Source of the DNA: Mytilus trossulus
Lineage: Eukaryota
Assembly (NCBI RefSeq): GCF_036588685.1
Contig: NC_086374.1
Location: forward strand, 22,320,001 to 22,384,000
Direction of reading: 5' to 3'
Length of the DNA: 64,000 nt
Positions 1 through 64,000 of this stretch are shown in pieces (position 1 is the first letter of the stretch; each line of letters begins with the position of its first letter). The translations under genes were made by a program, and so were the position numbers. The notes beneath the pieces were generated by a model. That model did not search any database and had not been told where the DNA came from. It worked only from the letters and a program-made list of their open reading frames with translations.

Positions 1-711
1 AACTTTGTATTTATTTTAACACTTTATGTCTTAGACAAATGTTTAAACAAATTAGAAATGAGAAACATGTTTAAATAAAGACAATTAAAATTGCTAAATT
101 TAAACAGAGCTTCTCAACTACCTCAAGACTTATGGTTAGCCTTTTGAAATATTTTATTAGAGCGTCTCTGATAAGTGTTTAGCAGACGAAACGCGTGTCT
201 TTCGAACAATATCGAAAGCCTGGTATATCGTTGATGCGATAATTTTATATGAGAGTCATATACAGGGACTACATCACTACATGAAATCGGCAGACAAAGG
301 TCTATAAAGAAACACTTTGTAGTGTACTTTCTTTAATCTAAAACTAAATAATTAAAATATGTATTATTTCCGACTAGAAAATGGCATAAAAATGAATTCG
401 ATTTTGGTGTGAACTTGTACCTACTTGTAATTTTGTAATACCAAATTAACAAAACACAGTGATATTATCTTTTTGCAACTTTACACTAGCTCTTTCCTTC
501 TATCATTTCACTATATGTTGCACAAGGGAAAACAGAACCAACAATAACTAGAAGTTCATTCCTTTTTTCATTAAAATATAGTAAATATGTGAGGGAGCAT
601 TTGATTTTTCAACTACAATTTCACAATTCCCTTCTTAATCAAATTTATTAAATGAAACTATTTGCATTTCTTCAACACTTTAGTTACCACTGCTTTGGAT
701 ATATATCATAC

Positions 712-974
712 CTTGAAAGGCTCATCAAAAACAACTTCATCGTCATTGTAAACAATAATTCGGACAGTGTCAACCTCTTCTGTTACTACAATTACATCCA
801 TAATTGATTCCGGTTCATCCCATGTCAATACAACGGTTGGTGTTTCATCATCAGGTGCTGGGGTCCATCCTTCAGGTTCAAGAACTTGATCTGCCTCAGT
901 TGGATTAGATGATGTGGTCACTTTTTCAACATCTACTAGTTCAGATACCGTATTTACTGGACACTCCATGATAG
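712..974 (-). CDS. Type III domain exon a, copy 4 (partner exon b expected beyond the window start)
   Basis: 263 bp, phase 1-0. Confidence 0.85.
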
Positions 975-3900
975 CTATAAATATGAATAGGAACTGAAGT
1001 TATACTATAACTATAATCAATTGTATGCATATTCATCATAGACACTATATTCGTATGTTTGGATTAAAACAATTCTGTTACTGGAAACAAGGTTGTTCAA
1101 TTTTTTTTTATTTGAATATCGAAATTGTAAAATAACACTCACACATATATATATACTTTCAACTTTAACTTCAGTAACTATGCGTTTTATATTTCAGTTT
1201 TCACCAGTATTAAAATTTATACACGATATTTTGGAAATGAACAAAAATCAAAAACATAAAGAAAATTACGATTTGATTACAACCGACAAAATATCCATAC
1301 ACAATAAAGGACCGACGCATTGCAATATTTTTAATACATAAATTCAAGTAAACTTTTAAATAACATAATACAAACTATTTAAGGAATTATGTAAGCATTC
1401 TGTTATTAAAACAATCTCGTATTTTATCTAATTTTTTTTTCTTGACGAGATTTAATAGGTAGCGATTAAGTTTACACTAACATACCTGTTGTAGTTGGTA
1501 CCAAAGTTGTTGTTGATGTAGTTGGCAGGATAACTGTTGTAATCTCTGGAAAACATAGTGATATATTATTTTCTCAAAATTGAAAACATGGCTACATCAT
1601 CAAACATATATTTGCAATGTGTTACTCAGATATTTTGCAAGAAATTAATTTACAGGAAAATGTACATCACGAATCTATTTATTTGTAGCAACAAAATAAA
1701 TATAACATTTCATCTTTGTATAGTATTTCTGTAAATAATTGAGAAAAAAAGTCAAATAAAGAAAACCGAAATATTGTTACCTTAAATTTGAACAACTACT
1801 TAATATTATATTTATATCCAGCCTATTTTCATAACCTGCGTAGACCTGTTGTTTATCTATTCATAGTTGGTTGTCGATGAGTATTTGTTCAGAAGGTGAT
1901 TATAGTTATAAATAAATTTCTGCACTTATTTTTGCACTGTGGTATGGTGATGCATACTTGTAGAATATATGAATTCAGAACTTATATATATACCTAGTTT
2001 TGTACACGTGTCTTGTTAACAAGAACATTTCAATTTTATCCCTATAGTCATTCAAGAATAGTTACTCAGCAAACGACAAAGTTTGAAGGTCAGATGGGAA
2101 ATTCGAGAAATTTGATTGGAGGAGAAGTTGCAAGTAAGTATCAACTTCTCTTTAACAAAATAAACTAATTATTTAACAAAACTTAAAAAGTTACCTTTCC
2201 TACAGATTTTAACTGTTACATCCTTCACAACAGGCGTCGCAACATCCGACACAGGTGTAATTATCAATTTAATCTTGTTACCAGGAACAATGTCCTTCTT
2301 GATATTCGGTAAAGTGACCTCTACTGTAGGGTCATCTGGTTGTACCTGTTTAACAAGAAATGCATCATGGATTTTCTCATATATACCATATGCTTGATAT
2401 AAACAAAAAAAGCTTATGTACGGTGGATATTTTTGACAGTAATTTTAAAACCGTTTCTTCATCGTTCCACTTTGATTATTAAGATTTATATATTTATTTA
2501 AACTCTTAATTTCCTGAACAAATGATTCAACCAATGAGGAGTTGATATCAGAAGGACAAAACAAGGGATAAATCAACTTTCTCTAGAAAGTAACAAAAGT
2601 TCATAGATCAAGTATTTGGTTTGTTCAACTACAATTTCACAAATATCATCTTAATCAAATTAACAAAATGAAAATATTTGCATTTCTTCAACACTGTAGC
2701 TACCATTTCTTTAGTAAATATGTGAGAGAGCATTTGATTTTTAAACTTCAATTTCACAGTTCCCTTCTTAACCAAATTAATTACATGAAATTATTTGCAT
2801 TTCTTCAACACTTTAGCTACCACTTCTTTGGATATATATCATACCTTGAAAGGCTCATCAAAAACAACTTCATCGTCATTGTAAACAATGATTCGGACAG
2901 TGTCAACTTCTTCTGTTACAACAATTACATCCATAACTGATTTCGGTTCATCCCATGTCAATACAACGGTTGGAGTATCATCATCAGGAGCTGGGGTCCA
3001 TCCTTCAGGTTCAAGAACTTGATCTGCCTCAGTTGGATTAGATGATGTAATAACATTTTCAACATCTATTGGTTCAGATACTGTATTTACTGGACACTCC
3101 ATGATAGCTATGAATATGAATATGAAATTATACTATAACTAGAATTAATTGTATACATATTCGTTATAGAGACTCTATTTATATATTTGGATTCAAACAA
3201 TTCTGTTTGTATGGAATCAAATTCGTTTAACTTACTTTGTAAAGGGGAATAAAGAGATGAATGTCTTTAAAATATTTTTCATTATTTCATCGACTTCATT
3301 TTTCTTCAACAAAACTAATTAGATATAGAAATATGTGGTATGAGTGCCAATGGAACAATCCTCCATTCGAATCACTATTTAAAAAAGTGGCTCACAACGA
3401 ACATCAAGCTCTATCAGGTCTGTTACCTATCAGACATTAACTCAAAATTATGTGACTTTTTCTTCAACAAAACTAATTAGATATAGAAAGATGTGGTGTG
3501 GGTGCCAATGAGACAACTCAAAATTATGTATGTATGTGCCTGTTTCAAGTCAGGAGCCTGTAATTTAGTAGTTGTTGTTTGTTTGTGTTACATTTTTGTT
3601 CTTCGTTAACTTTTTTTATATAAATGAGGCCGTTAGTTTTCTCGTTTGAATTGTTTTACATTGTCGTTTCGGGGCCTTTTATAGCTGACTATGCGGTATG
3701 AGTTTTGCTCATTGTTAAAGATCATACAGTGACCTATAGTTGTTAATTTCGGTGTCAGTTTGGTCTTTTGTGGAGAGTTGTCTCATTGGCATACCACATC
3801 TTCTTTCTTATATCTACTTCCATTACTTACTTTTTATAAAAGTGGCTCACACCGAACAGCAAGGTATAAATGGGCCCCAAAAAAAAATGATTCTATTTAA

Positions 3901-6900
3901 TTCATTTTTTATTTCTCTATTTTAATCAGTTGTAGCATGTAATTTTACTTTAACATACCTGTGGTTGTTGGTACTAAAGTAGTTGTTGATGTAGACGGCA
4001 TGATGACTGTTGTAATCTCTGAAAACATAATTGTTTTATTTATTTCTTTTTTAATTAAATACTAAATCCAACCATAAAAATATATGTGTACTGTGTTACT
4101 AAAATATCTTGCATGAAATGATAGTTCAGGAAAATTCACTTAATGTAGCAATTTTTTTGAAGCTACAAAATAAACGATTACATTCACTTTATGTTAATTC
4201 ATATTCGTAAATAAAGGAAACAGTAGTATACCGATGTTCAAACTCATAAATCGATAGAAAAAAAAATCCTGGTCACAAACCGAAACCTAGGGAAACGCAT
4301 TAAATATAAAAGAATGACGACACAACATTAAAATGTAACACACACAGAAACGAACTAAGCATTTGACAAAATCCGACGAGAATAACATATATAACATCAA
4401 AACTAAATACATGAAGTGAAAGGTTTTTTTTTGCATTATTTTTTTTGGTCAAATATGCACCAAACAAAAGCAAACTATTTTTTTCGGAAATATGTCCATT
4501 CATGATAAAACATATAAGTGTCTCAATCGTAATGCAGAAAATATATCATTCGAAAACAAATATTGCAATGACTTTTGTCTTGGTTATGAACCAATATCTC
4601 GGCCTATTCAGAAGTGACATACAAGAAGCAAGTAACATAGCTGTAACTTTATGAAAAAAGAATTTTAGAAAGGTTTAGTTAAGAATTGAATGCTTCTTTT
4701 TGTAACTTCATTGGGGTGTAAAAGCATTGACCGATGTACATTTTGTATAAAGCGCGCAAGTTCTTCATTTTAAAAATGTGCACACGGTCAACGCTTTTAC
4801 AACACCACGAAGTTACAAAATGAAGCATTCAATACTTATAATTACTTTTTTAGCTATGATCATGAAAACACGATTTTTATCAAGTTTCTTATTTAATTTA
4901 CCTGTGCACTTTATTGCGGGACCTTGTGTGATCATGAATGATAAATTTTATTGTGTAATGAAATTGTTTAAGGAATAACGCGAGATTGCAGAGTAGCCAG
5001 TCAGAATATCGTAATATAATGAAACATACATCTAATGAAATTATTATTAAATGAATGCTTAATGACTTGTGATCATGAAGATACTTGATATATCCATGAA
5101 GTGCTCAATATATGAATTGAACCATGTCAATCGGAAGTATGTTATATTCCTGTGGGTGTCCAAATACAAGCTTCTGTTATTTTGTTTATCCAACATATCT
5201 ATATCAGACCATAACGTACCTTTTGGATGAATACATGCAATAACTTCTGTATCAGAAACAATAGGTGGTTCAGCTCTTAGTGGTGACACCAGTTTAATTA
5301 TAATTTCTGTACCAATAACACCATTGAAACTTAAAACTACTGGTTCTTGTCCTGTTGATTTTGGCATTTTCTAAAATAATATGTCAAAGATCAAGTGTTG
5401 AGAGATTTACACACATTTTGAATAAATGAATTCACGCCGTTCCCCCTTTACTATCACAAACCAGAAAATCGATCTAGAAACGAAAAATATTAACGGTCAA
5501 ATATTTAAAATGGTTAAAACAATAATAAAATCGATAAAAATACATGTCATAAAAAAGAAGACGTGGTATGAATGCCAATTAAACAACTGTCCACAAGAGA
5601 CCAACATGACACAGACATTAACACCTATAGGTCACCGAACGCCCTTCAACAATGAGCAAAGCCCATACCGCATAGCCAGCTATAAAAGGCCTCTTTAAGA
5701 CAATGTTAAACAATTCAAACGAGAAAACTTATGGCCTTATTTATATAAAAAAAATGAACGAGAAACAAATATGTTACACATAAACAAACGACAACCACTG
5801 AATTACAGGCTCCTAACTTGGGACAGGCACATACATAATGTGGCGGGGTTAAACATGTAAGCGGGATCCCAACCATCCCCTAACCTGGGACAGTGTTATA
5901 ACAGTACAACATAAGAACGAACTATAAAAATCAGTTAGAAAAGGCTTAACTCATCAGACAAAATAATGTTAGCATGTGCCCGTTGGCATTTATTTGTATT
6001 GCAAACGAAGCAATAAAGCAAATATACACATAGGATTTGAGGACCAACAACATATTACCATGTCAAAGATATAGAGCATATATTTTTCTTATAATTTGTT
6101 TAAACGGTATATCGGTGCTTTTGTCCCGTATATTTATGTGACGCTAGAGTAATGTGGCTTTCTCAAACAGCAATCTATTTCTATTTTTGGTAGTGTCATG
6201 CAAGTATTTTCAAATTTCAAAGCAACGGTTAATATCGTTTCTATGATTATTACACCCCAGCTCTATTGTTATACTTCAAAGTTTCTATTTTTGAAACACG
6301 TGTAAATTGAATAGATCTATTGTTATGAATAACAATGGATTTTGACCACAGGCTGTGACAAGCGGGGTTTCTGGAAACCCCTGCTTCTACATCCCGCAAA
6401 TAAAGTCCATTGTTATCCGTAACAATAGAAATTGATTATTCTTTAAATAGCATGAACACAAGAAATTACTAACAGTGTTCACTACAAATTGTTTCAAGAT
6501 ATCAAAAAAAAAAACCATTTAAGGAAATTCCATTAGCGAAAAAAAAAATAAGCATTTATTTTAAATAAAAAAAATCCTTCAATCATTCCTTTGCAGAAAG
6601 TAATATTTTTTTATCCCAGTCATATGTTTCTATTATAAAAAAGGGGGGATTCTAACTCTCGCCCCCCCCCCCCCGTTATCAAGTGGCCGTTCCGGGGTAG
6701 TAGTTTCGCGGGTGGGACCAGATTTAAAAGATCAATGTATTTGACTTATTTGAACCCCCACCCCTTTCTTTTGAGTTGGGAACCCCAGCTGGATCAGCCC
6801 CTCGCAAAAGAAAAAGTTACGAAATATTAAATCTGTAACTTTGTATACTGAGCGTGCCTGGAAGTCGGGTTTCTTTTGCAGACACACTTATCCCTTTGTA

Positions 6901-9900
6901 GGTCCGAATATGAATGTTTATTCATTCTCGAGAAGAGGGGGGCTTTTCCCCCCATAAAACCGTAAGATAGAAAATATAGTTATGATTACCTTTATTAAAC
7001 TGATACAGGTAAGTTCTTTGGGTTATAATATTGCCTTTATCTTTTAAATTAGTCTCATCTACCAAATCCAACGCTTGCTAAGAAATGTCGTCCGTCTCAT
7101 ACCCTTCCATATTGACAACTGCATACAAGGAGCATGACGTATTTTTTGTTTTTAATATGAATACACGATACGGTCAACCTTGACCTGCTGATCCATATCA
7201 ACCAAAGGATTTATTTGGAATATGCAAAACAACCTTGACATTGGTAAAACATACTCACTTGTCAAAATGTGAACGAAGATAACCAAAAAAGGTTACTAGT
7301 GGGTTTTCATGTAATAACAAAAAAATCTTATAAATGATGGTTTGATATTGTCAATAAAATATACGCTATCGGTTTTTTTTCATTTGATAATCAATTTAAC
7401 AATATAGAGTTTAAAATGTGGTGTAAGTTAGTTATACACCTCGGGATACGGCATGTCTGGATAAGAAACCCCTACGGCATACCTTTCCCTCGGTGTATAA
7501 CTATTACATGAATTGCAAGTTTGCTATATGTGCAGATTAAAGACTTACTGTTACAGTTGTCACTGTTACTCCTTCAACATTCTTTAATTCAGCTTCTATC
7601 TGTTTGACATTGGTGACAGTCATGCTAACTTGGTAAACCTTTGGACTGTCGTCGTCGTCATTTAGTTTCAGAACAACTACAGGGTTTCTAGCATCGGCAA
7701 TCCATCCAGTGGTTCGCAGTATGTCTTCTGGGTTAAATCCATTGGCAGAATCATCGGTAGTTACTGCTAACATTGTTGGAGTAAGTTCATCTAAAGCGGT
7801 CTTCATACACTCTGTTTAATGATTAAAAACATGTTCAGGGTTAAAGTTTATGTGTGCAATAGTTCAAGAGAATAATAATAGTACGGCGAATGAGGGGGAT
7901 TAATTTCGATGACACTCAGCAAGTTCTATAAAAGAGGAACACATAAATACTATTTTTAAAAAACACATAAACATTGGAGAAATAAGGGTTCAAGCACACT
8001 GACAGACCAATAGTTAAACCAGAAAGTTATTCAAATTAAACCAGAAAGTAATTTAAGTGTCGTATTCGATAGAAGAAACTGCTACACTAGTGGCAAACTT
8101 TTGAAAGAAATCGGTGTAAAATAAGTATGTAGGTTATAAAAACATTTCCAATCCAAGTTGATAGTTATCAAGGGTACCAGGATTATAATTAGGTAAACCA
8201 GACGCACGTTTCGTCTACAAAAGCCTCATCAGGGACGCTCATATCCAAATATTTTTAAAACCAAACTAGTACAAAGTTGAAGAGCAATGAGGTTCCAAAA
8301 TTCCAAGACGTTGTGCCAAGTTGAACGACTTCATAATTTATTGATGGTATTTCCAAGTGAGAGAGATGATATATACCACATTTCGTAGCCCATACTCATC
8401 CTAAAATTGTCGATTACGAGAACACATGACTGGTTCCAAATTTCAATGGACAATTTAGTAAATGCCAGTAGTGAAGCAGGAAGCCTTGGTCCGTTAATAG
8501 CGGCATAATACTACCAAATATTAGTTTTAAGGAGTAAGTGTTAAGTTTGATTATGTTTTCGGACTATGATTTTCTGCTATCTTATTTGACAATGCTTTTG
8601 TGTTTTTATGTGTTTATTAACCAATATGCCAAATATTACGATTTTTTAAAATGTTTTACTGTTTATTCTTCGTCATTTTTGGGAGATGGTGTTGTTATTT
8701 TTCTGCTTCTGTTTGTTGCTCCTATTAAATATTCGACTCACTTCGTGTAGAGTTTACTAAATAAATCTATTACATTTTATTCGACTGCTTATTTTATATT
8801 TCTACATGTGTAACGTGGTTCGTTCTACTTGGTACTTTACTTTACCTGTAGTTGTTGATAACAAAGTTGTTGATGATGTAGTAGACGTGACGACTGTCGT
8901 AATCTCTGTAAAAGATATTAATATGATATTGCATCTAAACACACAAGTAATTGGGATCAGAAAAACCCACATTTACAGCAATGTATTGTTCTACAGTTGT
9001 AATGTAATGCAGCCTTTTAAAAAAAATTGTTTGCAATTATTATCAAATAAAACGATCATAAAAATAATCAACGGGAATGCAGATCTTCAACATGATAAAC
9101 AATGCCAGCAGAGATCATTTTTTACTAGTTCTACTGTATTATTGAGGATAATATATGATTTTAAAAACAAGATGATATTTCATTTACAATATCATTGAGA
9201 TATGCCCTTTCTTTCTAGTGATTATTTTCAATCTCAATCAGGTAGCATCGAATGAATAATTGTCACTCCAATTATAAAAGGAAAAAAACACAAAGGAATA
9301 ATAATGTCAAACTAATTACAAGGGGTCATATCTACACAACTGAATTATTGTACACTCATATATAGCACATATTCATAAGCTTTAGTAAACATTTAGTGTT
9401 TGAGCTTTTGATTTTGCCATTTGATTAGGGCTTTTCTTTTTGAATTTTCCTCGGAGTATAGTACTAGTATTTTTGTGATTTCACTTATTTTATTTAGTGA
9501 CAGTTGATATTTGTAGACTATTTGTTTAACTGGTGTTTATAAATATGTTATAAATCTTTCTGCACTTCGAGTTACAGAAAATCTGTATCACATCTTTCAT
9601 ATTCGTACAATGTTGTTTCGAAATGAATCAATAAAGGCAACAGTAGTATATCGCTGTAAAAAAACTGAGAAAACAAACGACGAAACGTTTAAATGTAATA
9701 CACACAGAAACGAACAATAATATATCAATGGCCATATTCCTGACTTGGTACAGGACATTTTTAAAAGAAAAAATGGTGGGTTGAACCTGGTTTTGTGGCA
9801 CGCCAAACCTTCCTCTTTTATGGCCTTGTGAAATATAACATCAAAATGACAATACAACACTACAGGACCACAATATAAATGAATTAGAGAACACAATTGA

Positions 9901-12900
9901 CAAAGAAACACACGAACAACAGCCAACAAAAGGCAACAAGTTCAAAATTTCAATACGCCAATGCACGATATGTGAATTCGGAATTTGGGGTAGATATGCC
10001 TTATTATGTAATCATATGTTGATTACAAGAAAAATGAAATTTAACCTTTGTAGTCATCCATGCAAAGATACTTGGTAAACGGAAAAGTATGAACCTCTGA
10101 CTTCAAAGCTTAGATGAGAAATTCTCGTAATTTCATTGGAGTAAGCGTTGTAATTAAGTGCTATCTTAGCTTTATCAAAATTAACTAATCATTTACAAAT
10201 CTAAACAAACTTACCTTTCCTACAGATTTTAACTTTCACGTCTTTCACAACAGGCGTTGCAACATCCGACAAAGGTGTAATTATAAATTTAATCTTGTTA
10301 CCAGGAACAACGTCCTTCTTGATATTTGGTAAAGTGACATCTACTGTCTGATCATCTGGTTGAACCTGTTTAGCAATAAGTGCATCATGAAATGATACGA
10401 TATATCATATGTTGATTGAAATTGCAAAATTTAAAAAGCTCCACAATTTCATGGTTTTGACACATATTAATGGATAAAAATATTAAGTACATGCAACAAT
10501 GAAGGTAAAATTTAATACACATTTGCTGTTCATACATACAAAAAGTGTGACATAAAACTTTGAATAGATCAAAATGCACAGAATTTTTCACCGCAAGAAA
10601 CGGTAACATTAGATATTTTGGAAACACATAGTCCAGAAAATTTTGTCATTAATGCTCTTCAATTTCCTCCTATGGTTAGCCTTTTAACATATTTGATAGT
10701 GTCTCTGGTGAATATTTTGCAGACGAAACGCGTGTCTGGTAAATCTTTGGTAAGATGATCTTAATATGGGTGTCATACACAGGGATAAATCACTATATGA
10801 AATCGGAGGACATATGTCTATGATGAAACGCGTTGAAGTGTACTTTCTATAGACTAGAAAATAACATAAAAATAAATCAGATTTCGGTGTCACTGTGAAC
10901 TGCCACCTACGTGTCATTTTTTATTACCAAATTAACAAACACAGTAATTTAAACTTTTTACAAGTTTACACTAACGTTTTCTTTCTATCATTTAACTAAA
11001 ATTTTGTACAAAGAAAAACAGAACCAGAGAATTACTAGTTGCTCATTACATTTCTCATAAAAATTAAGTGAACATGTGAGAAAAAATTAGATTTTTCAAC
11101 TACAATTTCGCAAATCCCTTCTTTATTAAATTTACAACATAAAACTATTGGCGTTTCTTCACCCTAAGTTATCTTATTGGCAATCATACCACATCTTCTT
11201 TCTTAAATTTAGCTACTCATTGGATATATCATACCTTGATAGGCTCATCAAAAACAACTTCATCGTCATTGTAAACAATGATTCGGACAGTGTCAACATT
11301 TTCTGTTACAACAATTACATCCATAATTGATTCCGGTTCATCCCATGTCAATACAACGGTTGGAGTATCATCATCAGGTGCTGGAGTCCATCCTTCAGGT
11401 TCAAGAACTTGATCTGCCTCAGTTGGATTAGATGATGTAATCACTTTTTCAACAACTACTGGTTCAGATACCGTATCTACTGGACACTCCATGATAGCTT
11501 CAAATATGAATAGAAACTTATATTATTACTATAATCAATTGTATGCATATTCGTTATATATTTATATGTTTGTATTAAAACAATTCTGTTTGGAGGGATT
11601 CAATTTCGTTCAACTTGTTTTGAAAAAGGGGATAAAGAGATCAATGTCGTTTAAACATTTTCAATTATTTAATCGACATACTTTTTCTTCAACAAAACTT
11701 ATTAGATATAGAAAGATGTGGTGTGGGTGCCAATGAAACAACCCTCCATTCGAATCACTATTTAAAAAAGTAGCTCACAACGAACATCAAGCTATATCAG
11801 GTCCTTAAATATTTTTGATACTATTGAATTCATTTTTTATTTCTCATTTTTTATTAGTTTATATTTGTAGCTAGTAATTTCACTTTAACATACCTGTCGT
11901 TGTTGGTACCAAAGTTGTTGTTGATGTAGACGGCAGAATGACTGTTGTAATCTCTACAAAGCACAATTGCATTATTTCTTTCTTTTAATTAAATACTCAA
12001 TTCAACCATTAAAATATATGGGTACTGTGTTACTTAAATATCTTGCAAGAAATGATAGTTCAGGACAATTCACTTAATGTAGCAATTTATTTGAAGGTAC
12101 AAAATAAACGGTTACATTCACTTTATTTTAATTCATATTCGTAAAAGTTTTTTTTTTCAAATGCACCAAGCAAAACCCAAAAATTGTTATCTGAAATATG
12201 TACATTCATAATAAAACATATAACTGTCTTTATCGACATCCAGAAAGTGAATCATTCGAAAACTAATATTGTAATGACTTTTTGTCTTGGTAATGAAACA
12301 CTAATTCGGCTTAGCCAGACGTAACATACAAGAAGCAAGTAAATTACGCATAGCTGTAACTATATCAAAAGGGAATTATTAAAAGCTTAAGTACTACATG
12401 AATACTTGTTGACTGGTGATCATGTCGATATTTGATATATCAATGAAGTGCTTCAGATATGAATTTTACAATGTCAATTGGAAGTATATTATATTCATGT
12501 ATGTGTCTAAATACAAGATTTTTTTGCTTTGTTTAATACACATATTTACAATATGACATTACGTACCTTTTGGATGAATACATGCAATTACTTCTGTATC
12601 AGAAACAATTGGTGGTTCACCTCTTAGTGGTGACACCAGTTTAATTACAATTTCTGTACCAATAGCACCATTGAAACTTAAAACTACTGGTTCTTGTCCT
12701 GTTGATTTTGGCATTTTCTGTAATAGTATGGATAAATCAGATTTACAAATTATTTGAATAAATGAATCCGCGCCGCATTACCTATATACCATTCTCCCAT
12801 ACTATGAAGTTTTGAATTCTCAAATCTCTTTAAAAAACCCAAACAATTCGATCTAGAAAAAAATATATTTATGGTCAAATACTTGAATGTTTAAAACATT

Positions 12901-15900
12901 AAAAGAATACATATTAGTATGTGCCCCGTTTGTGATGCAAACGACGCAATAAAGCAATTATACACATAAGATTTCAGGACCAACAATATATTACCATGTC
13001 AAAGATAAAGAGCATATATTTTTTCTTATAATTTGTCAGTGCTTTTGTTCCGGACATTTATGTAACGCTATAGTATTGTGGCTTTCCCAAAACAGCAAAT
13101 TATTACTTTTTTTAATGATGGCATGCAGTTATTTTTAAACTTCAAGACAACGGTTAATACCGCTTCTATGCTTAATGAATTGCAAGTTTGCTATATCTGC
13201 ATATTCAAGACTTACTGTTACAGTTGTCACTGTTACTCCTTCAACATTCTTTAATTCAGCTTCTATCTGCTTGACATTAGTGACAGTCATGCTAACTTGG
13301 TAAACCTTTGGACTGTCGTCGTCGTCATTTAGTTTCAGAACAACTACAGGGTTTCTAGCATTGGCAATCCATCCAGTGGTTCGCAGTATGTCTTCTGGGT
13401 TAAATCCATTGGCAGAATCATCGGTAGTTACTGCTAACATTGTTGGAGTAAGTTCATCTAAAGCGGTCTTCATACACTCTGTTTAAAAATAAAAAAAACA
13501 TGTTCAGGGTTAAAGTTTATATGTGCAATAGTTCAAGAGAATAATTATAGTACGGCGAATGAGGGGGGGGGGGGGGGGTGAATTTGGATAAAAACTCAGA
13601 AAATTCAATAAAAGAGGAACACATAAATGATATTTAAAAAAAACACATGAACACTAGGGAAATTAAGGTTCAAGAACACACACAAACAAAAAGTTAAACC
13701 AGAAAGTAATGCAAGTGCCGTATTCGATAGAACTGCTACACTAGTTGCTAATTTTTTGAAAGAAATCGGTGATAGTTGCATTTGACGATGTATAAAACAA
13801 GTATGTATGCTATAAAAACATTTTCAATCCAAGCTGAACGACTTCATAATCTATTGATGGTATATCTGAGTGAGAGAGATGATATGTATAACTTTTCGTA
13901 GTCCATACTCGTTCTAAAGATTACGACAACAACTTTACTGGTACCAACTTTCAACGGACAAATGACAGTAGTGAAGCAGGAAGTCCTTTTCCGTTAACAA
14001 CATCATATTACAGGCAAATATTACATATAAGTATTTTGATTATGTTTTCGGCATATGATTTTTTGCTATCTTATTTGCAATGTTTTTGTGTTTTTTTGGT
14101 GTTTATTTGCAAATATGCCCAACATTACGAATTTTTTTAAATGTTACTGTTTTTTCTTTGTCATTTTTGGGGATGGGATTGTTATTTTTCTGCTTCTGTT
14201 TTTTGCTCCTATTAAATATTCGCCTTACTTCTTATAGAGTTTGCTAAATAAATCTATTACATTTTACTCGACTTTTTATTTTATATTTCTACATGTGTAA
14301 CGCAGTTCGTTCTACTTGGTACTCTACTTTACCTGTAGTTGTTGATAACAAAGTTGTTGCTGCTGTGATTGAAGTGACGACTGTCGTAACCTCTGTAAAA
14401 GATATTGATATGATTGTTGCATCAACATACAAAAGTATGCGGGATCAGAAAAAAACACATTTACAGCAATTTATTGTTCTACAGTTAACATATTGTTTGC
14501 AGTGATTCTAAAATAAGACGAGATGATAAAAGTCATCCAGGAATCGCAAATCTTCAACGTGATAATCAATGCCAGCAGAGATAATTCTTTATTCGTTCTG
14601 CTGTATAATCAAGGATCATATATGATTTCTAAAAGCGAGCTGATGTTTCAGCTTCAATATCATTGAGAGACGTCCTGCCTATTTAGTGATGATTTTCAAT
14701 CTTAATTAAGCAGCATCTCTTGAAAAATTGTCACTCAAATAATTAAAGGAAAAATAGACAAAGTAGCACTAACACCTTACTGTTCACAAGAGTTCACATC
14801 TACAAAACTGTATAATTGCAGACTCATATATAGCACATATTCATAACCTGCGTAAATTGTTATGTTTGAGCTTTTGATTTTACTATTTGATTAGGGAATT
14901 TTTCCTCTGAGTTTAGTATTTATATTTTTTTTAAACTTTTTTATTTAGTGACAGTTGACTTTTGTTGACTTCTTGTTTGACTGTTGTTTATAAATATGTT
15001 ATAAAACTTTCTGCACTTCAAGTGACATAAAATCTGTATCACACCTTTCATATTTTTGGAATGTTGTTTCGTAATAATTAAATGCAGCATATTTGAATTT
15101 GGAATTGGAGGAGGATATGTCTAGTTACGTACTCATATGTTGAATGAAGAAAATGCGATTTTAAACCTGCAGTCATTCATGCATATTAACTTAGTAAAGA
15201 GAAAAGTATGAACTCCTGTTTTCGAACCTTAGAGGAGAAATTCACGTTATTTGATAAGATAAGGAGTTGTAAGTTAGTGTCATCCTATCTTTATCGAAAT
15301 TAAATAAATTGTTTTTCAAAAAATTACAAACAGTTACCTTTCCTACAGATTTTCACTTGCACATCCTTCACAACAGGCGTTGCAACATCCGACACAGGTG
15401 TAATTATCAATTTAATCTTGTTACCAGGAACAATGTCCTTCTTTATATTTGGTAAAGTGACCTCTACTGTAGGGTCATCTGGTTGAACCTGTTTAACAAC
15501 AAATGCACCTTGTAATTCAGAAGATACCATATCTCATATGTTGATTGAACAGTGCGTTTAATATCATTTTTTTTTAAAGTTACAACAGTTCATGGTTTTG
15601 ACACATATTAATTGATAAAAAACTAAGTACATGTAACAATGGAGTTAATATTAACGAGTTGTTGTACATACATACAAAGAAGTGAAAGGATTTTTCACGC
15701 AAAAAACAATAACATTAGATGTTTTTGGAAATATCGTTCTGAAATTTTTGTCATGAATACTCTTTAACTTTCCCCTATGGTTGGCATTTTAAGATATGTA
15801 ATTAGAGCGTCTCTATTGGGTGTTTTGCAGATGAAACGCGTGCCAGGCGAACAATATTAGAAGTCTGGTATATCTTTGTCTATGTCTATATGAAATCGTC

Positions 15901-18900
15901 AGACATATGTCTATAATGAAACGCTTTGGAGTGTTCTTTTTATAGACAAAACTACATATTTCAACTTATATGTTATTTCAGACTAGAAAATGACATGAAA
16001 ATAAAATTTCGGTGTCACTGCGTACTGCCATCTACGTGTCATTTTGTTTTACCAAATTAACAAACACAGTGATATTAACTTGTGCAACTTTACACTTACG
16101 CTTCCCTTCTATCATTTAACTATGATATTGCACAAAGAAAAACAAAACCAGACAATAACTAGTAGGTCATTCCATTTTTGATAAAAAAAATAAAAAAAAT
16201 AGTGAATATGTGAGAGAACATTTGATTTTTCAACTACAATTTCAAAAATCCCTTTCTTAATCAGATTTACAAAATGAAACGATTTGCATTTCTTCACCAT
16301 TGGTTGTCTCATTGGCAATCATACCACATTTTCTGTTTTAACTAATACATCTTTGGATATATCATACCTTGATAGGCTCATCAAAAACAACTTCATCGTC
16401 ATTGTAAACAATGATTCGGACAGTGTCAACCTCTTCTGTTACTACGATTACATCCATAATTGATGCCGGTTCCTCCCATGTCAATACAACGGTTGGAGTA
16501 TCATCATCAGGTGCTGGAGTCCATCCTTCAGGTTCAAGAACTTGATCTGCATCAGTTGGATTAGATGATGTAATAACATTTTCAACATCTACTGGTTCAG
16601 ATACGGTATCTACAGGACACTCCATGATAGCTATTAATATAAATTTGAACTTATACTATAATTATCATTCCCCATTTATATTCTCAACTGTATCATCAAG
16701 CGATGCATATATGTTATAGACACTTTTTTCGTATGTTAACTTTAACAAAATTCTGTTTGGGCAACCAAGTTTGATCAAATTGTTTTGAAAAAGAAATCAC
16801 TGTCTTTCAAACATCTTTAATTATCCAATTGAAATTATTTTTCCTAAACAGAGTGTTTTTGTGAATACCTTCCGTAGAGAACTTTCTATTACCAACCTAT
16901 TTACGCAAATCTAAGTTCAACATTATCCTTTTATGTATTTTTTTATCAAATAATTCCTTTTATAAGAACATACTGTTTTTTTTGTTGTTGATTTGAATTT
17001 GATTTTGTAGTCTTATTGCAAAACGACATATCCATTTAATAAACAAAATAGACAACAAATAACCTAAAATTAAAGAACTACATTTTGGTTAAAATCCGCC
17101 TTCACATCCCTGTACCAGTCGATTGCAGTTGACGGATTTTTTTTTTATTTCGTCAATTATAGTGAAAGATGTCATTCACAAATTTTCAATGTTCAAAATA
17201 TTGTGTCACTCTTTTCATTTGAAAAAAGTACAACCTTTATTTAAAAAAAAACTTTTTCAGTCCTCAAGAATTCTATTGTTAATTACTCATTTTAACAATT
17301 TGATATTGGTAGCATGTGATTTAACTTTCACATACCAGTTGTTGTTGGTGCCAAAGTTGTTGATGTTGTAGGAGGTAAGATGTGTGTAGTTGATAGAGTA
17401 GGTATGACGACTGTTGTAATCTCTGAAAAAAACAATTGCACTATGTCTTTCTTTTATTGAATATTTAATCCCACCATTTAATTATATGTGTAATGTGTTA
17501 CTCAAATATTTTGCAAGACACCTTGAGGAGAATGAACACAATTTAGCAACTTATTTGAAACTAAAAAATAAATAATTTCATTTCTTCTTTTTAAATTTAT
17601 ATTCGTTAAAACTTGTTTTTCAAAGTCAAATGAACAAAGCAAAACATAAATATTGGTAACTGAAATAATCACATCCATAAAATTCATTTGTAACGACAGA
17701 AGAACATATTTCAAATATTATAATTCCTACGCATAGCTGTTATAATATCAATAAGTAAAGTGTTTGTGAAAAATTTGGTATCAAATGAAAGCTTAAAAAA
17801 CTTGTGATCACTGTAAAATCCTAATTAAACGTTTTTTTGTATATTTTTTTTTATGAAAGTTAGAAAGTACAGCATATTTGCCCTCTTGTTCAGACCAAGG
17901 GTATCCGGACGCAGTGCATTCCGATATGCTTTAAAGATAAGGGATATTTTGACATGAAATAACTACCACTTAACATAGAGAGCAACGGAGCTATAAATAA
18001 GTTATTCCTTATGATGTCGAAGAAAATAAATAAGAGCATTTGAAATCGGCATGTGGAGCATTTTGATAGCCATGTTGTCTGCTTTACATTTATGATATCT
18101 TTTTCAAAAACTGTTACTCATTGAATGAAAATGATGATTTTACTCACGAAAAGTTGGGATAAGTACGATGTGAGAAAATAACGATATTTGCTTTATCAAA
18201 AAAGCACGACCCAAAATATTCTTCATTTCCATCTCCAGATATGATTTAACCCATGTCAATTGGCAGTATTTTATATTCATATGTATGTTCAAAGAAAGCA
18301 TTTTTTCTTTAACTTCTCTATATCTATAGTATGTTTTTGCTTACCTTTTGGATGAATACAAGCAATTACTTCTGTATCAGAAACAATAGGTGGTTCAGCT
18401 CGTAGTGGTGACACCAGTTTAATTACAATTTCTGTACCAATAACACCATTGAAACTTAAAACTACTGGTTCTTCTCCGGTTGATTCTGGATTTTTCTGCA
18501 ATAAAATATAGAGGCCAAAATATGAAATACATTTTTTTATACAAAATGAAATATCTTATAAAATGTCGCTGGTTTAATAAGCATTTGTAATAAAAATAGG
18601 GTTGCACCCCTTTTATTCAAGTGCACCTTTGACAGCGTTCTCGACCACATGGTTTTGATGCTCGCAAATATCTTATATTTTGGTTTCAAGCATTTTTGTT
18701 TGACTATGTCCGAATTAATATAATGTAGAATGTACATGCTCACAGAAATTCGGTTAAACTATAATTGTTGATATACGGTTAAACTATAATTGCTGATATA
18801 CTGTGAATCTAAGGCTTTTCTATGAAATTTTACGTTGAGATAGTCCTTACAAATTGTCTGTAATTCTGTAATATAATGGCGAAAATAATGATAACAGATT

Positions 18901-21900
18901 AAGCCTTGAAATTTTAGTCTTTGTGTTTGACAATTTGACATCCTTCCTGTTCCATAATGTGCGTAGACGCATCTGGAATATTCGACCTCTTTCCTATTTC
19001 CTGCTTTACTTTATAATTGTTAATTTGACGAAACAGTATTCAATGGTTGACATATTTACTAAACAAATAATATGGTATTATCTCGTCAAAGAAATGATTA
19101 ATTGGTACATGTTTTCAAAACAATATACATGTATAAAGACAACGCAATGCAATAAAGAAAATTGTTTGTCCTTATTTTAATTTAATTTTTTTCGTGTCGG
19201 TTTTGTTAACTTTTCTAAAGCTATTCCATGCCTAGATCAAATAGTTTTAAATAACATTAACAAATCAGCAGAAGATACAATATTTGTGTTTAATCGATTT
19301 TATGTTTACGACATACCGTCACAGTTGTCACTGATATTCCTTCTACGTTCTTTAGTTCAGCTTCTATCCTTCGTACATTTGTGACAGTCATGCTAACTTG
19401 GTAAATCTTTGGACTGTCGTCCTCGTCATTCAGTTTTAAAACAATTACAGGGTTTCTACCATCGGCAATCCATCCATTGGTTCCCAATATATCATCTGGG
19501 TTAAATCCATTGGCAGAATCGTCGGTATCAACTGTCAACATTGTTGGAGTAAGTTCATCTAAAGTGGTCTTCATACACTCTGGAAAGTTAATTAAGTATC
19601 AATATCAAGTTTATTGTGCATTATTAAAGATTGGGCGAAAGATAACAGAGGGACAGTCAATCTCACAGATCGAAAAAAAACCTGACTAGGCCATGGCTAA
19701 AAAGGAAACAAAAGACAAACAGACAAACAATAGCACACAAAGCACAACATAAAAAACTAAAGACTAAGCAACACGAACCCCATCAATATGATTAATATGA
19801 TTTCGGCTGTATATTAAAACCAATACAATTTGACATACAACACGTCATTTAAAACCACATACTATTTAAATTACGTATTCATAACTACCATAAACTAAAA
19901 ATCAAAACAAGAGACATTAGTGAAAGGAACAACATATATTAATTCGAAAAATTATACATTTTATTATTTTCACGTCATAATCGATTCCGAAATTTGTGTT
20001 TGTAGGGATTTCTGTTGTTTTTATCATCGTTATTACTGCATATTTTTATTATTATAATGTCATAAAGAATTTGCAGTATGTAAAAATAAGGATTCACTTT
20101 GTTTTGTTTAACAGAGTGTGAACTGATAAGATAATATAACATGGCAAAAATAGAATCATATTCTAATTATTTTACAAACCTGTTGTTGTCGATACCAAAG
20201 TTGTTGAACCTGGCGTCGTTGAGATGACAGTTGTAATCTCTAAAAATTATCAGTAAAATGATTCATTTTTATTGTGAAGATTGAGCGTTTTGTGTTTCTT
20301 CGTTAAAACAATTAAGATCCAGGTAATCTCTGATAATTTTAAATATGCATTAATCGTTTTAAACAGATGTACTCTATCAGTATCATTATTATAACAGTTG
20401 CAATTTATTTAAAATCTATATGTTTGTTTTGCATGTAATGCTCTGGCTTCTATGTCATAGTTAACCCAAAAAATTCATTATATTCCAATAAATACTAATA
20501 AGGGTCATTACAATAAAAGGAAACATCAAATATTTCAAATTTGTTTACATGCAGCTTTTATAGAAGTTGAAAATCTGCGTCTGTTGTGCCCAAAGGACTT
20601 ATGGATAACCTTTAAATGTTACAAGAATAATTTTAATCTACAAAAGTACAACAATATTTGAGTATCAATATATGTTCTGTGCAATAGTTGCTACTACACC
20701 AGTTATTGTCTGATCAAATATTTTTAATTCAAATGATTACTTTTGTAAAACCGTAGTTGCACTTTTTACAGCCACCTAACGACCCGAGCCATCTATTTAG
20801 AAACTGTTTGCACCACTATTAGTTAAAAATCGCATATTTACTGACAAATACATTTTCTAAGTAATTGATTATATTTTACAGTTAAATTACAGCAATAACG
20901 AAGATAAGGGTTTTTATTTTACCTTTTGGATGAATGCAAGCCTCAACTTCTGTATCGGACACTATAGGTGGTTCTCCTCTTAGGGGCGATACAAGTTTTA
21001 TAACAATTTCTGTGCCGGTTTCACCATCGAAAGTTAAAACAACTGTTTCTTCGTTAGTAGATGTTGGATTTTCCTGTGAAAATATGTTATAGGATAAGGT
21101 GTGTGTTATTGCTCAGTTTTTTTTCCAGAGTGAAAAAACAAATATGTAGGGATCATATACATTTCTTTATAATTGATTCATTTAACCATATCAGTTTATC
21201 CAAAAAGTATGTAGGGATTTATCAAAAGTAACCCATAAAAGGCTTAATTTCCTTCTATTAAATATGACTTATAAATAAAAAGCATAATGATTAAACAAAA
21301 AGTTTGGATATATGTGTTATCTTACAACCAGAAAATGCTTTGTGTTCTCGTTATATATTACAGAACAGATACCTGTGTTATATTATTATTCTGATGGCAT
21401 TAAGGTTAATAAACAAAACACGAAAACTGTTCCCAAACTCAACCATAGGTGTTTTATGGGTGCTTTATTTTGTCTTATTGTCAATACTTTATTTTCTTAT
21501 CATCATATTGAGATTGATTTTTCTGTATTTATGTTTTAATAATATTAAAAGACTTACTGTTACAGTTGCTACTGATACTCCGTCAACATTCTTTAATTCA
21601 GCTTCTATCTGTTTGACATTTGTGACAGTCATGCTAACTTGGTAAATCTTTGGACTGTCGTCCTCATCATTCAGTTTCAAAACAATTACAGGGTTTCTAC
21701 CATCGGCAATCCATCCAGAGGATAACAATATGTCTTCTGGGTTAAATCCATTGGCAGAATCGTCGGTAGTAACTGTTAACATTGTTGGAGTAAGTTCATC
21801 CAGGGTTGTCTTCATACACTCTGAAAGCGGTATAATATTTATAATTTGTACATAGAATGAATTTTTTCTCATAAATGTGTTTATATGTTCATCAACCACG

Positions 21901-24900
21901 AAATCGTAAAGGGTCAGTTTATTAATGTTTTTGTCAAAATTTGCAATGAGAAATGTTCCAAAAAACACTATTGAATAGATAATCTTCCTCTTCAACAAGA
22001 ACAAAATGCGGTATATTTTATCTCGAGTCCTAAATCGTCTGGGAACTAGAAAGGATTAGAAGTCATAAAGATTTGCCATCAATATCAAGTTTCCTCAGTG
22101 CTCACTTGCAGTTATGTATTAGCTTACTACTTATCAAACTTAAAGATTTTTATCCCTTTACTTGCTATTCAAAAATAGTTTTCAGAAAATCATCCAAAGA
22201 CAACTTTTGAAGGGTTGCGGAGGAATGGCGGATGTATTCGAGTAGTTACTAGAACTACTTTCGTTGTTGGTAACGCATTTAAAAATCAAGCACTGCAAAC
22301 AGTATATATATAGCCGTACGATAGTTGAATGTATATTATTTTTTTTACAAACCTGTTGTAGTGGATACAACAGTTGTTGTCTTTGGTGATGTTATAATCT
22401 GCGTTGTAGGTTCTGAAAAAAAAGAAAATAGTCTTGAACATTTTTGTCATAAATCCAAATTAGATCAATTTACATTTACGTTTACGATGTGTTGATTAGC
22501 AGCATTGTTAGAATCGACCTAGCGTGACAGGCGGTAATGTCAGCACATTTGTAGAAACTAAGAAGTTTCGTCAAATTTTCTTTCAGGTAAATGAACGTTT
22601 TATTCAATGAATTTTAGACATGTAGAAAAAATATCAATCAATAACTAAATTGCAATCGTATGAATAGAGATATGTTGTTATGAAATTTAAAACGGAAAGT
22701 CCTAAACAAGTAACAAAAGCTCAAACACATCGGACGACTTATCACGAGCAGTTATGATTTATCTAACTACTTTTTAATAGTTTAGTGTTAGCGAATTCCT
22801 GATTCAACATAAAATTGTTACTCTATTTAACATTTTAGTTTTTTAACAAGTAACGCCATCATTTTTGGATAATAACACACAAAATAGTTTTAGGAATACC
22901 AACTACAGAAACGAGTTTATTATTTAATTTTTCTTTTCAATTAGATGTGAAGAAAAACTGCAATTTGTACAAAACTAATATTTACTAAGTATATCAATTT
23001 TGGCTGAATAAAATATGTTTATTTATAAATCAGATAGATATGAAACTACCATATATATTGCAATTTTGACAACATATTGATATAATTCTATTCAAAATGT
23101 CATTACCATAATCATACTGTAATTTTCGTGCTAGTGAAGTGTTGTGCAAACTACAAAAAAAATCAATTGGGAACTTTCTTCCAGTCAGGAAAAAAAATTG
23201 ATTAAATGTTAAGCACGTTACAATTCATGTTTTCTAATGAGGATGAGTGCATTTTACGAGTTTTAAACAATTAACAATTATGTGAAGTCCCTTGTTGGTA
23301 CTTTCAGAAAATGCTAGTTTATGAGTGAAAAATGCGCAATAAAAACAAATGCTCTAACCCTTAGTTGTTGGCAGTGGTGGGAACGGTGTCATGGTAACTG
23401 GGTCGATGTGAGTTGTTGGACTTGATGTTGGTCCAACTGCTGTTGTTTTGTGTTGTGTCATTGTTACTGCGAGGATAAAATACAATATGAAGAAATATTA
23501 TTCATTTGGTTTTTTACATTTGTTTTGACATGTCCTTTTTCGAAAGTTTTAATATATGGTAAGTTTTCATTTATGTATTGAGATATTTTTATGGCACTAA
23601 GAAATAAAAAATACCATTGAAAGTTTTCAAAATGTGGAATCCTTATGGAACTGATAGAAGTGGAATGAATCAACAAACACTAATGGTGAATACAGACAAT
23701 TATAGAATGTTAAACAAACATTTCAGTTACATGATAGACAATTTGGTAAGGAGACATGTTCTGCCATCGTTATTAAAGTTGACATTTGAAGACCATGTAT
23801 TTATAGAGCTTCAGTACAAGTGTCAGAATACAATGAATAGTTTGAGATTGTGTGCCAAACATTTTTAAACTTGTTATTAAAAGACAAAATGACATGAAAT
23901 ATATTAAGTGTATGCGTCTGCAGCACATTCTTGATATACCTTCAGCAGAAACGGTAAAGGCCAAATATATAAAAAAAAAAAAAAAAAAAAAGGCAAGGCT
24001 GTATAAGTACAATAATAGTTATCAAAGGTACCAGGACTATAATTTAGTACGCCAGACGCGCATTTCGTCTACATAGGACTCATCAGTTACGCTCACATCA
24101 AACTATTAATAAAGTCAAACAAGTACAAAGTTAATATATATAAGACGGGCATATCCAGATTGCAAATATAGACCCCATATACTATAAAGGTAAACTTGGT
24201 CACAGAGCTTTCAGGTTCCCTTTCATTGCTTGCATATTGTAAGTATTTTTTTTCATACTATTGTCTTTGAGATCATTGGATTTTTTTGGCCAAAAAAAAT
24301 ACCATATGAATTCTCAAAATTACCTATTGTTTTCGTCCTTTTCATCTTGAAATAAAAACAAACAATAACAATAGACTATAAATAATGTTTCTCAATATTT
24401 CACTGTTTTGTTGTAAAAGCTGTATAAAAAGTTCTAAGACAAAGTTAATGTTCAAATAAATACCATGACTATATATTTAGAGAGTGATGTTAAAGTACAA
24501 CCTGACATAGTTCTATCTGATCAGACACATTGATGACCCTATATAATAATGATTTATTTCAAAACGTAGGACATGTATGTGTTGTTTTTATCTTTGGCAT
24601 TTCGTCAGTTCAAGCTTGACAACTATAAATGAAGTTAGCCTAACAAACCCTGTTAACTGACAAACCCTGTACTCTGACAAACAGACCAACTTTATACCCT
24701 GACAAACAATATATGAAATATATAGAAAACATAGATACACATCAGATGGGATGCAATATTTTTTAACATGCAGCTTTGTCTGTGTCATCTCTGTCTTTTT
24801 GTCCTTTTTTAAATGACAAAGCAATTACCTGTTGTTGTCAAAACGGTTGTTGTTGAAGAAACACTTGGTGAAGTGACAGTTGTTTCTGTAGTTGACGATG

Positions 24901-27900
24901 GTGTTGAAGTGATACTAACACTTGGGGTGGTTATGGCACTGGTTCCAGTTGTTTGTGTCGATGGTGTGGTGGGGGCTGTTGTAGTAATAGCAGTAGTTGT
25001 TCCTGTGAAAAATGATTAAACAAATATAAGAACATATAAAAGAAATACAATGACGAAACAGGTTTCATAAGAACTGACAAAAAGGAGTCATCACTCTGAA
25101 TACGTAAAAAAGACAATTCCAATCAAGCAGAACTATTACAAAAACAACAAATATTTGATCAATTCAAAGATGTCTACAGACAGTCATCAAAGTAAACAGC
25201 ATATACTAAAAACTAAGTACTGGAAATATGAATATATACAAAACGGAAAGAGTGATATTTCCACTTATCCTACTCGGAAAAAGAAAATAATGAAACGAAA
25301 AACTCTTTTGTAACAAAAATGTTCATTAATATATAAATAATACATAAAGTCAATGATTACTTACCAATCTCTTCGAAACATGCCTTAATAACCACATTAC
25401 TAATTGTTGGTGTCTCATCAGTAGTGTCTGGTTTAATAATCAATTCGATGATGTTTCCAGGTTTTCCACCTAGACTGATGGGACTGTCAAAGTTGTCAAC
25501 CTGCAAGATAAAGTAATTTCCTATGATCATCTATGCGTCATCTCGTTGCTTAAGGGTTTTGTTGGAGAATTCGTATGATGCGCTGGTTTATCAAAGTACT
25601 TCTTAGCAGAAACCTTCATTGTTCAATAATATTTCGTTCTAAAAATGGTCGAAATAAATGATCATAATACTTACAGGTATTCTATCTATTACAGTTGCAT
25701 CCTGTTTAATTTTCACAATTACAGATTCAACATTGGTTTCATCAAACGTTATGGAGAACAATTCTGATGTACCATCTGCATCGTTTAACTTATAGATTAG
25801 TTTAGGGTTTTGGTCTGTATTAGCTGGACTCCATCCCTTTGGTTTCTGTGAATCTGATGGTAGATCCCCTGGAGCATTAGAAGAACTGTCTACCGTGACA
25901 TCAGATGGTTGTGCACCATCCAACATGACTTTAACGCACTCTGTAATAAACAAAAAAATATCCTGGTGTATAATCAAAAGACAACATTTAAATGAGTAAA
26001 GATACATGATTTCAATCATATGTAGATACTGGAGATATATATATTAATTGTTTGTAGTGTAAAAGTTCGACAGTTAATTTATTTTGTTAAAGTTTTGTTA
26101 CAGTACAACTTGACAGGGTTTTATCTGATCAGCCACGTTGTTGACCCTCTAAAATAATGAATTGTTCTATAACGTAGAACAAGTATGTGTTGTTTTTATA
26201 TATACATTTCATAAGTTCTAGCTTGACAACTATATATGAAGTTAGCCTAACAAACCATGTTAACTGACGAACCCTGTACTCTGACAAACAGACCAACATT
26301 ATTCCCTGACAAACAATATATGAAATATATAAAAAAAAACATAGAAACGTATAAAATTGGATGCAATATTGTTTTACATGAGGCTTTGTCTGTGTCACCT
26401 CTTTCTTTTCGTCCTTTTAGAAATGACAAAGCAATTACCTGTTGTTGTCAAAACGGTTGTTGTTGAAGAAACTCTTGGTGTAGTTTCAGATGTTATGACA
26501 GTTGTTTCTGTAGTTGACGATGGTGTTGTAGTGATAGTGGTAGTACTAGGTTGTGTCGATACAGAACTACTAACACTTGGAGTTGTTACGACACTGGTTC
26601 CAGTTGTTTGAGTCGATGGTGTGGTAGGAGCTGTAGTAGTAATTGCCGTAGTTGTTCCTGTGATAAAATGATTAAAAAAATATTAGAACTTATGAACGAA
26701 ATTCAATATCGAAACGTGTTTCATAAGAACTGATAAAAAAGAGCCATCAATTAGAATCCATTAAAAAAACACAATTCCAAACAAGCAGAACTAGAATCAC
26801 GACAAAAAATAATTTGATCAATTCAAAGATGTATAAATATAGCCATTAAAGTAAGCAGCATATACTACTAAAACTGAATTACTATCAGTATGAATTTATA
26901 CAAAACGGAAATAGTTATATTTACACTTATCCCAATCGAAAAAAGAAAATAATGAAACGAAGCACTCTTTTGTAACAAAAATGTTCATTAATATATAAAT
27001 AATACATAAAGTCAATAATTACTTACCAATCTCTTCGAAACATGCCTTAATAACCACATTACTAATTGTTGGTGTCTCATCAGTAGTGTCTGGTTTAATA
27101 ATCAATTCGATGATGTTTCCAGGTTTTCCACCTAGACTGATAGGACTGTCAAAGTTGTCAACCTGCAAGAGAAAGTAATTTCCTATGATCATCTATGCGT
27201 CACCTCGTTGCTTAAGGTTTTTGTTTTAGAATTCTTATGATGCGCTGGTTAATCAATGTACTTCTTAACAGAAACTGCATTGTTCATTAACGGACCACAG
27301 ATGAATTATCACGTTGTGATTGGTTAAACGCCGTCACGTGGTGACCCCCTATGAGACCGTATGGGGTTCATGTCGCGTTAATGGCAACGTCAGCTATTAA
27401 TGTTTTTGCGTTTTATTGTTTGTTTTTCAACAAAACGCCGCAAAAAAAACTCCAGCGTCCGATAAATTCGTTATACGGTTAACTACTGACCCCCTACGGA
27501 TCCATAGAGGGTGAACAAAATTCATAGGGGACTCGGCCTCCGGCTTCATCCCCTATGGATTTTACTAACCCTCTTTGGATCCGTATGGGGTCAGTAGCGA
27601 ACCATATAACTTATAATATTTCGTTCTAAAGATGGTCGATCGAAATAAATCTAAATAAATGATCGTAATACTCACAGGTATTCTGTCTATTACAGTTGTA
27701 TCTTGTTTAATTTTCACAATTACAGATTCAACATTGGTTTCATCAAACGTTATTGAGAACAATTCTGATGTATCATCTGCATCGTTTAACTTATAGATTA
27801 GTTTAGGGTTTTGGTCTGTATTAGCTGGACTCCATCCCTTTGGTTTCTGTGAATCTGATGGTAGATCCCCTGGAGCATTAGAAGAACTATCTACCGTGAC

Positions 27901-30900
27901 ATCAGATGGTTGGGCTCCATCCAACATGACTTTAACGCACTCTGTAATAAACAAAGAAATATCCTCTTGTATAATCAAAAGATAACATTTAAATGAGTAA
28001 AGATACATGATTACAATCATTAGCAGATAATTGAGATAAATGTATTTATATTTTGTAGTGTTAAAGTGTGACAGTTAATTTATTTTGTTAAAGTACAACT
28101 TAACATGGTTATTTCTGATCAGCCACGTTATTGGCCAACTATAATAATAATTTATTCCAAAACGTAGAACATGTATGTGTTGAGTTTATCTTTAAATTCT
28201 AGCTTGACAACTATATCAAGTAAACCCTTCAAACCCTGTAACCTGACTAACCCTGTACTCTTAACAAACTGACTAACCTTATACCCTGACAAACAATATA
28301 TGAAATATATAGTTAACATAGATACATCATGTAGGAAGTCGAGTACGCTTCCCAAAACGTAATCATATCACATAACTCTGCATATTTCCTAGAACTTAAG
28401 TGAAGCCTTACCTGTACTTGTCGTTGAAACAGTAGTGGAAGTCGTTGTTGTACCAGTTGTTAAAGTGGTAGGTTGAGCTGTTTCAGAAGGTGTAGAAAAT
28501 CCAGCAGTAGATCCAGTTTTTGGGCCAGCAGTTGTTTGTGTTTCGGTCACTACACTTACGCTTGGTTGTGTAGCAGCAGAGGTACTTACACTTGGTTGTG
28601 TATTAGCAGAGGTACTCACACTTGGTTGTGTAGCAGCAGATGTGCTCACACTGGGTTGTGTAGCAGCAGATGTACTCACACTTGGTTGTGTAGCAGCAGA
28701 TGTACTCACAATTGTTGTTGTGGCAGCAGAGGTACTTACACTTGGTTGTGTAGCAGCAGAGGTACTAACACTTGGCTGTGTAGCAGCAGAAGTACTAACA
28801 CTTGGTTGTGTAGCAGCAGAGGTACTCACACTTGGTTGTGTAGCAGCAGATGTACTCACACTTGGTTGTGTAACAGCAGATGTACTTACACTTGGTTGTG
28901 TAGCAGCAGATGTACTTACACTTGTCGTTGTAGCAGCAGAGGTACTCACACTTGGTTGTGTAGCAGCAGATGTACTCACACTTGTCGTTGTAGCAGCAGA
29001 GGTACTTACACTTGGTTGTGTAGCAGCAGATGTACTTACACTTGTCGTTGTAGCAGCAGAGGTACTCACACTTGGTTGTGTAGCAGCAGAGGTACTAACA
29101 CTTGATTGTGTAGCAGCAGAGGTACTAACACTTGTCGTTGTAGCAGCAGAGGTACTTTCACTTGGCTGTGTAACAGCAGAGGTACTTACACTTGGTTGTG
29201 TAACAGCAGATGTACTTATACTTGGTTGTGTAGCAGCAGATGTAATAACACTTGTCGTTGTAGCCACAGATGTACTCACACTTGGCTGTGTAACAGCAGA
29301 GGTACTTACACTTGGTTGTGTAGCAGCAGATGTGCTCACACTGGGTTGTGTAGCAGCAGATGTACTCACACTTGGTTGTGTAGCAGCAGATGTACTCACA
29401 ATTGTTGTTGTGGCAGCAGAGGTACTTACACTTGGTTGTGTAGCAGCAGAGGTACTAACACTTGGCTGTGTAGCAGCAGAAGTACTAACACTTGGTTGTG
29501 TAGCAGCAGAGGTACTCACACTTGGTTGTGTAGCAGCAGATGTACTCACACTTGGTTGTGTAACAGCAGATGTACTTACACTTGGTTGTGTAGCAGCAGA
29601 TGTACTTACACTTGTCGTTGTAGCAGCAGAGGTACTCACACTTGGTTGTGTAGCAGCAGATGTACTCACACTTGTCGTTGTAGCAGCAGAGGTACTTACA
29701 CTTGGTTGTGTAGCAGCAGATGTACTTACACTTGTCGTTGTAGCAGCAGAGGTACTCACACTTGGTTGTGTAGCAGCAGAGGTACTAACACTTGGTTGTG
29801 TAGCAGCAGAGGTACTAACACTTGGTTGTGTAGCAGCAGATGTACTCACACTTGGTTGTGTAGCAGCAGAGGTACTTACAGTTGGTTGTGTAACAGCAGA
29901 TGTACTTACACTTGGTTGTGTAGCAGCAGATGTACTTACACCTGTCGTTGTAGCAGCAGAGGTACTCACACTTGGTTGTGTAGCAGCAGATGTACTTACA
30001 CTTGTCGTTGTAGCAGCAGAGGTACTCACACTTGGTTGTGTAGCAGCAGATGTACTAACGCTTGTCGTTGTAACGGCAGAGGTACTCACACTTGGTTGTG
30101 TAGCCGCAGATGTACTAACACTTGGTTGTGTAGCAGCAGATGTACTTACACTTGTCGTTGTAGCAGCAGATGTACTTACACTTGGTTGTGTAGCAGCAGA
30201 GGTACTTATACCTGTTGTTGTAGCCTCAGTCGTACTTACACTTGGTTGTGTAGCAGCAGATGTACTCACACTTGGTTGTGTAGCAGCAGATGTACTAACA
30301 CTTGGTTGTGTAGCAGCAGATGTACTTACACTTGTCGTTGTAGCAGCAGAAGTACTAACACTTGGTTGCGTAACAGCAGAGGTACTTACACTTGGTTGTG
30401 TAGCAGCAGATGTACTCACACTTGTCGTTGTAGCAGCAGATGTACTAACACTTGGTTGTGTAGCAGCAGTTGTACTTACACTTGGTTGTGTAGCAGCAGA
30501 TGTGCTAACACTTGTCGTTGTAGCAGCAGAGGTACTTTCACTTGGCTGTGTAACAGCAGAGGTACTTACACTTGGTTGTGTAACAGCAGATGTACTTATA
30601 CTTGGTTGTGTAGCAGCAGATGTAATAACACTTGTCGTTGTAGCCACAGATGTACTCACACTTGGCTGTGTAACAGCAGAGGTACTTACACTTGGTTGTG
30701 TAGCAGCAGATGTACTCACACTTGGTTGTGTAGCAGCAGATGTACTAACACTTGGTTGTGTAGCAGCAGAAGTACTAACAATGGTCGTTGTAGCAGCAGA
30801 GGTACTAACACTTGGTTGTGTAGCAGCAGAGGTACTCACACTTGGTTGTGTAGCAGCAGATGTACTCACACTTGGTTGTGTAGCAGCAGATGTACTTACA

Positions 30901-33900
30901 CTTGTCGTTGTAGCAGCAGAGGTACTCACACTTGGTTGTGTAGCAGCAGATGTACTAACGCTTGTCGTTGTAACGGCAGAGGTACTCACACTTGGTTGTG
31001 TAGCAGCAGAGGTACTCACACTTGGTTGTGTAGCAGCAGATGTACTTACACTTGTCGTTGTAGCAGCAGATGTACTTACACTTGGTTGTGTAGCAGCAGA
31101 GGTACTTATACCTGTTGTTGTAGCCTCAGTCGTACTCACACTTGGTTGTGTAGCAGCAGATGTACTCACACTTGGTTGTGTAGCAGCAGATGTACTAACA
31201 CTTGGTTGTGTAGCAGCAGATGTACTTACACTTGTCGTTGTAGCAGCAGAAGTAGTAACACTTGGTTGCGTAATAGCAGAGGTACTTATACTTGGTTGTG
31301 TAGCAGCAGATGTACTCACACTTGTCGTTGTAGCAGCAGATGTACTAACACTTGGTTGTGTAGCAGCAGTTGTACTTACACTTGGTTGTGTAGCAGCAGA
31401 TGTGCTAACACTTGTCGTTGTAGCAGCAGAGGTACTTTCACTTGGCTGTGTAACAGCAGAGGTACTTACACTTGGTTGTGTAACAGCAGATGTACTTATA
31501 CTTGGTTGTGTAGCAGCAGATGTTATAACACTTGTCGTTGTAGCCACAGATGTACTCACACTTGGTTGTGTAACAGCAGAGGTACTTACACTTGGTTGTG
31601 TAGCAGCAGATGTACTCACACTTGATTGTGTAGCAGCAGATGTACTAACACTTAGTTGTGTAGCAGCAGAAGTACTAACAATTGTCGTTGTAGCAGCAGA
31701 GGTACTTACACTTGGTTGTGTAGCAGCAGATGTACTCACACTTGGTTGTGTAGCAGCAGATGTACTCACACTTGGTTGTGTAGCAGCAGATGTACTAATA
31801 CTTGTCGTTGTAGCAGCAGATGTACTCACACTTGGTTGTGTAGCAGCAGAGGTACTCACACTTGGTTGTGTAGCAGCAGATGTACTAACACTTGGTTGTG
31901 TAGCAGCAGAAGTACTTAAACTTGGCTGTGTAGCAGCAGAGGTACTTACACTTGTTGTTGTAGCTGCAGAGGTACTTACACTTGGTTGTGTAGCAGCAGA
32001 TGTACTCACACTTGGTTGTGTAGCAGCAGAAGTACTAACACTTGGTTGTGTAGCAGCAGAGGTACTCACACTTGGTTGTGTAGCAGCAGATGTACTCACA
32101 CTTGGTTGTGTAGCAGCAGATGTACTAACACTTGGTTGTGTAGCAGCAGAAGTACTAACACTTGTCGTTGTAGCAGCCGAGGTACTTACACTTGTTGTTG
32201 TAGCTGCAGAGGTACTTACACTTGGTTGTGTAGCAGCAGATGTACTCACACTTGGTTGTGTAGCAGCAGAAGTACTAACACTTGTCGTTGGAACAGCAGA
32301 GGTACTCACACTTGTTGTTGTAGCTGCAGATGTACTCACACTTGGTTGTGTAGCAGCAGAGGTACTAACACTTGGTTGTGTAGCAGCAGAGGTACTTACA
32401 CTTGGTTGTGTAGCAGCAGATGTACTCACACTTGGTTGTGTAGCAGCAGAGGTACTAACACTTGGTTGTGTAGCAGCAGATGTACTCACACTTGGTTGTG
32501 TAGCAGCAGATGTACTCACACTTGGTTGTGTAGCAGCAGAGGTACTCACACTTGGTTGTGTAGCAGCAGATGTAATAACACTAGGTTGTGTAACAGCCGA
32601 GGTACTCACACTTGGTTGTGTAGCAGCAGATGTACTAACACTTGGTTGTGTAACAGCCGAGGTACTCACACTTGGTTGTGTAGCAGCAGAGGTACTTACA
32701 CTTGGTTGTGTAGCAGCAGAGGTACTAACACTTGGTTGTGTAGCAGCAGATGTACTCACACTTGGTTGTGTAGCAGCAGATGTACTAACACTTGGTTGTG
32801 TAGCAGCAGATGTACTCACACTTGGTTGTGTAGCAGCAGAGGTACTCACACTTGGTTGTGTAACAGCAGATGTACTCACACTAGGTTGTGTTGCTGAAAA
32901 ATAGAAAAGAAAATTGAATTGGACATTTTTTGTTTTGTAAATGTTTTTATTTATTTACATTTGTTTGTTTTAGATATAAATGGTACGTCCAGAATGTGTA
33001 TTTTTATTACCTACCAGTTTAAAAAGCTAGTTTTCTTAATTCATTGATTTTATGATGCTTAGTTACCTGATGTTTCAACAGAAGTGGTTGATACTGTTGT
33101 TGTGCCAGTTGTCAAAGTTGTAGGCTGAGCAGTCTCAGAAGCAGTAGAAAATCCAGCAGTAGATGTAATAATGGTTGTTTTGCTGGTCAAAGGTGTAGTA
33201 GCAGCAATTGTTGTTGTTGCTATTTCAAATAAGAAATGAAAATCTTGTTTACAAGAACTATCAAATATAAAGTGCAATATTCGACTCCCTTGGTTCATTA
33301 TAATCAAAAAACTTTTTTTAAAGCCTTCGCTAAAATGTTCTTACATGTGTTCTAAGTACAAAATAAAATTTGCAGTGTTTCATTTAAGATTGCAAATTAA
33401 ATTTCCTTAAAAAAACGATGAAATAACAAATTTGAGATATAGGCTACCTGTCTTGTGCACAATATATAAACGTCTAATGCCAATATATTCGACAGTGTCA
33501 TGTTTATTTTCAAATTCACTTCCGCTAATTGAAAAGTTCAGCAAGTGCTTTACTCATATCGATAACTTAACCTCTACTTGTGTAAAATTGTTTCGTGTTT
33601 GAAAATTATTAAATGGAAATATAAAACATCAGACTGCTCTGCCCAAATACAAAGACGTTTTGAAAATTGATCGAAAATATGTTATCTGTCGAATACAATG
33701 ACATTTTAAAAGGAAATTAGTTGTAATAAACTAATCTGTTCATAAAAGTTTATTAAAATTTATAATTAAACTAAGAAAATGCATGTATGTTAATCAATTT
33801 GTCATTTCCTTTTTAATCAAAACTATCAACTTACCAGATGGTTCAAAACAAGCCTTTATGACAACGTTTTTGATAGTAGGTGACAACTGATCATTTTGCG

Positions 33901-36900
33901 GAACTATTTTTAGTACAATTACGTTACCAGACACTCCCTTTAGATCAACAGGACTATCAAACTCAAATACCTGAAATAAAAATTAGCTGTTCATACCACA
34001 AATTGATGCTATTTGGGAAGTTTGAACGAGAAGAGATTGCGTAACATGGTTGCTATCTTTTGATCAAAGTCCTGGTTTGAATTTGGTTGTGATTATATCT
34101 TTGTTACAATGTGTAGTCTGGTTACATTCTATCCGTGTCTGTCAGAAATCTCTTGCAAGACTTATGTGTGCAAGGTTTACTTTTTATATCAGTACGATAT
34201 TTGCACAACTCGAAACAAAACAAGCAATTGAAAAGACTACTTTCTAATTTAGTGGTTAATTATCGAAAGATATAGAATCAACAATTCCGCATACTTTATT
34301 TTGGAACACAAACCTTGATATCAAAGTTCAAGAAATAATCAGTATGTCTTAATTAGATATAGGAAAATGTGGTATGAGTGACAATGAGACAACTGTTCAT
34401 CCAAATAACAATTTATAAAAGAAAACAATTATAGGTCAATGTACGGCCTTAAGATTACAAACAAAATAGCAAGATACTGAGAGTGGTTTTTGGTATGATC
34501 GAATGCATATTTCATAACTAATGCCCTTTACAAAAACGATTGCAAATGATAATTAGATTCATGAAAAAAACTATTTATCAAAGAAACGATATTTTGCTAG
34601 GTAATTTTCTGCTTTGTGCCGACCTGATGAGTTAAGCTATTTTTGAATTTAAAGTTAGTCTAAACTTATGCTGTAACACCACATTTCCGTGTTCTATGGG
34701 ACGAGAGCGCTCAGAAACATGTTAAACTCTGACCTATTCTTAATTATGTGCCTTTTCCAAGTAAGAAGCCTGTTGATCAGTGGTTGCGGTGGTTTCATGT
34801 CAGATTTTGTTTTAGTAAATTAGTTTGTTGTTAATGAGGCCCCTACTTTTTGGTCGAGTCGGGGCCTATCAAAGCCGACTATAAGAGGCTTTTCTTCCTC
34901 AGAAATAGATAAGCCTAGCTGAATTTTAGTCCTCAATGTTCTTTTTTCTTTGTTTGGCCTTTTCAGCTTTTTGGGATTCTCGAGTCACTGATGAGTCTTT
35001 TGTAGACAAAACGCTCGTTTTGCGTACAAACCAAATTTAATCCTGGTAAATATGATAAATTTATTTATTTGATAATGACCGTACGGTTGCCTATAATTGC
35101 TTATATATCATTTACTTGAACTTTGATGGATTGCGGTATCATTGGCAATCGCATCACATCTCCTTATTATAATATACCATGCTATTATGAAAAAACCTGT
35201 TCACAGTTTGAAACTAATTCAACTATATATGTTTGTTAACTGAAAAATTCCTAGACAACAATGTTAAAGTAATATCGAACCGATGCAACCACTAGTCGAT
35301 ACCCTTAAACTAAATCCAGTAAACATAAGGATGCATTTCAAATGCAATTATTTTTATGCTTATATGCTGTAATTTGGCTATTTATTTTAGGTATTTTTGA
35401 CATGTAGCTCTTCAACGACGTTCAGTACTTATACATCTTCGGATTGCAAATATTTGGCTTTGAGCGTTCCTGATGAAGGTAAATCCAGAAAAGCGCTTCG
35501 GACGCAATAAATTATAAAACGTGTTGTTTTCCATTTTTTTTAATAGTAATTTACCTGTTAATAGTTTCTATTAAATTTCAAAACAAATATTTAGATATTT
35601 TCGTATCATACAAAATATAATTGTCTTGAGACATATCAAAATTTCAGTTACTGCAATATTCGTATATCCACTTTGTTTTTATTCATTGTTACAAAACAAA
35701 AGCAATGCCTTGTATATATTCTATCCAGCTAATTTATAAGATATGTTGATAAAAAGGCCATTTTTCTTGAACCAAAAATATTCGTTGTTTTAATTAATTT
35801 GCATTATACTAATTAGGTTTAACATAAATGCCACAATCAAGTCAGTAACATCAGTTGAATCAACAAAAGACTATAAGAACCGGCCTTGGAGATTTTAATT
35901 ATTTTTTTCAAATATGCAGACGGATTACTGGTTTTACCTCCAATATCAAACAATACATGAGTAAATGATAAAGATGTCCTTAAGATTATTCATTAAAGCT
36001 AAATAAAAATAAATAAAAAAAAAAGAGGAATTATACCTTTAAGTAACATATCAGTTTAATTTAGTTAGCCGCATAATATCACGACAAACAATAATTTACT
36101 TTTTTTAATGGTATACTTACAGGTATTCTATCTATTACAGTTGTATCCTGTTTGACAATAACTGTTACAGATTCAACATTAGTTTCATCAAAAGTTATGG
36201 AGTACAATTCTGATGTATCATCTGCATCGTTTATCTTAAAGGTTAGTTTAGGGTTTTCGTCTGTATCATCTGGAGTCCATCCTTTTTGTATCTGTGAATC
36301 TGCTGCCACATCTCCTGGTGCATTAGAAGAACTATCTACCGTGACATCAGTTGGTTGAGATCCATCCAACATAACTTTAGCGCACTCTGTTATAAAGAAA
36401 AATATTCTGTCTTAAATACAATATCAACACAAATTAAGAAATAGGCTTACGATCATCTGCATATACTGAAGATGATTTCTTATTGTTTGAATTCCTGAAG
36501 TGGTACAGTTGATTTCAGTGTGTCTTAACAAAGTGTAATCAAAGTGATGATTACTAAATCAACAATAAATGAAAAGAATAAATGATTCTTGTTTCTAAAC
36601 TAAAACAAAAGGCTGTTCAACATTGACGTATATCGTCTCATTGCTTTTTGTCAAGTATCATACTTTCAGTCAGCTTTAACTCTAACTCAATTCAAAAACT
36701 CAATTTAGTACAATGGAAAACAATCTATGATTTAAAATTGGTTGAAATAATGTATGGAAGATAGGTAACTGATATATACAATAAAACATCAAAAGAATAA
36801 TCAGCATAAACACAAATACTAGTAAAAATTATAACATTAATTATAACTCGTTTACACCGAAATAAGAAAAAAAAGTGAAAATGACAAACAAATTACCTGT

Positions 36901-39900
36901 TGTTGTCAAAACGGTTGTTGTTGGTGAAACTCTTGGTGTAGTTTCAGATGTAATGACAGTAGTTTCTGTAGTTGACGATGGTGTTGTAGTGATAGTGGTA
37001 GTAGTAGGTTGTGTCGATACAGAACTACTAACACTTGGAGTTGTTACGACACTGGTTCCAGTTGTTTGTGTCGTTGATGTGGTAGGGGCTTTTGTAGTAA
37101 TAGCAGTAGTTGTTTCTGTGAAAAATGATTAAATAAATATCAGAACATATAAAAGAAATACAATGACGAGACGTGTTTCATAAGAAGTGAAAATATGGTC
37201 ATCAATTTGAATCCATAAAAAAACCCAGAAGATTCCAAACAAGCAGTGTTTCAAAAACAACAAACAATTTTATCAATTCAAAGATGTCTTAATACAGCCC
37301 TCAAGGTAAAAGGCATATCCTACTGAAAACTGAATTACTGACAATATGAATATATACAAAACGGAAAGAGTGATATTTCCACTTATCATATACTTGTATG
37401 AAATATTACTAAAATTTTACAGTTCATAAACATTTAAAATATTAAAAGGCTATTAAAGGTTTGCTAGGTTTATTGAACAGATTTCTCAGAATTTCATCAG
37501 CGGGCTGATAAAGGGACCTTTATTTTCTGCTTCCGGAATGTTATCACATGCCTTTCCGTTCATTTCCGTGACGTTTATCACATGCAACTTCGTGCATTTC
37601 CGGAAATTTGTTCGAAAACGACAAAACAGTGCGGAAAACCGAAAGTGATTTAATACTTTTCACAAAATAGTTGAGGAGCAAATATATGTTGTGACAAGAT
37701 AAATAAAATGCTTGTAATATCAATAAAATCAATTAAATTAAAAAAAACTTTTAATCAATAGTTCTTGTCTGTATTTCTTCTGCTGAAGTATATGATAAAA
37801 AGATCATTACATGTCATTTTTCATATCAGACCCTTTATCGGCCCTCGTTCATGATATCATCCCTTAAGCCTGCGGCTCTTGTGCCGATATCATGACCGAA
37901 GGCCGATAAAGGGTCTGAGGGTCTGATATGAAAAATGCCATGTAATAATCTATACTTTATCTACACTGAAAAAACACAACATAATGAAACGAAACACTCT
38001 TTTATAAGAAAAATATTCACTTATATATAAATAATACATAAAGTCAATGATTACTTACCAATCTCTTCGAAACATGCCTTAATTACTACATTACTAATGG
38101 TTGGTGTCTCATCAGTAGTGTCTGGTTTAATAATCAATTCGATGATGTTTCCAGGTTTTCCACCTAGACTGATAGGACTGTCAAAGTTGTCAACCTGAAA
38201 GAGAAAGAAATGTCTTATGATCATCTATGCGTCATCTCGTTGCTTAAGGGTTTTGTTAAATCTTATGATGCGCTGGTTTATCAAAGTACTTCTTAGCAGA
38301 AACTTTATTATTCAATATTTCGTTCTAAAGATGGTAGAAATAAAAGATCGTATTACTTACAGGTATTCTGTCTATTACAGATGTATCCTGTTTAATTTTC
38401 ACAATTACAGATTCAACATTGGTTTCATCAAAAGTTATGGAGTACAATTGTGATGTATCATCTTCATCGTTTATCTTAAAGATTAATTTAGGGTTTTCGT
38501 CTGTATCAGCTGGACTCCATCCTTTTGGTTTCTGTGAATCTGATGGTAGATCCCCTGGAGCATTAGAAGAACTATCTACTGTGACATCAGATGGTTGGGA
38601 TCCATCCAACATGACTTTAACGCACTCTGTAATAAATACAGACATATCCTCGTGTATAATCAAAAGACAACATTCAAATGAGTAAAGATACATGATTACA
38701 ATCATTAGCAGATACTGGATATATATATCAATTGTTTGACGTGTTAAAATTTGACGGTTAATTTGTTTTCTTCAAGCTAAATTTAAATCTACTTTAAATG
38801 ATTAAATAAACAATTAAACGAATACTTGATTCCTGTTTTCCAGACTCAGGACGTTATTTTACATTTTGTGCAAAAGCAAAGTCTTCTTCGACATTGAACA
38901 AGTCATGTTGAATTTAATTCAACGTCCATATTTTCGAAGCTCAGTTTAAACAGAGTTAAAGACCTCAAAAAACTTAATTTATTAAAAGAGAGAATAATCT
39001 GAAGTCAAAATTGGTCTGATTGATTCAGATTATTCATTTGTTTTATAAATTAATACAGAAAAGGAATAATGTACATTCTGAAATGTTTGCGTTCATACAT
39101 ATTTTTTGTAAATTTTGATGAATAGGAAATAATAAGAGAATAATTTGCGATTTCCGGAATGATTGCGAGCTGATTTATGTATCAGATATCAGAATGCAAG
39201 TTCTTTTTATTTTGAAACTCACCAAGATGCATTTTTCGCAATAATAAAAAGTAAAATAACAAAAATACTGAACTCAGAGGAAAACCAATACGGAAAGTCC
39301 ATAATCACATGGCAAAATCAAATAACAAAACGCATCAAAAACGAATAGACAAGAACTGTCATATTCCTGACTTGGTACAGGCATTTTCAAATGTAGAAAA
39401 TGGTGGATTAAACCTGGTTCTATAGCGCTTACCCTCTCTCTTTAATAACAGTCTCATCAAATTCCGTTATATTTACATGTTGCGTTAAATAAACATTCAC
39501 AATTAATAAAATAGTCAAGATATGGGTACATCAGTCATCATCGCATAACAATTTTAAAAGGGACAATTTAACAGAACATAAAAACATCTATCTACGAACA
39601 CATGGATTGACTTGAGTGTCTGACGTCATAAAATTTGTATACGTCACATAAATTTGTCGTTCAATGTGCATACAAACAGTTTTAAAATTTACATATGCAA
39701 TGTAACCATACAGAGTTAAAAATCAAAAGTATGTAAGAACAAATTACAGAAATAGACCGAGATTTAAAGTAGTCCAAAAGTAATAGGTAGAATTTATGAG
39801 AATCCAAAAATAGTTAAATCCACTACGCGATTGAATGATTTTGACGTTTGTGGTTCAACGTATATAGTAATTCATAATAGAAATATATCATAATGGCATA

Positions 39901-42900
39901 TAATAGACTAAAATAATACTGACGGGATCTTTTAAAGTACAGAGTCACGTAATAAGAACAAAAGAAATACAAAGATTCGCATATACAAAACAAATCACCA
40001 AAAAATGAAAGCCAATACACACACATTGACGAGATGTATAAGTACCGAGCCACGTCAAACGGATATCACATAAAACCATTCAACAGTAAAAGTAATATTA
40101 ATAATAGAACAAAGACAAATGAAAGAACAGTAAAACATGTTGTTAAGATGATAAACAACATCAGTACGCAGAATCTATACATCAAGACCATCGTGTATTA
40201 TTTGAGAAGTTGATAAAGCTTGCAATAATTTTGAAATTTACAGTAATTTGTATAAACACAAACATCGACAGTACAACATAGCATACCACCCGACAGTACT
40301 CGATAACACCGAAATAGAAAAAAAATGTATAAATGACAAAGAAATTACCTGTTGTTGTCAAAACGGTTGTTGTTGATGAAACTGTTGGTGTAGTTTCAGA
40401 TGTTATGACAGTAGTTTCTGTAGTTGACGATGGTGTTGTAGTGATAGTGGTAGTACTAGGTTGTGTCAATATAGAACTAGTAACACTTGGAGTTGTTACG
40501 ACACTGGTTCCAGTTGTTAGTGTCGTTGATGTGGTAGGAGCTTTTGTTGTAATAGCAGTAGTTGTTTCTGTGAAAAATGATTCAATAAATATCAGAACAT
40601 ATAAAAGAAAAACAATGACGAGACGTGTTTCATAAGAAGTGAAAATATGAGTCATCAATTTGAATCCAAAACCCAAGAAAATTCCACATAACCAGTGTTC
40701 CCAAAACAACAAAAAAATTTATCAACTCAAAGATGTCTAAATAAAGTCATTAAAGTAGACAGCATATACTACTAAAAACTGAATTACTGACAGTATGAAT
40801 CTATACAAAACGGAAAGAGTAATATTTACACTTATCCCACACGAAGAAAGAAGATAATGAAACGAAGCACTCTTTTATAAAAAAAAATGTTCATTTATAT
40901 ATAAATAATACATAAATTCAATAATTACTTACCAATCTCTTCGAAACATGCCTTAATTACTACATTACTAATTGTTGTTGTCTCATCAGTAGTGTCTGGT
41001 TTAATAATCAATTCGATGATGTTTCCAGGTTTTCCACCTAGACTGATAGGACTGTCAAAATTGTCAACCTGCAAAAGAAAGTAATTTCGTATGATCATCT
41101 ATGCGTCATCTCGTTGCTTAAGGGCTTTGTTGGAGAATTCTTATGATGCGCTTGTTTATCAAAGTACTTCTTAGCAGAAACTTTATTACTCAATATTTCG
41201 TTCTAAAAATTGACGAAATAAAAGATCGTATTACTTACAGGTATTCTATCTATTACAGTTGTATCCTGTTTGATTTTCACAATTACAGATTCAACATTGG
41301 TTTCATCAAAAGTTATGGAGTACAATTGTGATGTATCATCTTCATCGTTTATCTTAAAGATAAGTTTAGGGTTTTCGTCTGTATCAGCTGGACTCCATCC
41401 TTTTGGTTTCTGTGAATCTGATGGTAGATCCCCTGGAGCATTAGAAGAACTATCTACTGTGACATCAGATGGTTGGGATCCATCCAACATGACTTTAACG
41501 CACTCTATAATAAACAAAGACATATCCTCGTGTATAATCAAAAGACAACATTTAAATGAGTAAAGAAACATGATTACAATCATTAGCAGATACTGGAGAT
41601 ATATATATATATATATCAATTGTTTGACGTGTAAAAATTTAACGGTTAATTTGTTTTCTTCAAGCTAAATTTAAATCTACTTTAAATGATTAAATGAACA
41701 ATTAAAAGAATATTTGATTCCTGTTTTCCACACTCAGGACGTAATTTTACATTTTACGCAAAAGCAAAGTCTTCTTCGACATTGAACAAGTCATATTGAG
41801 TGCTGATTTATGTATCAGATATCACAATGCAAGTTCTTTTTATTTTGAAACTCACCAAGATACATTTTTCGCAATAATAAAAAGCTTGCAATAATTTCGA
41901 AATTTACAGTAATTTGTATAAACACAAACATCGACAGTACAACATAGCATTACACCCGACAGTACTCGTCAACACCGAAATAAAAACAAATATAAATGAC
42001 AAAGAAATGACCTGTTGTTGTCAAAACGGTTGTTGTTGAAGAAACTCTTGGTGTAGTTTCAGATGTTATGACAGTAGTTTCTGTAGTTGACGATGGTGTT
42101 GTAGTGATAGTTGTAGTAGTAGGTTGTGTCGATACAGAACTACTAACACTTGGAGTTGTTATGACACTGGTTCCAGTTGTTTGTGTCGTTGATGTGGTAG
42201 GGGCTTTTGTAGTAATAGCAGTAGTTGTTTCTGTGAAAAATGATTCAAAAAATATCAGAACATATACAAGAAATACAATGACGAGACGTGTTTCATAAGA
42301 AGTGATAAAAAAATAAATCATCAATTGAATTCATAAAGAAAACAGAGAATTCCAAACAAGCATTGTTCCCAAAGCAACAAACTATTTTATCAATTCAAAG
42401 ATGTCTTAATACGTCCATCAAGGTAAAAGGCATATACTATGGAAAACTGAATTACTGACATTATGAATATATACAAAACGGAAAGAGTTTTATTTCCACT
42501 TATTCTACTCTGTAAAAAACACAAAATAATGAATCGAAGCACTCTTTTATAAGAAAAATGTTCATTAATATATAAATAATACATAAAGTCAATAATTACT
42601 TACCAATCTCTTCGAAACATGCCTTAATAACCACATTACTAATTGTTGGTGTCTCATCAGTAGTGTCTGGTTGAATAATCAATTCGATGATGTTTCCAGG
42701 TTTTCCACCTAGACTGATAGGACTGTCAAAGTTGTCAACCTGCAAGAGAAAGTATTTTCGTATGATCATCTATGCGTCATCTCGTTGCTTAAGGGTTTTG
42801 TTGGAGATTTCTTATGATGCGCTGGTTTATCAAAGTACTTCTTAGCAGAAACTTTATTACTCAATATTTCGTTCTAAAAATTGACGAAATAAAAGATCGT

Positions 42901-45900
42901 ATTACTTACAGGTATTCTATCTATTACAGTTGTATCCTGTTTGATTTTCACAATTACAGATTCAACATTGGTTTCATCAAAAGTTATGGAGTACAATTGT
43001 GATGTATCATCTTCATCGTTTATCTTAAAGATAAGTTTAGGGTTTTCGTCTGTATCAGCTGGACTCCATCCTTTTGGTTTCTGTGAATCTGATGGTAGAT
43101 CCCCTGGAGTATTAGAAGAACTATCTACTGTGACATCAGATGGTTGGGATCCATCCAACATGACTTTAACGCACTCTGTAATAAACAAAGACATATCCTC
43201 GTGTATAATCAAAAGACAACATTTAAATGAGTAAAGATACATGATTACAATCATTAGCGGATACTGGAGATATATATATATATATATCAATTGTTTGACA
43301 TGTTCAAGTTTGACGGTTAATTTGTTTTCTTTAAGTTCAATTTAAATCTACTTTCAATGATTAAATGAACAATTAAAAGAATATCTGATTCCTGTTTTCC
43401 ACACTCAGTACGTTATTTTACATTTTACGCAAAAGCAAAGTCTTCTTCGACATTGAACAAGTCATATTGAGTGCTGATTTACGTATCAGATATCACATTG
43501 CAAGATCTTTTTATTTTGAAACTCACCAAGATACATTTTTCGCAATAATAAAAAGCTTGCAATAATTTCGAAATTTACAGTAATTTGTATAAACATAAAC
43601 ATCGACAGTACAACATAGCATTACACCCGACAGTACTCGTCAACACCGAAATAAAAACAAATATAAATGACAAAGAAATTACCTGTTGTTGTCAAAACGG
43701 TTGTTGTTGAAGAAACTCTTGGTGTAGTTTCAGATGTTATGACAGTAGTTTCTGTAGTTGACGATGGTGTTGTAGTGATAGTTGTAGTAGTAGGTTGTGT
43801 CGATACAGAACTACTAACACTTGGAGTTGTTACGACACTGGTTCCAGTTGTTTGTGTCGTTGATGTGGTAGGGGCTTTTGTAGTAATAGCAGTAGTTGTT
43901 TCTGTGAAAAATGATTCAAAAAATATCAGAACATATACAAGAAATACAATGACGAGACGTGTTTCATAAGAAGTGATAAAAAAATGAATCATCAATTTGA
44001 ATTCATAAAGAAAACAGAGAATTCCAAACAAGCATTGTTCCCAAAGCAACAAACTATTTTATCAATTCAAAGATGTCTTAATACGTCCATCAAGGTAAAA
44101 GGCATATACTATGGAAAACTAAATTACTGACATTATGAATATATACAAAACGGAAAGAGTGATATTTCCACTTATTCTACTCTGTAAAAAACACAAAATA
44201 ATGAATCGAAGCACTCTTTTATAAGAAAAATGTTCATTAATATATAAATAATACATAAAGTCAATAATTACTTACCAATCTCTTCGAAACATGCCTTAAT
44301 AACCACATTACTAATTGTTGGTGTCTCATCAGTAGTGTCTGGTTGAATAATCAATTCGATGATGTTTCCAGGTTTTCCACCTAGACTGATAGGACTGTCA
44401 AAGTTGTCAACCTGCAAAAGAAAGTATTTTCGTATGATCATCTATGCGTCATCTCGTTGCTTAAGGGTTTTGTTGGAGATTTCTTATGATGCGCTGGTTT
44501 ATCAAAGTACTTCTTAGCAGAAACTTTATTACTCATTATTTCGTTCTAAAAATTGACGAAATAAAAGATCGTATTACTTACAGGTATTCTATCTATTACA
44601 GTTGTATCCTGTTTGATTTTCACAATTACAGATTCAACATTGGTTTCATCAAAAGTTATGGAGTACAATTGTGATGTATCATCTTCATCGTTTATCTTAA
44701 AGATAAGTTTAGGGTTTTCGTCTGTATCAGCTGGACTCCATCCTTTTGGTTTCTGTGAATCTGATGGTAGATCCCCTGGAGCATTAGAAGAACTATCTAC
44801 TGTGACATCAGATGGTTGGGATCCATCCAACATGACTTTAACGCACTCTATAATAAACAAAGACATATCCTCGTGTATAATCAAAAGACAACATTTAAAT
44901 GAGTAAAGAAACATGATTACAATCATTAGCAGATACTGGAGATATATATATATATATATCAATTGTTTGACGTGTAAAAATTTGACGGTTAATTTGTTTT
45001 CTTCAAGCTAAATTTAAATCTACTTTAAATGATTAAATGAACAATTAAAAGAATATTTGATTCCTGTTTTCCACACTCAGGACGTAATTTAACATTTTAC
45101 GCAAAAGCAAAGTCTTCTTCGACATTGAACAAGTCATATTGAGTGCTGATTTATGTATCAGATATCACAATGCAAGTTCTTTTTATTTTGAAACTCACCA
45201 AGATACATTTTTCGCAATAATAAAAAGCTTGCAATAATTTCAAAATAAACAGTAATTTGTATAAACATAAACATCGACAGTACAACATAGCATTACACCC
45301 GACAGTACTCGTCAACACCGAAATAAAAACAAATATAAATGACAAAGAAATTACCTGTTGTTGTCAAAACGGTTGTTGTTGAAGAAACTCTTGGTGTAGT
45401 TTCAGATGTTATGACAGTAGTTTCTGTAGTTGACGATGGTGTTGTAGTGATAGTTGTAGTAGTAGGTTGTGTCGATACAGAACTACTAACACTTGGAGTT
45501 GTTACGACACTGGTTCCAGTTGTTTGTGTCGTTGATGTGGTAGGGGCTTTTGTAGTAATAGCAGTAGTTGTTTCTGTGAAAAATGATTCAAAAAATATCA
45601 GAACATATACAAGAAATACAATGACGAGACGTGTTTCATAAGAAGTGATAAAAAAATGAATCATAAATTTGAATTCATAAGGAAAACAGAGAATTCCAAA
45701 CAAGCATTGTTCCCAAAGCAACAAACTATTTTATCAATTCAAAGATGTCTTAATACGTCCATCAAGGTAAAAGGCATATACTATGGAAAACTGAATTACT
45801 GACATTATGAATATATACAAAACGGAAAGAGTTTTATTTCCACTTATTCTACTCTGTAAAAAACACAAAATAATGAATCGAAGCATTCTTTTATAAGAAA

Positions 45901-48900
45901 AATGTGCATTAATATATAAATAATACATAAAGTCAATAATTACTTACCAATCTCTTCGAAACATGCCTTAATAACCACATTACTAATTGTTGGTGTCTCA
46001 TCAGTAGTGTCTGGTTGAATAATCAATTCGATGATGTTTCCAGGTTTTCCACCTAGACTGATAGGACTGTCAAAGTTGTCAACCTGCAAGAGAAAGTATT
46101 TTCGTATGATCATCTATGCGTCATCTCGTTGCTTAAGGGTTTTGTTGGAGATTTCTTATGATGCGCTGGTTTATCAAAGTACTTCTTAGCAGAAACTTTA
46201 TTACTCAATATTTCGTTCTAAAAATTGACGAAATAAAAGATCGTATTACTTACAGGTATTCTATCTATTACAGTTGTATCCTGTTTGATTTTCACAATTA
46301 CAGATTCAACATTGGTTTCATCAAAAGTTATGGAGTACAATTGAGATGTATCATCTTCATCGTTTATCTTAAAGATAAGTTTAGGGTTTTCGTCTGTATC
46401 AGCTGGACTCCATCCTTTTGGTTTCTGTGAATCTGATGGTAGATCCCCTGGAGCATTAGAAGAACTATCTACTGTGACATCAGATGGTTGGGATCCATCC
46501 AACATGACTTTAACGCACTCTGTAATAAACAAAGACATATCCTCGTGTATAATCAAAAGACAACATTTAAATGAGATACATGATTACAATCATTAGCGGA
46601 TACTGGAGATATATATATATATATATCAATTGTTTGACATGTTCAAGTTTGACGGTTAATTTGTTTTCTTTAAGTTCAATTTAAATCTACTTTCAATGAT
46701 TAAATGAACAATTAAAAGAATATCTAATTCCTGTTTTCCACACTCAGTACGTTATTTTACATTTTACGCAAAAGCAAAGTCTTCTTCGACATTGGACAAG
46801 TCATATTGAGTGCTGATTTACGTATCAGATATCACATTGCAAGATCTTTTTATTTTGAAACTCACCAAGATACATTTTTCGCAATAATAAAAAGCTTGCA
46901 ATAATTTCGAAATTTACAGTAATTTGTATAAACATAAACATCGACAGTACAACATAGCATTACACCCGACAGTACTCGTCAACACCGAAATAAAAACAAA
47001 TATAAATGACAAAGAAATTACCTGTTGTTGTCAAAACGGTTGTTGTTGAAGAAACTCTTGGTGTAGTTTCAGATGTTATGACAGTAGTTTCTGTAGTTGA
47101 CGATGGTGTTGTAGTGATAGTTGTAGTAGTAGGTTGTGTCGATACAGAACTACTTACACTTGGAGTTGTTACGACACTGGTTCCAGTTGTTTGTGTCGTT
47201 GATGTGGTAGGGGCTTTTGTAGTAATAGCAGTAGTTGTTTCTGTGAAAAATGATTCAAAAAATATCAGAACATATACAAGAAATACAATGACGAGACGTG
47301 TTTCATAAGAAGTGATCAAAAAATGAATCATCAATTTGAATTCATAAAGAAAACAGAGAATTCCAAACAAGCATTGTTCCCAAAGCAACAAACTATTTTA
47401 TCAATTCAAAGATGTCTTAATACGTCCATCAAGGTAAAAGGCATATACTATGGAAAACTGAATTACTGACATTATGAATATATACAAAACGGAAAGAGTG
47501 ATATTTCCACTTATTCTACTCTGAAAAAAACTCAAAATAATGAATCGAAGCACTCTTTTATAAGAAAAATGTTCATTAATATATAAATAATACATAAAGT
47601 CAATAATTACTTACCAATCTCTTCGAAACATGCCTTAATTACTACATTACTAATTGTTGTTGTCTCATCAGTAGTGTCTGGTTTAATAATCAATTCGATG
47701 ATGTTTCCAGGTTTTCCACCTAGACTGATAGGACTGTCAAAGTTGTCAACCTGCAAGAGAAAGTAATTTCGTATGATCATCTATGCGTCTCTCGTTGCTT
47801 AAGGGCTTTGTTGGAGAAATCTTATGATGCGCTGGTGTATCAAAGTACTTCTTAGCTGAAACTTTATTATTCAATATTTCGTTCGAAAAATTGACGGAAT
47901 AAAAGATCGTATTACTTACAGGTATTCTATCTATTACAGTTGTATCCTGTTTAATTTTCACAATTACAGATTCAACATTGGTTTCATCAAAAGTTATTGA
48001 ATACAATTGTGATGTATCATCTTCATCGTTTATCTTAAAGATAAGTTTAGGGTTTTCGTCTGTATCAGCTGGACTCCATCCTTTTGGTTTCTGTGAATCT
48101 GATGGTAGATCTCCTGGAGCATTAGAAGAACTATCTACTGTGACATCAGATGGTTGTGCTCCATCCAACATAACTTTAACGCACTCTGTAATAAACATAG
48201 ACATATCCTCGTGTATAATCAAAAGACAACATTTAAATGAGTAAAGATACATGATTTCAATCATTAGCAGATACTGGAGATATATATATATATATATCAA
48301 TTGTTTGACATGTTAAAGTTTGACGGTTAATTTGTTTTCTTTAAGTTCAATTTAAATCTACTTTCAATGATTAAATGAATAATTAAAAGAATATTTGATT
48401 CCTGTTTTCCACACTCAGTACGTTATTTTACATTTTATGCAAAACCAAAGTCTTCTTCGACATTGAACAAATCATATTGAGAGCTGATTTATGTATCAGA
48501 TATCAGAATGCAAGATCTTTTTATTTTGAAACTCACAAAGATACATTTTTCGCAATAATAAAAAGCTTGCAATAGTTTTGAAATTTACAGTAACTTGTAT
48601 AAACATAAACATCGACAGTACAACATAGCATTACACCCGACAGTACTCGTTAACACCGAAATAAAAACAAATATAAATGACAAAGAAATTACCTGTTGTT
48701 GTCAAAACGGTTGTTGTTGATGAAACTCTTGGTGTAGTTTCAGATGTTATGACAGTAGTTTCTGTAGTTGACGATGGTGTTGTAGTGATAGTTGTAGTAG
48801 TAGGTTGTGTCGATACAGAACTACTAACACTTGGAGTTGTTACGACACTGGTTCCAGTTGTTTGTGTCGTTGATGTAGTAGGAGCTTTTGTAGTAATAGC

Positions 48901-49946
48901 AGTAGTTGTTTCTTTGAAAAATGATTCAAAAAATATCAGAACATATAAAAGAAATACAATGACGAGACGTGTTCCATAAGAAGTGAAATAATGAGTCATC
49001 AATTCGAATTCATAAAGAAAACAGAGAATTCCAAACAAGCATTGTTCCCAAAGCAACTAACTATTTTATCAATTCAAAGATGTCTTAATACAGCCATCAA
49101 GGTAAAAGGCATATACTACTGAAAACTGAATTACTGACATTATGAATATATACAAAACGGAAAGAGTGATATTTACACTTATTCTACTCTGTAAAAAACA
49201 CAAGAAAATGAAACGAAGCACTATTTTCATAAGAAAATTGTTCATTAATATATAAATAATACATAAAGTCAATGATTACTTACCAATCTCTTCGAAACAT
49301 GCCTTAATAACCACATTACTAATTGTTGGTGTCTCATCAGTAGTGTCTGGTTTAATAATCAATTCGATGATGTTTCCAGGTTTTCCACCTAGACTGATAG
49401 GACTGTCAAAGTTGTCAACCTGCAAGAGAAAGTAATTTCGTATGATCATCTATGCGTCATCTCGTTGCTTAAGGGCTTTGTTGGAGAATTCTTATGATGC
49501 GCTTGTTTATCAAAGTACTTCTTAGCAGAAACTTTATTATTCAACATTTCGTTCTAAAAATTGACGAAATAAAAGATCGTATTACTTACAGGTATTCTAT
49601 CTATTACAGTTGTATCCTGTTTGATTTTCACAATTACAGATTCAACATTGGTTTCATCAAAAGTTATTGAGTACAATTGTGATGTATCATCTTCATCGTT
49701 TATCTTAAAGATAAGTTTAGGGTTTTCGTCTGTATCAGCTGGACTCCATCCTTTTGGTTTCTGTGAATCTGATGGTAGATCCCCTGGAGCATTAGAAGAA
49801 CTATCTACTGTGACATCAGATGGTTGTGCTCCATCCAACATGACTTTAACGCACTCTGTAATAAACAAAGACATATCCTCGTGTATAATCAAAAGACAAC
49901 ATTTAAATGAGTAAAGATACATGATTTCAATCATTAGCAGATACTG

Positions 49947-50007
<61 letters not shown>

Positions 50008-53000
50008 ATTGTTTGACATGTTAAAGTTTGACGGTTAATTTGTTTTCTTTAAGTTCATTTTTAATCTACTTTCAATGATTAAATGAACAATTAAGGGGGC
50101 TCCTGGGTATAAATGATTTTTTTTTTTCTAATATAGGATTTCGCTATATTTTTTCATAAATAAACTTTATCATATACTTAAAAGAAAAATGAAATAAAAA
50201 AATTGGGTCACCGTTCATTTAAGCTAAAATCTGCCTCTGGAAGAAGCATACATTTTTGTTAATGTTTCTGTTGAACTAATAGGAGAAAAAGAGGAAATAT
50301 CGAAATAAAAAAATAAAAAAATAAAAAAATATAAGAAATCGCTTTAATGTTACAATTATTTAGTTTATGTACAGCTTATTTGAAAACAATAATAAAAAAT
50401 ATAGGTCACCGATGAGTTAAAAAATATATTTCAAATTTAAGGCCAAAAAATGGCTTTTTTGCACCAAAGGGAGATAATTTGGAGCTTTTTCAATTTTCAA
50501 AGTCATCTGGGGCCAAACCAAATCATTGTTTTGGGTTGTTTTTTGTACCATTTCATAAAGTAACAACTAATAGTGTAATAAATAAAATTTGTAATGACAA
50601 AATAAAGGTTGAATTTTTTGCTAAAATTTTTGTACCCACGAGCCACATTAAAAGAATATTTGATTCCTGTTTTCCACACTCAGTACGTTATTTTACATTT
50701 TACGCAAAAGCAAAGTCTTCTTCGACATTGAACAAGTCATATTGAGTGCTAATTTATGTATCAGATATCAGAATGCAAGATCTTTTTATTTTGAAACTCA
50801 CAAAGATACATTTTTCGCAATTATAAAAAGCTTGCAATAATATCAAAATTTACAGTAACTTGTATAAACACAAACATCGACAGTACAACATAGCATACCA
50901 CCCGACATTACTCGTTAACACCGAAATAAAAACAAATATAAATGACAAAGAAATTACCTGTTGTTGTCAAAACGGTTGTTGTTGAAGAAACTCTTGGTGT
51001 AGTTTCAGATGTTATGACAGTAGTTTCTGTAGTTGACGATGGTGTTGTAGTGATAGTTGTAGTAGTAGGTTGTGTCGATACAGAACTACTAACACTTGGA
51101 GTTGTTACGACACTGGTTCCAGTTGTTTGTGTCGTTGATGTAGTAGGAGCTTTTGTAGTAATAGCAGTAGTTGTTTCTGTGAAAAATGATTCAAAAAATA
51201 TCAGAACATATAAAAGAAATACAATGACGAGACGTGTTTCATAAGAAGTGAAAAAATGAGTCATCAATTTGAATTCATAAAGAAAACAGAGAATTCCAAA
51301 CAAGCATTGTTCCCAAAGCAACAAACTATTTTATCAATTCAAAGATGTATTTAATACGTCCATCAAGGTAAAAGGCATATACTACGGAAAACTGAATTAC
51401 TGACATTATGAATATATACAAAACGGAAAGAGTGATATTTACACTTATTCTGCTCTGTAAAAAACACAAGAAAATGAAACGAAGCACTCTTTTTATAAGA
51501 AAAATGTTCATTAATATATAAATAATACATAAAGTCAATGATTACTTACCAATCTCTTCGAAACATGCCTTAATAACCACATTACTAATGGTTGGTGTCT
51601 CATCAGTAGTGTCTGGTTTAATAATCAATTCGATGATGTTTCCAGGTTTTCCACCTAGACTGATAGGACTGTCAAAGTTGTCAACCTGCAAGAGAAAGTA
51701 ATTTCCTATGATCATCTATGCGTCATCTCGTTGCTTAAGGGCTTTGTTGGAGAATTCTTATGATGCGCTGGTTTATCAAAGTACTTCTTAGCAGAAACTT
51801 TATTATTCAATAATTGTTCTAAAAATGGTCGAAATAAAAGATCTTATTACTTACAGGTATTCTATCTATTACAGTTGTATCCTGTTTAATTTTCACAATT
51901 ACAGATTCAACATTGGTTTCATCAAAAGTTATGGAGTACAATTGTGATGTATCATCTTCATCGTTTATCTTAAAGATAAGTTTAGGGTTTTCGTCTGTAT
52001 CAGCTGGACTCCATCCTTTTGGTTTCTGTGAATCTGATGGTAGATCCCCTGGAGCATTAGAAGAACTATCTACTGTGACATCAGATGGTTGTGCTCCATC
52101 CAACATGACTTTAACGCACTCTGTAATAAACAAAGACATATCCTCGTGTACAATCAAAAGACAACATTTAAATGAGTAAAGATACATGATTTCAATTATT
52201 AGCAGAAACTGGAGATATGAATATATATCAATTGTTTGACGTGTAAAGTTTGACGGTTCATTTGTTTTCTTTAAGTTAAATTTAAATCTACCTTAAATGA
52301 TTAAATGAACAATTATAAGAATATTTGATTCCTGTTGTCCACACTCAGTACGAAATTTTACATTTTACGCAAAATCAAAGTTTTCTTCGACATTGAACAA
52401 GTCATATTGAGTGCTGATTTATGTATCAGATAACAGAATGCAAGTTCTTTTTATATTGAAACTCACCAAGATGAATTTTTCGCAATAATAAAAAGCTTGC
52501 AATAATTTCGAAATTTACAGTAACTTGTATAAACATAAACATCAGTACAACATAGCATACCACCCGACAGTACTCGTTAACATCGAAATAAAAAAAATAT
52601 AAATGACAAAGAAATTACCTGTTGTTGTCAAAACGGTTGTCGTTGATGAAACTCTTGGTGTAGTTTCAGATGTTATGACAGTAGTTTCTGTAGTTGACGA
52701 TGGTGTTGTAGTAATAGTTGTAGTAGTAGGTTGTGTCGATACAGAACTACTAACACTTGGTGTTGTTACGACACTGGTTCCAGTTGTTTGTGTCGTTGAT
52801 GTGGTAGGGGCTTTTGTAGTAATAGCAGTAGTTGTTTCTGTGAAAAATGATTCAATAAATATCAGAACATATAAAAGAAATACAATGACGAAACGTGTTT
52901 CATAAGAAGTGAAAAAATGAGTCATCAATTTGAATCCATAAAAAAAACAGAGAATTCCAAACAAGCAGTGTTCCCAAAGCAACAAACAATTTTATCAACT

Positions 53001-56000
53001 CAAAGATGTCTTAATACAGCCATCAACGTAAACGGCATATACTACTGAAAACTGAATTACTGACAATATGAATATATACAAAACGGAAAGAGTCATATTT
53101 CCATTTATTCTACTCGGCAAAAAACACAAGAAAATGAAACGAAGCACTCTTTTGTAACAAAAATGTTCATTAATATATAAATAATACATAAAGTCAATGA
53201 TTACTTACCAATCTCTTCGAAACATGCCTTAATAACCACATTACTAATGGTTGGTGTCTCATCAGTAGTGTCTGGTTTAATAATCAATTCGATGATGTTT
53301 CCAGGTTTTCCACCTAGACTGATAGGACTGTCAAAGTTGTCAACCTGAAAGAGAAAGTAATGTCTTATGATCATCTATGCGTCATCTCGTTGCTTACGTG
53401 TTTTGTTGGAGAATTCTTATGATGCGCTGGTTTATCAAAGTACTTCTTCGCAGAAACTTTGTTATTCAATATTTCGTTCTAAAAATGGTCGAAATAAAAG
53501 ATCTTATTACTTACAGGTATTCTATCTATTACAGTTGTATCCTGTTTAATTTTCACAATTACAGATTCAACATTGGTTTCATCAAAAGTTATGGAGTACA
53601 ATTGTGATGTATCATCTTCATCGTTTATCTTAAAGATAAGTTTAGGGTTTTCGTCTGTATCAGCTGGACTCCATCCTTTTGGTTTCTGTGAATCTGATGG
53701 TAGATCCCCTGGAGCATTAGAAGAACTTTCTACTGTGATATCAGATGGTTGTGCTCCATCCAACATGACTTTAACGCACTCTGTAATAAACAAAGACATA
53801 TCCTCGTGTATTATCAAAAGACAACATTTAAATAAGTAAAGATACATGATTACAATCATATGTAGATACTGGAGATATATATATTTCAATTGTTCGACAT
53901 GGTAAGGTTTGACGGTTAATTCAGTTTCTTTAAGTTAAATGTAAATCTACTTTCAATGATTAAATGAACAAGTAAAAGAATATTTGATTCCTGTTTTCCA
54001 CACTCAGTACCTAATTTTACATTTTACGCAAAAGCAAAGTCTTCTTCGACATTGAACAAGTCATATTGACTGCTGATTTATGTATCAGATATCCGAATGC
54101 AAGTTCTTTTTTATTTTGAAACTCGCAAAGATACATTTTTCGCAATAATAAAAAGCTTGCAATAATTTCAAAATAAACAGTAATTTGTATAAACAAAAAA
54201 ATCGACAGTAAAACATAGCATACCACCCGACAGTACTCGTTAACACCGAAATAAAAAAAATATAAATGACAAGAAATTACCTGTTGTTGTCAAAACGGTT
54301 GTTGTTGAAGAAACTCTTGGTGTAGTTTCAGATGTTATGACAGTAGTTTCTGTAGTTGACGATGGTGTCGTAGTGATAGTTGTAGTAGTAGGTTGTGTCG
54401 ATACAGAACTACTAACACTTGGAGTTGTTACGACACTGGTTCCAGTTGTTTGTGTCGATGGTGTGGTAGGGCCTGTTGTAGTAATAGCAATAGTTGATTC
54501 TGAAAAAGTTCAAAAAAGTGTGAGAACATATCAGAAATGTTTTGTAAAACATTAATTAGGCATTAACGCAAAATGTTCTTAAAAGGTTAAAGTAAATATG
54601 TCTTTAAACTGAGTTTATCTTTTTCCAGATTTATTGTGTTTAAAATAAGAACAAATATGATGCGTTTAGGTATGAGAATTACATGCTGCGCTACACTTGA
54701 TATTTTATTTGAGATGACGAAAATATTGTTAAGCGATTAGGATATGTCTCATCTATGTTAAATTGGTTATATATCAGCTTATCTATGGTGAAAAAAAGCC
54801 CACACCTTATCTTTTGAATAGTGGTTAAAATATGCCTTATCTACCGTATTGTGATTAAAAAAATGCGTGGTATAGTTTATATTGGTTAGAATACTCATTA
54901 TTTATGGTAAAGTGGGTAAATTTCAGCTTACCTATGGTAAAGTGGTAAGAATGAGAATCTATGAACTAGTTAATAGAATAAATCTTATATATGGAATAGT
55001 GGTTAAAAAAAAAGTAAAAATTAGTAGGTCTTACGGAAGTACAATACTTCAACTGTTTAGTATTGTATCAAGTAAAAGCTAGATAAATTGAAGGTGAAAA
55101 ATAATATGCATACCACTTGTTGTTGAGGAAGGCGTTGTGGTTGATCTTGGTATTGTGTGAGTTGTTTTCATTGGTTTTGTTGTTGTTTCTGTAAAGAAAT
55201 ATAAAATATATTGAATTGTACTTATAAAGCTTTATGATTTTTTATAAATAAACATGCATAGAAGTAAAATCAACGATATCAGACTTAATCTTTAACTTCA
55301 AAGGAAAAAGCCTTTCACAAAGTTTACATTCCTAAATTTGTTAAAAGAGTTTAACAGATTTCTATTTATGGTATTTAACTGTAGTATGTGCTTACAGTTC
55401 TTTATGTTAAGATTCATAGGATATGAAACGGTTCTTCTACGCTACAGGAACATCACAAATTTATTATCTTTGGATTTGTCAATAGTGTTTCCTAGTTTAG
55501 TGTCATTTGTAATATCATATTTCAAAATAGAAATTCAAAATGTACACATCTAATATTGAAATGGAGGTTTCCCTTGTGCGCTACTGAGTCATTATTGTCA
55601 ATGAACAGATAATGTTTGTTTTATCTGTATCTCCAACAGAATTATATAAATAAATTAAAATTGTGGTCTAGTATGAATAAATTATATGCTCGTCTTTGTG
55701 TGTGTGTGTGTATGTGTAATATATATGTAATATATATGCATATTCTATTACTAATATCATTTCAACTGATCGGGCGGAGCTTACGTTTTAATTTGCATAA
55801 GGACAGTCTATTTGAAGATGTGTGTGATAAGGATGATTGCCGTTATAATTATTACTGATTTCTAATCACCTATCAGTGTCATTAAAGGAATTTACAAAAC
55901 AATAACTGGACACTTCATTGATGAGTTTATTCTAAATAACCTATCTATAGATGGACTAGTTTATTATGAGCGAACCGGTTAAACTCCGCCTAGTCAAGTG

Positions 56001-59000
56001 AAATAAATTGAGTAATACTGACGATGAAAGGTAACACTTAGTTCGTGCTTGGTGACCTAGTGGTCTAGAGCGCTAGACACAGTGCAGGCAGAGTTTTCTC
56101 GATATCCCAATACCATTATTTCGAATCCCGACGAGGGAAAAACATTGAGATTCTGATAATTAACGTAATAATATATATAAAATATATAAATATTTAAGAA
56201 TATAAATTAAACACTATAATAAATACATTAAAAAGTTTGATTAGATTTTAAAATTATAGACAAACTAGCTTCATCATGTGTATGCATCTCTCAAGGGTGA
56301 ATATATATGATAATCAAGTCTATAAGGGTACAACGTCACCAAAAATTCAAAATCATAATCAAATGACATTTTGAATATAAGTTTTAGCATAGCAATGTTA
56401 ATGTTGCAATAGTCTCTCATATATGTACTTGGTCACATTCTAAATAAAACATCATATCTGCAGAACTACAAAAATGGTTTGTAAAATATAGAAATACCTT
56501 CATTTCATAGGAGCATATTAAAAATAGGGTGGAAAGTTTCATGCATCCGAAGCACTTTTCAGAGTTAATCTTTATCATTCAAATAGTCAAAAGCCACTAA
56601 TATATTTTTACCGAAACATGTATGAAGTATTTGATCCAAAGGGACCAAAAGTAAAGTACAATTTTAGTAAAATTTGGATGAATGATGTGAAACCTTTATA
56701 ACTTTGTCAACACATGTCAAACGTGTGAATATAAAGGAGATTTTACCAGGTAATGTTTTGACATTTGTTGTTTTCATGTGTGTTGTTTGACGCCTAGTCG
56801 TCGCTGCCGTGGTACCACCAGCAGTTGTTACTGGTTCGGTTGTTCCCTCTGTTGATATTAATCCTGTTGTACCGAAACTTGTACTTTCTAAAATCAGATA
56901 TCATCGTTATAAATGATCAATACGTTATTGTTAAACTGGTTATCAATTATGAATTTTGTAACCTCAAGTAAATGAAAAGATGTTTTAGACATGACGTCAA
57001 TAACCTGTATACATCATTAATGTAAAATTTTCTTATGCAACTCTAAGTAAATGGTTGTGAGTAACGTGGTTACAGAAACTGCCTACCCTGCAGAAGAATC
57101 TTATGGATTTTTTTCTTGTTTTGTGTTGCATACTTTTTCTTTTCTTTGTCTTAGTTGTCCCTACGTCTTTTTCCGCTATGGAGTTGCATGTCTTTTCTCA
57201 TTTCTCATTAATGTCTCCCCCCATATTTCTCGACGTATCCGATGCCATTTTTAAAAGTCTTCTAGAAAATTGAATCTGTTGGCCATTTTAAGCTTTCAGT
57301 AACTCTCATATCGGTACTTAGTGTACTTTGTCTTTCTAATAATTATGTAAGTGCTTTATGATGCCCTAATTGGTAAATTTCCAAATTATTTCAGCAGTTT
57401 GATCCTATGTCGTGTTTTTACACCACTGTTCAAGGTTTTGATAAGGGTTGGGTCCTCACAGACATGTTCAACCCCGTCACATTCTGTATATGCCTGTCCC
57501 AAATAGAAAGCCTGTATTTCAGAGGTTGTAAGTCGTTACTGTCTGTCATAAGTGCTTTGCGTTTATTGTTTTGTAATAAAATCAGGCCATTATCATTTTA
57601 AATTTTCACATTTTGTCATGTCTGTGCCTTTTATAATTGAGTAAACGTTATGGGTTTTGCACACTTTTGAAGATCGTGCATGTGATATTGCATAAAAATT
57701 ATTAATTTTGGAGAAAAGTTTTCCATTACTGTCAAGTCAATAACTTTTACCTCTTCTGGTAGTTTTAGTAAACTCGACAGTTGTTTCTATTCCTGTTGAT
57801 GGTGTTCCACCTGTTGGTGTAGGTTCCGTTGGTGTAGTTGGACTAGTTTGTGTTGATGGGGATGGTGTTGTTTCGGAATATGTTATGACTCTTGTAGTTG
57901 TCTCAGTTTGTGGAATACTTGTTGTTGTTGGTGTAGTTGTACTAGTTGTTGTTGATGGGGATGGTGTTTCAGACTGAGTTATTACTCTTGTAGTTGTCTC
58001 AGTTTGTGGAATAGTTGTTGTTGTTGGTGTAGTTGTACGAGTTGTTGTTGATGGAGTTGGAGTTTCAGACTGAGTTATTACTCTTGTAGTTGTCTCAGTT
58101 TGTGGACTACTTGTTGTCGTTTGTACAGTTCCAGTAGCCCCTGTTGTTTTACCTCCAGCTGTTGTTATAGGTTCTGTTGGTGTATTTGGACTAGTTTGTG
58201 TTGATGGGGATGGTGTTTCAGACTGAGTTATTACTCTTGTAGTTGTCTCAGTTTGTGGAATACTTGTTGTTGTTGGTGCATTTGTACTAGTTGTTGTTGA
58301 TGGAGTTGGTGTTTCAGACTGAGTTATGACTCTAGTAGTTGTCTCAGTTTGTGGAATACTTGTTGTTGTTGGTGTAGTTGTACTAGTTGTTGTTGATGGA
58401 GTTGGAGTTTCAGACTGAGTTATTACTCTTGTAGTTGTCTCAGTTTGTGGACTACTTGTTGTCGTTTGTACAGTTCCAGTAGCCCCTGTTGTTTTACCTC
58501 CAGCTGTTGTTATAGGTTCTGTTGGTGTATTTGGACTAGTTTGTGTTGATAGGGATGGAGTTTCAGACTGAGTTATTACTCTTGTAGTTGTCTCAGTTTG
58601 TGGAATACTTGTTGTTGTTGGTGTAGTTGTACTAGTTGTTGTTGATTGAGTTGGAGTTTCAGACTGAGTTATTGCTCTTGTAGTTGTCTCAGTTTGTGGA
58701 CTACTTGTTGTCGTTTGTACAGTTCCAGTAGCCCCTGTTGTTTTACCTCCAGCTGTTGTTATAGGTTCTGTTGGTGTATTTGGACTAGTTTGTGTTGATG
58801 GGGATGGAGTTTCAGACTGAGTTATAACTCTAGTAGTTGTCTCAGTTTGTGGAATACTTGTTGTTGTTGGTGTACTTGTACTAGTTGTTGTTGATTGGGA
58901 TGGTGTTTCCGACTGAGTTATTACTCTTGTAGTTGTCTCAGTTTGTGGACTACTTGTTGTCGTTTGTACAGTTCCAGTAGCCCCTGTTGTTTTACCTCCA

Positions 59001-61347
59001 GCTGTTGTTATAGGTTCTGTTGGTGTATTTGGACTAGTTTGTGTTGATGGGGATGGAGTTTCAGACTGAGTTATGACTCTAGTAGTTGTCTCAGTTTGTG
59101 GAATACTTGTTGTTGTTGGTGTAGTTGTACTAGTTGTTGTTGATTGAGATGGTGTTTCCGACTGAGTTATTGCTCTTGTAGTTGTCTCAGTTTGTGGACT
59201 ACTTGTTGTCGTTTGTACAGTTCCAGTAGCCCCTGTTGTTTTACCTCCAGCTGTTGTTATAGGTTCTGTTGGTGTCGTTGGACTAGTTTGTGTTGATTGG
59301 GATGGTGTTGTTTCAGAATACGTTACAATTCTTGTTGTTGTCTTTGTTGTTGGAATACTTGTTGTTGTTTGTACAGTTCCAGTAGCTCCTGTTGTTACAC
59401 CTTCAGCTGTTGTTATAGGTTCTGTTAAGAAAAGAGGCAAATGATTAATTTCATATAATTATTGATGGTTATTTTGTGTTGCTTTTTATTAATTAATCGT
59501 TTCTTCTTATTCATGTCACAAAACGATACAATAATGCTATTTTGATTTTAAACTGATAAAAAATGAAAGCAGTGGTGAAGCACGAAAGCAGCAAACTCCG
59601 TGTTGATAGGAATTTTTTTTTCGTAAAATTATAACATGCTGATAATTAATTTTTAGAATGAAGGTATGTCAGTATGAGAATGTTGTGACATTTAAAATTT
59701 TTGTGAGGCTCTGGACAACAAACTCATTGGTGACATTTCCATTATTGTTTGTTTTAAATTGTATGCCAAAGAAAGAACACTGATCCAAGATATGTACATT
59801 GGAGCTTGCTGTTTCCTTGTCTACACATGATCTGACAATATGTTAAATAAAATGATATGATGACAATACGCATAGCATTGATATGATGAAATATAAATAA
59901 TCCATGAGACAAGATAATGAATATATACAGTAATGAATACGATAGTGAACATACAAGTATGAGTATGTTGTTGTTTTCATTTTTCTTTGTAAGGCTCTGG
60001 ACAACATACTCAATAGCTGCAGTTCCATGATTAAAAATGAATAAACATTAATTAGTACCCCAAAACAGGTAAAATAATACGTACCATCCTGAGGCAGCAT
60101 GAAGTTCAATGTTAATGTTACAGACATGCAAGGCATAAATTACTATACATACCTTCTTGACCTGAAAGTAATAGAATTAAGAGTATGTTTACCTGTTTAT
60201 ACATACCCGGGAATCCATCTGTGTTAACACCATTCATGTAGGAATTCCTAAACATAAATTTCGTTCTATCAAAAGTGTACCTGTCAAAAAATTAGAACAT
60301 GTTTATGTCATTAACTATACTTACCTTGCTACTTACCATTTCGTGTAACGTTCTTCGTTGGGCCACTGTAAGCCATAGTAAATCCTTTGCGACCATTTGA
60401 CATTATGTTCTTCACAAAGCCATGGTAAGCCATAATGGGCCATTTGCGATCACATAATTTCCTTTGCTGTTCCATGGTTAACCAAAGGCACATCTGACAG
60501 TCGTTCTCTTTCGTCTTACTTCTAATCTCAAAACAATAAAGATTGAACATACAAACGTGAAAATTTTAGACTATCATAAAATTATACCATACATACTTAC
60601 CTAGTACCACGCCATTTCCATCGGTCATAGATGTTACAGTAATGATCCGCTGGTAAGCTTCTTCTACAAGTGAAATGACAATGTTATTTGTTATCAGATA
60701 ATAGCACAGTTAGCACACAATTTCCATTGCGGCAGGCCATGGGTAATTTAACATTTGCATATATATTTTATCTTAGGCTCTCAACGTGTATGTATCGTTA
60801 ATGATTTCCATTGGTTTTAATAGTGGTATGTATACAAAAGCATATACCAATGACAATGAGGCCGTTGTTGCTTCTGTTAAAGGATTTTCATTCTTCTACT
60901 TGTAAATTACTTATACAAGTTCGATAATGCCAATAGTATTACTCTCTATCTAATCTCGATTGTTTCATTATAATTTTTCAATTGTTGGAGAAGAGAAATA
61001 CCGTATCACTTTTGATGCTGGGTAGAATCTGAATAAAATCCCCTAATTTTGTAGTTATCTTCTTTCCATAGCCTTACATTACGAGAACATGAATCTATAT
61101 CAAAATAAAACAACATAATGAGATAGTGATGTGCATTCTCGATGAAATTGTTATAAATTATTTCTTTTCCATTCGGTTTTGTTTAGACTGACACGATTGT
61201 ACTTTGTTTCAAAGTTCATCGGAAGACACCAAGACCTTGTTGATAAATATTCCGTATCAACTTCACAATAATACACGATGGTCTTGAAGTATAAATTATA
61301 GGTACTGTCTTTTATTTATCTTTGTGAATATTACTAATACTGTTTAA

Positions 61348-61381
<34 letters not shown>

Positions 61382-63353
61382 TGTGGTATGATTGCCAATG
61401 AGACAACTATCCACAAAAGACCAAAATGACACACACATTAACAACTATAGGTCACCGTACGGCCTTCAACAATTAGCAAAGCCCATACCGCATAGTCAAC
61501 TACGTCTATTTTTGGTAATATTCATTTGACGTGGCTCGGTACTAATACATCCCTTTATTGTGTTATTGTGGTAGAGTATTATTGTCTTTTATCTTTGCTA
61601 ATGTTCTTTGCCTTTATGTCTTTTTGTGTTATGTTTGTTTGCTTTGTTCGCACATCGTTGTCAATATAACGGAATTGTATGTGTCTGTCATACAAGAGAG
61701 AGGTTTGTCTAGCTAAAAAAAAACAGGTTTATACCACTATTTTCTACATAAGAAAATGCCTGTACCAAGTCAAGAATATTTCAGCTGATGTGTTAGAGCT
61801 TTTGATTTTGTCATTTGATTAGAGACTTTACGTTTTAAATTTTCATCGGAGTTCGGTTTTGTTTAATTTTACTTTTTACTCATACATCTGTCTTTTACAA
61901 ATAAACAATTGTGTTCATTAAATTACCAATGATAGGAATTGAAAACGTACAAGAACAAATTAATATGGCATATATATATAATTTTTTTTATGCAAAATAT
62001 GTCTCAGATTTATTCTCAATGGTAAGTAATGAAGAGGTACTATTTTATGTATTCTGATCAATAAGTACTCACAATAGTTTAGGAAAAACAAATTATAGAC
62101 ATTGACAAACGTGAAATATTAATATTCTTAACCAAACCAAGAAAAACAACTTCCGTACGTTTTGTTTATTCCAATGTTTCGTCATTTTTGGAAAAGTTTA
62201 ATAAATATAATGTAAACAAGTATTTCAACGTGATCAAACTATAAATATATTTTTCGTTGGTGTGTCTTGGTTAAATTCGAAATAACAATATGTTCACGAA
62301 GTATTTTTCAATGAAAAACATCTCTGCATGTTTTCAAAATAATATATATTTTCAAAATTAAAAGGAAGAACGGGGAAATCATGTTTCTATAACTTTCAAT
62401 TGAAATACATCGGAACAAATGTGTTGCGATATTAACTGTATTTTAAATGTAGTACACGCACAAAAAAAATATATCTTAAAACGTGTTTCTGCTGTATATT
62501 TGAGGTACATGTTTGGTAATAGAGTAACATGAGGAATTCCTCAATATTGAGAGAAAAAATAATGAAAAAGTCAAAAGCGAACATCCTTATAAACTCCAAT
62601 AAATATTTATATATATGTTTTACATTTCTTGCTTTAAAACACAATGGCCGTTAATCAAAATTATATCAATCCTGAAATGCTTGACAAAGAACATTTCATG
62701 ATAAGACATTTTCTAGGAATGAGAATCCGTTTGTTAAAAAAATGCACACACTTGTGTAAAATACCTTGCATAATTGCGCAACAACAAAAAATAGTATGCG
62801 TCATTCTAGGATAGAATTGTTGCGTTTTTTCTCAGATTTTACACTTATCAATTAAATAGGATGTCGTTATTCTAACTGTATTTCAAATGGTTGTTTTCTA
62901 TGATTTAAGTGACTGTCAGATTATGAATATACTGGTCTTTGTGTCTTTGATGAATTTCTAACAGAAAAATATTTATTGTATTTGTTGATTGATTTTTGAA
63001 GTTACATTTATTTTAATTGTGCAAGATTTGTAATTTATCAAGTAGTTACTTTTTGATAAATAATATCTCTATTATTTAAATTCTAATATTTGTATCCTAC
63101 ACTTTAAAATCAGTAACAACTACAGTTTTCTTTATTCAAAAATACAGGTTAAAACATTATTCTAAAATAAATTTGAAAAATAATCATTTAGTAGCACATT
63201 GAAAGGGGGAATGTTAAGACGATTATATAAATTCAGGTTGGTAAATAATTAGACAAATAAAATAAAGCGCAATGAATACATTTGTTCTATTCTGATACAA
63301 TAATATAAGCTAACTTACATATTTCTCCAGACCATGATATTAGGGAACCACGG
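712..63353 (-). CDS. Giant multi-exon mucin-like glycoprotein gene, partial at both ends (68 exons, ~5,959 aa in window): PTS segments alternating with 20 two-Cys discoidin/F5-8C-like domains
   Basis: Exons read manually with AG/GT boundaries. Phases chain without conflict and the summed length (17,877 nt) is divisible by 3. No start or stop codon identified in the window. Confidence 0.85.
1486..1545 (-). CDS. 20-aa Thr linker exon (EITTVILPTTSTTTLVPTTT)
   Basis: 60 bp, phase 1-1. Confidence 0.8.
2195..2345 (-). CDS. Type III domain exon b, copy 3
   Basis: 151 bp, phase 0-1. Confidence 0.85.
2845..3107 (-). CDS. Type III domain exon a, copy 3
   Basis: 263 bp, phase 1-0. Confidence 0.85.
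3525..3808. mobile_element. Inverted copy of the 5555-5957 repeat family
   Basis: Reverse-complement similarity to 5555-5835. Confidence 0.65.
3959..4018 (-). CDS. 20-aa Thr linker exon (EITTVIMPSTSTTTLVPTTT)
   Basis: 60 bp, phase 1-1. Confidence 0.8.
4680..5045. mobile_element. Non-autonomous element with long palindrome
   Basis: Inverted arms at ~4685-4745 and ~4772-4833; absent from the paralogous intron near 12390. Confidence 0.65.
5220..5370 (-). CDS. Type II domain exon b, copy 4
   Basis: 151 bp, phase 0-1. Confidence 0.85.
5555..5957. mobile_element. Interspersed repeat family beginning AAGATGTGGTATGATTGCCAATGAGACAAC (other copies at ~3525-3808, ~34620-35165, ~57400-57700, 61378-61501)
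   Basis: Several diverged copies in both orientations in the window; absent from the paralogous intron near 12905. Confidence 0.7.
6250..7507. mobile_element. Composite ~1.25-kb insertion with palindromic segments (6310-6430, 7430-7502)
   Basis: Absent from the paralogous intron near 13170; TATTACA at both ends. Confidence 0.55.
7549..7811 (-). CDS. Type II domain exon a, copy 4
   Basis: 263 bp, phase 1-0. Confidence 0.85.
8195..8238 (-). ncRNA. Degenerate hammerhead motif within repeat 8160-8320
   Basis: CUGAUGA-GGCUuuuguAGAC-GAAAC-GUGC-GUC; stems I and II disrupted. Confidence 0.4.
8846..8905 (-). CDS. 20-aa Thr linker exon (EITTVVTSTTSSTTLLSTTT)
   Basis: 60 bp, phase 1-1. Confidence 0.8.
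9628..9960. mobile_element. Interspersed repeat beginning AATAAAGGCAACAGTAGTATA (related copy at ~4210-4417)
   Basis: Absent from the paralogous intron near 15075; two similar copies in the window. Confidence 0.6.
10215..10365 (-). CDS. Type III domain exon b, copy 2
   Basis: 151 bp, phase 0-1. Confidence 0.85.
11235..11497 (-). CDS. Type III domain exon a, copy 2
   Basis: 263 bp, phase 1-0. Confidence 0.85.
11894..11953 (-). CDS. 20-aa Thr linker exon (EITTVILPSTSTTTLVPTTT)
   Basis: 60 bp, phase 1-1. Confidence 0.8.
12567..12717 (-). CDS. Type II domain exon b, copy 3
   Basis: 151 bp, phase 0-1. Confidence 0.85.
13216..13478 (-). CDS. Type II domain exon a, copy 3
   Basis: 263 bp, phase 1-0. 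Confidence 0.85.
14333..14392 (-). CDS. 20-aa Thr linker exon (EVTTVVTSITAATTLLSTTT)
   Basis: 60 bp, phase 1-1. Confidence 0.8.
15338..15488 (-). CDS. Type III domain exon b (VQPDDPT...KICRK), copy 1
   Basis: 151 bp, phase 0-1. Confidence 0.85.
16368..16630 (-). CDS. Type III domain exon a (AIMECPVDTVSEP...), copy 1
   Basis: 263 bp, phase 1-0. Confidence 0.85.
17336..17422 (-). CDS. 29-aa Thr linker exon
   Basis: 87 bp, phase 1-1. Confidence 0.8.
18345..18495 (-). CDS. Type II domain exon b, copy 2
   Basis: 151 bp, phase 0-1. Confidence 0.85.
19317..19579 (-). CDS. Type II domain exon a, copy 2
   Basis: 263 bp, phase 1-0. Confidence 0.85.
20180..20239 (-). CDS. 20-aa Thr linker exon (EITTVISTTPGSTTLVSTTT)
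   Basis: 60 bp, phase 1-1. Confidence 0.8.
20923..21073 (-). CDS. Type II domain exon b (ENPTST...EACIHPK), copy 1
   Basis: 151 bp, phase 0-1. Confidence 0.85.
21558..21820 (-). CDS. Type II domain exon a (ECMKTTLDEL...), copy 1
   Basis: 263 bp, phase 1-0. Confidence 0.85.
22353..22412 (-). CDS. 20-aa Thr linker exon (EPTTQIITSPKTTTVVSTTT)
   Basis: 60 bp, phase 1-1. Confidence 0.8.
23359..23466 (-). CDS. PTS exon (VTMTQHKTTAVGPTSSPTTHIDPVTMTPFPPLPTTK)
   Basis: 108 bp, cgcag| ... |gttaga, phase 1-1. Confidence 0.7.
24049..24092 (-). ncRNA. Minimal type-I hammerhead ribozyme motif within repeat 24013-24133
   Basis: GCGUAA-CUGAUGA-GUCcuauguaGAC-GAAA-U-GCGC-GUC^UGGCGU; core intact, one stem-I mismatch. 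Confidence 0.6.
24829..25002 (-). CDS. 58-aa Thr-rich linker exon (shorter paralog)
   Basis: 174 bp, phase 1-1. Confidence 0.85.
25365..25500 (-). CDS. Type I domain exon b, copy 12
   Basis: 136 bp, phase 0-1. Confidence 0.85.
25675..25940 (-). CDS. Type I domain exon a, copy 12
   Basis: 266 bp, phase 1-0. Confidence 0.85.
26439..26657 (-). CDS. 73-aa Thr-rich linker exon, copy 11
   Basis: 219 bp, phase 1-1. Confidence 0.85.
27027..27162 (-). CDS. Type I domain exon b, copy 11
   Basis: 136 bp, phase 0-1. Confidence 0.85.
27287..27612. mobile_element. Non-autonomous element with long subterminal palindrome (Crypton-like or HINE-like; class uncertain)
   Basis: Absent from the paralogous intron near 25625; ~60-bp inverted arms at 27470-27531 and 27549-27610; no TSD. 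Confidence 0.75.
27676..27941 (-). CDS. Type I domain exon a, copy 11
   Basis: 266 bp, donor gtgagt. Confidence 0.85.
28412..32893 (-). CDS. Giant mucin VNTR exon (1,494 aa; TQPSVSTSAA / TTTSVSTSAA decapeptide), phase 1-1
   Basis: ORF 28389-32879; ttttcag|CA ACA CAA ... ACA G|gtaagg; 4482 bp. Confidence 0.9.
28553..32893. repeat. Coding minisatellite, 30-bp unit (CTTGGTTGTGTAGCAGCAGATGTACTCACA), ~145 copies
   Basis: The 30-bp register holds over 72 consecutive 60-bp lines with no indels. Confidence 0.98.
33067..33219 (-). CDS. PTS exon (ATTTIAATTPLTSK...ETS), phase 1-1
   Basis: 153 bp, aatag| ... |gtaact. Confidence 0.8.
33835..33970 (-). CDS. Type I domain exon b, divergent copy 10 (VFEFDSPVDLKGVSG...IKACFEPS)
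   Basis: 136 bp, tttcag| ... |gtaagt. Confidence 0.85.
35464..35505 (+). ncRNA. Minimal type-I hammerhead ribozyme motif (Penelope/retrozyme-type)
   Basis: GCGUUC-CUGAUGA-aGGuaaauCCa-GAAA-A-GCGC-UUC^GGACGC: intact core, 6-bp stem I, palindromic loop III. Confidence 0.65.
36121..36386 (-). CDS. Type I domain exon a, divergent copy 10 (ECAKVMLDGSQPTD...)
   Basis: 266 bp, phase 1-0. Confidence 0.85.
36897..37115 (-). CDS. 73-aa Thr-rich linker exon, copy 10
   Basis: 219 bp, phase 1-1. Confidence 0.85.
37388..37955. mobile_element. Non-autonomous element with long subterminal palindrome
   Basis: Absent from sister introns; inverted arms at ~37807-37858 and ~37886-37947 around a GCCTGCGGCTC-containing loop. 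Confidence 0.7.
38059..38194 (-). CDS. Type I domain exon b, copy 9
   Basis: 136 bp, phase 0-1. Confidence 0.85.
38361..38626 (-). CDS. Type I domain exon a, copy 9
   Basis: 266 bp, phase 1-0. Confidence 0.85.
39252..40213. mobile_element. ~960-bp interspersed repeat insertion
   Basis: Interrupts CAATAATAAAAAGCTTGC, which is intact in sister units; its start resembles the reverse complement of 9395-9490 and 61790-61875. Confidence 0.7.
40349..40567 (-). CDS. 73-aa Thr-rich linker exon, copy 9
   Basis: 219 bp, phase 1-1. Confidence 0.85.
40933..41068 (-). CDS. Type I domain exon b, copy 8
   Basis: 136 bp, phase 0-1. Confidence 0.85.
41239..41504 (-). CDS. Type I domain exon a, copy 8
   Basis: 266 bp, TAG acceptor. 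Confidence 0.85.
42012..42230 (-). CDS. 73-aa Thr-rich linker exon, copy 8
   Basis: 219 bp; variant weak donor GTCATT. Confidence 0.75.
42604..42739 (-). CDS. Type I domain exon b, copy 7
   Basis: 136 bp, phase 0-1. Confidence 0.85.
42910..43175 (-). CDS. Type I domain exon a, copy 7
   Basis: 266 bp, phase 1-0. Confidence 0.85.
43683..43901 (-). CDS. 73-aa Thr-rich linker exon, copy 7
   Basis: 219 bp, phase 1-1. Confidence 0.85.
44276..44411 (-). CDS. Type I domain exon b, copy 6
   Basis: 136 bp, phase 0-1. Confidence 0.85.
44582..44847 (-). CDS. Type I domain exon a, copy 6
   Basis: 266 bp, TAG acceptor. Confidence 0.85.
45355..45573 (-). CDS. 73-aa Thr-rich linker exon, copy 6
   Basis: 219 bp, phase 1-1. 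Confidence 0.85.
45948..46083 (-). CDS. Type I domain exon b, copy 5
   Basis: 136 bp, phase 0-1. Confidence 0.85.
46254..46519 (-). CDS. Type I domain exon a, copy 5
   Basis: 266 bp, phase 1-0. Confidence 0.85.
47022..47240 (-). CDS. 73-aa Thr-rich linker exon, copy 5
   Basis: 219 bp, phase 1-1. Confidence 0.85.
47615..47750 (-). CDS. Type I domain exon b, copy 4
   Basis: 136 bp, phase 0-1. Confidence 0.85.
47920..48185 (-). CDS. Type I domain exon a, copy 4
   Basis: 266 bp, phase 1-0. Confidence 0.85.
48693..48911 (-). CDS. 73-aa Thr-rich linker exon, copy 4
   Basis: 219 bp; variant AAG acceptor. Confidence 0.8.
49284..49419 (-). CDS. Type I domain exon b, copy 3
   Basis: 136 bp, phase 0-1. 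Confidence 0.85.
49590..49855 (-). CDS. Type I domain exon a, copy 3
   Basis: 266 bp, phase 1-0. Confidence 0.85.
49950..50005. repeat. (AT)28 microsatellite
   Basis: Direct read; shorter (AT)n tracts lie at the paralogous site in the other units. Confidence 0.95.
50095..50647. mobile_element. Non-autonomous DNA transposon (MITE) with TTAA target duplication, Kolobok-like
   Basis: TTAA at 50091-94 and 50648-51. Empty site CAATTAAAAGAATA in sister units. Imperfect TIR GGGGGCTCCTGGGTATAAA vs TGTGGCTCGTGGGTACAAA (15/19). Confidence 0.85.
50958..51176 (-). CDS. 73-aa Thr-rich linker exon, copy 3
   Basis: 219 bp, phase 1-1. Confidence 0.85.
51550..51685 (-). CDS. Type I domain exon b, copy 2
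   Basis: 136 bp, phase 0-1. Confidence 0.85.
51855..52120 (-). CDS. Type I domain exon a, copy 2
   Basis: 266 bp, phase 1-0. Confidence 0.85.
52619..52837 (-). CDS. 73-aa Thr-rich linker exon, copy 2
   Basis: 219 bp, phase 1-1. Confidence 0.85.
53209..53344 (-). CDS. Type I domain exon b (VDNFDSP...IKACFEEI), copy 1
   Basis: 136 bp, phase 0-1. Confidence 0.85.
53515..53780 (-). CDS. Type I domain exon a (ECVKVMLDG...IDRIP), copy 1
   Basis: 266 bp, phase 1-0, ttacag| ... |gtaagt. Confidence 0.85.
54281..54499 (-). CDS. 73-aa Thr-rich linker exon, copy 1
   Basis: 219 bp, AG/GT, phase 1-1. Confidence 0.85.
55114..55188 (-). CDS. PTS exon (ETTTKPMKTTHTIPRSTTTPSSTTS), phase 1-1
   Basis: tttacag| ... 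|gtatgc, 75 bp. Confidence 0.8.
56045..56142 (+). mobile_element. Possible degenerate tRNA-derived SINE head
   Basis: A-box-like TGACCTAGTGG (56053) and B-box-like TTTCGAATCC (56119), one mismatch each; no cloverleaf. Confidence 0.4.
56747..56887 (-). CDS. PTS exon (ESTSFGTTGLISTEGTTEPVTTAGG...), phase 1-1
   Basis: ttttag| ... |gtaaaa, 141 bp, Thr-rich. Confidence 0.8.
57751..59421 (-). CDS. Large PTS exon (557 aa) with 83-aa and 32-aa repeats, phase 1-1
   Basis: ORF 57737-59440; taacag|AA CCT ... AGA G|gtaaaa; 1671 bp. Confidence 0.9.
57830..59400. repeat. Coding tandem repeat, 249-bp unit with 96-bp subunit
   Basis: Landmark CCCCTGTTGTTTTACC at 58138, 58483, 58732, 58981 and 59230. Confidence 0.9.
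60207..60280 (-). CDS. Candidate exon (RYTFDRTKFMFRNSYMNGVNTDGFP), phase 2-1
   Basis: tttgacag| ... |gtatgt, 74 bp; phase-1 end fits the next PTS exon. Confidence 0.55.
60601..60663 (-). CDS. Candidate exon (RSLPADHYCNIYDRWKWRGT), phase 2-2
   Basis: ttgtag| ... |gtaagt, 63 bp; joins in frame to both neighbours. Confidence 0.55.
61351..61875. mobile_element. Poly-A tract followed by fragments of two interspersed repeat families
   Basis: A-run 61351-61379, then similarity to 5555-5680 and reverse similarity to 39252-39450 and ~40040. Confidence 0.55.
63319..63353 (-). CDS. Candidate exon (PWFPNIMVWRN), phase 0-2
   Basis: tacag| ... |gtaagt; phase matches the exon at 60601-60663. Confidence 0.5.
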
Positions 63354-64000
63354 CTGTATATATATGCCAGTGTGATCTTTTCTTTCTGTATACGTTTATA
63401 TATCCGTATATAAATAATCGAACGTCTTTATCAAAGCTGACAAACGAATTTTTCTTTCTTTTGAAATAATAGGATTAAATTGGAGGATCTTAGATAGACA
63501 AAGAAAATACAAGGTATGTATCTATTTCAACATGTGTTGTTTACATCTATTTTGTTTCAGAAAATGCCTGTTCGTATAATCCTATTATGATTTAAAAAGA
63601 TACTGTCAAAACTATTAATCTCTTCTTTAGAATATTGCAGTCTTGTACAAAATAAATACATTTTTCCTTTAAACCAGATGTTAGGTAATATTTCTATCTT
63701 ATTTTAGTTTTTTGAAGTACAATTTGGAGAAGAACAAATGAAACTGTCAGCAGTAAAAGTTCTCACGTAATATGTTTATAGAAATAAATAAGATTTTAGT
63801 TTTCAATACAGAGGTTATGAAACATAAACGTCTTTGAAACAATAATTTGGCATATAACAAGGCTTTTGCATTTCTTCAGTGATATGCAAGAATAGTTTTT
63901 TTGATAAACAGTCTCTTCATTATTTTATTTCTGATTTTTAAATTCAAATTCAGTCAAAACTACAGTTTTCATTATTTGAAAATACAGGTTAAAACATTAT

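What the first reader, a model, noticed from the sequence alone, without database searches (positions are those of the whole stretch)
712..63353. A ~6,000-aa (partial) beads-on-a-string mucin: PTS linkers alternating with 20 folded two-Cys domains
Seen in sequence: the exon chain gives PTS557-PTS47-PTS25-[T73-I]x10-PTS51-VNTR1494-I-T73-I-T58-T36-T20-II-T-II-T-III-T-II-T-III-T-II-T-III-T-III..., with no frame conflict or stop. Established: PTS domains are O-glycosylated, and vertebrate MUC5AC/MUC5B interrupt them with CysD domains. Inference: here a different domain with only two Cys plays the interrupting role at high copy number, giving a multivalent lectin-like or cross-linking mucus/matrix polymer. 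I do not recognise this architecture as a named gene. The ORF track shows it only as disconnected fragments.
Basis: partly seen in the sequence, partly recalled or inferred. Interest (0 to 1): 0.8.

Follow-up and report, generated by a model that had tools for sequence, protein, structure and literature searches.

The report
Giant mussel mucin with discoidin-like beads
The window holds most of one very large minus-strand mussel gene for a secreted mucin-like protein, in which sugar-coated linkers alternate with 24 small folded domains shaped like sugar-binding (discoidin/CBM32) modules, a design that has automatic database names but no study I could find.

Summary
On the minus strand, phase-compatible exons encode about 5,900 residues inside the window: three 5' PTS exons, ten [73-aa PTS + domain] units, a 4.5-kb repeat exon (30 bp x 145), then ten more domains separated by short PTS exons. 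Each domain is two exons, 134-138 aa, with exactly two Cys. There are 20 in the window and 4 more just downstream.

New here:
- The fold, predicted on a complete homologous domain (pLDDT 95), is the galactose-binding-like jelly roll. It matches CBM32, F5/8C and fucolectin structures at Z about 14. Pfam has no model for it.
- The gene continues 21 kb past the window into a TSP1/TIL/VWC region ending in a cystine knot, collinear with Mytilus proteins auto-named "mucin-2-like" and "SCO-spondin".
- I found no VWD domain nearby, and a candidate signal-peptide exon sits directly before the first PTS exon. So it is not a canonical gel-forming mucin.
- Contigs of one public run, which behave like cDNA, confirm five splice junctions and link the type I block to the type II block.
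- A paralogue 1.8 Mb away has at least 57 domain units. A crinoid protein has the same plan with true F5/8C domains.

Glycan binding by the beads is inferred, not shown. I class it as a new variant of a known kind.

The parts
60153..60204 (-). Candidate first coding exon, a signal peptide (MYKQVNILLILLLSGQE plus one base) with a phase-1 GTATGT donor, 730 bp upstream of the PTS557 acceptor
   Evidence: Scan for ATG + hydrophobic run + phase-1 donor and the sequence itself. Inferred only: no read evidence and no signal-peptide predictor was run.
57751..59421 (-). PTS557 exon (about 557 aa, 65% Pro/Thr/Ser, higher-order repeats of 96/249/345 bp)
   Evidence: (acceptor ttcttaacag|, donor |gtaaaagt).
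56747..56887 (-). PTS47 exon, phase 1-1
55114..55188 (-). PTS25 exon, phase 1-1
33835..54499 (-). Ten tandem units of [T73 PTS exon + type I domain (exon A 266 nt + exon B 136 nt)]. T73 exons start at 54499, 52837, 51176, 48911, 47240, 45573, 43901, 42230, 40567, 37115. A exons start at 53780, 52120, 49855, 48185, 46519, 44847, 43175, 41504, 38626, 36386. B exons start at 53344, 51685, 49419, 47750, 46083, 44411, 42739, 41068, 38194, 33970. The tenth domain is diverged (82% in A, 56% in B).
   Evidence: The 1.67-kb genomic units, introns included, are 93-98% identical to each other.
33067..33219 (-). PTS51 exon, phase 1-1
28412..32893 (-). VNTR exon: 1,494 codons, 30-bp unit (STSAATQPSV-type) x 144.6 copies, G+C 43-45% against about 31% around it
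24829..27941 (-). Type I domain (A 27941-27676, B 27162-27027), T73 (26657-26439), type I domain (A 25940-25675, B 25500-25365), T58 (25002-24829)
   Evidence: Spliced contigs confirm the junctions 25675/25500 and 25365/25002.
23359..23466 (-). It is open and phase 1-1, but doubtful.
   Evidence: weak donor gttaga. It has zero depth in run X1, and a contig joins exon T20 directly to a T73/T58-type 3' end.
22353..22412 (-). T20 PTS exon that links the type I block to the type II/III block
   Evidence: Contig joints 22412 to an upstream T exon, and 22353 to 21820.
712..21820 (-). Eight type II/III domains separated by 19-28-aa PTS exons. II: A 21820-21558, B 21073-20923. T: 20239-20180. II: A 19579-19317, B 18495-18345. 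T: 17422-17336. III: A 16630-16368, B 15488-15338. T: 14392-14333. II: A 13478-13216, B 12717-12567. T: 11953-11894. III: A 11497-11235, B 10365-10215. T: 8905-8846. II: A 7811-7549, B 5370-5220. T: 4018-3959. III: A 3107-2845, B 2345-2195. T: 1545-1486. III: A 974-712, with its B exon outside the window.
   Evidence: The junction 21558/21073 is confirmed by a spliced contig.

Best explanation
This is one gene for a secreted glycoprotein of about 7,400-7,500 residues.

Shown:
- Minus-strand exons with matching phases encode PTS stretches alternating with 24 copies, in three subtypes, of a 134-138-aa domain with two Cys.
- Downstream exons encode a Cys-rich tail with VWC-like, six TSP1, two TIL, VWC and cystine-knot modules.
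- A complete homologous domain folds with high confidence as a galactose-binding-like (discoidin/CBM32-type) beta-sandwich.
- Five of the splice junctions are seen in spliced contigs of a public run.

Inferred:
- A 17-residue signal peptide sends the protein into the secretory pathway.
- The PTS stretches become densely O-glycosylated, extended rods.
- Each bead is pinned by a disulfide between its first and last strand, as in F5/8 type C domains.
- The C-terminal cystine knot makes tail-to-tail disulfide dimers, as in mucins, VWF and SCO-spondin.
- With no N-terminal VWD assemblies, a network would have to form non-covalently. The many beads would bind glycans on the same or other mucins, or on captured algae and bacteria. 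That would give a multivalent, reversibly cross-linked mucus or matrix polymer.

The arrays grew by recent tandem duplication of whole exon-intron units.
For: - Exon chain, phases and splice sites.
- Spliced contigs with GT..AG borders at exactly the predicted positions (21073/21558, 21820/22353, 25002/25365, 25500/25675), plus a joint from T20 to a T73/T58-type exon. Depth is zero in introns except over one repeat.
- Four more domains and the Cys-rich tail lie downstream. Pfam gives TSP_1 on 5 exons, TIL at 25.2 and 24.3 bits, and Cys_knot/Sclerostin at E 3e-4 and 5e-5.
- The tail is collinear with the C-terminus of M. galloprovincialis P0041 at 30-60% identity.
- In P0004 (XP_052090877.1) and P0041 the same domain+PTS array is joined to the same tail in one protein model.
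- Fold: AlphaFold2 pLDDT 95, pTM 0.87. Foldseek gives 140 PDB matches at E<=0.001, all of the GBD-like type. VIA-align gives Z 14.6-13 at rmsd 2.0-2.9 A over 113-127 of 132 residues, to CBM32 with galactose (7blg, 2v72), IFT25, BIRC6, fucosidase F5/8C-type domains and fucolectins.
- No VWD match within the fetched C2:22.27-22.41 Mb (the nearest listed hits on C2 are at about 20.09 Mb, on the + strand), although the search finds 122 VWD matches elsewhere in the genome.
- The genomic units are 93-98% identical, introns included.
Against: - No read or cDNA evidence spans PTS557 to T73, the VNTR borders, or the link from the last domain to the Cys-rich tail in this gene. That last link rests on paralogue protein models.
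- The only run available is labelled RNA by guess, comes from an unnamed sample, and is only 90-99% identical to the window.
- The signal peptide is a pattern match only.
- The fold was predicted on a paralogous Mytilus domain (22-38% identical to the window's exon A sequences), because the window's two exons were not joined.
- GBD-like folds also serve as protein-binding modules (DOC/APC10, IFT25, XRCC1-N are among the top matches), so the fold does not prove sugar binding.
- No Pfam GBD-clan model matches the sequence.
- The Cys_knot score (21.4 bits) is below Pfam's cut-off of 24.
Confidence: 0.65

Rival explanations
1. The gene and architecture are the same, but the beads are not lectins. 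They would be inert, protease-resistant, non-glycosylated spacers or protein-protein interaction modules that set the stiffness and spacing of a lubricating or structural mucin.
For: Top structural neighbours include non-lectin GBD folds: IFT25, BIRC6, HERC2/APC10 DOC and XRCC1-N. Only C, GW, P and V are invariant across the three subtypes. I take those to be structural residues, which is my inference; no sugar-site motif could be identified.
Against: The closest small extracellular matches are sugar-bound CBM32 and fucolectin modules. Extracellular discoidin-type domains are usually ligand-binding (own knowledge). High copy number and three conserved subtypes fit avidity-based binding.
Confidence: 0.28
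2. The window holds two or more separate genes. For example, a 5' PTS/type I mucin might end near the VNTR, and a separate type II/III + TSP1/CTCK gene might follow.
For: No reads were laid across the VNTR or the 5' PTS exons. Type I and types II/III share only 31-38% identity. Only one weakly matching run was available.
Against: Every exon from PTS557 to the tail is phase-compatible with no stop. A spliced contig joins a T73/T58-type exon to T20, and another joins T20 to the first type II domain. No second signal-peptide exon or terminal exon was seen between the blocks. Paralogue models join array and tail in one protein.
Confidence: 0.08
3. The near-identical type I units are an assembly artefact, or a decaying pseudogene array, rather than real coding copies.
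For: The units are 93-98% identical, introns included. Such arrays are hard to assemble, and copy number may differ between individuals.
Against: All 24 domain copies keep open frames and canonical splice sites. The copies differ by point changes and by distinct intron insertions (units of 2,265, 2,878 and 2,240 bp). The exons are covered by spliced contigs.
Confidence: 0.04

Closest known systems
Mytilus 'mucin-2-like' XP_052090877.1 (P0004, M. californianus) and M. galloprovincialis 'SCO-spondin' / hypothetical protein (P0040, P0041). These are the paralogue family, also present in this genome at C2:20.50-20.64 Mb.
   Same: They have the same two-Cys domain (HMM E 1e-26 to 1e-28 per copy), alternation with PTS exons, and the same VWC-like/TSP1/TIL/VWC/cystine-knot tail, which is collinear with this gene's tail.
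   Different: They carry one domain subtype with a PTS linker of about 60 aa. This gene has three subtypes, a 557-aa 5' PTS exon and a 1,494-aa VNTR exon. Domain identity to this gene is only 22-38%. Their names are automatic, and I found no experimental study.
Vertebrate gel-forming mucins (MUC2, MUC5AC, MUC5B) with CysD domains
   Same: Huge PTS regions encoded by large repeat exons, PTS interrupted by small disulfide-bonded globular domains, and a C-terminal VWC + cystine knot for dimerisation (PMC7599080 for the assembly mechanism).
   Different: There are no N-terminal VWD-C8-TIL assemblies, so no D3-mediated polymerisation. The interrupting domain is a two-Cys GBD-like jelly roll rather than the Cys-rich CysD. 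TSP1 repeats are present.
SCO-spondin
   Same: Alternating TSP1 and TIL modules, VWC and a C-terminal cystine knot. It also contains an F5/8 type C domain and forms an extracellular fibre (PMC8487547 and own knowledge).
   Different: No EMI, VWD, LDLrA or SCOR modules were found here. SCO-spondin has no long PTS/VNTR regions and only one discoidin domain.
Antedon mediterranea 'uncharacterized protein' (P0044, 4,008 aa; a crinoid)
   Same: The plan is the same: PTS linkers alternate with at least 9 two-Cys domains of 126-140 aa, followed by TSP1 x12, TIL x5, VWC and a cystine-knot-like end.
   Different: Two of its domains pass Pfam F5_F8_type_C (E 3.5e-42). The mussel domains do not, and they match the crinoid domains only weakly (local hhalign E 0.0035 over 81 columns). 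The animal is a deuterostome. Common descent versus convergence is open.
CBM32 / F5/8 type C (discoidin) / F-type lectin domains
   Same: Predicted fold, size and Cys at both ends of the domain. The weak top sequence matches are to the same fucosidase F5/8C-type domain that the fold search finds (E 1.5).
   Different: No significant sequence match to any Pfam or PDB member. The sugar-binding residues are not identifiable.
Xenopus integumentary mucins FIM-A.1 and FIM-B.1, and insect hemolectin/hemocytin (own knowledge, not tested here)
   Same: In the FIMs, PTS repeats are interrupted by small lectin-like or adhesive modules (trefoil, sushi), and FIM-B.1 has a VWF-type C-terminus. Hemocytin combines discoidin domains with VWF-type modules and a cystine knot.
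   Different: The interrupting domains are different (FIMs), or there are no long PTS arrays and VWD is present (hemocytin).

Membership tests
Gel-forming mucins (MUC2/5AC/5B/6/19 type) | Long Pro/Thr/Ser-rich O-glycosylation regions, typically in very large repeat exons | tested here: met
   PTS557 (65% PTS) and the 4.5-kb VNTR exon (30 bp x 144.6, 62% PTS). Glycosylation itself is not testable here.
Gel-forming mucins (MUC2/5AC/5B/6/19 type) | N-terminal VWD-C8-TIL assemblies (D1-D2-D'D3) | tested here: not met
   No Cys-rich open segments in the roughly 34 kb upstream on the gene strand. The PF00094 search of the whole genome gives 122 matches but none within the fetched C2:22.27-22.41 Mb. 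A candidate signal peptide directly precedes the PTS.
Gel-forming mucins (MUC2/5AC/5B/6/19 type) | C-terminal VWC and cystine-knot (CTCK) dimerisation domain | tested here: met
   The terminal exon (L007:8674-9099) matches Cys_knot at E 3e-4 (21.4 bits, below the cut-off of 24) and Sclerostin at E 5e-5. It is collinear with the C-terminus of P0041. The match is marginal by score, and dimerisation is untested.
SCO-spondin | Alternating TSP1 and TIL modules with a terminal cystine knot | tested here: met
   Six TSP1 exons (five scanned; Pfam E 1e-5 to 3e-11), two TIL and a cystine knot.
SCO-spondin | N-terminal EMI, VWD and LDLrA repeat region | tested here: not met
   No VWD nearby. No such exons were seen in the upstream flank by eye. 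LDLrA and EMI were not searched with their own profiles.
F5/8 type C (discoidin) / CBM32, galactose-binding domain-like superfamily | Beta-sandwich jelly-roll fold of about 130-150 residues | tested here: met
   AlphaFold2 model of a complete homologous domain (pLDDT 95). Z 13-14.6 at rmsd 2.0-2.9 A over 113-127 residues to CBM32, F5/8C-type and fucolectin structures. The model is of a paralogous Mytilus domain, not of the window's joined exons.
F5/8 type C (discoidin) / CBM32, galactose-binding domain-like superfamily | Disulfide linking the N- and C-terminal ends of the domain (F5/8C hallmark; own knowledge) | tested here: inconclusive
   There are exactly two Cys, at the second or third residue and about six residues from the end, in all copies.
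F5/8 type C (discoidin) / CBM32, galactose-binding domain-like superfamily | Significant match to the Pfam F5_F8_type_C model (PF00754) or a related GBD-clan model | tested here: not met
   No real Pfam match for the exons or for whole homologues at E<=1-10. The profile against PDB sequences gives a best E of 1.5.
F5/8 type C (discoidin) / CBM32, galactose-binding domain-like superfamily | Carbohydrate (or other ligand) binding at the loop end of the sandwich | not testable with these tools
   This needs recombinant protein and glycan arrays or a structure.

The most novel reading that the evidence does not exclude
The beads are working glycan-binding modules. The protein would then be a 'lectin-mucin': a dimeric, multivalent polymer that gels by bead-to-glycan contacts instead of VWD-mediated covalent polymerisation. 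It could also capture algal or bacterial surfaces directly in bivalve feeding or defence mucus. Together with the nemertean, leech and crinoid relatives, it would define an old bilaterian class of mucus/matrix polymers (PTS + discoidin-like beads + TSP1/TIL/cystine-knot tail), distinct from the VWD-type gel-forming mucins.
Probability: 0.3. Interest if true: 0.75.

Novelty: new variant of a known kind. Interest (0 to 1): 0.58.

Why it matters
Mucus polymers outside vertebrates are poorly known, and bivalve mucus does real work. It captures, sorts and transports food particles and meets microbes first. Soluble mucosal lectins are already implicated in particle selection in oysters and mussels (reviewed in PMC12842671). 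A mucin that carries two dozen sugar-binding-type modules in its own backbone, and lacks the VWD machinery that vertebrate mucins use to polymerise, would suggest a different way to build a gel, through reversible lectin-glycan cross-links. It would also be a direct molecular candidate for particle capture. The bead is a compact, confidently folding domain family with no Pfam model and only 34 matches among 1.84 billion representative proteins, so it needs a family definition. The gene is also a clear case where automatic annotation yields only fragments or misleading names.

Tried and rejected
- Pfam on the domain exons and on whole homologues gave no real family. The REC104/DUF4138-type 'hits' on P0004 have no single stretch that passes and are artefacts of repetition.
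- phmmer and the profile against PDB sequences gave nothing significant.
- The word-index protein search with exon A found only three ORF fragments.
- hhalign of the domain alignment against the whole crinoid protein gave probability 0.7%. HMMER with the same profile found no crinoid domain at E<=10. Only alignment-to-alignment hhalign gave a weak in-register match (E 0.0035), which I treat as suggestive only.
It gives five codons and then a phase-2 donor, though it could be a 5' UTR exon.
- I rejected the canonical gel-forming mucin reading because no VWD lies nearby.
- The contig joint 'goes back 929' (26622 to 25694) does not fall on exon borders, so I treat it as a repeat-induced assembly artefact.
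- Literature searches for a described mussel mucin or SCO-spondin-like protein with this plan found none.
Every search used single exons by reference, and the fold was predicted on a complete domain cut from database protein P0004, with the window's exons as partial alignment rows.

Full report
WHAT IS THERE

The window (G000:C2:22320001-22384000) is AT-rich at about 31% G+C, apart from one 4.5-kb block at 43-45%. All features of the finding lie on the minus strand.

- Exon A is 266 nt. It starts after ...ttacag with AG|TGC (Glu-Cys) and ends ...CCT|gtaagt, so it runs from phase 1 to phase 0.
- Exon B is 136 nt. It runs from ...ttgcag|GTTGAC to ...GAGATTG|gtaagt, so it runs from phase 0 to phase 1.
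- The following 219-nt 'T73' exon is phase 1-1.

tblastn with these exons, and with type II and III exons taken from the window, gave 20 first-exons in the window. These are 12 type I, 4 type II and 4 type III, each with its second exon, all full length and without stops. The exception is the last type III domain, whose exon B lies about 160-310 bp beyond the window start.

Splice borders were refined for every exon. Domains are 134 aa (type I) or 138 aa (types II and III), each with exactly two Cys, one at the N-terminal end and one about six residues from the C-terminal end. All PTS exons are phase 1-1.

My exon table sums to about 17.7 kb of coding sequence, roughly 5,900 codons, inside the window. 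The big exon is 30 bp x 144.6 copies. The 1.67-kb genomic units of the type I array are 93-98% identical, introns included, and the longer units carry intron insertions. This points to recent tandem duplication or homogenisation.

THE ENDS OF THE GENE

I fetched 30 kb upstream and 50 kb downstream.

Downstream, the array continues with II, III, III and a diverged II, giving 24 domains in all. Further PTS exons follow, the last a short one. After that come exons that Pfam recognises as TSP_1 (five exons, E 1e-5 to 3e-11) and TIL (two exons), and a last exon that matches Cys_knot and Sclerostin at E 3e-4 and 5e-5, ending in a stop. A sixth TSP1-like exon and the VWC-like exons were recognised by eye and by alignment.

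These exons are collinear, at 30-60% identity, with the C-terminal 780 residues of M. galloprovincialis protein P0041. That region runs VWC-like, TSP1, TSP1, TIL, TSP1, VWC, TSP1, TSP1, TSP1, TIL, VWC, cystine knot. The whole gene therefore spans about 82 kb and encodes roughly 7,400-7,500 residues by my tally.

Upstream, I saw no Cys-rich open segment in the roughly 34 kb on the gene strand. A whole-genome search with Pfam VWD gives 122 matches, but none within the fetched C2:22.27-22.41 Mb.

The PTS557 exon needs a phase-1 donor. The best candidate is 60204-60153, encoding MYKQVNILLILLLSGQE plus one base and followed by gtatgt. It is preceded by a good acceptor at about 60280. I read it as a signal-peptide exon, which is an inference. 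It may belong to a 5' UTR exon.

TRANSCRIPT EVIDENCE

Only one public run held part of the stretch (X1; RNA by guess).

Its contigs cover exons only and show joints with CT..AC ends, which is GT..AG on the minus strand. The joints are:
- 21073/21558, from IIA to IIB;
- 21820/22353, from T20 to IIA;
- 25002/25365, from IB to T58;
- 25500/25675, from IA to IB;
- one contig from T20 (22412) to the 3' end of a T73/T58-type exon.

The last joint has only 29 letters on one side, and T73 and T58 end identically. It may therefore start from T58 (skipping only T36) or from T73 (skipping a whole domain as well). 'T36' has zero depth and is skipped.

The contigs are 90-99% identical to the window, so they come from another individual or a close species. 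No reads were laid over the 5' PTS exons, the VNTR or the tail, because the tool allowed only one call.

WHAT THE DOMAIN IS

- Pfam gives nothing for the exons, and PDB sequences give nothing.
- The word-index search finds only three ORF fragments.
- A profile of ten exon A sequences, searched by HMMER against 1.84 billion representative proteins, finds only 34 proteins at E<=0.001.
- The long, convincing hits are XP_052090877.1 'mucin-2-like' of M. californianus (P0004, 12 domains), an uncharacterised protein of the nemertean Tubulanus polymorphus (P0006, 7 domains), a leech hypothetical protein (P0033) and an anonymous 916-aa protein with His-rich linkers (P0030).
- The remaining long hits (P0017, P0022, P0028) match only by many weak short stretches and look spurious.
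- No full-length model of the window's own gene appeared.

Because exons were not to be joined, I predicted the fold on one complete domain cut from P0004. The alignment held the nemertean and anonymous domains and the window's exon A and exon B sequences as partial rows. AlphaFold2 gave pLDDT 95 and pTM 0.87, an all-beta sandwich.

Foldseek found 140 PDB matches at E<=0.001, all of the galactose-binding-domain-like fold. VIA-align gave Z 14.6-13 at rmsd 2.0-2.9 A over 113-127 of 132 residues. The matches include:
- CBM32 modules bound to galactose (7blg, 2v72);
- F5/8C-type domains of fucosidases and sialidases;
- fucolectin modules;
- galactose oxidase domain 1;
- the intracellular IFT25, BIRC6, DOC and XRCC1-N domains.

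The best, non-significant, profile hits in PDB sequences are the same fucosidase domain.

Two Cys at the two ends of the domain is the F5/8 type C pattern (own knowledge).

The domain is therefore a divergent, currently unmodelled member of the discoidin/CBM32-like structural superfamily. It is not demonstrably a member of PF00754.

RELATIVES WITH THE SAME PLAN

Three lines of evidence show the plan is not unique to this gene.
- In this genome, a paralogous array at C2:20.50-20.64 Mb has at least 57 units of 2,484 bp, each with exon A, exon B and a PTS exon of about 60 aa.
- P0004 and P0041 join such arrays to the same Cys-rich tail in one protein model.
- Searching with that tail also returned a 4,008-aa 'uncharacterized protein' of the crinoid Antedon mediterranea (P0044). 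It has PTS linkers alternating with at least nine two-Cys domains of 126-140 aa, followed by 12 TSP1, 5 TIL, a VWC and a cystine-knot-like end.

Two of the crinoid domains pass Pfam F5_F8_type_C at E 3.5e-42. The mussel and crinoid domains match only weakly (hhalign E 0.0035 over 81 in-register columns; no HMMER match). Shared ancestry of the whole architecture is therefore possible but not shown.

HOW IT MOST LIKELY WORKS

Shown: the gene structure, the domain fold (on a homologue), the tail's module types, the absence of VWD nearby, and splicing of five junctions.

Inferred from established knowledge of these families:
- The protein is secreted.
- The PTS stretches are densely O-glycosylated.
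- The cystine knot makes tail-to-tail dimers, as in mucins and VWF (PMC7599080).
- Without D-assemblies there is no covalent head-to-head polymerisation.
- A gel or fibre would then have to arise from non-covalent contacts.

The 24 discoidin/CBM32-like beads are the obvious candidates for those contacts. They could bind glycans of the same or other mucins, or of particles and microbes. Mucosal lectins are already implicated in particle sorting in oysters and mussels (PMC12842671), which makes feeding mucus an attractive setting, but the tissue of expression is unknown.

The main rival is that the beads are non-lectin spacers or protein-binding modules, since the same fold does that in DOC, IFT25 and XRCC1.

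COMPARISON AND NOVELTY

- It works like a mucin and shares the CysD-style interruption of PTS and the VWC/cystine-knot end. It fails the defining N-terminal VWD test for gel-forming mucins.
- It shares the TSP1/TIL/cystine-knot logic of SCO-spondin, but I did not find that protein's N-terminal half.
- Database names on its paralogues ('mucin-2-like', 'SCO-spondin') are automatic.
- Five literature searches found no description of this plan. A limpet pedal-mucus protein with 'TSP1 x4, cystine-knot' (P-vulgata_6, PMC7333891) may be related to the tail only.

I rate it a new variant of a known kind: a mucin-like polymer with a new interrupting domain family and no VWD assemblies.

LIMITS

- Only one run and one read-laying run were available.

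Noticed in passing
window 24049-24092 (-), with read depth over 24004-24197: A type I hammerhead-ribozyme-like match (25.2 bits, below Rfam's gathering score of 34; E 0.0011) lies in the intron between T58 and T20. It is the only intronic place covered in run X1, with summed contig word depth of about 35,000 and many variant contigs. It looks like a highly transcribed ribozyme-bearing repeat (retrozyme or SINE-like; own knowledge).
   Followed up: partly
G000:C2:20503000-20641000 (loci L010, L011): A paralogous mega-array of at least 57 tandem units of 2,484 bp on the minus strand. Each unit encodes the same two-exon, two-Cys domain plus a PTS exon of about 60 aa. It is the relative in this genome of Mytilus 'mucin-2-like' XP_052090877.1.
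   Followed up: partly
protein P0044 (Antedon mediterranea, 4,008 aa): A crinoid protein with the same plan: PTS linkers, at least 9 two-Cys discoidin-type domains (two pass Pfam F5_F8_type_C), then TSP1 x12, TIL x5, VWC and a cystine-knot-like end. It is labelled only 'uncharacterized protein'.
   Followed up: partly
protein P0030 (anonymous JGI sequence, 916 aa): It has an N-terminal VWC-like region followed by four copies of the same domain family, separated by strikingly His-rich linkers (HPHDEHHPHDE type). The source organism is unknown.
   Followed up: no
downstream flank: G000:C2:22270001-22291000 and 22274600-22282700 (about 29-50 kb and 37-45 kb below the window start): Two LINE-type reverse-transcriptase ORFs (379 + 466 + 223 aa, and 465 aa) lie here. 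Between them are exons of an M1-family aminopeptidase (leukotriene A4 hydrolase-like, motif HEISHSWTGNLVTN) on the minus strand. These mark the end of the mucin locus.
   Followed up: no
window 41504-38626, 52120-49855 and 38626-36386: Three of the otherwise 1.67-kb type I units are enlarged to 2.2-2.9 kb by insertions in their introns. (TA)n microsatellites sit just upstream of several exon A acceptors.
   Followed up: no
window 22412 joined to 26439 or 24829 (run X1): A spliced contig joins T20 to a T73/T58-type exon end. Depending on which identical end it comes from, the transcript skips T36 only, or also a whole type I domain and T58. Because all modules are phase 1-1, in-frame exon-skipping isoforms are possible.
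   Followed up: partly
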